Shown: positions 1 through 41,646 of the stretch, in pieces
Layout of the letters: every line of letters starts with the position of its first letter
Numbering within the stretch: the first letter of the stretch is position 1
Assembly: GCA_964353785.1 (NCBI GenBank)
Contig: CAYGWK010000006.1
Span: 1 to 41,646, forward strand
Reading direction: 5' to 3'
From: an uncultured Gammaproteobacteria bacterium
GTDB lineage: Bacteria; Patescibacteriota; Microgenomatia; CAYGWK01
DNA length: 41,646 nucleotides
Program-made: the position numbers and the translations under genes
The notes under the pieces: model-generated
Database searches by the model: none
Told to the model about the DNA's origin: nothing
The model's input: only the letters and a program-made list of their open reading frames with translations

Positions 1-71
1 TATATTAGGCGGGAAACCCTGGCTTCAATTCTTAAGAAAGGAAAAACTTTAGAAATTAAAAGAAGCAAAAA

Positions 72-1148
72 ATGAAGAATTTTGCCGGTTTTGACTTCCA
101 AATTCTTCTGGCAATTTTCATTGTGGCGATTTTGGGGCTTTCAATGATTTGGAGTCTAGTGCCAAATCTTTTTGTAAATCAACTTGCGTTTTTCCTTATT
201 GGTCTTTTTTTCTTTTTTCTTTTCTCTCGTCTTGATTTCAGAGTCTTTGAACATTTGTCTTGGATTGTCTATGCTACCTGTTTAGTTTTTTTGGTCTCTA
301 CCTTTTTATTCGGCCAAGTAACTCGGGGTTCAATCCGCTGGATACAGATTGGAAATTTTACCATCCAGCCATCAGAAATTGTTAAACCCTTTTTGGTTTG
401 CTTTTTTGCCTCGCTTTTGGAGAAAGAAGAAAAATTGAGTTTCTCAAGATTTGTGGGTGTTTTAATTCTTTTATCTTTACCTTTATTCTTTATCTTTAAA
501 CAGCCTGATTTGGGAAGTACCCTAGTTGTTCTTTTTTCTTTTTTGGGAATTTTACTTGCCTCAAATGTTTCTTTGTCTTACATTTTTGCCGGATTAGGAT
601 TCATTTTAGTCTCATCACCGGTTTTTTGGTTTTTCTTGAAAGGTTATCAAAAAGTAAGAATTTTAAGTTTCTTAAATCCCTATCTTGACCCTTTGGGTTC
701 GGGATATCATCTTATTCAGTCAGTTATCACTACTGGTTCAGGCCAGTTTCTCGGTCGGGGACTGGGGAAAGGAACTCAGTCTCATCTCGCCTTCTTGCCC
801 GAGCATCACACTGATTTTATTTTTGCCTCTTTATCTGAAGAGTTGGGATTTCTGGGAGCGGCAGTTCTTCTTTTATGTTATTTTTTAATACTTTTTAAGA
901 TTTTAAAAATCGGACGAAACTCGTCTTCGCCCTTTGGCGTCCTTGTTTGTTTCGGCACTTTTTCTCTTCTTCTTTTTCAAATTTTTGTCAATATTGGCAT
1001 GAACATGGGAATTTTGCCGATAACCGGAATCACTCTTCCCCTCGTTTCCTATGGTGGCTCTTCTGCTTTGGCAACGATGATCTCTTTGGGAATTGTGGAA
1101 AGTATCGCCAAAGCTAAAAAACCCGAAGAAACGATTGAAATAAAGTAG
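72..1148 (+). CDS. SEDS-family peptidoglycan glycosyltransferase (FtsW/RodA/SpoVE)
   Basis: 358-aa polytopic membrane ORF. C-terminal motifs GSGQFLGRGLGKG, LPEHHTDFIFA and LPLVSYGGSS are typical of FtsW/RodA. Confidence 0.9.
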   Translation: MKNFAGFDFQILLAIFIVAILGLSMIWSLVPNLFVNQLAFFLIGLFFFFLFSRLDFRVFEHLSWIVYATCLVFLVSTFLFGQVTRGSIRWIQIGNFTIQPSEIVKPFLVCFFASLLEKEEKLSFSRFVGVLILLSLPLFFIFKQPDLGSTLVVLFSFLGILLASNVSLSYIFAGLGFILVSSPVFWFFLKGYQKVRILSFLNPYLDPLGSGYHLIQSVITTGSGQFLGRGLGKGTQSHLAFLPEHHTDFIFASLSEELGFLGAAVLLLCYFLILFKILKIGRNSSSPFGVLVCFGTFSLLLFQIFVNIGMNMGILPITGITLPLVSYGGSSALATMISLGIVESIAKAKKPEETIEIK

Positions 1149-1163
1149 GAACTGGGATATAAT
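1135..1163 (+). promoter_or_regulatory. sigma70-like promoter of rplU (-35 TTGAAA 1135-1140, 17-nt spacer, -10 TATAAT 1158-1163)
   Basis: Hexamers read directly. ATG at 1172 is only 8 nt past the -10 and has no SD, implying a leaderless or near-leaderless mRNA. Confidence 0.5.
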
Positions 1164-1171
1164 CAGAGCCT

Positions 1172-1489
1172 ATGGAATACGCTGTAGTTAAAATTGGTGG
1201 AAGCCAATATAAGGTAAAAGAAGGAGATGAACTTGAGGTTGACCGACTTCCCCAAAAAGAGGGAGAAGAGATTGAATTTCCTGAAGTTTTACTGGTGGTC
1301 TCCGATGGCGAGGTGAAAATCGGTCAACCGCAAGTTTTAGGAACAACCGTTAAAGCCAAAATTCTTTCTCATTTTAAGGGTGAAAAAATAAGAGTCGCCC
1401 GCTTTAAAGCAAAATCAAGATACCGAAAAGTTAGGGGATTCAGGCCTTATTTAACCAAAATAAAAATTGAAAAAATTGATGCAGTTTGA
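1172..1489 (+). CDS. rplU: 50S ribosomal protein L21
   Basis: N-terminus MEYAVVKIGGSQYKVKEGD and length 105 aa are typical of L21. It lies directly upstream of L27, the conserved order. Confidence 0.95.
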   Translation: MEYAVVKIGGSQYKVKEGDELEVDRLPQKEGEEIEFPEVLLVVSDGEVKIGQPQVLGTTVKAKILSHFKGEKIRVARFKAKSRYRKVRGFRPYLTKIKIEKIDAV

Positions 1490-1494
1490 TGGTC

Positions 1495-1523
1495 TTGACG
1501 TCCGTGAAAAAATAGTTTAAACT
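1495..1523 (+). promoter_or_regulatory. sigma70-like promoter of rpmA (-35 TTGACG 1495-1500, 17-nt spacer, -10 TAAACT 1518-1523)
   Basis: Hexamers read directly. ATG 1533 is 9 nt downstream of the -10. Confidence 0.4.
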
Positions 1524-1532
1524 CTTCCTAAT

Positions 1533-1787
1533 ATGGCAAAAACCAAAGCTGGTGGAAAAGTCAGACAAAAAACAGCCCGACCTGGAAGAAGACTTGGAGT
1601 TAAGATTTTTGGCGGAGGAAAGGTTAGAGTTGGCCAAATTATTGTTCGTCAAAGAGGAACCAAGTTTCATCCAGGAGAAGGGGTGGGCAAGGGTCGAGAC
1701 TTCACTCTTTTTGCTTTAAGACAGGGAATTGTTGAGTTTGGAAAGAAAAAAGGCAGACAAACAGTTTCTGTAATTACTAAAACTTAA
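1533..1787 (+). CDS. rpmA: 50S ribosomal protein L27
   Basis: [28 protein letters not shown]...[11 protein letters not shown] matches the L27 signature. Confidence 0.95.
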
Positions 1788-1790
1788 ATT

Positions 1791-2627
1791 ATGGCTGAAG
1801 AACAGCAAGTTATCAAAATCCCAATTGATGAACTTCAGGGAAATCCGCTTCAACCAAGGGGAGTAATCACCCCTGAGTCATTAGTTGATTTGGTTGATTC
1901 GATTAAAGAGCATGGAATTCTCGAGCCATTGGTGGTGGCCAAAACTCCGGCAGGCTACCAGATAATCGCCGGCGAGAGACGTTGGCGGGCCGCCAAAATT
2001 GCTGGACTTGAAACGGTTCCCTCAATCATTAAAGAAACCACTCCTCGGGGAATGCTTGAGATGGCCTTAGTTGAGAATGTCCAGCGGGTAGACCTTAATC
2101 CTCTTGAACGAGCCAAAGCCTTTCAAAGATTAGTGGAAGAATTTAGTCTGGCGACCTCAGAAATCGCTCAAAGGATTGGTAAAAGTCAAGCCTATGTTTC
2201 AAATTCACTCCGTCTTTTGACTTTGCCAGATGCCTTAAAAGACGGTTTACTTTCAGGGCTTATTAGTGAAGGCCATGCTCGGGCTTTGGCGGCCATTGAA
2301 GATACAAAAGTCATGATTGAGGCCTATAAAATTATTCTTCGGGAAACTGGGTCAGTCCGAAGAGCTGAAGATTTGGCCAGAAGAATGAAAGCCGCAACTG
2401 GTCAGCCTCTTAAGCCTCAACAGATGAAAAAGGAAGTTAAGATTTTTCATGAAGATATTGACCGAATGCGAGATGAGATAGAAAAAGCCATCGGAGATCC
2501 AGAAAAGAATCGCGTTAAACTGACACGCTCTCGGGCGGAAACAAGACTGATTATTGTTTTAAAAGGCGACCTTGAGGCAACTGAAAAAAGACTTCAAAAA
2601 ATCTATAAGGGAATTTGTCAGTCTTAA
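1791..2627 (+). CDS. parB: ParB/Spo0J chromosome partitioning protein
   Basis: ParB box motifs LQGNPLQPRG and IIAGERRWRAAKIAGL, followed by an HTH region (SLATSEIAQRIGKSQAYVSNSLRLL). Confidence 0.9.
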   Translation: MAEEQQVIKIPIDELQGNPLQPRGVITPESLVDLVDSIKEHGILEPLVVAKTPAGYQIIAGERRWRAAKIAGLETVPSIIKETTPRGMLEMALVENVQRVDLNPLERAKAFQRLVEEFSLATSEIAQRIGKSQAYVSNSLRLLTLPDALKDGLLSGLISEGHARALAAIEDTKVMIEAYKIILRETGSVRRAEDLARRMKAATGQPLKPQQMKKEVKIFHEDIDRMRDEIEKAIGDPEKNRVKLTRSRAETRLIIVLKGDLEATEKRLQKIYKGICQS

Positions 2628-3202
2628 AGATAGCTTCCCCGAGGAATAATCCCCAATCTTGAGACTGGCCAGTAGCGAAACCAAGCTTTGCCAATTATTG
2701 CTTCTCTTTTAATTGGTCCGAATTCTCGGCCATCACGAGAATGAAGTCGGTTGTCTCCCAAAACTAAATATTGGTTTTCTGCTAAAGTGATTGTTTGTCC
2801 TTCACGAAAATAGGTTCCTGGTTGAGTTCTGACATCAGAAGGAAGGTAGGCTTCATTTAATTTTTGGTCGTTTATAAAAATAAATCCATCAGAAATTCTC
2901 ACATTTTCCCCCGGTAATCCAATAACTCTTTTTATATATTCGCATTCAGTTTCAGCACAAGGTTCAGATGGAGGAGCCTTAAAGATAACCACCTCTCCTC
3001 TTTGGGGGAGGCTGAATCGATAAGAAATTTTATCGGTGAGCAAAAATTCTTGGTCATAAAAATTGGCATACATTGAATTTCCCCGAACCTGGTGAGGTTG
3101 GAATAAGAAAAGATAAGAGATGACAAAAATTGAAAGAGCCAGAACAATAACTTGGATAATATCCAAGAAAAACGAGCCAAGTTTTCTAACAAATTCTTTC
3201 AT
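2624..3202 (-). CDS. lepB: signal peptidase I
   Basis: N-terminal TM anchor. Catalytic Ser motif GNSMYANF, KRVIGLPGE, and GDNRLHSRDGREFGPI box E. Confidence 0.9.
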   Translation of the reverse strand: MKEFVRKLGSFFLDIIQVIVLALSIFVISYLFLFQPHQVRGNSMYANFYDQEFLLTDKISYRFSLPQRGEVVIFKAPPSEPCAETECEYIKRVIGLPGENVRISDGFIFINDQKLNEAYLPSDVRTQPGTYFREGQTITLAENQYLVLGDNRLHSRDGREFGPIKREAIIGKAWFRYWPVSRLGIIPRGSYL

Positions 3203-3211
3203 ACTTACCTA

Positions 3212-3241
3212 ATTATAAAGGGAAAACAGATTGTCTTGCAA
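3212..3241 (-). promoter_or_regulatory. candidate lepB promoter (-35 TTGCAA comp 3236-3241, 18-nt spacer, -10 TATAAT comp 3212-3217)
   Basis: Read on the minus strand. ATG (comp 3200-3202) lies 9 nt downstream of the -10. Confidence 0.4.
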
Positions 3242-3259
3242 GGGGAAATTTGCTAAGAT
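3231..3259 (+). promoter_or_regulatory. candidate promoter of tRNA-Val (-35 TTGTCT 3231-3236, 17-nt spacer, -10 TAAGAT 3254-3259)
   Basis: Read directly. The tRNA 5' end at 3270 is 10 nt past the -10. The site overlaps the divergent lepB promoter. Confidence 0.35.
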
Positions 3260-3269
3260 AGAGCCCTAA

Positions 3270-3341
3270 GGACCCGTGGCTCAGGGGTAGAGCGTCCGGT
3301 TCACATCCGGAAGGTCGATGGTTCGAATCCATCCGGGTCCA
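3270..3341 (+). tRNA. tRNA-Val (anticodon CAC)
   Basis: Hand-folded cloverleaf. Acceptor GGACCCG/CGGGTCC, D stem GCTC/GAGC, anticodon stem TCCGG/CCGGA with loop TTCACAT, T arm GATGG-TTCGAAT-CCATC, discriminator A. No encoded CCA. Confidence 0.93.
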
Positions 3342-3352
3342 CTCGGACTAAC

Positions 3353-4012
3353 ATGGCCGGTTTTTTAAATATCAATAATATATTTTTTACCTTTCTTGGT
3401 TACCAAATGAGTTATTTGGAGTTTTTTGGGACCGTATTTAATTTATGGTGCGTTTATTTGGCAACCAGAAACAAGATCGCTACCTGGCCAATCGGCATAT
3501 TGGGAATAATCCTTTATATTTTTCTTTTCTATCAAATACAGTTATACTCAGATTTCGCAGAACAGCTTTATTTTTTGGTAACGAGTTTCTATGGCTGGTA
3601 TATGTGGCATAAGGGTTCTAATAAGGGAGCGGCCAAAAGTAAGCAGTTGGAAATCGCCTACAACAGCCCCAAAATAAATGTAGTTTATTTCTTTATTATT
3701 TTGTTTGGCACTCTTTTGATGGGATATTTTATGGGGCATATACATATTTATTTTCCAAAATTTTTTCCCATACCCGCCTCCTTCGCTCTTCTAGATGCTT
3801 TTACTACTGTAATGAGTTTTGCCGCTACCATTTTGATGGCTAGAAGAAAAATTGAATGTTGGTATCTTTGGATTTTAGTTGATATTATTGGTATTTGTCT
3901 TTACTACGTTAAGGGTGTTAAATTTATCTCTCTAGAGTATTTAATATTCCTCATTTTGGCCACCAAAGGACTGATTGATTGGCGAAAACAATTTAATATC
4001 CAATTGTCATGA
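3353..4012 (+). CDS. pnuC: nicotinamide riboside transporter PnuC
   Basis: 219-aa, roughly 7-TM protein with a PnuC-like N-terminal pattern (SYLEFFGTVFNLWCVYLATRN, FYQIQLYSDF, FYGWYMW). ATGA-coupled to nadR. Confidence 0.85.
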   Translation: MAGFLNINNIFFTFLGYQMSYLEFFGTVFNLWCVYLATRNKIATWPIGILGIILYIFLFYQIQLYSDFAEQLYFLVTSFYGWYMWHKGSNKGAAKSKQLEIAYNSPKINVVYFFIILFGTLLMGYFMGHIHIYFPKFFPIPASFALLDAFTTVMSFAATILMARRKIECWYLWILVDIIGICLYYVKGVKFISLEYLIFLILATKGLIDWRKQFNIQLS

Positions 4013-5055
4013 AAAAGCAGGAAAACATTAACGCCGGCAAGAAAGTTGGTAGCGGATTAGTTTTTGGAAAGTTTATGCCTTTGCACGAAGGACATATTTA
4101 TTTATTAAACTTTGCTCGTAAATCGTGTCGTAGACTAACAATAATGGTGTGCTCGTTAAAAAGCGAACCTATTCCTGGAGAAATAAGATTTTTATGGGTA
4201 AAAGAACTTTTTCCTGACGCAAACGTTGTTCATCACTATGCAGAGATTCCGCAAGAACCCAGTGAGCACCCCAATTTTTGGAATATTTGGAAAAAAAGCA
4301 TAGAGAAATATTGTCCAGGTGAAGAATTCGATGCCTTATTTGGCTCGGAAGACTATGGGTGGAAAATGGCTGAGACGATGGGTATTGAGTATATCCCTGT
4401 AAATCGCCAGAGAGATTTGGTGCCAATCTCTGGAATTGAGATGAGAAGGGATCCAATAAAGCACTGGGAATTTTTACCTCCAGTGGTGAGGCCTTATTTT
4501 GTAAAACGCGTTTGTGTTGTTGGTCCAGAATCTACTGGAAAAACAATGCTTGTTCAAAAACTTGCTAAAAAATACAATACTGTTTTTGTTGATGAATATG
4601 CCCGGAGATTACTAGATGAATATGTACAAAATCTAGGTTACAAGGAGGGAGAGGTTCGCTACAAAGATATTTCAACTATTGCTCGTGGGCAAATAGTGAC
4701 GGAGGACTCGCAAGCAAGGAGAGCCAACAAGGTGCTTTTTTGTGACACCGATTTAATTACTACGGTTTTTTGGTCAAACTTTTATTTTAAAAAATGCCCG
4801 AACTGGGTTGAAAAAGAGGCCGAAAACCGAAAATACGATCTTTATTTATTACTTGATATTGATGTGCCTTGGGTGAGAGACCCTCAGAGGCCAATGCCGG
4901 ACATAAATGAACGCAGAAGATTTTTTGAGTGGTGGAAAAAAGAATTAAAAAGACGGAAAAGACCTTTTGTTGTGATTGGCAGAGATTGGGAGAAACGATT
5001 TAATTTAGCATGCAAAGCCGTAGATGAATTATTAAAGTGCCAGAAAAAATTCTAA
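4009..5055 (+). CDS. nadR: bifunctional NMN adenylyltransferase / ribosylnicotinamide kinase (NadR type, no N-terminal HTH)
   Basis: Nucleotidyltransferase motif GKFMPLHEGH near the N-terminus and Walker A VVGPESTGKT in the C-terminal half. Adjacent to pnuC. Confidence 0.85.
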   Translation: MKKQENINAGKKVGSGLVFGKFMPLHEGHIYLLNFARKSCRRLTIMVCSLKSEPIPGEIRFLWVKELFPDANVVHHYAEIPQEPSEHPNFWNIWKKSIEKYCPGEEFDALFGSEDYGWKMAETMGIEYIPVNRQRDLVPISGIEMRRDPIKHWEFLPPVVRPYFVKRVCVVGPESTGKTMLVQKLAKKYNTVFVDEYARRLLDEYVQNLGYKEGEVRYKDISTIARGQIVTEDSQARRANKVLFCDTDLITTVFWSNFYFKKCPNWVEKEAENRKYDLYLLLDIDVPWVRDPQRPMPDINERRRFFEWWKKELKRRKRPFVVIGRDWEKRFNLACKAVDELLKCQKKF

Positions 5056-5621
5056 AGAACTATCCTTTTGAAAAACTTGAACCTCCGGTTTTTCTGGTTG
5101 AGGGGTTTGAGGCTTATGATGGAGTACTTGGCGATGAGCCAGGAAAGCCCCATCAGGGAATAGATTATGTTCGCAGAAAAAATGGAGAATTCCTTTCTTT
5201 TGATATTTTTTCTTGTCATGAGGGAGAAGCCTTTCAAGCAGTTTCTGAAAGTTGGGGAAACCTGGTTAATGTAAGATTAAGCGTTGGTGATATTCGTTTT
5301 GAAACTATTTATATTCATCTAGACAAGGTTAATCCCAAAATTCCCTTTTTACCAAAAGACAAAAAAGAAAAAATTAAATTTTTAAAAGTTGGGGCAGGGG
5401 AGTGGTTGGGGATGGCTGGGACAACTGGAAATACTGGAGGAATAATCCAACTTCATTTAGAAATGCACCGAAAAGATTTAAAAACCGAAGAAAGAAAAAT
5501 AATTGATCCTTATGGAGTCTATAGCCGGGCTTCTTCTGGTCGCTATCCGAAACCTGGGGAATCTTTGGCAGGACTCGCCCACTATTTCACTTCTGATAAT
5601 CCAAAGTTTGTAAAGAAATAA
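5037..5621 (+). CDS. M23/LytM-family metallopeptidase-like protein (no signal peptide seen)
   Basis: HQGIDY (HxxxD) and QLHLEMH (HxH) motifs with M23-like spacing. GTG start overlaps the nadR end by 19 nt. Confidence 0.65.
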   Translation: MPEKILKNYPFEKLEPPVFLVEGFEAYDGVLGDEPGKPHQGIDYVRRKNGEFLSFDIFSCHEGEAFQAVSESWGNLVNVRLSVGDIRFETIYIHLDKVNPKIPFLPKDKKEKIKFLKVGAGEWLGMAGTTGNTGGIIQLHLEMHRKDLKTEERKIIDPYGVYSRASSGRYPKPGESLAGLAHYFTSDNPKFVKK

Positions 5622-5640
5622 AATTTGAATGAAGAAAAAA

Positions 5641-5990
5641 GGGAGAGGGGGGCGATGCGCTAGAAGGACTGGGAAGCACTCACAAGCAGTGCTCTCATGT
5701 AGCCCTATCAAGAGCGCATTTCTTTTTTTGGTTCTTTCCGCTCTTCCCCCCTCTCGGTTTCTGTCGCTACTTGCGCCTTGTCTCTCCTAAAGGAGTAGCC
5801 CTACCCCTTTGAAGAAACTCTTCGCTTGTAGCGGCGGGAGCGCGAGCCTGTCTGTCTTGGGCTCGCCGGCCCGGTGGTCTCGATCTAGGTTAGCACAAAA
5901 CTGTTGTTATGCCACTTCATCCGATACACTCCTCCTTTCTGGCTCTGGCCGCAAATGGCCAAGCCAAATAGAATAGAGTAACGCCACCAA
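5641..5990. other. GC-rich, ORF-free, hairpin-dense intergenic block; candidate structured ncRNA of unassigned class
   Basis: No ORF of 60 aa or more in any frame between 5711 and 6080, despite much higher GC than the flanks. Perfect stems: 5643-5652/5746-5755, 5655-5661/5713-5719, 5675-5680/5688-5693, 5842-5848/5860-5866, 5941-5950/5957-5965. Stem 5763-5770/5828-5835 pairs fully only as plus-strand RNA (U-G wobble). Confidence 0.35.
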
Positions 5991-6066
5991 TATATCCTTA
6001 AAATATTCAATATTAACTTGTTAAGGTAGCAGTATTATACAACATCCAAGCTAAAAGTCAAGTTTG

Positions 6067-6075
6067 TGGTATAAT
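6067..6075 (+). promoter_or_regulatory. extended -10 promoter element (TGgTATAAT)
   Basis: TG at 6067-6068 and TATAAT at 6070-6075. ATG 6083 lies 7 nt downstream, suggesting a leaderless transcript. Confidence 0.4.
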
Positions 6076-6082
6076 TTCTTTG

Positions 6083-6448
6083 ATGTCAAAAGAAGTAGAA
6101 GAAGTAAAAATTGTTGAAGGAGTCTTTTTTCCTTTGAATGAAGGTGAGGATAAAAACGAACTTTTAGTGGCAATTTTAGGAGGAGACACTCAATATATTG
6201 ACAATTTTCTTGAAGAACGGGAAGGCATTCTTCCTAAAGAAGGCTTGAAATTAATCCGAGGATTATCTTGTTTTTTTTATGGTCAGAAACTTATTAAAGA
6301 CGCGGAGAAAATAGCGTCCAAAGAGGCACAAGATAGTTTAAGAGAAAATGGCCTTGCTTGTATGGACTGTGGTTGGCATTATTTAGAAATTTTGGCAATT
6401 GAGGCAGGCGTAGACATCACTGAAAACCCTTTCGTCAGAGACTTATAA
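6083..6448 (+). CDS. hypothetical protein (121 aa, acidic, one CxxC)
   Basis: Open frame with host-like codon usage. ATG at 6083 is preferred over the TTG at 6080 of the ORF track. No recognisable motif. Confidence 0.55.
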   Translation: MSKEVEEVKIVEGVFFPLNEGEDKNELLVAILGGDTQYIDNFLEEREGILPKEGLKLIRGLSCFFYGQKLIKDAEKIASKEAQDSLRENGLACMDCGWHYLEILAIEAGVDITENPFVRDL

Positions 6449-6452
6449 TCAG

Positions 6453-8735
6453 TTATTCTAATTCATAGGCTTGGACGAGATAATCTTTCGCCTGGCGGAA
6501 AAGAATCCGAAATTCTTCTTGGTCTTCTGGAGTCATTTTAAAAAGTTTTGCCCAGAATTTGAAATTTTTCTCCAAAATGGAAATACTCAAAATCGCTTCT
6601 TGGGTTTTAATTTGAGCCTGTTTTGTTTTCTTCTGATTTAAAAGAGAAATGATTTTGTCTACTTCTTGAATTCTTATCTCAATCGCTCCAACGAGTAGAA
6701 ATCGTACGGGTTTTTTCAGGTTTTGGGCTTTTACTTTTGCCTCATTTAATTTTTCTTTGGCTAAAATTATCAGCTGTAGCCTAGTTTGAAGAGGGTCAGG
6801 ATTATATGAAATTATATGAACTTGAGGTTGAATGGGATTTGTTTCTCCTTCCTCTTCGGTCCAGGTATCTCCGCTGGAGTTTATGTTTCCAATCAAAAGT
6901 CGGTAATGACCACCAGAACCTTCCTGATTAACTTCAATTTTATAATTGCCCAGGATGGGGTTTGGAATAAAGACTAATTTTTGATTTTCAGTAATTAGAT
7001 TATTATTAGGATCAAAAACAGTAATATTTGCTGGTGAGGCGATTTCAAAAACTAAAGAAGGTTCGTAAGTTATTTCTGGGGCTGGGATAATTTCAGATGG
7101 TGAAAGACCTAAAAGATCTATGATTGCCTGTTGACCCTCAATAGTTTCCACTAAATCACCATGGTCAAAACCAGGGAGATTAATGACGTGAGCCGCATTA
7201 TCAAGACTGGCACTAAAATTTAAAACAGCGTCGTCTCCAGTAGCATTTTCTTCGCTAACTGGCTTTCCATCAACCCATTTTCCCAAAAGTTGGTCAAGTT
7301 TATTTCTTTCTTGAATATTGATCCAGCGAAGAGTGCTGTTTTCTTTGACGCCAACAATAGTATTTAAAATTGAGATTAAAGGAACTGGAAGGGGAAGTTG
7401 ATTAAGAGACTCAAGCCAATTATTTTTCTGTTTCATCTCGGAAATTGGTTTTTCGACACCATTAATTTTTAAATAAGGGAAAGTTGGAAGGATATCTTTT
7501 AAAACTGGAACAACGTGTTGAATTGTTTCAACATTATTTTCAAAATTTTTCTTTTTGAGTTGAAGTAAAATTCCAGCCCCAATTCTTTGCCAACCCGACA
7601 ATCCCTTATTTAGCTGGGCTCCTTCCCAAAGATAATAAGTTTTTACCGCCCCTTTATGGGGAGAACCAAGAGTTAGAAGTTGATCAACCTGATTTTTAGG
7701 ATTTTTTTGAATGTAGGTTCTGGCAACAAGCCCACCAAGACTGTGACCGACCAAATCTATTTCGGTTCCAACAGGTGGCGGGTGTCTTGAAAGAAATTCT
7801 TTTAAATCATTATTAATTTCATCAACCGGCTTTCGCCAGTCATAGTTAAAAACAAAAAAGTTTTCGTCCTTGATATAACCAGCGTTTTGGAAGGTTTGGA
7901 TAATTCCATCGTAACTTTTGACACCAGGAGTCATATACCAATCTTCAGGTTTTTTGTCGGTCGCACCCAAAATCATCGCCTCATGATTCCAACTCGCCCC
8001 CAAGCCGGGAAGAAAGATAAGGGGTTGGAGAGGGGTTGAGGTAGGAGTTACGGTTGGGGTCGGGGTTGGAGAAGGCTCTATGCTAGTAACAAGAACGTTA
8101 TCATAATAGACTTCGGTAGGAGCAGACGCTCCTGTACTCGCAGCAAGAGCAATCCTGCCCTGGAGTACAGGATTTTCTATGTCTGTGTAGTTGATTAGTA
8201 AATTTTCATTTGCATAAACTTTAATATTGTTCCCCATGAGGATGATTTTAAATAAATGGGTGGTACCAGGAGGAAATGGAAGGTTTTTAGAGGCGAGGGA
8301 GGAAAACCCTCCTGGTAAAAATTTATACAGACGAATAACTTCATATGACATGTGAAGACCGTAACCTTGAGGCCAATTATAGATATGTCCCCCACCATCG
8401 TCATAAATAGAACGACTTTCAATTGACCGGAAGAATAAATTTTTATCTTCTCCAGAGATTGATGTCATTTCTACTTCGAATTGATAGTCTGTCCATGAGA
8501 AGTCTCCAGATTGAGTTTCTGCAATGGTAAATTTGGGTTCTATCTTAGTTCCGTAGCGATTGCTTCCCATGACAGATTTTATGCTCCAACTACCGTTTAT
8601 TACAGTCCATTGGTCTAAATTTCCGCTTTCAAAATCGTCTTGGAGAAGAATGGTAGCAGAGACGGGTTTTACAAAAATAAAAAAAATAAAAAGGAAGATA
8701 AAAATAAAAAAGATGAGGAAGGGTAGTTTCTTCAT
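6453..8735 (-). CDS. secreted multidomain protein: LamG/concanavalin-like domain, PT linker, alpha/beta-hydrolase lipase/esterase, beta-sandwich and helical tail
   Basis: Signal peptide MKKLPFLIFFIFIFLF...VSA. N-terminal DDFESGNLDQWTVINGSWSI (LamG/DUF1080-like). Linker PSPTPTPTVTPTSTP. Nucleophile elbow VGHSLGG. Start moved to M14 because a promoter lies inside the longer ORF. Confidence 0.75.
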   Translation of the reverse strand: MKKLPFLIFFIFIFLFIFFIFVKPVSATILLQDDFESGNLDQWTVINGSWSIKSVMGSNRYGTKIEPKFTIAETQSGDFSWTDYQFEVEMTSISGEDKNLFFRSIESRSIYDDGGGHIYNWPQGYGLHMSYEVIRLYKFLPGGFSSLASKNLPFPPGTTHLFKIILMGNNIKVYANENLLINYTDIENPVLQGRIALAASTGASAPTEVYYDNVLVTSIEPSPTPTPTVTPTSTPLQPLIFLPGLGASWNHEAMILGATDKKPEDWYMTPGVKSYDGIIQTFQNAGYIKDENFFVFNYDWRKPVDEINNDLKEFLSRHPPPVGTEIDLVGHSLGGLVARTYIQKNPKNQVDQLLTLGSPHKGAVKTYYLWEGAQLNKGLSGWQRIGAGILLQLKKKNFENNVETIQHVVPVLKDILPTFPYLKINGVEKPISEMKQKNNWLESLNQLPLPVPLISILNTIVGVKENSTLRWINIQERNKLDQLLGKWVDGKPVSEENATGDDAVLNFSASLDNAAHVINLPGFDHGDLVETIEGQQAIIDLLGLSPSEIIPAPEITYEPSLVFEIASPANITVFDPNNNLITENQKLVFIPNPILGNYKIEVNQEGSGGHYRLLIGNINSSGDTWTEEEGETNPIQPQVHIISYNPDPLQTRLQLIILAKEKLNEAKVKAQNLKKPVRFLLVGAIEIRIQEVDKIISLLNQKKTKQAQIKTQEAILSISILEKNFKFWAKLFKMTPEDQEEFRILFRQAKDYLVQAYELE

Positions 8736-8745
8736 CTTGTTTTTG

Positions 8746-8774
8746 AAGATAAACAATGAAAAATTGTTTGTCAA
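8746..8774 (-). promoter_or_regulatory. promoter of the secreted lipase gene (-35 TTGACA comp 8769-8774, 17-nt spacer, -10 TATCTT comp 8746-8751)
   Basis: Read on the minus strand. ATG (comp 8733-8735) is 10 nt downstream. Confidence 0.45.
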
Positions 8775-8796
8775 GAGGTAATTTTGATGATAAGAT
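8768..8796 (+). promoter_or_regulatory. promoter of the glycan cluster (-35 TTGTCA 8768-8773, 17-nt spacer, -10 TAAGAT 8791-8796)
   Basis: Read directly. Its -35 overlaps the divergent -35 as the palindrome TTGTCAA. ATG 8808 is 11 nt downstream. Confidence 0.45.
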
Positions 8797-8807
8797 TAAA
8801 GATAATT

Positions 8808-9554
8808 ATGAAAAAGGAGTCGTCACTTCTTTACGAGAAGTTTAATAAAGGAATTGAACCGCAAAAAAGAATCATTGGAAAGAAAAATTTTACTTATCGC
8901 TTAATTCTGGATGTTTTAGAACCCTATTTGGCAAAAGGAAAACGGGTTTTAGATATAGGGTGTGGCGCTGGAACTTTGAGTTTTTACATTGCGAAAAGAG
9001 GGAATCAAGTGGTAGGCATAGATATCTCTTTAAATTCCATAAGAACCTGTTGTCTCTCAGTTAAAAATCTTGGATTGGAGAATAATGTAGAATTCAGACA
9101 ATTAAATTTTCCTAAGGACCCAATTAAAGGGTGTTTTGATCTTGTTTTATGTATAGAAGTTTTGGAACATCTTCCAGAAGACAAAAAGGCAATCAACTAT
9201 ATATTTAAATTGTTGTTACCCAACGGAATAGCGATAATCTCAACTCCTTCAAAGAATGCTCCATTATATAGACTAAGTTATTCAAAAAATTTTGATAGAA
9301 AAGTTGGACATCTGCGTCGCTACTCAGAAAATGAATTAAAAACTATTGTTTCTGAATCAGGTTTTAAAATTTTAGAAGTTCGGAAAACAGAGGGTGTATT
9401 AAGAAACTTCCTTTTTTTAAATAATATCGCTGGTAAAAGTATTAGACTATTAAATAAAATAGGCTTTTTGTCAGATTTAATAACTTTATTGGATAAATTA
9501 ACTATATCTTTTTTTGGAAACTCAAATATTATTTTTGTCGCCCAAAAGCCATGA
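8808..9554 (+). CDS. class I SAM-dependent methyltransferase
   Basis: Motif I VLDIGCGAGTLS and post-I DLVLCIEVLEHL. Start set at ATG 8808 because the promoter covers the TTG/ATG at 8784-8789. Confidence 0.8.
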   Translation: MKKESSLLYEKFNKGIEPQKRIIGKKNFTYRLILDVLEPYLAKGKRVLDIGCGAGTLSFYIAKRGNQVVGIDISLNSIRTCCLSVKNLGLENNVEFRQLNFPKDPIKGCFDLVLCIEVLEHLPEDKKAINYIFKLLLPNGIAIISTPSKNAPLYRLSYSKNFDRKVGHLRRYSENELKTIVSESGFKILEVRKTEGVLRNFLFLNNIAGKSIRLLNKIGFLSDLITLLDKLTISFFGNSNIIFVAQKP

Positions 9555-10588
9555 AAATCCTTTTTCTTTCTCATTTTTATCATCCGCATATTGGTGGAGT
9601 GGAGAAGCATGTGGAGGAGATTACCAAAAGATTGATTAAGAGGGGTTACGAGATAACAATTGTGACTGAAGAACTTGAAAATACTAAGCAATTTGAAACA
9701 GTAAACGGCGTAGAAGTTTTTCGAGTCCCCTATCCAAAAATCCGCTTTTTAGGTCTTTTAAAAATTTGGTTTTGGTTTTTGAAAAATGTTAGTTTAATTA
9801 ATCAAAGTGACTTGGTTCATTGCCACGATGTTTTTATTTGGTATTTACCAATGCGTTTTTTGTTTCCCACCAAACCAGTTTATACGACTTTCCATGGCTA
9901 TGAGGGTTCGGAGCCCCCAAGTCGTAAAGCCATCTTTCTGCATAAGTTAACTGAGAAGCTTTCATGGGGTAATATCTGTATCGGCGACTTTCATAAGAAA
10001 TGGTATAGAGTTAAACCGGCTTTTGTTTCTTATGGTGGAGTTAAAAAAGTTAAGACTTCCGAGTTCAAGAGCAAAAAGAAAAATGCTATTTTTCTTGGGC
10101 GTCTGGCCAAGGATACAGGGATTATTACTTATATTGAAGCCCTGGCAGTCCTTAAAAGAGGAAATATCAACATCTTTCTTGAACTTTTTGGTGACGGGCC
10201 AATAAGGCAGGAAGCAGAGAGGTTGGCCAAAAAATATGATCTTGACTGCCAATTCCATGGGTTTGTAAAGGGCGCTGATAGAAAGCTTTCAAGATTTAGA
10301 TTTGCTTTTGTTTCCCGATATTTGGCAATTCTAGAAGCGATGGTAAGAAAAAGACTTGTTTTTGCTATTTTTGATAATAAGATAAAAATGGACTACCTTA
10401 ATATGGCCCCATTTGCAAAATGGATAGTCATTGAAAAAGAACCAGACAAATTGGCTGAAAAATTAAATTATTATCTGGCTCATCCGGAAAAGGAAAAAGA
10501 ACTTGTTGATAAGGCTTACCAGTGGGCCAAAAAACAGACTTGGGAGAAAGTAGTTGATATGTATTTAAAACTTTGGGAGGAAAAATGA
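9551..10588 (+). CDS. glycosyltransferase family 4 (GT-B fold)
   Basis: N-terminus MKILFLSHFYHPHIGGVEKHV is typical of GT4. ATGA overlap with the upstream gene. Confidence 0.8.
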   Translation: MKILFLSHFYHPHIGGVEKHVEEITKRLIKRGYEITIVTEELENTKQFETVNGVEVFRVPYPKIRFLGLLKIWFWFLKNVSLINQSDLVHCHDVFIWYLPMRFLFPTKPVYTTFHGYEGSEPPSRKAIFLHKLTEKLSWGNICIGDFHKKWYRVKPAFVSYGGVKKVKTSEFKSKKKNAIFLGRLAKDTGIITYIEALAVLKRGNINIFLELFGDGPIRQEAERLAKKYDLDCQFHGFVKGADRKLSRFRFAFVSRYLAILEAMVRKRLVFAIFDNKIKMDYLNMAPFAKWIVIEKEPDKLAEKLNYYLAHPEKEKELVDKAYQWAKKQTWEKVVDMYLKLWEEK

Positions 10589-11679
10589 AAATAGGATTTG
10601 ATGGAAGATATGCTGAAGGAGATTTGGCTGGGGTGGGGAAGTATATTTTAAATTTAGTTTCAGAACTTGCTAAAAAAGATATTAAGTGCATAATTTTTTA
10701 TTCTAAACAGCCAAAACATCCGATTCCAGGCAAAAATAAATCCTCAAGAGTCCTTCATTCAAAAAATCGCTATATTTTTGAGCAGATTAAATTACCTTTA
10801 GCCTTAAAAGAAGAAAAGGTAGATATTTATCATGCCCTTGGAAATATTGGAGTTCCCTGGTTTTGTCCAGTTCCGGCGGTTTTAACGGTTCATGACATTA
10901 TTCCGCTTTTAATAAAAGACTACTTTAATTATTCAAAGTATAAGTTTATCACTGAATTTTCTTATCTTTTTCGTTTAAAGACTTCGCTTTGGAAAGCAAA
11001 AAGAGTAATTGTTGATTCTGAATTTACCAAAAAAACTCTGGTAGAGAAGTTTGGAGTAAAACCAATAAAAATAAAAGTTATTTATTTAGGTTCTCCTGAA
11101 GTAAATCTCAAGACAAATGGGTTACCTTCTGGCCTGGAACCCGGAAAATATATTCTTAACCACGGTGGAATTGATATTCGGAAAAATTTGGATCGGTTAA
11201 CTCGGGCTTTTGCTAAAGTAACTTCTGAAATGCCAGAATTAAAATTAGTCATCGCTGGCGAGAATGAGGGAATGAGAAAAGATTTGGAAAAATTAGCCAA
11301 AAATTTGAAAATTGAGAATTCAGTTGTCTTTCCAGATTATGTTGAAGAAGAGACTCTCTGGTCTTTAATACGGCAGGCAAGTTGTATTTGTTATCCCTCT
11401 TTAATTGAGGGATTTGGGGGACCGGTTTTGGAGGGCTTTGCCGCTGGGGTGCCAGTCATTACTTCAAACACTTCAAGTCTACCAGAAGTTGCTGGCGAAG
11501 CGGCCTTGCTGGTTAATCCTGAAAATGAAGACGAAATTGCTCAAGCGATTATGAAAGTAACAGGAGAGAAAGAAACAAGAGACAAGTTAATTAAGAAAGG
11601 GAAAGAAAGAGTCAAACAATTTTCTTGGGAAAAAACTGCCGAGGAGGTAGTCAAAGTTTATAAAGAAGTCTCAGAATGA
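10585..11679 (+). CDS. glycosyltransferase family 4/1 (GT-B fold)
   Basis: C-terminal EGFGGPVLEGFAAGVPVITSNTSSLPEV (E-x7-E region). ATG 10585 is preceded by GGGAGG and forms an ATGA overlap; preferred over TTG 10573. Confidence 0.85.
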   Translation: MKIGFDGRYAEGDLAGVGKYILNLVSELAKKDIKCIIFYSKQPKHPIPGKNKSSRVLHSKNRYIFEQIKLPLALKEEKVDIYHALGNIGVPWFCPVPAVLTVHDIIPLLIKDYFNYSKYKFITEFSYLFRLKTSLWKAKRVIVDSEFTKKTLVEKFGVKPIKIKVIYLGSPEVNLKTNGLPSGLEPGKYILNHGGIDIRKNLDRLTRAFAKVTSEMPELKLVIAGENEGMRKDLEKLAKNLKIENSVVFPDYVEEETLWSLIRQASCICYPSLIEGFGGPVLEGFAAGVPVITSNTSSLPEVAGEAALLVNPENEDEIAQAIMKVTGEKETRDKLIKKGKERVKQFSWEKTAEEVVKVYKEVSE

Positions 11680-12641
11680 CCAGCTCATTAGTGATTACGG
11701 TTTTAAATGAAGAAAGAACAATCGAAAAACTTCTTGAGGCGTTGAGAGAACAAACCCAAAAACCAGAGGAGATTATTTTTGTTGATGGGGGGTCGACCGA
11801 TGCCACAGCATCGGTAATTTCCAATTTCCAATTTCCAATTTCCAATAAGAGAACGAAAATTAAATTTCTTGAAAAACCAGGAGCCTCAATTGCCCAAGGA
11901 AGAAATTTTGGCATAAGAAAAGCAAAAGGAGAGATTATTGTCATGACTGACGCCGGATGTATTCCTCACCGAGACTGGTTTGAAAAAATTACCGAACCTT
12001 TCAGTAAAGATGATATTGATATTGTGGCTGGATTTTATCAGATGATTGGAGAGACAGTTTTTCAAAAATGCCTGGTTTGTTATTTAGGAATTTTACCAGA
12101 AAAACTTGACCCAGAAAATTTTATGCCTTCAGCCCGCTCTATTGCTTTTAAGAAGGAAATTTGGGAGAAAATTGGTGGATTTAATGAAAAAATGGAGTGG
12201 GGAGGCGAGGATACCCTCTTTAATTATCAGGCAAAGCGTTTGGGAGCAAAATTTTTAACAGTTTCCGAGGCTTTAGTTGATTGGGAAATGTCAAAGACTT
12301 GGAGAAAAGCAATTAAAAAATTTTATGGTTATGCTAAAGGCGATGGGCAAGCCGGCATTTGGTGGCATCCAAACCAGCGGTTTTCTACCCACAACCTCAA
12401 AATTAGTGCTATCTACGCCAGATATATCCTAGGTGTAGCGCTTCTCATTATGGGATTTTGGTTAAAACCGCTATGGGCCTTACTTTTGATTGGATTTTTC
12501 TTATATCTAGTTTGGGCGGTCAGCAAGAACTATAATTATGTGAGAAGATTGAAAGCAATTTTCTTTTTGCCAACAATTCAAATTATTTCCGACTTGGCGG
12601 TGATGGCTGGTTTTCTGGTCGGAACCATCAAAAAAGTATGA
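11676..12641 (+). CDS. glycosyltransferase family 2 with C-terminal TM segments
   Basis: VITVLNEERTIEKLLEAL...FVDGGSTD...MTDAG pattern of GT-A/GT2, plus hydrophobic C-terminal helices. Contains heptamer tract 11816-11846. Confidence 0.85.
   Translation: MTSSLVITVLNEERTIEKLLEALREQTQKPEEIIFVDGGSTDATASVISNFQFPISNKRTKIKFLEKPGASIAQGRNFGIRKAKGEIIVMTDAGCIPHRDWFEKITEPFSKDDIDIVAGFYQMIGETVFQKCLVCYLGILPEKLDPENFMPSARSIAFKKEIWEKIGGFNEKMEWGGEDTLFNYQAKRLGAKFLTVSEALVDWEMSKTWRKAIKKFYGYAKGDGQAGIWWHPNQRFSTHNLKISAIYARYILGVALLIMGFWLKPLWALLLIGFFLYLVWAVSKNYNYVRRLKAIFFLPTIQIISDLAVMAGFLVGTIKKV
11816..11846 (+). repeat. tandem heptamer tract (AATTTCC) x4.4
   Basis: Counted directly: units at 11816, 11823, 11830 and 11837, plus a partial unit. 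In frame inside GT2 (peptide SNFQFPISN). Confidence 0.95.
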
Positions 12642-13396
12642 TTTCTGTTGTTATCTTAACCAAAAATGAAGAGAAAAATATTGAGGCGTGTTTGAAGACT
12701 TTGAAATGGTGCGATGAGATAGTCGTAATTGACGATAATTCAGAAGATAAGACAGTCGAGATAGCCAAAAAATTGGGCGCTAGGGTCTTTTTACGGGCTT
12801 TGGAAGGCGATTTTTCAGCCCAGAGGAATTTTGCCCTTCGGCAGGCTCAGGGTGATTGGGTTTTATTTGTTGATGCTGACGAGCAAGTCTCACCGCAACT
12901 TCGAGCAGAAATAAAATCAGCCATTAATCATGAATCATCAACCATCAATGGATTTTATTTGAAACGAGAGGATAGAATTTGGGGAAGAGTCTTAAAACAT
13001 GGAGAAACGGCTAATGTCAGACTCTTAAGACTAGCCAAAAAAACTGCTGGTACCTGGAAAAGAAGAGTTGATGAATATTGGGGAATCGCAGGTCTTACGG
13101 ATATTTTAAAAAATCCTTTGATTCACTCTCCCCATCAAACAATAAGTGAATTTTTAGAAAGTATTAATTTTTTCTCAGGTCTTAATGCCCAGGCTTTTTA
13201 CAATGAAGGGAAACAAACCACATTTGTTGATTGGTTTAAACCGCCGCTAAAATTTATCCAAAATTGGATTTTTCGTTTAGGGTTTTTGGATGGAATGCCT
13301 GGTTTTACTGTCGCTTTAATGATGAGTTTTCACTCATTTTTGGTTCGGGCAAAGCTTTATTTACTTTGGAAGCAGGAAGGAAGATGGAGCGGATGA
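12638..13396 (+). CDS. glycosyltransferase family 2
   Basis: ISVVILTKNEEKNIEACLKTLKWCDEIVVIDDNSED and FVDADE (DxD) motifs. Confidence 0.85.
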   Translation: MISVVILTKNEEKNIEACLKTLKWCDEIVVIDDNSEDKTVEIAKKLGARVFLRALEGDFSAQRNFALRQAQGDWVLFVDADEQVSPQLRAEIKSAINHESSTINGFYLKREDRIWGRVLKHGETANVRLLRLAKKTAGTWKRRVDEYWGIAGLTDILKNPLIHSPHQTISEFLESINFFSGLNAQAFYNEGKQTTFVDWFKPPLKFIQNWIFRLGFLDGMPGFTVALMMSFHSFLVRAKLYLLWKQEGRWSG

Positions 13397-13509
13397 AGAA
13401 TGTCAAATGTCAAATGTCAAATGTCAAATGTCTGCTTTTTGTTGCTTGGGCGGGATTTGTGATGATTAAATATATCCTGATGTTGGGCAAAAGGGGAGGA
13501 ATGTGGTAA
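13393..13509 (+). CDS. candidate 38-aa coupling ORF / small membrane peptide (MKNVKCQMSNVKCLLFVAWAGFVMIKYILMLGKRGGMW)
   Basis: ATG 13393 forms the same ATGA overlap with the upstream stop that links every other gene of the cluster. Its stop (13507-13509) overlaps the GTG start of the next gene. It has a hydrophobic core, and its first 13 codons are the heptamer tract. Confidence 0.3.
   Translation: MKNVKCQMSNVKCLLFVAWAGFVMIKYILMLGKRGGMW
13399..13432 (+). repeat. tandem heptamer tract (AATGTCA) x4.9
   Basis: Counted directly. Starts 3 nt after the GT2 stop codon. Confidence 0.95.
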
Positions 13510-15092
13510 GACTAGCCATCGCTTTGGGAATTTATTCTTATTTGATTTTGGCTCTGGGACTTTTGGGGCTTTTATACAAACTTCCTGTGTTTTTAGTATC
13601 TTTGCCATTTTTCGTTTGGGGAATAATTTGGATTAGAAAAAGAAAACTGAAAAATTGGGCAAATTGGAGGAAATTTGACTTATTGGAGTTACCGTTATTG
13701 GGAATTTTAGGAATTCAGGTGGTAATCAATTTTTTAGGAGCGATTTCTCCCGAACTTTCTTTTGACGCTTTGTGGTATCACCTTACTCCCCCAAAACTTT
13801 ATGTTCAAAATCATCAGATTTTCCATATTCCTGGTTGGCTTCTTTCGGTTTCAACCCTACCACGTCTGACGGAAATGTTTTACACTGTCGCCCTTCTTTT
13901 TTCAAATGAAATTTTGGCAAAACTTATCCATTTTGGTTTTGGGATTTTGGCGGCAGTCGCTTTATTTAATTTACTGAAGCGATATTTAAGTTTCAGATTT
14001 TCTCTTTTGGGAGTAGTTACTTTCTACACCATGCTTATGGTTGGCTGGCAGTCAACTACCGCTTATGTAGATTTGACGAGAACCTTTTTTGAAATTTTGG
14101 CTTTAGATTTATTTTTGAGATGGGTTGAAACAAAGAAAGAAAATTTTCTTTGGGAAGCGGGAATTTTGACTGGTTTGGCAATATCAACTAAGATTTTGGC
14201 TTTTGGGACTTTGGGGACTTTAGGGATATTGATTTTATTGGTGAGTAGAGAAAAAAAATTTGGAAGATTGGTCAAATTTGTCTTATTAGCATTGCTAGTA
14301 GTCTCGCCTTGGCTTGCTCTCTCTTTCATAAATACTGGAAACCCCTTATTTCCTCTTTTTGGAGGCGTTCGTGAACCAAGTATCTCGATTGAAGGACCAG
14401 GTTTTTCCTGGATTAGCGAGAATATCGGCAAGCTCCCACTTCTTCTTTGGAATACCACTATTCACCCAGACGATATTATTTCTCCGGTTTATCTTATTTT
14501 TCTACCTTTGGTTTTAATTTTTATCTGGAAACAAAAATTGCCAATTAAAATTACCGCTTTATACTGTCTTTTAGGAGTCTTCTTTGCTCCAGCTGCCTCT
14601 AATCGTTATCTTTTACCATATCTTCCAGGTTTAACCCTGGTAACTTTTGCTGTTTTAGATTTTTACCTTAAGCAAAAGAAAATTTTAGAAAAGATTTTTC
14701 TGGGAATTGTAATCTTCTCTGCTGTTTTAAACACTGGAAGTAGGGGACTGGCAACACAAAAATTTTTGCCTTATCTTTTGGGAAAAGAAACAAAAGCCAA
14801 GTTTTTGACTAAGTATCTTAATTTTTCTTTTGGTGATTTTTATGATGTTGACGGTTGGTTTGAGGAAAATATTAAAAAAGAAGATTTAGTTTTAATTTAT
14901 GGTATTCACAATCTTTATTATATTGATTTTCCTTATGTTCACGAATCTTGGGCGTCACCTGGTACCTATTTCACTCATATCTTGGTTGGTGGAGGAGAAA
15001 ATTTGCCGGAAAAATTTGGCAAGAAACTTCTAATTTATCAAAATCCGAAAACACAGGTAAAACTGTATGTTTTTGGAGAGAAATATAAATGA
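13503..15092 (+). CDS. GT-C fold membrane glycosyltransferase (ArnT/PMT, GT39/GT83-like)
   Basis: 529 aa, many TM helices, first-loop motif SFDALWYH, soluble C-terminal domain. GTG start; GGAGG lies only 3 nt upstream. Confidence 0.6.
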   Translation: MVRLAIALGIYSYLILALGLLGLLYKLPVFLVSLPFFVWGIIWIRKRKLKNWANWRKFDLLELPLLGILGIQVVINFLGAISPELSFDALWYHLTPPKLYVQNHQIFHIPGWLLSVSTLPRLTEMFYTVALLFSNEILAKLIHFGFGILAAVALFNLLKRYLSFRFSLLGVVTFYTMLMVGWQSTTAYVDLTRTFFEILALDLFLRWVETKKENFLWEAGILTGLAISTKILAFGTLGTLGILILLVSREKKFGRLVKFVLLALLVVSPWLALSFINTGNPLFPLFGGVREPSISIEGPGFSWISENIGKLPLLLWNTTIHPDDIISPVYLIFLPLVLIFIWKQKLPIKITALYCLLGVFFAPAASNRYLLPYLPGLTLVTFAVLDFYLKQKKILEKIFLGIVIFSAVLNTGSRGLATQKFLPYLLGKETKAKFLTKYLNFSFGDFYDVDGWFEENIKKEDLVLIYGIHNLYYIDFPYVHESWASPGTYFTHILVGGGENLPEKFGKKLLIYQNPKTQVKLYVFGEKYK

Positions 15093-16276
15093 AAAAAATT
15101 ATCCTTTGGCTGTTTTATGCTTACCTTATTTTATTTCCTTTGGGTCAGTTATTAAGAATTCCTCCGCAATCCACCAAACTTTCGGAAGTTCATTTTTTCT
15201 TAACCGATGTAGCCGCTGCCTGCATGGTTGTCCTTTGGTTGGGGTGGAAGTGGTTTAAGAAAAGTAAATTTCTTGTTCCGCCATTGACCAAGCCGATTTT
15301 ACTGTTTGCTACCTGCTGTTTGTTGTCACTTCTGGTTAACACTTCCCTATTGTCCGGTAGGGAAGAGCTTATCGCTGGATTATATCTAGTGCGTTGGGTG
15401 GTTTATGCCGGATTGTATTTTGTTATTTATGACCTTATTCATAATCCAAAAATAAAAATTTCAAATTTCAAAATCCAAATTCCAAATTTGTTAATTGGGG
15501 TGGGGGTAGCGACTGCAACCTTAGGTTTACTTCAATATATTTTTATTCCTGACACCCGGTTTTTAGAAAAATATGGTTGGGATCCGCATCTTTACCGAGT
15601 TATTGGAACTTTTTTTGACCCTGGATTTTTAGGAGCAATTTTGGTTTTAACTTTAATCCTAATAGTAGCTCTGGATTGGGAGAAGAAAAATAGACTTTTA
15701 ATATTTGCCGGGATAATAGTTTATCTTGCCCTGGCTTTGACTTATTCACGGGCTTCATATCTGGCATATCTTACGGGAATGGGAACAATTGCCTGGTTTA
15801 AAAAATCGCCAAAGTTTTTTCTGACAGTTTTTCTGGTTGGAGCAGTAACAGTTTTCCTTCTTCCCCGGCCGGAAGGAGAAGGGGTGAGGCTTGAAAGAGA
15901 AAGCACAATAAAGTATAGGATTATAAACTGGAAGCAATCTTTAACTATTGCCCAGAAAAATCCTGTTTTTGGAGTTGGCTTTAACGCTTATCGCTATGCC
16001 CAAAGAAGATACGGCTTTTTAGATATCCCAGAATGGCAAGTGACTCACGCCGGGGCTGGGGCAGACTCAAGTTTACTATTTATTTTGGCAACAACAGGGA
16101 TTGTTGGCATATCTTTCTATCTTTGGCTTTGGTGGAAAATTTTTAAAACCCGAGGCTTAATAATTCTCGCCAGCGCCTTTGCCCTTCTGGTTCACTCAAC
16201 TTTTGTCAATTCCCTTCTCTATCCCTGGCTCATGGCTTGGATGTGGATTTTGCTGGGAGGAACGAAGAATGAATAA
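15089..16276 (+). CDS. O-antigen ligase / Wzy_C-like polytopic membrane protein
   Basis: 395 aa, about 10 TM. LALTYSRASYLAYL followed by a hydrophilic loop, typical of O-antigen-ligase-like proteins. ATGA-coupled to the GT-C gene. Confidence 0.7.
   Translation: MKKIILWLFYAYLILFPLGQLLRIPPQSTKLSEVHFFLTDVAAACMVVLWLGWKWFKKSKFLVPPLTKPILLFATCCLLSLLVNTSLLSGREELIAGLYLVRWVVYAGLYFVIYDLIHNPKIKISNFKIQIPNLLIGVGVATATLGLLQYIFIPDTRFLEKYGWDPHLYRVIGTFFDPGFLGAILVLTLILIVALDWEKKNRLLIFAGIIVYLALALTYSRASYLAYLTGMGTIAWFKKSPKFFLTVFLVGAVTVFLLPRPEGEGVRLERESTIKYRIINWKQSLTIAQKNPVFGVGFNAYRYAQRRYGFLDIPEWQVTHAGAGADSSLLFILATTGIVGISFYLWLWWKIFKTRGLIILASAFALLVHSTFVNSLLYPWLMAWMWILLGGTKNE
15457..15489 (+). repeat. imperfect tandem heptamer tract (AATTTCA AATTTCA AAATCCA AATTCCA AATTT)
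   Basis: Counted directly. In frame inside the O-antigen-ligase-like gene (peptide KISNFKIQIPN). Confidence 0.9.
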
Positions 16277-17291
16277 TGGTATTTCTTTTCTTCCAGGCTT
16301 CCCATGCTTTCCGACTTTCTCTTTCTAAAATTAATCGATCTCGATACTCCTGATGGACTCGCCAGAGATTGCTAACGGCTCCCTGGATAGTCTCAACCAT
16401 CCCTTGATAATCTCCTTGGTCATATTGTTTTCCTAGTTTTGTAGTAAGACGCCTAAATACAGGCGAATCTACCCTTTCCTTATAGGGCGAGACATTAATT
16501 TCCCGATTCATTTTGTCTACTAAGTTTAGTTCACCACGGGCTGTCCTCATTACCGCTTTTTGAGCCCATCTACTTTGCTGCTCTCCAGTCATATGTTTGA
16601 GGTGATAAGCAAAATTTTTAAGTTCCTCAAAGATTGACATTGCTGTTTCTTGACAAGAATTTCTTTTTTTAATAAGGCGCAGACGCCTGATTGCAGTCCC
16701 ATAACATTTATTTCCTATATCTTGAACCCTATCAAGAATGGGAAAAACAGCATCTTGAAGAAGAATAAGGCGCTGGGTTTCATCTTGGGCTAGAGCAGCT
16801 TTACCAATAAGTCTTTCTGCTTCCTGTTTATATGCGTTTCGATTTCTCCTAGTCCGCCGAAGGAGTTGGGGCAAGAAATCTATGAGATAAAAATCTCGAG
16901 CTTCTCGAGGAAGAGAGAAGTACTGGTCTGGAATCTCAAGAAGCGCGCCAGCTAACCAGCCAAGTTTTTCAGCCTCCCCGGGGATTTTTAAGACATTATT
17001 TCGTAATTCAGGGAAGGTAGCGACTTCCCTTTTAGTCAAACCTTTTACTCTAATTCTTAACCCAAAGTATCGTTGAATGACTCGTTCATGTTGATTGATA
17101 GATTTATGGATATCTGAAATAGTAGGTTTTTTATTTTCACCCCAAAAGGCATAAACCTTGCCGTTTTCCCCTATAAAAAGTTCTCTTGTAAGTCTCTCGG
17201 CAATTGGAACAGGCATCTGGTTGGCAAAAAAATCTGGATCTTTCTCAATCTTTCGTGGCGGCAGACCAGTTTCGTGTAATCGCTCAAGCAT
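16230..17291 (-). CDS. hypothetical protein, 353 aa, basic/helical, no TM, no recognised motif
   Basis: Long uninterrupted ORF. Its start codon directly abuts the stop of the upstream Ig-like gene (17291/17292). Its 3' end overlaps the convergent O-antigen-ligase-like gene by 47 nt. Confidence 0.65.
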   Translation of the reverse strand: MLERLHETGLPPRKIEKDPDFFANQMPVPIAERLTRELFIGENGKVYAFWGENKKPTISDIHKSINQHERVIQRYFGLRIRVKGLTKREVATFPELRNNVLKIPGEAEKLGWLAGALLEIPDQYFSLPREARDFYLIDFLPQLLRRTRRNRNAYKQEAERLIGKAALAQDETQRLILLQDAVFPILDRVQDIGNKCYGTAIRRLRLIKKRNSCQETAMSIFEELKNFAYHLKHMTGEQQSRWAQKAVMRTARGELNLVDKMNREINVSPYKERVDSPVFRRLTTKLGKQYDQGDYQGMVETIQGAVSNLWRVHQEYRDRLILERESRKAWEAWKKRNTIIHSSFLPAKSTSKP

Positions 17292-18017
17292 TTATGGGGT
17301 ATAAGTAACCCTTATTTCTTTTTCGGTTTTATTTCCGGCCAAATCAGTGGCAATAAATTTGAAGACATTTTCGCCTTCAGAAAGAGAATAGGTTAGAGAG
17401 AAATTGCCATCCTTATCAAGAACTTGAATATGGTCGTTAATGGTTAAGTTTACTCCAGGCTCGGTTTTGCCTGAAATCTGGATTTTTCTTTGTTTCTCAC
17501 CTAAAAAATTGGCGCCATCTTGGGGCTGGGATATTTCAAGCGTCGGAGGAGCTTTGTCAAAAAGAATAATGATTGTTTCTGATGGTTGACTTTGGTTGCC
17601 GGCTTTATCTTGGGTTATGGTATAAATTTCGTTTTGTCCCTCGGTTAAGTTTAGATTGTCAACCAAAAAGGTCCCGTCTTCTGAAGCAACCACTTTTTTG
17701 TAAGAGGAATTATTTAAAAAAACCTCCACGGTTGAGCCTGCTTCGGCAAAACCCGAAAGAGGAATTATCCCAATGTTAGTTGCCTCGGGTAAAGGATTAA
17801 TTTTTGGGGGGGCTGGAGGAAGAATATCAGATTGTTCAACCGGGACACTTGAACTTTTTATCTCCGAGAAAAAAACTGCAATTTTGACCAAGGTAGGAAT
17901 TCCTAAGAAAATAATTCCCAAAATAAAAAGAATGGTTAGTCCACCAAAAATGACTGTTCGTCTTAAATTCTTAGCTTCTTCTCTTTTCACAAGGCGTGAG
18001 TGAAAAATCTTGGTCAT
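17292..18017 (-). CDS. membrane-anchored protein with bacterial Ig-like (Big-type) extracellular domains
   Basis: Start set at MTKIFHS (comp 18015-18017) because the longer ORF-track model runs through tRNA-Thr. TM anchor VIFGGLTILFILGIIFLGI, then two beta-rich repeats (GSTVEVF...DKAGNQS; GVNLTIN...DLAGNKT). Confidence 0.6.
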   Translation of the reverse strand: MTKIFHSRLVKREEAKNLRRTVIFGGLTILFILGIIFLGIPTLVKIAVFFSEIKSSSVPVEQSDILPPAPPKINPLPEATNIGIIPLSGFAEAGSTVEVFLNNSSYKKVVASEDGTFLVDNLNLTEGQNEIYTITQDKAGNQSQPSETIIILFDKAPPTLEISQPQDGANFLGEKQRKIQISGKTEPGVNLTINDHIQVLDKDGNFSLTYSLSEGENVFKFIATDLAGNKTEKEIRVTYTP

Positions 18018-18022
18018 AAACT

Positions 18023-18098
18023 TGGAGCCGCCTCTGGGAATCGAACCCAGGACCTTGGCTTTACGAAAGCCTTGCTCTTCCAACTAAGCTAAGGCGGC
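18023..18098 (-). tRNA. tRNA-Thr (anticodon CGT), CCA encoded
   Basis: Hand fold on the minus strand. Acceptor GCCGCCT/AGGCGGC, D stem GCTT/GAGC, anticodon loop TTCGTAA, T arm CTGGG-TTCGATT-CCCAG, then T-CCA. Confidence 0.9.
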
Positions 18099-18113
18099 CT
18101 AATTTACCACTTG

Positions 18114-18185
18114 AGCGGGAAACGGGACTTGAACCCGCGACTTCTTCCTTGGGAAGGAAGCGTTCTACCACTGAACTATTCCCGC
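18114..18185 (-). tRNA. tRNA-Gly (anticodon CCC)
   Basis: Hand fold on the minus strand. Acceptor GCGGGAA/TTCCCGC, D stem GTTC/GAAC, anticodon stem CTTCC/GGAAG with loop TTCCCAA, T arm GCGGG-TTCAAGT-CCCGT. Confidence 0.9.
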
Positions 18186-18755
18186 TTATCTCGGTAAGGT
18201 TAAAATGTTTCCTGGGTGGATTATGTTAGGATTAATCAGACTATTTACTTTAGCAATCTCTGTCCATTTATATCCATCTCCGTAGGCGCGAACCGCAATT
18301 CCCCATAAATGGTCGCCGCGAACCACCGTGTAAGTTGAGCCGGTAATTGGTTCACCAAACTTGGTCGTGGCTACGACTGGCTTTCTAATTTCAGCCTTTG
18401 GGATACTTAGCTCTTGACCAACCAGAATTTTGTTTGGATTGGCAAGATTGTTTTCTTTGGCAATATCAACCCAATTATAGCCTGAACCAAAAAATTTTTG
18501 AGAAATTGCCCAAAGGTGGTCATTTTTTTCAACCTTATAGGTAGTTGGTAAGCCTTCAGGAAAAAACTTGCCCTTTTCTTCAATTATTTTTACCTCGCCT
18601 GGTTGAGCCGGTTTTTCCGGAACCGCCTTTTTACCAACGCCACGGAAATAGTTAAAAATTAAAACTCCAACCACCACAATCACCAAAGCACCCAAGACCA
18701 TGCTTATTGATTGTTCAGAAAACTTGAGTCTTTTTAAAAGTTCTTTTAAAGCCAT
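18186..18755 (-). CDS. LysM-domain peptidoglycan-binding protein (N-terminal TM anchor, two LysM repeats)
   Basis: Repeats YKVEKNDHLWAISQKFFG...ILVGQELSIP and YTVVRGDHLWGIAVRAYG...IHPGNILTLP. AAGGAGGTGA upstream of the ATG. Confidence 0.85.
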   Translation of the reverse strand: MALKELLKRLKFSEQSISMVLGALVIVVVGVLIFNYFRGVGKKAVPEKPAQPGEVKIIEEKGKFFPEGLPTTYKVEKNDHLWAISQKFFGSGYNWVDIAKENNLANPNKILVGQELSIPKAEIRKPVVATTKFGEPITGSTYTVVRGDHLWGIAVRAYGDGYKWTEIAKVNSLINPNIIHPGNILTLPR

Positions 18756-18805
18756 TTTTTGCCCTTGTTCACCTCCTTTAGGCAGGAGATTCGGGCAGGC
18801 TTAGG

Positions 18806-18878
18806 CGGACCCGACCGGATTCGAACCGGCAATCCTCGCCTCGACAGGGCGGCATGTTAACCATTACACCACGGGTCC
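18806..18878 (-). tRNA. tRNA-Asp (anticodon GTC)
   Basis: Hand fold on the minus strand. Acceptor GGACCCG/CGGGTCC, D stem GTGT/ACAT, anticodon loop CTGTCGA, T arm GCCGG-TTCGAAT-CCGGT, discriminator G. One C-A mismatch at the top of the anticodon stem. Confidence 0.85.
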
Positions 18879-18890
18879 ACCGAATAACTA

Positions 18891-18919
18891 ACTATAGCAT
18901 ATCATTGAGGAATCGTCAA
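18891..18919 (-). promoter_or_regulatory. promoter of the tRNA-Asp / lysM block (-35 TTGACG comp 18914-18919, 17-nt spacer, -10 TATAGT comp 18891-18896)
   Basis: Read on the minus strand. The tRNA 5' end is 12 nt downstream of the -10. Confidence 0.45.
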
Positions 18920-18933
18920 TGATTTGTTAATAT
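18905..18933 (+). promoter_or_regulatory. promoter of polX (-35 TTGAGG 18905-18910, 17-nt spacer, -10 TAATAT 18928-18933)
   Basis: Read directly. ATG 18945 is 11 nt downstream. The TTG at 18924 used by the ORF track lies inside the spacer. Confidence 0.45.
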
Positions 18934-18944
18934 GGAAAAAGAAA

Positions 18945-20738
18945 ATGGCTAAGGATTTTACTAATAAAGAAGTAGCCAAGATTTTACGCTCGGTGGCGGC
19001 TGCCTACGAGGTTAAAGAAGGGGATAGATTCAAGATAATGGCTTATGATCGAGCCTCCACCTCGGTTGAACATGCTACAAGCGAAGTTAAAGACCTTTGG
19101 GATGATGGAAAACTTGGTGAGCTAGCAGGGATAGGAGCCAGCATTGCTTCTCATCTCGACGAACTTTTTCGGACTGGAAAAGTCAAGCATTTTGAAGAGG
19201 TAATGAGAGGATTGCCCGAAGCGATGTTTGAGCTTTTGTCTATTCCGGGAATTGGCGCCAAAACTGCTTATAAACTTTGTCAGAAACTGGGAATTAAAGA
19301 CGTCAAAAAAGCAATCTCTCTTCTTGAGGGATATGCAAAGAAAGGAAAGATTAGGGTAATTGAGGGGTTTGGGGAAGAATCAGAAAAAGATATTCTTCGG
19401 GGAATCGAGGAGTTTCGGCGAAAAACCACCAGAATCCTTTTGCCTTACGCAAGCCAAATAGCCGAAGATATACTTTCTTGGCTTAGAAAGTCCCCGAGCG
19501 TCATTCGTGCCGATCCCCTAGGTTCGCTTCGGAGAATGGTTTCAACAGTTGGGGATGTTGATATTGCGGCGGCGACTAATAAACCAAAAGAGGTTATTGC
19601 TCATTTTGTTGCTTATCCAAAGAAAAAAAGAGTTCTTGAGGCTGGAACAGCTACCGCCTCTATAGTCCTCAAATCTGGCTATCAGGTGGACCTGATGGTT
19701 CAACCAGTTTCTTCTTACGGAGCCCTTCTACAGCACTTCACGGGCTCCAAACAGCACAATATTGCCCTTCGCGAACTGGCTCTTAAAAAAGGACTTTCTT
19801 TGTCTGAATATGGGATAAAGAAAGGCAAAACACTCAAAGAATACGCGTCTGAAGAAGACTTCTATAAAGCCTTGGGGATGGATTGGATTCCTTCAGAAAT
19901 AAGGGAGGATAGCGGAGAAATCGAAGCTGCCCTTCGCTCCGCTCAGGGTAAACCAGGTGGTTTACCGAAATTGGTAGAGTTAAAGGATATCAAAGGCGAT
20001 CTTCACATTCATTCTGATTTCCCGATTGAAACAAGTCACGACGAAGGGACGGGCTCAATAGAGGAAATTATGGAAAAAGGTCTTAAGCTTGGCTATGAGT
20101 ATGTAGGATTCACTGAGCATAACCCAAGTACGAGTAAACATAAACCAGAGCAAATAGTTAATATTTTGAAGCGCAAAAAAGAGAAGATTGAAGATATAAA
20201 TTACTCTTATGAAAAAAGAGGAAAGAATATGTTCATTAGAGGGCTAAACAGCCTTGAGATAGATATAAAACCTGATGGAACATTGGGAATTCCGGAAGAA
20301 GGTTTAAAAGTTCTAGATTACGCCATTGTTTCAATTCATACTAGTTTTAGGATGGGAAAAGTTGACATGACTAAGCGAGTCTTGACTGCTTTGGAACATC
20401 CAAAAGTGAAAATCTTGGGACACCCAACAGGGAGAAAATTGAATCAGAGGGAGGGGTATGAGCTTGATTGGGAAAAAATTTTTGATTTTTGTCTCCGGAA
20501 GAAAAAGTGGCTTGAGGTCAACGCCTGGCCCGATAGACTTGATCTTCCAGACATCCTGGTCAGAGAGGCGGTAGAAAAGGGAGTAAAAATGGTTGTTTGT
20601 ACTGATTCTCACGCCTTGGACCAGATGGATTTGATGCGCTATGGAGTGGCGGTAGCCAGAAGGGGATGGGCGGAGAAGAGTGATATTGTCAACACATTAG
20701 GCTATAATGAATTCCTGGAAACACTGGAAAGGGGGTGA
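18945..20738 (+). CDS. polX: family X DNA polymerase with C-terminal PHP domain (PolX)
   Basis: Pol-beta-like N-terminus (NKEVAKILRSVAAAYEVKEGDRFKIMAYDRA, HhH GIGAKTA, GDVDIAA). PHP motifs DLHIHSDF, FTEHNP, SIHTSF, TDSH. Confidence 0.85.
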   Translation: MAKDFTNKEVAKILRSVAAAYEVKEGDRFKIMAYDRASTSVEHATSEVKDLWDDGKLGELAGIGASIASHLDELFRTGKVKHFEEVMRGLPEAMFELLSIPGIGAKTAYKLCQKLGIKDVKKAISLLEGYAKKGKIRVIEGFGEESEKDILRGIEEFRRKTTRILLPYASQIAEDILSWLRKSPSVIRADPLGSLRRMVSTVGDVDIAAATNKPKEVIAHFVAYPKKKRVLEAGTATASIVLKSGYQVDLMVQPVSSYGALLQHFTGSKQHNIALRELALKKGLSLSEYGIKKGKTLKEYASEEDFYKALGMDWIPSEIREDSGEIEAALRSAQGKPGGLPKLVELKDIKGDLHIHSDFPIETSHDEGTGSIEEIMEKGLKLGYEYVGFTEHNPSTSKHKPEQIVNILKRKKEKIEDINYSYEKRGKNMFIRGLNSLEIDIKPDGTLGIPEEGLKVLDYAIVSIHTSFRMGKVDMTKRVLTALEHPKVKILGHPTGRKLNQREGYELDWEKIFDFCLRKKKWLEVNAWPDRLDLPDILVREAVEKGVKMVVCTDSHALDQMDLMRYGVAVARRGWAEKSDIVNTLGYNEFLETLERG

Positions 20739-20744
20739 AAAAAT

Positions 20745-21326
20745 ATGTTTTGGATTCTAATAATCATTTTGGTTGGATTGACAGTTTATATTTGGTCTTT
20801 ATATAACCAATTTGTTACCATAAAAACCCGAATTCGGGCTTCGATTCAAGAGATTGGCAATCAATTAAAAAGACAGGCAGACTTAATTCCCAATCTTGTT
20901 TCTTCGGTTAAAGGCTATATGAAGCACGAAAAAGCAATTTTTGATGAGCTGACTGAAGCCAGAAAAGCGGTTATGAAGGTAATTGAGACAGAAGACGCTC
21001 AAAAACTGATAAATGCAGGTAGCCGGCTTCAATCTGCTTTGGCGCCGATTCGGGCAGTCTTTGAATCAACGCCTCAACTTCAGGCGGCTGGGCCGACCGC
21101 AAAACTTATGGATGAGCTTCGGGATACGGCTGATAAGGTAATGTATTCGCGGAGAACCCTAATCGATCTTTCGGCTGACTATAATATCAAGGTGGTCACT
21201 TTTCCTTCAAATTTAGTGGCCCGGCTTTTTGGCTTTAAACTTGAAGTGGGACTTAAAATGCCTGAAGGAGGAGAAGAATTAGAAGTAAAAGAGGAGGAAA
21301 CAAAGACACCGAAAGTGGAGCTTTAG
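20745..21326 (+). CDS. lemA: LemA family protein
   Basis: N-terminal TM, then YNQFVTIKTRIRASIQEIGNQLKRQADLIPNLV and FPSNLVARLFGF, typical of LemA. Confidence 0.85.
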   Translation: MFWILIIILVGLTVYIWSLYNQFVTIKTRIRASIQEIGNQLKRQADLIPNLVSSVKGYMKHEKAIFDELTEARKAVMKVIETEDAQKLINAGSRLQSALAPIRAVFESTPQLQAAGPTAKLMDELRDTADKVMYSRRTLIDLSADYNIKVVTFPSNLVARLFGFKLEVGLKMPEGGEELEVKEEETKTPKVEL

Positions 21327-21332
21327 AGAAGA

Positions 21333-22235
21333 ATGATCAATGTTTATGAGCAAGTAGATCGCAATAAAAGGCGAAGCACCATTATTATGGTGTTATTTGT
21401 AGTCTTTATTGCTGCCTTTGCCTGGGTTTTATCTCGCATCTTAGGCTATGGGCCTGGGATGGTTGGCATAGCTTTTATTTTTGCCGGAATTTTTTCTTTT
21501 TCAAGTTATTGGTGGGGAGACAGAATAATTCTGGCTATTTCTGGAGCAAGAGAAGCCGATAAAAAGAGAGATTTTAACTTTTTCACTGTGGCGGAAAATC
21601 TCTCGATGGCCGCCCAAATTCCCATGCCGAAATTATATGTGATTGATGACTCGGCTCCGAATGCTTTTGCTACCGGCCGGGATCCAGAGCACGCCGTCGT
21701 TTGCGCCACCACCGGGCTCTTGGCAAAACTTGATCGGACTGAGCTTGAAGGGGTAGTCGCCCATGAACTTTCTCATGTTCAGAATTATGACACAAGGCTT
21801 ATGAGTGTGGTCACTATTTTGGTGGGGATGGTTACTCTTTTAGCCGATTGGTTTTTGAGAGGGATGAGATTTGGAGGTCGAGATAGAGACGAAAAAGAAG
21901 GAAATATTGGGGTAATTTTATTTTTGGTGGGAATAATTTTGGCCTTACTTTCACCCTTAATCGCCCAACTGATTCAATTGGCAATTTCCCGAAGACGAGA
22001 ATTTTTATCTGATGCTTCGGCGGTTATGCTAACCCGTTATCCTGAAGGTCTAGCTAGGGCTTTAGAGAAAATTTCCAAAGATAGAGAAGTTCTTGAGGTC
22101 GCTAATAAAGCCACGGCCCATCTTTATATTATTAATCCTTTTAAAGGCCAAAAATTTACAGGTATGTTTTCAAATTTATTTAATACCCATCCCCCGGTGG
22201 AGGAGAGAATAAAAGCGTTAAGAGAAATGGTATGA
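21333..22235 (+). CDS. htpX: M48-family zinc protease HtpX
   Basis: HELSHVQNYD (HExxH), NAFATG, EFLSDASA, four TM segments. Next to lemA, a common pairing. Confidence 0.9.
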   Translation: MINVYEQVDRNKRRSTIIMVLFVVFIAAFAWVLSRILGYGPGMVGIAFIFAGIFSFSSYWWGDRIILAISGAREADKKRDFNFFTVAENLSMAAQIPMPKLYVIDDSAPNAFATGRDPEHAVVCATTGLLAKLDRTELEGVVAHELSHVQNYDTRLMSVVTILVGMVTLLADWFLRGMRFGGRDRDEKEGNIGVILFLVGIILALLSPLIAQLIQLAISRRREFLSDASAVMLTRYPEGLARALEKISKDREVLEVANKATAHLYIINPFKGQKFTGMFSNLFNTHPPVEERIKALREMV

Positions 22236-22552
22236 TAAAAAATTCCAAATTCCAAATTCCAAATTCCAAATTAACTGAAGAAGAAGTGAAGCATGTGGCG
22301 AAGCTGGCGAAACTGGAGTTGACTCCTCAAGAAGTTAAAAAATTCCAAAAACAACTTTCTGAAGTCTTAAATTATGTGGAAATTCTCAAGAAGGTTAAAA
22401 CAGAGAGGGTGGAACCTACCTCGCAAGTTACTGGTCTTGAAAATATTTTTAGAGAAGATAAAGTCAGCCCCTCACTTTCTCAAAAAGAAGTTTTATCTGG
22501 GGCTGAGAATAAGAAAGACAATATGTTTAAAACCAAAGCAGTCCTTGAATAA
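22232..22552 (+). CDS. gatC: aspartyl/glutamyl-tRNA amidotransferase subunit C
   Basis: TEEEVKHVAKLAKLELTPQE...LNYVEIL matches the GatC core. The 13-aa N-terminal extension is encoded by the heptamer tract. ATGA overlap with htpX. Confidence 0.85.
   Translation: MIKNSKFQIPNSKLTEEEVKHVAKLAKLELTPQEVKKFQKQLSEVLNYVEILKKVKTERVEPTSQVTGLENIFREDKVSPSLSQKEVLSGAENKKDNMFKTKAVLE
22241..22272 (+). repeat. tandem heptamer tract (AATTCCA) x4.6
   Basis: Counted directly. Begins at codon 4 of gatC (peptide NSKFQIPNSKL). Confidence 0.95.
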
Positions 22553-23953
22553 ATGCATCTCTATCAATTAACTTTAAGAGAAGCCCAGGAGGGATTACAG
22601 AAGGGAAAATTTTCCAGCCTTGAACTGGTGAGGTCTTGTCTTGAGAGGATTAAGAAATTTGATTCCAAAATCCACGCTTTTATCACCGTTTGTGAAAAAG
22701 AAGCGCTGGAACAGGCAAGACAAGCAGATAAAGCGCTGGACCATCAACCATTACTGGGAATCCCCATTGCTATCAAGGATATTTTCTGCACCAAGGGAAT
22801 AAGGACAACTGCTGGTTCTTGTGTTTTGGAAAATTATATTCCAGCATATGATTCAACCGTGGTTGGGAAACTTAAACAAGCAGGAGCAATAATCTTGGGC
22901 AAAACCAATATGGACGCCTGGGCTCACGGCTCCTCTGGTGAAAACTCTGATTTTTTCCCAACCAAAAATCCCTGGAGTCTGAAACTTGTCCCTGGTGGCT
23001 CAAGCAGTGGTTCGGCAGCGGCGGTGGCCGCAGAAATGGCAATGGCGGCAACGGGTTCGGATACTGGTGGCTCAATTCGTTTACCTGCTTCATTTTGTAA
23101 TCTTGTTGGGCTCAAGCCTTCATATGGCCGGGTTTCCCGCTATGGAGTGGTTGCCATGGCTTCATCTTTAGACACCATGGGTCATCTAACAAAAGATGTG
23201 ACTGACTCGGCCATTATTTTAAATATCATTGCCGGAAAGGACTTACATGATTCAACCACTCCTGAAAAACCAGTTCCTAACTATTTAAAAAATCTCAAAA
23301 AGGGAATTAGGGGTTTGAAAATAGGAGTGCCCAAGGAATATTTTATTGAAGGAATGGATTTAAAAGTAAAAGAGAAAGTCCGAGAGGCAGTAAAAGTCTT
23401 AGAAAAATTGGGAGCAGAGATTTTGGAAATTTCTCTTCCTCATGCCAAGTATGCTTTAGCGGTTTACTATATTATTCAACCTTCTGAAGTTTCTTCTAAT
23501 TTAGCCAGATATGATGGAATAAGATATGGATTTCCCAGAGAAAAATTTGCTGACGAGGCAAGAAGAAGAATCATGCTTGGAACCTATACCCTGTCGGCCG
23601 GATACTATGAAGCTTATTATTTGAAAGCGATGCAGGTTAGAACTTTAATCAAAAAAGACTTTGATGAAGCGTTTAAAAAAGTAGATGTTTTAGTTGCTCC
23701 AGTTTCACCAAGTTTGCCTTTTAAACTTGGGGAAAAGGTTGCCGATCCCCTCAAAATGTATCTTTCAGATATCTTTACGGTAACGGCTAACTTAGCTGGA
23801 ATTCCAGGTTTGGCAATTCCGGCTGGGTTTGTTAACGGTCTTCCAGTAGGCATCCAAATTCTCGGACCACAATTTTCTGAAGAGATTTTATTTCAGGTAG
23901 GTTATGCTTATGAACAAGAAACCAAATGGTGTAAGCGAAAACCAGTATTTTAA
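22553..23953 (+). CDS. gatA: aspartyl/glutamyl-tRNA amidotransferase subunit A
   Basis: Amidase signature GGSSSGSAAAVAA...GSDTGGSIRLPASFC; 466 aa. Confidence 0.95.
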   Translation: MHLYQLTLREAQEGLQKGKFSSLELVRSCLERIKKFDSKIHAFITVCEKEALEQARQADKALDHQPLLGIPIAIKDIFCTKGIRTTAGSCVLENYIPAYDSTVVGKLKQAGAIILGKTNMDAWAHGSSGENSDFFPTKNPWSLKLVPGGSSSGSAAAVAAEMAMAATGSDTGGSIRLPASFCNLVGLKPSYGRVSRYGVVAMASSLDTMGHLTKDVTDSAIILNIIAGKDLHDSTTPEKPVPNYLKNLKKGIRGLKIGVPKEYFIEGMDLKVKEKVREAVKVLEKLGAEILEISLPHAKYALAVYYIIQPSEVSSNLARYDGIRYGFPREKFADEARRRIMLGTYTLSAGYYEAYYLKAMQVRTLIKKDFDEAFKKVDVLVAPVSPSLPFKLGEKVADPLKMYLSDIFTVTANLAGIPGLAIPAGFVNGLPVGIQILGPQFSEEILFQVGYAYEQETKWCKRKPVF

Positions 23954-23954
23954 T

Positions 23955-25193
23955 ATGAAAAGTTCGTTTTTTGAAGTTGCAAAAATAAAAAATTTCCGAA
24001 AAATTTGGGGTTCACAGATTTTGTCTCAAGGGACCCTGAATCTTATTAATTTTGTCATAATTTTGCGCATTTTTGAGGCAACTCACTCAACGGTGGCTGT
24101 TTCTTTAGTTTGGATTTTTTATGCCATCCCAGCCACACTTCTTGGGCCATTCTCAGGTACTATTGTTGACCTTTTTCAAAAGAGAAAAATTTTAATGTAC
24201 ACCACTTTTTTTGAGGCTATCATTGTTCTCTGTTATCTTTTAGTTAAACAAAAACTTTGGCCAATTTACTCGGTTATTTTTCTTTACTCTTTGGTTAATC
24301 AACTCTACATTCCGGCTGAAGCTTCAACCATGCCTTGGGTTGTTTCCAAGAATCTTCTTCCAGTGGCAAACTCACTTTTTCTTTTTACAATTTATGGTGC
24401 TTTTTTGGTTGGCTTTGGTTTGGCTGGACCATTGGTGAGAATAGTCGGCCATGAAGTTCCATTTATCCTTGGATTTGTTTTTTTAATGACTGCTTCTCTT
24501 TTTGTTTCCGGTTTGCCAAAGGAAGAGAAAAAAGGAAAAATTAGTGATGTTCAAGATTTCTTAATAAGGGTGAAAGAAGGTTATCTTTTTATTAAGGGAG
24601 AGCCCTCGATTCTCTTTCCTTTACTCCTGCTTGTTTTTTCTCAAGTAGTGGTGGGAATTATTGCGGTTCTGTCTCCTTCTTTAGCTACAGAGATCCTTTC
24701 GATTGACCTTTTGGATGCCGGACCAACCTTGATTTTACCAGCTGGTTTTGGGGCCATAATTGGAGCGCTGGGGGTAACTTCACTCCTGAGAAGAAAAATT
24801 CGCAAGAAAAAAATTATTTCATTTGGATTTTTCCTCTCTGCTGTTTCGCTTCTTTCTATAGCCACAGTTGTGCCATTGTTGGGTAGCCTTCGCGCTCTGG
24901 TAGCATTGGGAATTGCCTTTTTGCTTGGAATAGGCTTTGTTTCCATAATTATTCCGGTTCAGACTCTTCTTCAGGAAAAAACCCCAGAGGATAAAAGAGG
25001 TCGAGTTTTTGGGGTTTTGGGGTTTGCTATAACCCTAACCTCGATTTTGCCCGTTCTTTTGACAGCGACTATTGCCGAAATTTTAGGAACCAATTTTATG
25101 ATAGGAATAATTTCTCTCCTTGTTGGAGTTTTAGGGGTTTACTCTTTAAGGGAGCCATATGAGGTATACGTTCAGTCCGATAATAGGACTTGA
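23955..25193 (+). CDS. MFS transporter
   Basis: About 12 TM helices; N-terminus NFRKIWGSQILSQ is typical of MFS_3/enterobactin-exporter-like proteins. ATG 23955 (1 nt after the gatA stop) is preferred over the 23904 model, which overlaps gatA. Confidence 0.8.
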   Translation: MKSSFFEVAKIKNFRKIWGSQILSQGTLNLINFVIILRIFEATHSTVAVSLVWIFYAIPATLLGPFSGTIVDLFQKRKILMYTTFFEAIIVLCYLLVKQKLWPIYSVIFLYSLVNQLYIPAEASTMPWVVSKNLLPVANSLFLFTIYGAFLVGFGLAGPLVRIVGHEVPFILGFVFLMTASLFVSGLPKEEKKGKISDVQDFLIRVKEGYLFIKGEPSILFPLLLLVFSQVVVGIIAVLSPSLATEILSIDLLDAGPTLILPAGFGAIIGALGVTSLLRRKIRKKKIISFGFFLSAVSLLSIATVVPLLGSLRALVALGIAFLLGIGFVSIIIPVQTLLQEKTPEDKRGRVFGVLGFAITLTSILPVLLTATIAEILGTNFMIGIISLLVGVLGVYSLREPYEVYVQSDNRT

Positions 25194-26490
25194 GGTCCAT
25201 ATTGAACTTGAAACCGAAAGCAAGATGTTTTGTTCATGCATCGCTTCCCATTTTGGCAAAAAGCCAAATACCCAAGTCTGTCCAGTTTGTTTGGGTTTGC
25301 CTGGGGCTCTGCCAGCACCGAATAAGAAGGCAATTGAATGGACAGCTCTTTTGGGGGTGGCTTTAGATTGCCAAATTTTGCCGGCATCTAAATTCGACCG
25401 GAAGAATTATTTCTATCCAGATTTGCCTAAAGGCTATCAGATAAGCCAATATGAGATGCCGCTGACACGTAATGGCAAATGGCAAATGGCAAATGGCAAA
25501 TGGTTCCGAATAAGAAGGGTTCATTTGGAAGAAGATACTGGAAAATTGATTCATGAAGCAGGATCTACTCTGATAGACTTCAATAGATCTGGAGTGCCGC
25601 TTTTAGAGATTGTGACCGAACCAGACATTTCCTCGGCTTTGGAAGCCAAAGAATTCTTGGAAAAGCTTCAGCAGATTGTTCGCTACCTTGGAATTTCTCA
25701 AGCGGATATGGAAAAAGGACAGATGAGGTGCGAGCCAACAGTTAATTTAGAAATTAAAAAAGAAGGGAAAACATTTTACACCCCGCTGGTTGAAATTAAA
25801 AATATAAACTCTTTTCGTTTTGTCCAGAAGGCGATTGATTTTGAAATTAAGCGACAGATTCAAGAATTTGAAAAAACCCAAATAGAGAAAAAGCCTGGAA
25901 ACAAGACCACCCGTGGATGGAGTGAAACTTTGGGTGAGACAGTTCCCCAAAGAGTCAAAGAAGAAGCAGCTGATTACCGCTACTTTCCTGAACCTGATAT
26001 TCCTCCAATTCACTGGACTCAATCTCAAATCTCAAATCTCAAATCTCAAATCTCTGAATTACCAGATGAAAAAATTGCCAGGTTTATCAAAGAATATGGA
26101 TTATCTGAATATAATGCTCAAATACTGGCTGAAACCAGAGAAGTTGCAGATTATTTTGAAGAAGCCCTTCGACAAGCTCGGGGTAAACTGGAGTCGACTA
26201 TGATTGCCAACTGGATTGTTAATAAAAGAGTGGATATTAGCCGGACGAAGCCTAAAGACCTGGTTAATCAAATTTTAGCATTAGCAAAGAAACCAGCAAT
26301 TAAAGAAGAAGAACTGGAAGAGATTATCAAAAAAGTTTTGGAGAAAAACCCAAAAGCAGTCGTAGACTACAAAAAAGGGAAAGTTCAGTCTTTGGAGTTT
26401 TTAGTTGGGCAAGTAGTCAAGGAAGCCAAAGGTAAGGCAGATCCAAATCTTTGCCGAAAACTTCTTCTTGAAGCGTTAAACGCCTCTTGA
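25159..26490 (+). CDS. gatB: aspartyl/glutamyl-tRNA amidotransferase subunit B
   Basis: IGLEVHIELETESKMFC, CPVCLGLPGALP, RVHLEEDTGKL, RCEPTVN, YRYFPEPDIPP and a C-terminal YqeY-like tail. Contains two heptamer tracts. Confidence 0.95.
   Translation: MRYTFSPIIGLEVHIELETESKMFCSCIASHFGKKPNTQVCPVCLGLPGALPAPNKKAIEWTALLGVALDCQILPASKFDRKNYFYPDLPKGYQISQYEMPLTRNGKWQMANGKWFRIRRVHLEEDTGKLIHEAGSTLIDFNRSGVPLLEIVTEPDISSALEAKEFLEKLQQIVRYLGISQADMEKGQMRCEPTVNLEIKKEGKTFYTPLVEIKNINSFRFVQKAIDFEIKRQIQEFEKTQIEKKPGNKTTRGWSETLGETVPQRVKEEAADYRYFPEPDIPPIHWTQSQISNLKSQISELPDEKIARFIKEYGLSEYNAQILAETREVADYFEEALRQARGKLESTMIANWIVNKRVDISRTKPKDLVNQILALAKKPAIKEEELEEIIKKVLEKNPKAVVDYKKGKVQSLEFLVGQVVKEAKGKADPNLCRKLLLEALNAS
25471..25503 (+). 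repeat. tandem heptamer tract (AATGGCA) x4.7
   Basis: Counted directly. In frame in gatB (peptide NGKWQMANGKW). Confidence 0.95.
26021..26054 (+). repeat. tandem heptamer tract (AATCTCA) x4.9
   Basis: Counted directly. In frame in gatB (peptide SQISNLKSQIS). Confidence 0.95.
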
Positions 26491-26516
26491 AAAACTCCAG
26501 TGAAAAAAGATATTAT
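26487..26516 (+). promoter_or_regulatory. candidate promoter (-35 TTGAAA 26487-26492, 18-nt spacer, -10 TATTAT 26511-26516)
   Basis: Read directly. ATG 26530 is 13 nt downstream, with a G-rich stretch between them. Confidence 0.35.
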
Positions 26517-26529
26517 TTAGGGGGTAGGC

Positions 26530-27216
26530 ATGAGAAGAAAAACTTCTATTAATTCTCTTTTTCAATTTATAACCAAGTTTTCAGAAGAGCATAGAGACCA
26601 AAAAGAATACCGCCAGAGGTCAATTTATTGGCTTAGGCAAATGAAGCTAATAAGACAAAAAGAAGAGAAAAAGGAAATCACCAGAGAGGAGGCAGACTTA
26701 TTAAGAAGTAGGCTGGTTGCCGCTAAAGAATGGTTAGCCAGCCGAGATTATCTGACTGGATTATATAACAGAAAAGAACTAGACAGGCAATTTGAAAAAG
26801 CATTTTTTCACAACCAAAGAACCAAAGAACCTTTGTCTTTTCTTTTAATTGACATCGATGGTCTTAAAAAAGAAAATGATCGGTTTGGACACCAGGCTGG
26901 AGACAAAGTTTTGCAAAAGACAGCCAAAGTGATTAAGGAAAATATCAGGAAAGAAGATATGGCTGGCAGGTGGGGCGGAGATGAGTTTGGGATCATCTGT
27001 CCAAATGTGGATGCTTCAGAAGGAGAACAAGTGGCCAAAAGGATTTTAGAGGCGGTTCGCCAACATCCTTTGGGAAAAGGAAAAATAACGGTTAGTCTTG
27101 GCATTGGGGAAATAAGGAGTGAAACAGAAAAAAACCTCAAAGATTATTTTGCTGAGATTGACAAGTCTTTATATCAAGCCAAAAGGGAGGGAGGAAACAA
27201 AGTTATCAAAGTTTAA
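26530..27216 (+). CDS. diguanylate cyclase (GGDEF domain) with a coiled-coil N-terminus
   Basis: LTGLYNRKELD, LLIDIDGLKKENDRFGHQAGD, and active site RWGGDEFGI with an RKED (RxxD) I-site 5 residues upstream. Confidence 0.85.
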   Translation: MRRKTSINSLFQFITKFSEEHRDQKEYRQRSIYWLRQMKLIRQKEEKKEITREEADLLRSRLVAAKEWLASRDYLTGLYNRKELDRQFEKAFFHNQRTKEPLSFLLIDIDGLKKENDRFGHQAGDKVLQKTAKVIKENIRKEDMAGRWGGDEFGIICPNVDASEGEQVAKRILEAVRQHPLGKGKITVSLGIGEIRSETEKNLKDYFAEIDKSLYQAKREGGNKVIKV

Positions 27217-30200
27217 ATGGCTGACTTTACTCATCTTCACGTTCATTCAGAATATTCGCTTTTGGACGGACTGGCTAAAATTCCGGCTTTGGTTTCTCGG
27301 GCAAAAGAATTAGGGATGGAAGCCTTGGCTCTAACTGACCATGGGGCAATGTATGGAGTGGTTCCTTTTTATTTGGCTTGCAAAGAAGCAGGGATTAAGT
27401 CAATTATAGGCGTTGAGGCCTATATGGCCCAAAGATCGCGGTTTGACAAACAGCCAAAAATTGACGCTGACCAGTACCATTTAATTCTTCTGGCTAAATC
27501 CGATGAAGGCTATAAAAATTTAATAAAACTGGTTACCTTGGCTCACCTTGAGGGTTTTTATTATAAACCAAGAATAGATTTTGAAGTTTTGAGAGAATAT
27601 TCAAAAGATTTAATTGTTTTAACTGCTTGTCTTTCTGGAGAAATTCCCTCCCTTCTTTTAGAAGGGAAAAGAGAGCAGGCGGAGAAAAAAGCAAGGATGT
27701 TTCAAGAAGTTTTTGGAGAAGATTTTTATCTTGAACTTGAGGCCCACCGGAAAATGCCAGAACAAGATAAAGCCAACAAGGAATTAATTTCTCTCTCCCG
27801 AAAACTGGGAATTCCTCTGGTAGCCACCAACGATGTCCATTACATTTTTCCTGAAGATGCGGTTGCCCAAGACGCCCTTTTGGCTATCCAAACTCAGAAA
27901 AAAATTGCTGATAAGGATAGGTTGACGATGATAAATTCTCCAGATTTTTATCTTCGCTCGCCTGAAGAGATGAAAGAACTTTTTGGCGAGTTTCCTGATG
28001 CCCTCAAAAACACTCAAAAAATCTCGGAAAAATGCTCCCTTGAGATTGAAATGGATAAATGGATTTTACCTCCTTATCCTCTACCGGCAGGGGAGACAGC
28101 CGAAAGTTTCCTGAAAAGAATGGTTTACGAGGACGCGAAAAAACGTTTTTCAAAAATTACCAAAGAGATAAAAGAAAGAATTGATTATGAACTTGATATT
28201 ATCTGTAAAAAAGGCTTTGCCACTTACTTTTTAATTGTTGTCGATTTTGTTAATTGGGCCAAGCAACAAGGGATCAGGGTTGGACCAGGAAGAGGCTCGG
28301 TGGCCGGATCACTTGTTTCTTATGTTTTACGAATTACCTCAATTAACCCCCTAGAGCATGGTCTTCCTTTTGAACGGTTTTTAAATCCAGAACGACCAAC
28401 TCCGGCAGATATCGACCTTGATTTTGCTGATGACCGACGAGATGAGGTAATTTCCTATGTAACTCACAAGTACGGCAAAGATAAAGTTGCCCAAATTATC
28501 ACCTTTGGCACCATGGAGGCTAGGATGGCGGTTCGAGATGTGGCCAGAGTCTTAGGTTACCCGTATTCCGCTGGAGACCGAATCGCCAAAATGATTCCTT
28601 TGGGTGCTCAAGGTTTTGAAACAACAATCGCTAACTCTTTAGTTTCAAATCCAGAGCTTAAAACTGCTTATGATAATGAAGAAGAAACTAAAAAAATCTT
28701 AGACTTAGCTTCAAAACTTGAGGGGGTTGTTCGCCAAGCCTCAACTCATGCTGCCGGAGTGGTTATTGCTGATCGTGACCTTACTGACTATGTCCCCCTT
28801 CAATGGGATAGCAAAAAAGAAAAGGTTATCACTCAATATGACATGTATGCCCTAGATCTTAATATCTCAGAGCATGCCATTGGTCTTTTAAAGATGGATT
28901 TTTTGGGAATTAGAAATTTGACCATCCTTGAGAAGGGAGCGGAATTTGTTAAGGCAACCAAAGGAAAAGATATTGATATTTCTGAAATTCCTCTTGACGA
29001 TAAAAAAGTTTATGAAATGATAAGTTCGGGCGAGACAACCGGAATTTTCCAACTTGAGTCAGCCGGAATGCGGAGACTGGCCCGAAATCTTAAACCCTCA
29101 AAATTCTCTGATATTGCCGCCATGGTTGCCTTATTTCGACCCGGACCAATGGAATGGATTAATGAATTTATTGCCGGAAAAAGCAATCCTTCCTCGGTTC
29201 GCTATCCCCATCCTGATTTAAAAGCAATACTGATGGAGACTTACGGAGTACCAGTTTATCAAGAACAATGTCTTCAAATTGCTGTTTCCATCGCCGGCTA
29301 TACTTGGGGTGAGGCGGACGGTTTAAGGCGAGCCATTGGCAAAAAGAAAAAGATTTTGATGGCCAAAGAAAAAGAGAGATTTATTCAAAAAGCCCAAAGT
29401 AAGGGATATAAAAAGGATCAGGCAGAAAAAATCTTTTCTTTGATTGAAAGATTTGTCGGCTATGGTTTCAATAAAGCCCACTCAACCTCATACGCTATGA
29501 TTGCTTACCAAACTGCTTGGATGAAGGCAAATTATCCAGTTGAATTTATGGCGGCACTTCTTACGGCCGAGTCTGGAAACACCGATAAAGTGGCTTTAGG
29601 AGTTGAGGAATGCCGGAGAACGGGAATTACTGTTTTGCCACCAGATATTAATTCTTCTGGAGTTGGATTTTCGATTGAGGAAGGAATGATTCGTTTTGGA
29701 CTGTCGGCCATTAAAAATGTTGGCGAGGCAGCCATCGAGGCTATCCTTAAAGCCAGAGAGCTTGGGGGAAATTTCACCTCCCTGTCTGATTTTTGTCAAA
29801 GAGTTGATCCCCAAAAGGTCAACAAAAAAGTTTTGGAGTCTTTAATTAAAGCCGGGGCAATAGATCGCTTTGGCTCACGAGCCGCCATGCTTGCCGGTCT
29901 TGAACAAATAAGAAAAACTGGAGAGGTGGAACAGAGAGAAAAAAGTAGAGGTCAGGTAAGCCTTTTTGAAAAAAAGGAAGGTCAAAAAGAAAAAGCCGCT
30001 AAAGACGACCTTCCCCAAATAGAAGAATTTTCTCGGAGTGAACTTTTATCGCTCGAGCGAGAACTTTTAGGTTTCTATTTAACCGAACATCCTCTTTCTT
30101 CTGTTCTTTCTCTTCTTTCAAGTGAAGTTTCTCATAAAATCTATGAACTTGGAGAAGGGATGGAGACAAGCGAACGGGTGAGAATTGGAGGATTGGTTTC

Positions 30201-30648
30201 CTCACTTCGGATTGTTTTGACCAAAAATGGCAAGAATGAGATGGCTTTTGCCACTTTGGAAGATGAGACTGGAAAAATTGGGGCAGTCATCTTTCCTAAA
30301 ACATTTAACATGACTCGTTCTTGCTGGATTCGAGACCAAGTGGTTTTGGTTGATGGTCGGCTTGAGTCAAGGGAAGAGGAAGTTTCTTTAATCGTTGAAG
30401 GCGCCACCCTTCTTTCAGCGACCAAACCAAAGAAAGAAGAGAAATTTGATTTTACAATTAGAATTCCTAAAGGAGTAAGCCCTCAAGTTTTGGTAAAACT
30501 TAATAAATTACTAAAAGAAAACTCAGGTGATAAAAAGGGAATTTTAGTTTTTGAGGTAAATGGTGCTCCCCGAAAGCTGGTTTTAACTTTTGGGGTAGAT
30601 TTTACTCCCTCTTTGGAGAAAAAAATAAAAGAGTTAATTGGGTCTTGA
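27217..30648 (+). CDS. dnaE: DNA polymerase III alpha subunit
   Basis: PHP N-terminus HLHVHSEYSLLDG; palm/fingers motifs DIDLDF, GLLKMDFLGIRNLT, YGFNKAHS; OB fold near the C-terminus; 1143 aa. Confidence 0.95.
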   Translation: MADFTHLHVHSEYSLLDGLAKIPALVSRAKELGMEALALTDHGAMYGVVPFYLACKEAGIKSIIGVEAYMAQRSRFDKQPKIDADQYHLILLAKSDEGYKNLIKLVTLAHLEGFYYKPRIDFEVLREYSKDLIVLTACLSGEIPSLLLEGKREQAEKKARMFQEVFGEDFYLELEAHRKMPEQDKANKELISLSRKLGIPLVATNDVHYIFPEDAVAQDALLAIQTQKKIADKDRLTMINSPDFYLRSPEEMKELFGEFPDALKNTQKISEKCSLEIEMDKWILPPYPLPAGETAESFLKRMVYEDAKKRFSKITKEIKERIDYELDIICKKGFATYFLIVVDFVNWAKQQGIRVGPGRGSVAGSLVSYVLRITSINPLEHGLPFERFLNPERPTPADIDLDFADDRRDEVISYVTHKYGKDKVAQIITFGTMEARMAVRDVARVLGYPYSAGDRIAKMIPLGAQGFETTIANSLVSNPELKTAYDNEEETKKILDLASKLEGVVRQASTHAAGVVIADRDLTDYVPLQWDSKKEKVITQYDMYALDLNISEHAIGLLKMDFLGIRNLTILEKGAEFVKATKGKDIDISEIPLDDKKVYEMISSGETTGIFQLESAGMRRLARNLKPSKFSDIAAMVALFRPGPMEWINEFIAGKSNPSSVRYPHPDLKAILMETYGVPVYQEQCLQIAVSIAGYTWGEADGLRRAIGKKKKILMAKEKERFIQKAQSKGYKKDQAEKIFSLIERFVGYGFNKAHSTSYAMIAYQTAWMKANYPVEFMAALLTAESGNTDKVALGVEECRRTGITVLPPDINSSGVGFSIEEGMIRFGLSAIKNVGEAAIEAILKARELGGNFTSLSDFCQRVDPQKVNKKVLESLIKAGAIDRFGSRAAMLAGLEQIRKTGEVEQREKSRGQVSLFEKKEGQKEKAAKDDLPQIEEFSRSELLSLERELLGFYLTEHPLSSVLSLLSSEVSHKIYELGEGMETSERVRIGGLVSSLRIVLTKNGKNEMAFATLEDETGKIGAVIFPKTFNMTRSCWIRDQVVLVDGRLESREEEVSLIVEGATLLSATKPKKEEKFDFTIRIPKGVSPQVLVKLNKLLKENSGDKKGILVFEVNGAPRKLVLTFGVDFTPSLEKKIKELIGS

Positions 30649-30680
30649 CAACCCTTGTGAAAATATTTTAAAGTATAATC

Positions 30681-30706
30681 CCAGAGGCAAAAACTCTGGT
30701 TTTTTT
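30681..30706 (+). terminator. intrinsic terminator after dnaE (CCAGAG-gcaaaaa-CTCTGG + T7)
   Basis: Stem 30681-30686/30694-30699 followed by TTTTTTT at 30700-30706. Confidence 0.6.
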
Positions 30707-30761
30707 AGAACAATAATGAAGATAATAATATCTCCAAAGAGAGAATTAATCTTAAAAAGAA

Positions 30762-30786
30762 ACCACCGATAAGGTGGTATTTTTTT
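30762..30786 (+). terminator. second hairpin + T-run (ACCACC-gataa-GGTGGT-ATTTTTTT) immediately before ATG 30787
   Basis: Stem 30762-30767/30773-30778 followed by a T-run to 30786. Confidence 0.4.
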
Positions 30787-31152
30787 ATGAAAGGGGAAAA
30801 CGAACAATTCATAATAAGAAAGGATACAAAACCTGGAATTGAATTAATTCATTCGAGAGAAGAGACACCAGTGTGCGCTGGTTCAATAATATTTGGTAAT
30901 TCTGGAGAGTCTTTTTGTCGGTGTGGCTTGCCAGTTAAGGTAAGAGAAAAGCAAGAAAATTCTATAATTACATTGGAAACGGAGACGAGTCTTCATTTAG
31001 GACCAAATGGTGAATCTTTTTTTGGGCGGTTAAATAAAACGACAACCTTTAGAGTTGTTGGCGCGATTGAGGGGTGGATCAAAGTTGAAATGCTTGAGGG
31101 GAAGGGCCCGCCGAAAATTTTTTGGGTACCCAGACCAGTTCCCCAAGAGTAA
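30787..31152 (+). CDS. hypothetical protein, possible SH3-like C-terminal domain
   Basis: 121-aa ORF. The C-terminal TTFRVVGAIEGWIKVEM pattern resembles bacterial SH3 domains. This is a weak call. Confidence 0.5.
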   Translation: MKGENEQFIIRKDTKPGIELIHSREETPVCAGSIIFGNSGESFCRCGLPVKVREKQENSIITLETETSLHLGPNGESFFGRLNKTTTFRVVGAIEGWIKVEMLEGKGPPKIFWVPRPVPQE

Positions 31153-31166
31153 CGTAAAATTACTTC

Positions 31167-31195
31167 TTGACGATAAAGAGGAATTTTTATAAATT
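31167..31195 (+). promoter_or_regulatory. promoter of pyrG (-35 TTGACG 31167-31172, 17-nt spacer, -10 TAAATT 31190-31195)
   Basis: Read directly. ATG 31201 is only 5 nt after the -10, predicting a leaderless mRNA. Confidence 0.45.
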
Positions 31196-31200
31196 AAATT

Positions 31201-32811
31201 ATGCAACCAAAGTTTATTTTTGTTTCTGGAGGGGTAATTTCCGGTTTAGGAAAGGGGATTACCACCGCCTCAATTGGGCTTCTTTTAAAATCTTCTGGCT
31301 TAAAAGTGTCTGCGGTTAAATGCGACATGTATTTAAATATTGACGCTGGAACAATGAATCCCTTAGAACACGGAGAAATTTTTGTCACTGATGACGGGAC
31401 CGAGGCAGACCAAGATTTAGGACATTATGAAAGATTCCTAGATACCTCTCTAGCGAAAGAAAACTATATTACTGCTGGCCAAATTTATCAAAAAGTTCTG
31501 GAAAAAGAAAGAGCCCTGGAATACGACGGTAGGTGCGTCGATGCCTACTATTATATTCCTCCTGAGATAATTTTAAGATTTGAGTCATTGGGAAAGAAGG
31601 CAGAAGTCATTTTAATCGAATATGGAGGGACTGTTGGCGAATACCAAAACGTGATGTTTTTTGAAGCCGCTCGGAGAATGAAAATTAAACACAAAGAAAA
31701 TGTTTTATTTGTCCATGTTGGTTATTTACCTATTCCCCTATCAATAGGGGAGATGAAAACTAAACCGCTTCAGCAATCAATCTATCAATTAAATGAGTTA
31801 GGGATTCAGCCGGATATAATTATTTGTCGTTCAGAGAAACCAATTGATAATCGGCGTAAAGAAAAAATTGCCCTCGCGGCTGCTTTGGAAACTGATGATA
31901 TTTTTTCCAATCCTGATGTTCCTTCAATTTATGAAGTTCCTTTAATTTTAGAAGAGCAAGGTCTAACAAAGAGAATTTTGGCGAAACTCGCTCTTAAGCC
32001 AAAAAAGAAAAATTTGAGTGATTGGAAAGAGATGGTTCAGAGGGTAAAGAAGGTCAAAAAGGAAATAAAAATTGCCATGGTTGGAAAGTATTATACCTCT
32101 GGTGGTTTTTCTTTAGAGGATTCTTATGTTTCCGTAGTTGAAGCAATTAAACACGCCGCCTGGGCAAACGGGGTCATGCCAGAAATTGTCTGGTTTGATT
32201 CAGAAAGGATTGAGAAAGAAGGGATAGAAGAATTAAAAGGCGTTGATGGAATAATTGTTCCTCAAGGATGGGGAAGCCGGGGGGTTGAAGGAAAGATAAA
32301 AGCGGTCAAGTTTGCTCGAGAAAATAAAATTCCCTATTTAGGTCTTTGTTTTGGGATGCAAATGGCCGTAATTGAGTTTGCTCGGAATGTTTTAGGTTTT
32401 ACTGGAGCAAATTCGACCGAGGTTAACCCTAAAACCAAATATCCAGTTATCCACATTATGCCTGACCAGAAAAAATATTTAGAAAAACATCAATATGGAG
32501 GAACAATTAGGCTTGGAGCCTGGCCCTGTAAAGTTTTACCTGGAACTAGACTGTCTAAATTTTACGGCGTATCCGGAACTGTCAGTGAGCGCCATAGGCA
32601 CCGCTATGAATTTAACAATAAATATCGGCAAATTTTTGAAAAGAGAGGGATGAAAATTTCCGGAGTTTCTCCTGATGGAAAATTGGTTGAGGCAGTAGAG
32701 ATTCCTGACCATCCATTTTTTGTCGGAACCCAATTCCATCCTGAATACAAATCCCGGCCACTCTCTTCCCATCCTTTATTTGTAGAATTTATTAAAGCTG
32801 CCGTCAGGTGA
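31201..32811 (+). CDS. pyrG: CTP synthase
   Basis: KFIFVSGGVISGLGKGITTASIG N-terminus and glutamine amidotransferase motifs GLCFGMQ and HRHRYEFN. Confidence 0.97.
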   Translation: MQPKFIFVSGGVISGLGKGITTASIGLLLKSSGLKVSAVKCDMYLNIDAGTMNPLEHGEIFVTDDGTEADQDLGHYERFLDTSLAKENYITAGQIYQKVLEKERALEYDGRCVDAYYYIPPEIILRFESLGKKAEVILIEYGGTVGEYQNVMFFEAARRMKIKHKENVLFVHVGYLPIPLSIGEMKTKPLQQSIYQLNELGIQPDIIICRSEKPIDNRRKEKIALAAALETDDIFSNPDVPSIYEVPLILEEQGLTKRILAKLALKPKKKNLSDWKEMVQRVKKVKKEIKIAMVGKYYTSGGFSLEDSYVSVVEAIKHAAWANGVMPEIVWFDSERIEKEGIEELKGVDGIIVPQGWGSRGVEGKIKAVKFARENKIPYLGLCFGMQMAVIEFARNVLGFTGANSTEVNPKTKYPVIHIMPDQKKYLEKHQYGGTIRLGAWPCKVLPGTRLSKFYGVSGTVSERHRHRYEFNNKYRQIFEKRGMKISGVSPDGKLVEAVEIPDHPFFVGTQFHPEYKSRPLSSHPLFVEFIKAAVR

Positions 32812-32822
32812 TAAAATAAACT

Positions 32823-33353
32823 ATGGATTATTATACCCTTAAAATTTGCGGGTTAACTCGAAAACTTCCCATTGTCTCTTTAGGACCACATTTAAAAATT
32901 GCCTCTTTTAATTTGCTTGGTGACGGTGAGTTGGTTGAGAAAGTTGCTTGCGAGCTTGAGAAAAAAATTAAAAAATTTGATTTTGATTTTTTGGTTGGTC
33001 CAGAGGTTAAGGTTGTTCCTCTTCTTCAGGTTCTAGCCCAAAAAGTGGGTAAACCTCGGTACGTGATTTTGCGGAAAAATATCATGGGATATATGGTTAA
33101 GCCAGCTTCTAATAAATCAAAACCGACTTTGGTTTTAAATGGACCAGATGCGGAAATTTTAAAAGGGAAGAAGATACTTATCGTTGATGATGTTGTCTCA
33201 ACTGGAAGAACAATAAGGGTAGTAGTAGAGTTGATGAAAACAGTTGGGGCCGAGGTTGTCGGAGCGGTGGCGGTTTTAAAACAAGGAGAAAAGCAAGAAG
33301 AACTTGAAATTCCCTTCTTATTTCTGGGAACCTTACCTCTTTTTCAAACATAA
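32823..33353 (+). CDS. type I phosphoribosyltransferase (apt/purine-PRT-like)
   Basis: PRPP-binding motif KILIVDDVVSTGRT; 176 aa. Confidence 0.75.
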   Translation: MDYYTLKICGLTRKLPIVSLGPHLKIASFNLLGDGELVEKVACELEKKIKKFDFDFLVGPEVKVVPLLQVLAQKVGKPRYVILRKNIMGYMVKPASNKSKPTLVLNGPDAEILKGKKILIVDDVVSTGRTIRVVVELMKTVGAEVVGAVAVLKQGEKQEELEIPFLFLGTLPLFQT

Positions 33354-33434
33354 ATTGGGTCTTCCCGCCTGACCTTACTGTTCGCCTTCAGGTATTATTC
33401 ATACACGGCTCACAGAGCGGTCTTAGGCGGGTGC

Positions 33435-33466
33435 GGGGCAAAATAAAAATAGCCTTATTTTGCCCC
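33435..33466 (+). other. perfect 12-bp stem-loop GGGGCAAAATAA-8nt-TTATTTTGCCCC
   Basis: Read directly. No clean T-run follows on either strand, so terminator function is uncertain. Confidence 0.5.
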
Positions 33467-33495
33467 TTGACAAATTTTTCACAAGGTTATAATCT
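33467..33495 (+). promoter_or_regulatory. consensus-like promoter (-35 TTGACA 33467-33472; -10 TATAAT 33488-33493 at 15 nt, or TAATCT 33490-33495 at 17 nt)
   Basis: Read directly. It lies inside the intergenic part of the high-GC island. Confidence 0.4.
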
Positions 33496-33576
33496 TTAAA
33501 TGTCAGAACAATAATTCTTGTCTGATCGCAAGATGAAAAATTATAAATTGATCAGCGATTTTTCAATTCATCAGAA

Positions 33577-33605
33577 AGCGCCTGAAATATAAGCGGCGCT
33601 TTTTT
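33577..33605 (+). terminator. hairpin AGCGCC-12nt-GGCGCT + TTTTT
   Basis: Stem 33577-33582/33595-33600 followed by T5 at 33601-33605. Confidence 0.45.
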
Positions 33606-33779
33606 GGTGGTTTTAGCACGTTCACCCACCTGATTTTAGCACTCGGCTTTTCAATTCTATTCGAATACGCCTCGTGCTGCGATTTATGGCGGGTCTGCGT
33701 CGCAAACGCGATGCATTTGCTCCTTGACAAGTGAATAGGCTAGAAAAAAAGGGGAAATCAAAAAAGGGAGGTTTATCGG

Positions 33780-35051
33780 ATGAGGAAGGGATTTTTGTGT
33801 CTAGTTATGTTTCTGTTCTTGCTGGCTTTGGTAGGTTGCGCGACGACGGCAACGCCGACAGCGGCGCCATCTTTGCCGACGGCGACGGCCAAACCAGCGG
33901 AGCCGACGGCCACGCCTAAGCCAGCGCCAACATCAACACCTGTACCGCCAACGCCCACACCAGAACCGTTCCTCTTCGGGATAGTTCTGGTAGGGCCTAA
34001 GGACGACCATGGCTGGAGCCAGGCGCACTATGTGGCCGCTGAATACGTCAAAGAGAATGTCCCTAGTTCGGACTTCGTCGTCTACGAGAGCCTCGTCCCT
34101 GGAGGTGAGGTGACCCTGGAGCAGGTGGTGGACGACATGGTGACCCAGGGGGCTAAATTGATCTTGACCACCTCCGACGCCTTTGAGGAGGATACCATCG
34201 GAGTGGCCAAGAAATACCCGGAGATCGTCTTCATCAACGTCTCGGGTGACGATGTTTTAACCGGGGAGGCTCCCGCCAACGAGGGCAACTTCATGGGTAA
34301 AATGGAGTATATGAAGAGTGCTGCTGGCTGTGCGGCCGCCCTGATGACTGACACTGGGAACATCGCCTACCTGGGTCCTCTGATTAACGATGAGACCCGA
34401 AGGTTGGTGGCGTCAGCCTACCTAGGGGCCCGCTACTGCTACCAGAATCGAGGACTGGATCCGGCTGACCTTCGCTTCGTCGTTACCTGGATTGGCTTTT
34501 GGTTCAACCTCCCGGGCGTCACCCTTGACCCGACCGAGGTGGTCAACGGCTTCTTTGACCAGGGCGCAGATGTGGTTCTCTCCGGCATTGACACCACCGA
34601 AGCGTTGGTCGAGGCTGGCAAACGGGCAGCCCGAGGAGAACGGGTCTTCGCCGTCCCTTATGACTTTAAGGGAGCCTGCGATGAAGCCCCGGAGGTCTGT
34701 TTGGGAGTTCCCTATTTCAACTGGGGACCGGCTTACCTTTCTACAGTCAAGGCGGTGAGAGACGGCACCTGGAAACAGTCCTGGGATTGGAACGGCCCCG
34801 ACTGGACCAACATTAATAGTCCCGATACCAGCAACGTAGGTTTCCTGGTAGGGCCAGCCTTGCCGGATGAGGTCAAAGCTCAGGTAGAAGAGTTCATTGC
34901 TGGCTTGGCATCCGGTGACATACTCCTTTTCAAGGGCCCCCTGAACTTTCAGGACGGGACTACCTATCTGGAAGATGGCCAGAAGGCTACTGACAAGGAG
35001 ATATGGTACTTCCCGCAACTGCTTGAGGGAATGGAAGGACCGAGCGAGTAG
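33780..35051 (+). CDS. BMP/PnrA-family ABC-transporter substrate-binding lipoprotein (nucleoside-binding type), high-GC
   Basis: Lipobox LLALVGC, PT/PA-rich linker, BMP-like core FGIVLVGPKDDHGWSQAHY and IAYLGPLINDETRR. GGGAGG lies 8 nt before the ATG. Codon usage is GC3-rich, unlike every neighbouring gene. Confidence 0.8.
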   Translation: MRKGFLCLVMFLFLLALVGCATTATPTAAPSLPTATAKPAEPTATPKPAPTSTPVPPTPTPEPFLFGIVLVGPKDDHGWSQAHYVAAEYVKENVPSSDFVVYESLVPGGEVTLEQVVDDMVTQGAKLILTTSDAFEEDTIGVAKKYPEIVFINVSGDDVLTGEAPANEGNFMGKMEYMKSAAGCAAALMTDTGNIAYLGPLINDETRRLVASAYLGARYCYQNRGLDPADLRFVVTWIGFWFNLPGVTLDPTEVVNGFFDQGADVVLSGIDTTEALVEAGKRAARGERVFAVPYDFKGACDEAPEVCLGVPYFNWGPAYLSTVKAVRDGTWKQSWDWNGPDWTNINSPDTSNVGFLVGPALPDEVKAQVEEFIAGLASGDILLFKGPLNFQDGTTYLEDGQKATDKEIWYFPQLLEGMEGPSE

Positions 35052-35093
35052 CTCTAAATATTTGGCCTATTCACATTCACAGAGGTTTATCCT

Positions 35094-35132
35094 GGACGGG
35101 GACCGGTTTCTCCCCTTTTGTGGTTCCCGTCC
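35094..35132 (+). terminator. 11-bp hairpin GGACGGGGACC-17nt-GGTTCCCGTCC (alternative GGGGA/TCCCC + TTTT) after the BMP gene
   Basis: Stems read directly; one G-T wobble in the plus-strand sense. Confidence 0.4.
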
Positions 35133-35146
35133 AAAGTTCTTTCTTC

Positions 35147-35175
35147 TTGAAACTTCGCCTTCTCCCTGTTAAAAT
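35147..35175 (+). promoter_or_regulatory. promoter of rplS (-35 TTGAAA 35147-35152, 17-nt spacer, -10 TAAAAT 35170-35175)
   Basis: Read directly. ATG 35184 is 8 nt after the -10, with no SD. Confidence 0.5.
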
Positions 35176-35183
35176 CTTCCCAT

Positions 35184-35462
35184 ATGGCAAATCAGGGAAA
35201 ATTAGAAGAGACTACTTTTTCAGTTGGCGACAATGTTAAGGTTCATTTTGGACCAGGAAATCCTTTTCAAGGAACAGTCATTGCCATTCGAGGAGAAGGA
35301 GGAAATAAAACTTTTACTGTTAGGCGAGTTGGAACAGGCAGAATTGGGATTGAAAGAATTTTTCCTTTATCTTCGCCACTTTTAACCAAAATAGAGGTTA
35401 AGAAAAAAGGCAAAGTAAGACGAGCCAAATTATATTACCTCCGAAAGCAAACTAAAAAGTAA
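35184..35462 (+). CDS. rplS: 50S ribosomal protein L19
   Basis: [11 protein letters not shown]...[21 protein letters not shown]...[11 protein letters not shown]...[10 protein letters not shown] is the L19 signature. Confidence 0.93.
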
Positions 35463-35824
35463 TGCCTGCTACCCGTGATTTAGGAATCTTAGGTGAAGAT
35501 TTAGCCGTGAAATTCCTCCAAAAGAATGGCTATAAAATTTTTGAAAGAAATTTTCGTTCAAAATTTGGCGAGATTGATATTGTTGCTCAAGATAAAGATA
35601 CTTTAGTTTTTGTTGAGGTTAAAACCCGCTGGAGTGAAAAATTCGGTTTGCCGGAGGAGGCGATTACTCCTTGGAAGATTAAGCGCATGACTCAAGCTTG
35701 TCAATATTATAAAATGCTTCATCCCCAAAGCCCGGAGTCTTTAAGACTGGACGCAGTCTGCATTGATCTCTCCCCCGCCGGTAAAGTAGGGGAGATAAGA
35801 CTTTTGAAAAATATCAGCGGTTGA
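35462..35824 (+). CDS. yraN: YraN-family (UPF0102) endonuclease-like protein
   Basis: GEDLAVKFLQKNGYKIFERNFRSKFGEIDIVAQDKDTLVFVEVKTR is typical of YraN. TAATG overlap with rplS. Confidence 0.85.
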   Translation: MPATRDLGILGEDLAVKFLQKNGYKIFERNFRSKFGEIDIVAQDKDTLVFVEVKTRWSEKFGLPEEAITPWKIKRMTQACQYYKMLHPQSPESLRLDAVCIDLSPAGKVGEIRLLKNISG

Positions 35825-35825
35825 C

Positions 35826-35942
35826 TTATTCTTTGCCAAAGAGGCCTTTGAACCAGTCTATGAGTGAGCGCAACCAGTCTACAAGAGAGGTGGCTCTATC
35901 CACTTTCTCCTGGCCCTCCTCCAGTTTATCTAAAGTTTCCAT
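35826..35942 (-). CDS. candidate 38-aa small protein (METLDKLEEGQEKVDRATSLVDWLRSLIDWFKGLFGKE)
   Basis: Not in the ORF track (below 60 aa). TATAAT (comp 35949-35954) lies 6 nt upstream of the ATG, the same leaderless layout seen at other genes here. Amphipathic DW-repeat C-terminus. Confidence 0.3.
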   Translation of the reverse strand: METLDKLEEGQEKVDRATSLVDWLRSLIDWFKGLFGKE

Positions 35943-36004
35943 ATTTCAATTATACAACAAATTTTCTCGGGCGGAATTTTAAGAGCTCGAAAATCACCAA
36001 TTCA

Positions 36005-36013
36005 TGTTATAAT
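36005..36013 (+). promoter_or_regulatory. extended -10 element TGtTATAAT
   Basis: TG at 36005-36006 and TATAAT at 36008-36013. ATG 36032 is 18 nt downstream. Confidence 0.35.
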
Positions 36014-36031
36014 ACTCCCTAAGAGAAACAC

Positions 36032-36439
36032 ATGATAGAAAAACTTAGATGCTTTCTTCCCAGGGAAATTTATGAGAAAGTTCTTGATCTCCGAGGGCTA
36101 GGCCTTCATGGCCCAGAATGGAATAGAAGATTAAGGGTAATTCACGTAATCCATTACGAAGCATTGAAACAGGAAAGATCCGGGAAGCCATCAGAGGAAA
36201 TTTTTGATTATATAAAAAAAGAGTTAACAAGAGAAGGGATCGGATGGGCAGAATCAGAGCAAGTATTTGCAGCAAAAGCAGACCACGAAGAGGAAATTTA
36301 TCCCAAATTGATACTTGCTAAATTGCCTGGAGATGATTCTGACCCCAGAGCGTGTGGATGGGAAGTATATTATGAGGGAGAAGCTTCAGAAAGAGACCAA
36401 TTTCCTAACCATTTTTATTTCCAAGGGCCGAAATGGTAG
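36032..36439 (+). CDS. hypothetical protein (135 aa)
   Basis: Open frame with host-like composition; no recognisable motif. Confidence 0.5.
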   Translation: MIEKLRCFLPREIYEKVLDLRGLGLHGPEWNRRLRVIHVIHYEALKQERSGKPSEEIFDYIKKELTREGIGWAESEQVFAAKADHEEEIYPKLILAKLPGDDSDPRACGWEVYYEGEASERDQFPNHFYFQGPKW

Positions 36440-36551
36440 GCAGGGCGGCAGAATTTTAAGTTCTCAAAATATCCTTAGGTTTCTAGCTAGTCAACACCCG
36501 GTGTTTGTCAAGACTTCTAATTGTCCTTAATTTCTGATATCATTTTTTTAA

Positions 36552-37055
36552 ATGAAGATTTTGGGAATAGACCCGGGAACAGCCACCACTGGATATGGAG
36601 TTTTATCCGCCAAAAGGAGCAAACTTACCCTTTTAGATTTTGGTTGGATAAAAACTGATAAAAAAGATTCTCCCCAGGATAGGTTAGTCGTAATTCACCG
36701 AGAGACCTTGGCTTTAATCAAAAACCATAAACCTGATGTTTTGGCTTTAGAGAGAATATTTTTTGCCTCAAACGCTAAAACCGCCATGGCCGTTTCTGAA
36801 GCCACTGGAGTCATCAGACTGGCGGCGGCTAAAGGAAAAGTGCCGATTGCCGAATATGTGCCGATGCAGGTTAAAATGGAAGTTTGCGGTTCAGGCAAAG
36901 CAGATAAAGAGAGGGTTAAAAAAGAGGTTCGGAAGCTTTTGTCTTTTCGCTCGCCGAATCACAAGAAAACTTTTTTTGATGATGTTTGCGATGCCTTGGC
37001 AGTTGGGATTTGCCACTGGAAGAAAGTTTATGGTAAAATAGACTTGAAGCACTGA
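36552..37055 (+). CDS. ruvC: crossover junction endodeoxyribonuclease RuvC
   Basis: MKILGIDPGTATTGYGVL N-terminus, LALERIFF, and a C-terminal DDVCDALAVGICH acidic catalytic residue pattern. Confidence 0.9.
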   Translation: MKILGIDPGTATTGYGVLSAKRSKLTLLDFGWIKTDKKDSPQDRLVVIHRETLALIKNHKPDVLALERIFFASNAKTAMAVSEATGVIRLAAAKGKVPIAEYVPMQVKMEVCGSGKADKERVKKEVRKLLSFRSPNHKKTFFDDVCDALAVGICHWKKVYGKIDLKH

Positions 37056-37078
37056 AGGGAGGTGACGAAAAACACAAA

Positions 37079-37330
37079 ATGGCGGATTTTAAGGTAGGAA
37101 AAATTACCCATTACTATGACAAAATCGGGGTGGCCGTGGTTGAGTTAACCGGCAGCCTGGCAGTGGGAGACACAATAAGAATTTCCGGACATGGCACAGA
37201 ATTTACCCAAAAAGTTGAATCAATGCAGATTGAGCATGAGGGAATTCAAGAGGCAAAAAAAGGACAGAATATAGGACTGAAGATTGAGCAAGAAGTAAAG
37301 GATGGAGATGAAGTCTATAAAGTCTCGTAA
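37079..37330 (+). CDS. small EF-Tu-domain-2-like beta-barrel protein (translation elongation factor-like)
   Basis: 83 aa. VGKITHYYDKIGVAVVEL...GDTIRI.G...QNIGLKI resembles stand-alone EF-Tu domain II-like proteins. Confidence 0.5.
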   Translation: MADFKVGKITHYYDKIGVAVVELTGSLAVGDTIRISGHGTEFTQKVESMQIEHEGIQEAKKGQNIGLKIEQEVKDGDEVYKVS

Positions 37331-37449
37331 GGACCGCATATTCCCTTAGAGTCTTCACAGAATATCGCTGATAGGGCGCTGCGCGGTCCGCTTGAGTCTG
37401 GAAATAAGTTTTACTGTGTTGCAGCGCCGCACAGATTTACACAAATAAA
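37331..37449 (+). other. GC-rich structured intergenic element (two hairpins plus a loop-to-flank complementarity)
   Basis: P1 37331-37337/37383-37389. Inner stem 37338-37343/37360-37365. Hairpin 37414-37418/37430-37434, whose loop GCAGCGC (37421-37427) is complementary to GCGCTGC (37376-37382). Confidence 0.3.
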
Positions 37450-37764
37450 ATGGAATGGATACCGGCTTCTGATATTAAAAAACAAATTTTGCTTTTAACG
37501 AAAAAACTTTCTTTAAATTATATTTCTTCAGGAAGAATTTTTTGTTTTCGGAGTTTTGGTTCAAAATCTCGCGCCACTGCCAGAATTTGGTCATTGCCGA
37601 GAATTTGGCAAAAAGCCTTAAAAACAAAACCTGGATATTGCATTGAGGTAATTTCTGAAAGATTTGATAAAATGAGTTTGGCGGAAAAAGAAAAGGTTTT
37701 AATTCATGAACTTAAACATATACCAAAAAACTTCTCGGGAGCGCTTTTAGGTCATAAAAAATGA
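37450..37764 (+). CDS. putative small HExxH metallopeptidase
   Basis: HELKH motif near the C-terminus; 104 aa; basic. The family assignment is tentative. Confidence 0.45.
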   Translation: MEWIPASDIKKQILLLTKKLSLNYISSGRIFCFRSFGSKSRATARIWSLPRIWQKALKTKPGYCIEVISERFDKMSLAEKEKVLIHELKHIPKNFSGALLGHKK

Positions 37765-38426
37765 TTAAAATTCTCCATGGCGAAAATATTGTTCAAAGTC
37801 GGAAGAGACTGACCGAGATTCTAGAAAAATCCAGAAAGGAAGGAACTGAAATAGTTTATCTTGATGGGACAAAAGTTACTATAACTGAAGTTCGCTCGGC
37901 TTTAGAATCTGGTTCGCTTTTTGGCGAGTCAAAACTTGTGGTAATTGAAAATCTGAAAGAAAAACCAGAAATTCTTACTTATTTAAAAAAGGGAAAATTT
38001 GACAACGATTTAATTTTGTGGGAGCAAAAAGAGATTAAGAGAGAGATTTTACCTGGAGCAGAGATGGAGGTTTTTAAACTCACCCCTTTAATTTTCAGTT
38101 TTCTGGAGTCCCTGAAACCTGGCAGTGTCAAGGAGAGCCTTCGACTTCTTTCTGAACTTAAGAAGGGCGAAGAACCGGAAATGATTTTTTATATGCTCGT
38201 CAGGCAGTTTCGAAACTTGATTTTGGCCAGAGATTTAGGCGCCCCTGGTTTATCAGAGATGGCTTTGTGGCAGCAAAAAAAATTTTTAAAGCAAGCGGAA
38301 AATTTCAACTTGGAACAACTTTTAGAAATATACCGAAAGCTTTTGGAAATAGATTTTGCCCAAAAGACCTCAACTGACCCTTTTAACCTCTCTTCGCGCC
38401 TTGACCTTTTAACTGCAGAAATCTAA
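37761..38426 (+). CDS. holA: DNA polymerase III delta subunit-like (short HolA)
   Basis: N-terminal pattern LHGEN...LFGESKLVVIENL and a helical C-terminus. Only 221 aa. ATGA overlap with the upstream gene. Confidence 0.5.
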   Translation: MIKILHGENIVQSRKRLTEILEKSRKEGTEIVYLDGTKVTITEVRSALESGSLFGESKLVVIENLKEKPEILTYLKKGKFDNDLILWEQKEIKREILPGAEMEVFKLTPLIFSFLESLKPGSVKESLRLLSELKKGEEPEMIFYMLVRQFRNLILARDLGAPGLSEMALWQQKKFLKQAENFNLEQLLEIYRKLLEIDFAQKTSTDPFNLSSRLDLLTAEI

Positions 38427-38435
38427 AATTGGGTT

Positions 38436-39773
38436 ATGAGACTTTTTGGTACATCCGGAATCCGTGGTTCTCCAGAAACTCTTTTCACTAATCAATTTTG
38501 TTTTGATATTGGCCGAACTTTTGCCAAATTTTTAGATAATCATGGGCAATCTGGTCCGGTGGCCGTTGGCATGGACCCTCGTGGTTCAAGTCCAAGAATT
38601 CTTAAGGTTCTAGAGACAGGACTTATTTTTGCTGGTCGAGAAGTAGTTGACCAGGGAGCAGTTCCGGTTCCGGCCTTAAACTGGGTTCTTAAGGTTTCTC
38701 CTTATGCTGGGAGTCTGATGGTCTCCGGAAGTCATGTCTCAGCCAATTTAAATGGGATAAAGTTTTTTGCCTTCAAAGAGGAAATTTTAAAAGAAAATGA
38801 GAAAGAAATCACGGAAATTTACCAGGATTTAAAAGAGAAAACTTCTTATACAAAAAAAGGGTTTCACACTAAAGAAGAAAATCGAGCCAAAGAGTCTTAC
38901 CAAGAAATGCTAAACGGGCTTGCCGATTCTCCTTATCCTTCCTGGAAGCTGGTTATTATTGATCCTGGTAACGGAGCTCAATCCGACACCATACCCCAGG
39001 TTTTATCAGGATTAGGACTTCCTATCAAAGAAATAAATGCTTCAATTCAAGGAGAATTTATTGCTCGAGACACCGAGACAGAAGGCGTGTTGGCAGACCT
39101 TCAGAAACTGGTCATAAAAGAAAAAGCAGATTTGGGAATTGCCTATGATTATGATGGCGATCGGGTGGTTTTTGTTGACGAAAAAGGAAATTTTATTCCT
39201 GGAGACTATTCTGGAGCCTTAATTGCTAAAGAAAGCCCTGGTGAGGCAATAGTGACCCCAATTAATACTTCCCAGGTGGTTGAATATATTGGGAAAAAAG
39301 TTTTGAGGACCAAAGTGGGTTCTCCTTACGTAGTTGAGGCAATGAAAAAAAATAAAGCCCCGTTTGGCTTTGAGGCTAATGGTGGAGGAATTTCCTCGGA
39401 AATCATGATGAGTCGGGATGGAGGGTCAATGACCATAAAAATTTTAAATCTAATGAAAAAAACTGGCAAAAGCCTGGGACAATTAGTTTCCGAACTGCCA
39501 AAATTTTATATTTACCGGACCAAAATTGATTGTCCTTGGGAGGAAGATGAGAAGGTTTTAGAGAAGGCGAAGAGGGTGTATAAGGGTATAAAAACAGAAG
39601 AAATTGATGGTTTAAAAATTTGGCTTGATAACTCAACTTGGATTTTATTTCGGGCTTCGCAAAATGCCCCAGAATTTCGGGTCTTTGCTGAGGCAAAAGA
39701 TGAAAAAGAGGCTAGAAAATTAGTCGAAGATGGGATAGAATTAGTAAAGGAGGTGATCGCGAGTGGCACCTGA
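38436..39773 (+). CDS. phosphoglucosamine/phosphomannomutase family (alpha-D-phosphohexomutase)
   Basis: LFGTSGIRG N-terminus, active-site loop SGSHVSANLNGIKF, metal loop AYDYDGDR, GFEANGG. Confidence 0.8.
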   Translation: MRLFGTSGIRGSPETLFTNQFCFDIGRTFAKFLDNHGQSGPVAVGMDPRGSSPRILKVLETGLIFAGREVVDQGAVPVPALNWVLKVSPYAGSLMVSGSHVSANLNGIKFFAFKEEILKENEKEITEIYQDLKEKTSYTKKGFHTKEENRAKESYQEMLNGLADSPYPSWKLVIIDPGNGAQSDTIPQVLSGLGLPIKEINASIQGEFIARDTETEGVLADLQKLVIKEKADLGIAYDYDGDRVVFVDEKGNFIPGDYSGALIAKESPGEAIVTPINTSQVVEYIGKKVLRTKVGSPYVVEAMKKNKAPFGFEANGGGISSEIMMSRDGGSMTIKILNLMKKTGKSLGQLVSELPKFYIYRTKIDCPWEEDEKVLEKAKRVYKGIKTEEIDGLKIWLDNSTWILFRASQNAPEFRVFAEAKDEKEARKLVEDGIELVKEVIASGT

Positions 39774-40200
39774 TAAACCTAAATTTAGTACTACTCCATT
39801 TTTTCAAAGAATTGAGAAACCCTGGGGTTTTGAAATTTTGTTTACTCAACCAAACCTTCCTTTTATAGGAAAAATATCTTTTACCAAAACTGGATGCCGC
39901 TGGAGTTTTCAATATCACGACAAGAAAGAAGAAAATCTTTGTTTGATAATCGGAGAAGCGGAACTCTGGACAGAAGATAAAAAAGGAAAGATTGAAAAAA
40001 TCAGAATGGAGTCATTAAGGGGCTATCATTTTGAACCTAATCAAAAACATAGATTTTGTGCTATTACTGATTGTTGGACCGTAGAGTCTTCAACTCCAGA
40101 GGTTGGCAATACGGTGAGATTAGAAGACGATTATAAAAGAAACACGGAAACAGAAGAAGTAAGAAAACAGCCAAACCGAGGCTGGTCAATCAAAAAATAA
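39763..40200 (+). CDS. cupin-domain protein (type II mannose-6-phosphate isomerase-like)
   Basis: EKPWGFE...SFQYHDKKEE...FEPNQKHR cupin motifs. GTG start overlaps the upstream gene by 11 nt. Confidence 0.6.
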   Translation: MAPDKPKFSTTPFFQRIEKPWGFEILFTQPNLPFIGKISFTKTGCRWSFQYHDKKEENLCLIIGEAELWTEDKKGKIEKIRMESLRGYHFEPNQKHRFCAITDCWTVESSTPEVGNTVRLEDDYKRNTETEEVRKQPNRGWSIKK

Positions 40201-40231
40201 TCATATATCAATATATGAGTATCGACTGCCT

Positions 40232-41646
40232 GTGAAACAAACAGAAAAATTTATTAAATGGTTTTCGGAAATTGATAAAAATGATATTCCAGAGGTTGGT
40301 GGAAAAGGGGCAAATTTAGGCGAAATGGTTTCTTTTGGTATTCCTGTTCCTCCAGGACTTTGTGTTACTTCAGCTGCCTATTTTTATTTCTTGGAGAAAA
40401 ATAACTTAAAACTCCAAATTCAAAAAATTCTTCTTAAAACCGATAAAAATGATCCATATTCCTATACAATTGCTTCGGATAAAATCAAAAAATTGATTCT
40501 TAAAGGCACTATTCCTAAAGACTTAGCTTTTGAGATAATGACTAGTTATTTAAAACTTGGCGGTGGCTTAAAAGAGATTTTAGTCGCCGTTCGTTCTTCG
40601 GCGACGGCTGAAGACTTGCCAACGGCTTCATTTGCTGGACAGCAAGCCAGTTTTTTGAATATCTCTGGGGAGGCCAATGTCGTCAATAAGGTTCGAGAAT
40701 GTTGGGCTTCTCTTTTTGAACCAAGAGCCATTTTTTATCGGGAAGAAAAAGGATTTGACCATTTCAAAGTTGGCATTGCTGTTCCCATTCAAAAAATGAT
40801 TCAATCAGAAACTTCAGGGGTAATGTTTACCGTAGATCCGGTGACAAACCAAAAAAATCGAATTTTGATTGAAGCCATTTATGGACTGGGAGAGTTAATT
40901 GTTCAAGGAAAAGTCTCCCCTGACCGCTATTTAGTAGATAAAAATTCTTTGAAGATTTTAGAAAAAAATGTTTTCTTGCAGCCACTTCAATTAATTAAAG
41001 TAGGTAATTTAAACAAACAAACCCCAGTTCCTAAAAAATTAAGAGATAAACAAAAACTGACAAACAAACAAATTATAGAACTTGCTCGTCTCGGCAAAAA
41101 AATTCACCAACACTATTTCTTTCCCCAAGATATTGAATGGGCGGTTGAAAGAGGAAAAATTTTTATTGTCCAAACGAGACCAGTGACGACGGTGAAGGAA
41201 GAACGGGAGAGTGAAAGAGTAAAAGAGCAGGAAGAAGGAAGAGCTGTTGCCAAAATAAGAGCGGCGATTCTAGTCGGAATTCCGGCTTCGCCAGGGATTG
41301 CCACTGGTCCAGTGAAAATGATTCATTCAGCCTCGGAAATTGGCAAAGTTAAAAAAGGAGATGTTTTGGTGACGGGAATGACTACTCCTGATTTTGTTCC
41401 GGCGATGAAAAAAGTAGCGGCGATTGTGACTGATAGGGGCGGGCAAACTTCTCACGCGGCCATTGTTTCTCGAGAGTTAGGAATTCCCTGTGTCGTCGGC
41501 ACCGAAAAAGCAACCAAAGACTTAAAGAACGGACAATTTATAACCGTAAATGGGGCAAGGGGGGAAGTATATAAGGGGGCAGTGAGTGGTGGGAAGTGGA
41601 TAGTGGGCGAGACTCACATTCCATCCCCACAACTTAAAACTGCGAC
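40232..41646 (+). CDS. ppsA: phosphoenolpyruvate synthase / pyruvate,water dikinase, 3'-truncated by the window end
   Basis: Not in the ORF track because it runs off the window. Translating from GTG 40232 gives KQTEKFIKWFSEIDKNDIPEVGGKGANLGEM, and later the phosphohistidine loop GGQTSHAAIVSRELGIPCVVG. Confidence 0.85.
   Translation, partial: MKQTEKFIKWFSEIDKNDIPEVGGKGANLGEMVSFGIPVPPGLCVTSAAYFYFLEKNNLKLQIQKILLKTDKNDPYSYTIASDKIKKLILKGTIPKDLAFEIMTSYLKLGGGLKEILVAVRSSATAEDLPTASFAGQQASFLNISGEANVVNKVRECWASLFEPRAIFYREEKGFDHFKVGIAVPIQKMIQSETSGVMFTVDPVTNQKNRILIEAIYGLGELIVQGKVSPDRYLVDKNSLKILEKNVFLQPLQLIKVGNLNKQTPVPKKLRDKQKLTNKQIIELARLGKKIHQHYFFPQDIEWAVERGKIFIVQTRPVTTVKEERESERVKEQEEGRAVAKIRAAILVGIPASPGIATGPVKMIHSASEIGKVKKGDVLVTGMTTPDFVPAMKKVAAIVTDRGGQTSHAAIVSRELGIPCVVGTEKATKDLKNGQFITVNGARGEVYKGAVSGGKWIVGETHIPSPQLKTA

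What the first reader, a model, noticed from the sequence alone, without database searches (positions are those of the whole stretch)
11816..26054. Dispersed family of six tandem heptamer tracts (AATNNCA)x4.4-4.9, same strand and same length, mostly in frame inside genes
The tracts are 11816-11846 (AATTTCC), 13399-13432 (AATGTCA), 15457-15489 (AATTTCA/AATTCCA, imperfect), 22241-22272 (AATTCCA), 25471-25503 (AATGGCA) and 26021-26054 (AATCTCA). All read in the same orientation on the plus strand. All are 31-34 nt long. All share the frame AAT..CA, and the central dinucleotide differs between tracts but is homogeneous within a tract. Independent microsatellites would not be expected to share unit consensus, copy number and orientation. 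Five tracts are translated. Because 3 x 7 = 21, any frame gives the 7-aa period N-x-K-x-Q-(I/M)-x, seen as SNFQFPISN, ISNFKIQIPN, NSKFQIPNSK, NGKWQMANGKW and SQISNLKSQIS. A change of one unit (7 nt) would frameshift the host gene. Possible explanations: contingency (phase-variation) loci, footprints of a templated insertion or repair process, or arrays of binding sites for a DNA- or RNA-binding factor. I know of no description of such a family.
Basis: seen in the sequence. Interest (0 to 1): 0.7.

Follow-up and report, generated by a model that had tools for sequence, protein, structure and literature searches.

The report
Intragenic heptamer microsatellites in Shapirobacteria
A candidate-phyla-radiation bacterium carries perfect 7-base tandem repeats, each about 33 bases long and in frame inside ordinary genes at positions shared with relatives; they behave as slippage-prone microsatellites that evolve in concert and can split a gene when one unit is lost.

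Summary
The window has six period-7 arrays of 31-34 nt, five of them perfect, plus a seventh decayed one; no other period gives any array. The window is a MAG contig from Candidatus Shapirobacteria (Microgenomates, CPR).

All arrays lie in reading frames: GT2, a conserved 38-codon ORF, a Wzy-like ligase, GatC, and GatB twice.

Independent assemblies of relatives carry perfect arrays at the same sites. The units often differ between relatives, with no length change. The arrays are therefore not artefacts, and codon choice shows they are not by-products of the peptides.

Array density is about 1 per 9 kb in this clade against about 1 per 650 kb in 80 control loci.

Two near-identical contigs (99.8%) differ by one indel: the loss of exactly one unit in a GatB array, which splits gatB.

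Best reading: these are slipped-strand microsatellites that evolve in concert and are tolerated where the protein is permissive. Unit changes frameshift the gene. Whether they are selected contingency switches is open: about 40 other alleles showed no length change.

Still unexplained: the common ~33-nt length, the shared CAAAT core, and clustering in the glycosylation and gatCAB modules.

Verdict: a new variant of a known kind.

The parts
11816..11846 (+). Array 1: (AATTTCC)x4.4, perfect, 31 nt. Codons 47-57 (VISNFQFPISN) of GT2 glycosyltransferase 11676-12641.
   Evidence: Orthologues L210 and L211 have ordinary sequence of slightly different length at this site.
12919..12950 (+). Decayed seventh array (CATTAAT CATGAAT CATCAAC CATCAAT) in the second GT2 gene, 12638-13396.
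   Evidence: Lag-7 scan gives 17/21. The ungapped orthologous site in L212 is a perfect (ACAAGCA)x3.1.
13399..13432 (+). Array 2: (AATGTCA)x4.9, perfect, 34 nt. Codons 3-14 of a conserved 38-codon ORF (13393-13509). This ORF overlaps the GT2 stop (ATGA) and the GT39/PMT_2-like start.
   Evidence: L212 carries the identical array and the same small ORF.
15456..15489 (+). Array 3: imperfect (AAATTTC/AAAATCC/AAATTCC), 34 nt. Codons 123-134 of the Wzy_C O-antigen-ligase-like protein 15089-16276.
   Evidence: The orthologue in L212 is a perfect (AAATTGG)x4.7.
22240..22272 (+). Array 4: (AAATTCC)x4.7, perfect, 33 nt. Codons 3-14 of GatC 22232-22552, forming an N-terminal extension.
   Evidence: Orthologues carry AAAACGC (L003), ACAACAA (L085), AAATTCC (L208), a decayed array (L001, L002) or none (L209, L210).
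25471..25503 (+). Array 5: (AATGGCA)x4.7, perfect, 33 nt. Codons 105-115 (NGKWQMANGKW) of GatB 25159-26490. The segment is a beta-hairpin before the RVHLEED motif.
26021..26054 (+). Array 6: (AATCTCA)x4.9, perfect, 34 nt. Codons 288-299 (QSQISNLKSQIS) of GatB. The segment is a helix after the YFPEPDIPP motif, at the junction between the matches to Pfam GatB_N and GatB_Yqey.
   Evidence: A one-unit deletion allele of the orthologous array occurs in L213.

Best explanation
The tracts are a lineage-specific family of intragenic heptanucleotide microsatellites.

SHOWN:
- They are perfect DNA repeats, not consequences of the peptide sequence.
- They sit at orthologous sites in relatives.
- Units change all-or-none between lineages with no change in length.
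- In nature an array can lose exactly one unit, which frameshifts the host gene.

INFERRED:
- Slipped-strand mispairing within an array creates and continually homogenises the units. This could happen through loss and regain of units, or through out-of-register pairing followed by repair.
- Selection for an intact frame and a workable protein then keeps only arrays that are in frame, free of stop codons in all three phases, about 11 codons long, and located in structurally permissive segments (a hairpin, a linker helix, N-termini).
- The array-encoded peptide becomes part of the protein. It stays under protein-level selection even after an array stops being homogenised and decays.

Unit gain or loss acts as an on/off frameshift, but on present evidence this is mainly a side effect rather than a demonstrated adaptive switch. 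The reason for a 7-nt unit would be a property of the replication or repair machinery. PMC4692102 cites the proposal that heptamers match the DNA segment held at the polymerase active site.
For: DNA-level periodicity:
- The codon choices needed for perfect periodicity, given the peptides, have joint P of about 1e-19.

Not an artefact:
- The same arrays appear in independent NCBI, JGI and ENA assemblies, including MEGAHIT k141 contigs, whose k-mer exceeds the array length.

Lineage-specific:
- There are 21 perfect arrays of 27 nt or more in 183 kb of this clade, against 2 in about 1.29 Mb of GatB loci from other taxa. This is about 74-fold.

Concerted evolution:
- Between the window and the L003/L212 lineage, flanks are about 83% identical in nucleotides and 72-81% at third codon positions.
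- Over the same divergence three arrays are 98/101 nt identical, while others are wholly replaced without indels: AAATTCC vs AAAACGC, AAATTYC vs AAATTGG, CATCAAT vs ACAAGCA.
- Decayed arrays differ mostly at synonymous positions, plus one conservative Leu-to-Ile change, and keep essentially the same peptide (L002, L205 and L214 at GatB site 2).

Slippage:
- L213 and L004 are 99.8% identical over 5.96 kb. Their only indel is a 7-nt unit deletion in the GatB site-2 array, which splits gatB into ORFs of 320 and 122 aa.

Permissive sites:
- The arrays encode a confident beta-hairpin and a helix in the GatB model.
- The site-2 array aligns without gaps to the native segment of Aquifex GatB. The site-1 hairpin aligns with two 2-residue gaps and is 4 residues shorter than in Aquifex.

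Other:
- Array flanks share no motif.
- Every perfect array of 27 nt or more has a unit free of stop codons in all three frames.
Against: - Simple slippage predicts a spread of copy numbers. Lengths are instead tightly set at 32.7 +/- 2.3 nt at every site, and nothing of 21-30 nt occurs in the window.
- A 7-nt step is a frameshift in essential genes, so the intermediates of loss/regain cycles should be strongly selected against. No length-preserving homogenising step has been identified.
- The shared CAAAT core is seen in 5 of 6 units against 1.9% expected. It is not predicted by composition plus stop avoidance.
- All seven window sites fall in two gene modules that make up 18% of the window. 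This hints at selection on where arrays sit.
- Three arrays kept perfect across about 17% nucleotide divergence could equally reflect selection for perfect repeats.
Confidence: 0.5

Rival explanations
1. Selected contingency (phase-variation) loci. In this reading the arrays are kept perfect because stochastic one-unit frameshifts are advantageous. They would switch cell-envelope glycosylation genes on and off (GT2, the leader ORF coupled to GT39, the Wzy-like ligase). They would also switch the GatCAB amidotransferase, whose loss would change translational fidelity or growth state.
For: - A natural one-unit-deleted allele was the consensus sequence of one sample.
- All seven window sites lie in the glycosylation cluster or gatCAB, which together make up 18% of the window (post hoc P about 1e-5).
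- Glycosyltransferases and O-antigen ligases are classical phase-variable gene classes (own knowledge).
- Two arrays start at codon 3 of their ORFs. Enrichment of repeats near N-termini is a signature of tuned phase variation (PMC3315296).
- Arrays stay perfect beyond what protein-level constraint predicts.
Against: - Only 1 of roughly 40 array-bearing alleles differs in unit number, and all others are in frame. By contrast neuO ranges from 3 to 53 units and 66% of genomes are OFF (PMC13001214).
- At 4.4-5 units the copy number is low for a fast switch.
- Several arrays sit mid-gene in housekeeping genes (GatB, GatA, PolX).
- Some lineages let arrays decay while keeping the peptide.
Confidence: 0.25
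2. Cis-acting arrays of binding sites. In this reading a DNA- or RNA-binding factor with 7-nt register recognises the CAAAT core of 4-5 consecutive heptads. One model is a ribbon-helix-helix protein of the kind that binds heptad operators. The arrays would be maintained for that function, and the coding context would be incidental in a gene-dense genome.
For: - The CAAAT core is strongly over-represented: 5/6 in the window, and CAAA in 12/20 distinct units against 8.9% expected.
- The common length of about 33 nt, roughly three helical turns, holds at all sites and even for the rare period-8 arrays.
- Perfect arrays are conserved across lineages.
Against: - Many perfect arrays in relatives lack the core: GTTTCAG, ATCAGTC, AAATTGG, AAAACGC, ACAAGCA.
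- Orthologous arrays swap units freely.
- No array lies in a promoter or intergenic region.
- Decayed arrays vary mostly at synonymous positions, which points to protein-level rather than DNA-level constraint.
- No candidate binding protein was identified.
Confidence: 0.1
3. Footprints of a templated insertion or repair process, or of a very small mobile cassette. In this reading a patch of about 33 nt is written at once, for example by reiterative copying of a short template during break or gap repair. Arrays would then be born full-length rather than grown.
For: - Length is quantised at about 33 nt, with no intermediate sizes in the window.
- Units are replaced wholesale by unrelated units, without indels, between relatives whose flanks are 83-90% identical.
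- Period-8 arrays have similar total length.
- A family X polymerase gene lies in the window (18924-20738). This is circumstantial only.
Against: - Flanks show no conserved motif, target duplication or terminal sequence.
- The mean divergence of units (about 24% of unit positions) matches third-position divergence, as expected for gradual concerted evolution (my own tally).
- Heterogeneous intermediates exist. L209 site 1 reads AATGGCA AATTTCA AATTTCA AATGTCA AATGGCT.
- A one-unit step was observed directly.
Confidence: 0.1
4. The repeats are either an assembly artefact or a by-product of selection for a 7-residue periodic peptide.
For: The lengths of 31-34 nt are close to common assembler k-mer sizes. 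The encoded peptides do have a 7-residue period.
Against: - The same arrays occur in independent assemblies from different groups and assemblers, including k = 141 contigs.
- All arrays keep their genes in frame.
- The codon choice required for perfect periodicity has joint P of about 1e-19 given the peptides.
- Peptides differ completely between orthologous arrays.
Confidence: 0.02

Closest known systems
Lineage-specific heptameric SSR families: GGGAATC repeats of Xanthomonas, GGGGA(T/C)T repeats of Nostoc (PMC4692102), and the STRR heptamers of heterocystous cyanobacteria (Calothrix heptanucleotides cited there; STRR name from my own knowledge)
   Same: - Tandem 7-nt units.
- Strong over-representation restricted to particular lineages.
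- Many dispersed loci sharing a unit consensus with variable positions.
- A marked preference for about four units.
- Loci conserved between relatives while sequence and length vary.
   Different: [quoted passage not shown]
- The arrays here are A-rich and G-poor (46% A, 9% G).
- They lie inside reading frames, stay in frame, and keep their length.
neuO 5' heptanucleotide repeat (AAGACTC)n of E. coli K1 (PMC13001214)
   Same: - A heptanucleotide SSR inside a coding sequence near the 5' end.
- It is translated as a 7-residue periodic peptide because 3 x 7 = 21.
- Strand slippage by one unit frameshifts the gene.
   Different: - neuO ranges from 3 to 53 units, and 66% of genomes are OFF.
- It is a single locus on a prophage.
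- Here there are 4.4-5 units, nearly invariant, at many loci including housekeeping genes.
Classical SSR contingency loci of Haemophilus, Neisseria, Campylobacter and Helicobacter (PMC3315296, PMC2651432; own knowledge)
   Same: - Slipped-strand mispairing within intragenic repeats.
- Frameshift on/off switching.
- Glycosyltransferase and LPS-type target genes.
- Some arrays sit at the N-terminus.
   Different: - Units there are usually 1-5 nt, with higher and variable copy number.
- They are not found at conserved positions in essential translation genes.
- Hypervariability is documented there and not here.
Heptad operator/centromere arrays bound by the omega ribbon-helix-helix repressor of inc18 plasmids (5'-WATCACW-3'; own knowledge, not checked here)
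   Same: Contiguous 7-bp units in arrays of several copies. The unit format resembles AATNNCA.
   Different: - Those arrays lie in promoters of a plasmid.
- They have one fixed unit and mixed orientations.
- They have a known cognate protein; none of this is seen here.

Membership tests
SSR contingency locus (phase variation by slipped-strand mispairing) | Perfect tandem repeat of a short unit inside an ORF or promoter | tested here: met
   Five perfect period-7 arrays and one imperfect array, all in ORFs.
SSR contingency locus (phase variation by slipped-strand mispairing) | A unit-number change shifts the reading frame, and such alleles occur in nature | tested here: met
   L213 vs L004: a 7-nt unit deletion is the only indel in 5.96 kb at 99.8% identity. 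gatB is split into 320 + 122 aa.
SSR contingency locus (phase variation by slipped-strand mispairing) | Copy number hypervariable among closely related strains, with ON and OFF alleles both common | tested here: not met
   About 40 other array-bearing alleles of GatB, Wzy, GatC and the 38-codon ORF all keep the same length and frame. Caveat: these are consensus sequences, and the cluster lists would hide truncated members.
SSR contingency locus (phase variation by slipped-strand mispairing) | High, reversible switching rate within a population | not testable with these tools
   Needs raw reads or cultures.
SSR contingency locus (phase variation by slipped-strand mispairing) | Host genes encode surface or host-interaction functions | tested here: inconclusive
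   Four of seven window sites lie in a glycosylation/O-antigen-ligase cluster. Three lie in gatC/gatB. Relatives also carry arrays in gatA and polX.
Heptameric intergenic SSR families (Xanthomonas GGGAATC, Nostoc GGGGAYT, STRR) | Tandem heptamers, strongly enriched in one lineage, about four units preferred | tested here: met
   About 74-fold enrichment over control loci. Length 32.7 +/- 2.3 nt. Compared with PMC4692102.
Heptameric intergenic SSR families (Xanthomonas GGGAATC, Nostoc GGGGAYT, STRR) | Mostly intergenic and under-represented in coding regions | tested here: not met
   In the window and the close relatives, every perfect array of 27 nt or more, and every window site, lies inside a called or conserved ORF.
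Heptameric intergenic SSR families (Xanthomonas GGGAATC, Nostoc GGGGAYT, STRR) | G-rich unit able to form a G-quadruplex | tested here: not met
   Arrays are 46% A, 26% T, 19% C and 9% G, with no G-runs.
neuO-type intragenic heptanucleotide VNTR | A heptanucleotide repeat in the 5' coding region, translated, with length variation in units between strains | tested here: inconclusive
   Two of six arrays start at codon 3 (GatC and the 38-codon ORF). All are translated. Length is conserved except in L213.
Heptad operator arrays of RHH repressors (omega type) | One fixed heptad sequence in promoter regions, with a cognate RHH protein | tested here: not met
   Units differ between arrays, and none is in a promoter. 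No RHH gene was searched for genome-wide, which is not possible with 41.6 kb.

The most novel reading that the evidence does not exclude
In this reading the arrays are actively maintained mutational switches. Possibly they also serve as landing pads for small GC-rich palindromic inserts. They would let a reduced-genome CPR bacterium toggle two modules stochastically: envelope glycosylation, and the GatCAB amidotransferase and with it translational fidelity or growth state. A lineage-specific homogenising process would keep each array perfect at a fixed length of about 33 nt. That would make this a form of phase variation acting inside essential housekeeping genes, in a phylum where none has been described.
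Probability: 0.2. Interest if true: 0.8.

Novelty: new variant of a known kind. Interest (0 to 1): 0.58.

Why it matters
Heptamer repeats are known to be oddly over-represented in some bacteria, and the reason is unknown. This clade offers a clean natural experiment: short perfect arrays sit at alignable positions inside conserved genes and can be compared across many lineages.

Three things follow:
- The rate and mode of concerted evolution can be measured against the flanking codons.
- The arrays show that a 7-nt microsatellite can persist inside essential genes.
- A natural gatB allele split by the loss of one unit shows the cost, or the possible use, directly.

If read-level data show frequent unit changes, this would be the first evidence of phase variation in candidate-phyla-radiation bacteria. 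It would involve cell-envelope glycosylation and tRNA-dependent amidation. If not, the arrays remain a useful marker of a lineage-specific replication or repair peculiarity, and a caution for annotating frameshifted or split genes in such genomes.

Tried and rejected
I used them as controls, not as orthologues.
- The metagenome-contig scan with the MFS protein returned only two loci.
- The viral-contig scan for (AATNNCA)x4 returned mostly unrelated simple repeats, many in giant-virus bins. I did not pursue it.
- The first two cluster look-ups found no in-frame (+/-3 unit) length variants. The two largest length differences in the third look-up were checked and were start-site calls. Differences of 1 to 3 residues were not examined.
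- Rfam found no known RNA overlapping the arrays, only four tRNAs.
- Flanks were checked for target-site motifs and none was found.
- Elhai et al. 2008, on small mobile repeats in cyanobacteria, could not be read.
- Literature searches for heptamer repeats in CPR/Patescibacteria found nothing specific.
- I rejected ribosomal-frameshift slippery sites, because only AAATTTC fits the X XXY YYZ pattern.
- I rejected G-quadruplex and hairpin structures, because the arrays are G-poor direct repeats.
- The same-strand observation could not be tested against replication or transcription direction, because almost all genes in the loci are co-oriented.


Full report
OBSERVATION

TRF reports all six tracts. 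The pattern (AATNNCA)x3 with up to two mismatches gives 17 matches against 0.51 expected. Sixteen of these are on the + strand inside the six tracts.

An exact scan finds five perfect period-7 runs: 11816-11846, 13399-13432, 22240-22272, 25471-25503 and 26021-26054, of 31-34 nt. It finds no perfect run of three or more units for any other period from 1 to 15.

A mismatch-tolerant lag scan gives six segments at lag 7. It gives none at lags 4-6 or 8-12 and none in shuffles. At a lower threshold it reveals a seventh, decayed array at 12919-12950.

Tract 1 (AATTTCC) does not strictly fit AAT..CA. The other five share the cyclic core CAAAT, which is expected in only 1.9% of stop-free heptamers under the window's dinucleotide composition.

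CONTEXT

The window is an ordinary chromosomal segment of a candidate-phyla-radiation bacterium. Its genes include rodA/ftsW, L21/L27, parB, a glycosylation cluster, polX, lemA, htpX, gatC-gatA-MFS-gatB, a GGDEF protein, dnaE, pyrG, L19, ruvC and four tRNAs.

GatB relatives and 90%-identity cluster members are named Candidatus Shapirobacteria / Microgenomates. The window's proteins are on record from one NCBI contig of 41,646 nt.

The arrays form these codons:
- 47-57 of a GT2 glycosyltransferase
- 123-134 of a Wzy_C ligase-like protein
- 3-14 of GatC
- 105-115 and 288-299 of GatB

Tract 2 lies after the stop of the second GT2 gene, but it forms codons 3-14 of a 38-codon ORF. This ORF overlaps both neighbours and is conserved in L212 and L211. 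The downstream GT39-like protein starts at 13503, as it does in its homologues. All six tracts are therefore probably translated.

REAL, AND A DNA-LEVEL FEATURE

Independent JGI, ENA and NCBI assemblies of relatives carry perfect arrays at the same sites. These include MEGAHIT k141 contigs, whose k-mer exceeds the array length.

Given the encoded peptides and the window's codon usage, the codon choices needed for perfect periodicity have probabilities of 1e-3 to 1e-5 per array. Jointly this is about 1e-19. The periodicity therefore belongs to the DNA, not to the peptide.

LINEAGE SPECIFICITY

Ten non-redundant loci of the clade (183 kb) hold 21 perfect arrays of 27 nt or more. Their mean length is 32.7 nt with SD 2.3.

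Eighty GatB loci from other taxa (about 1.29 Mb) hold two, both 27 nt. These loci include Curtissbacteria, another Shapirobacteria, WWE3 and Moranbacteria. The difference is about 74-fold.

Within the wider group the arrays are not universal:
- L210 has none in 21.6 kb (GT39 78% identical, 34% GC).
- L214 has only a decayed array (GatB 58% identical).

ORTHOLOGOUS SITES, CHANGING UNITS

Aligned GatB proteins show 7-residue periodic peptides at the same two sites in many relatives of 58-85% identity. The peptides differ between lineages. At the DNA level:
- Site 1 is (AATGGCA)n in the window and L003, (AGTTCAA)n in L002, (AAGTTCC)n in L206 and (GTTTCAG)n in L001.
- Site 1 is a mixed array in L209: AATGGCA AATTTCA AATTTCA AATGTCA AATGGCT.
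- Site 2 is (AATCTCA)n in the window and L003, (AAATTTC)n in L206 and L208, and (AAATATC)n in L001.
- Site 2 is decayed in L002, L205 and L214. The changes there are mostly synonymous, plus one conservative Leu-to-Ile change, and the peptide stays essentially KSQISNLKSQIP.

Other sites behave the same way:
- The GatC N-terminus carries AAATTCC, AAAACGC, ACAACAA, a decayed array, or none.
- The Wzy site is imperfect in the window and a perfect (AAATTGG)x4.7 in L212.
- The second GT2 site is decayed in the window and (ACAAGCA)x3.1 in L212, in an ungapped alignment.
- Further sites occur in gatA and polX of relatives.

Between the window and the L003/L212 lineage, flanking coding DNA is about 83% identical overall and 72-81% identical at third positions. 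Over the same divergence three arrays are 98/101 identical, while the GatC and Wzy arrays are 61% and 74% identical. Change is therefore all-or-none, which is the signature of concerted evolution. By my own tally, about 10 of 42 unit positions differ, which is close to third-position divergence.

SLIPPAGE OBSERVED

The 90% cluster of the closest GatB contains a 320-aa member whose C-terminus is the out-of-frame reading that follows the site-2 array.

Its contig is L213 (ENA ERZ27293399). It is 99.8% identical over 5.96 kb to L004, which comes from sample ERZ27293400. There are four mismatches and a single 7-nt gap, which is the loss of one AATCTCA unit. gatB becomes two ORFs, of 320 aa (GatB_N) and 122 aa (GatB_Yqey).

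No other length variant was seen among roughly 40 array-bearing alleles of GatB, Wzy, GatC and the small ORF. The two largest length differences in the third look-up (+21 and +16 residues) were checked and are start-site calls. Four smaller differences of 1 to 3 residues were not examined.

PROTEIN CONTEXT

In an AlphaFold model (mean pLDDT 83), array 5 forms a confident beta-hairpin (strands 103-109 and 115-125). Array 6 forms helix 288-296.

Against Aquifex GatB (3H0L), the site-2 array aligns without gaps to the native segment KKEWIEEIKKNMPELP. The site-1 hairpin aligns with two 2-residue gaps and is 4 residues shorter than in Aquifex.

The arrays therefore replace native elements of regular secondary structure rather than adding loops. 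The exception is the GatC N-terminus, where the array is an extension.

OTHER PROPERTIES

- Every perfect array of 27 nt or more has a unit free of stop codons in all three phases on the coding strand. About half of the units would contain stops in the reverse orientation.
- Arrays are A-rich and G-poor (46% A, 9% G), although the + strand has G > C.
- Flanks share no motif.
- All seven window sites lie in the glycosylation cluster or gatCAB, which together make up 18% of the window. This test is post hoc.
- A few period-8 arrays of 22-35 nt also occur in relatives.
- Long (AATCTCA)n arrays of 12-18 units exist in other organisms, where they are read as spurious small ORFs. One is from a Microcoleus cyanobacterium.

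MECHANISM

The best-supported reading is that these are heptanucleotide microsatellites driven by slipped-strand mispairing. Four things are shown: DNA-level perfection, positional orthology, all-or-none unit change, and a natural one-unit deletion.

Two things are inferred. First, misalignment within an array homogenises the units, either through loss/regain cycles or through out-of-register pairing and repair. Second, selection for frame, for the absence of stops, and for a workable 11-residue segment confines the arrays to permissive places and to one length class.

Decayed arrays that keep their peptide show that the encoded segment has become an ordinary constrained part of the protein.

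What this model does not explain:
- the single preferred length of about 33 nt
- the CAAAT bias
- the concentration in two gene modules
- how homogenisation avoids lethal frameshift intermediates in gatB

The rivals address these gaps. The selected-switch reading uses the same mechanism but treats the frameshift as the function. It is favoured by the gene classes, the two codon-3 arrays and the L213 allele. It is disfavoured by the near-absence of length variation and by decay in some lineages. Binding-site arrays and one-step templated patches are not excluded but have less support.

COMPARISON WITH KNOWN SYSTEMS

Heptamer SSRs are known to be over-represented in some bacteria. One proposal is that the cause lies in the DNA segment held at the polymerase active site (PMC4692102).

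The Xanthomonas GGGAATC and Nostoc GGGGAYT families share lineage specificity, a unit consensus with variable positions, and a preference for about four units. They differ in being G-rich, intergenic and variable in length.

The neuO heptanucleotide repeat shares translation as a heptad peptide and frameshift by slippage. It differs in ranging from 3 to 53 units and being OFF in 66% of genomes (PMC13001214).

I found no description of in-frame, positionally conserved heptamer arrays in CPR housekeeping genes. I therefore rate this a new variant of a known kind.

Noticed in passing
L208:10344-10410 (GatB site 1); L208:7024-7160 and L206:77-220 (GatC N-termini): GC-rich palindromic sequences are inserted in frame inside heptamer arrays. 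One example is a 57-nt insert, CTGCCTTGCCGGCAGGCAGG...CCGCCTTCCGGCGGG..., flanked by AAATTCC units. Insertions of different length and sequence sit at the same loop in GatB P0007, P0031, P0037, P0047 and P0068, and P0037's is the L208 insert itself. They resemble the in-frame palindromic elements of Rickettsia (own knowledge). The arrays may be their preferred target, or may simply mark permissive sites.
   Followed up: partly
L213:324-1651 versus L004:353-1687: A natural gatB allele is split into a 320-aa catalytic part and a 122-aa YqeY-like part by the loss of one heptamer unit. The two ORFs overlap by 4 nt, so the split protein might still be made as two chains.
   Followed up: partly
window 13393-13509: A conserved 38-codon ORF (MKNVKCQMSNVKCLLFVAWAGFVMIKYILMLGKRGGMW) overlaps the GT2 stop (ATGA) and the start of the GT39-like gene. 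It is also called in L212 (591-707) and L211 (9903-10007). It looks like a translationally coupled leader or small membrane peptide, and it carries array 2.
   Followed up: partly
L206:4394-4422, L211:11605-11639, L205:11329-11350; L209 GatB site 2 (within 10823-10891): Perfect period-8 arrays of 22-35 nt (ATTAGTTA, ATTGCTAT, AATTAGCA), and an (AGATATTA)x2.4 repeat at the very site where other lineages have a heptamer array. Total length, rather than unit number, may be the conserved quantity.
   Followed up: no
proteins P0314-P0338, P0352, P0320: Long (AATCTCA)n arrays of about 12-18 units exist in other metagenomic organisms, where they are read as spurious 47-74 aa ORFs. One is from a Microcoleus cyanobacterium. 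P0320 mixes AATCTCA and AATGTCA units in one array. These are the same two units as window arrays 6 and 2.
   Followed up: no
window 33780-35051: A Bmp/PnrA-like lipoprotein gene has 51% GC in a 39% GC window. It carries 27-nt and 21-nt tandem repeats at 33875-33968. It may be foreign, or it may have a low-complexity linker.
   Followed up: no
L210 (GCA_964487495.1, 21.6 kb) and L214 (17.7 kb): Syntenic relatives lack the arrays. L210 has none and L214 has only one decayed array. The trait is therefore patchy within the group and could be correlated with gene content.
   Followed up: partly
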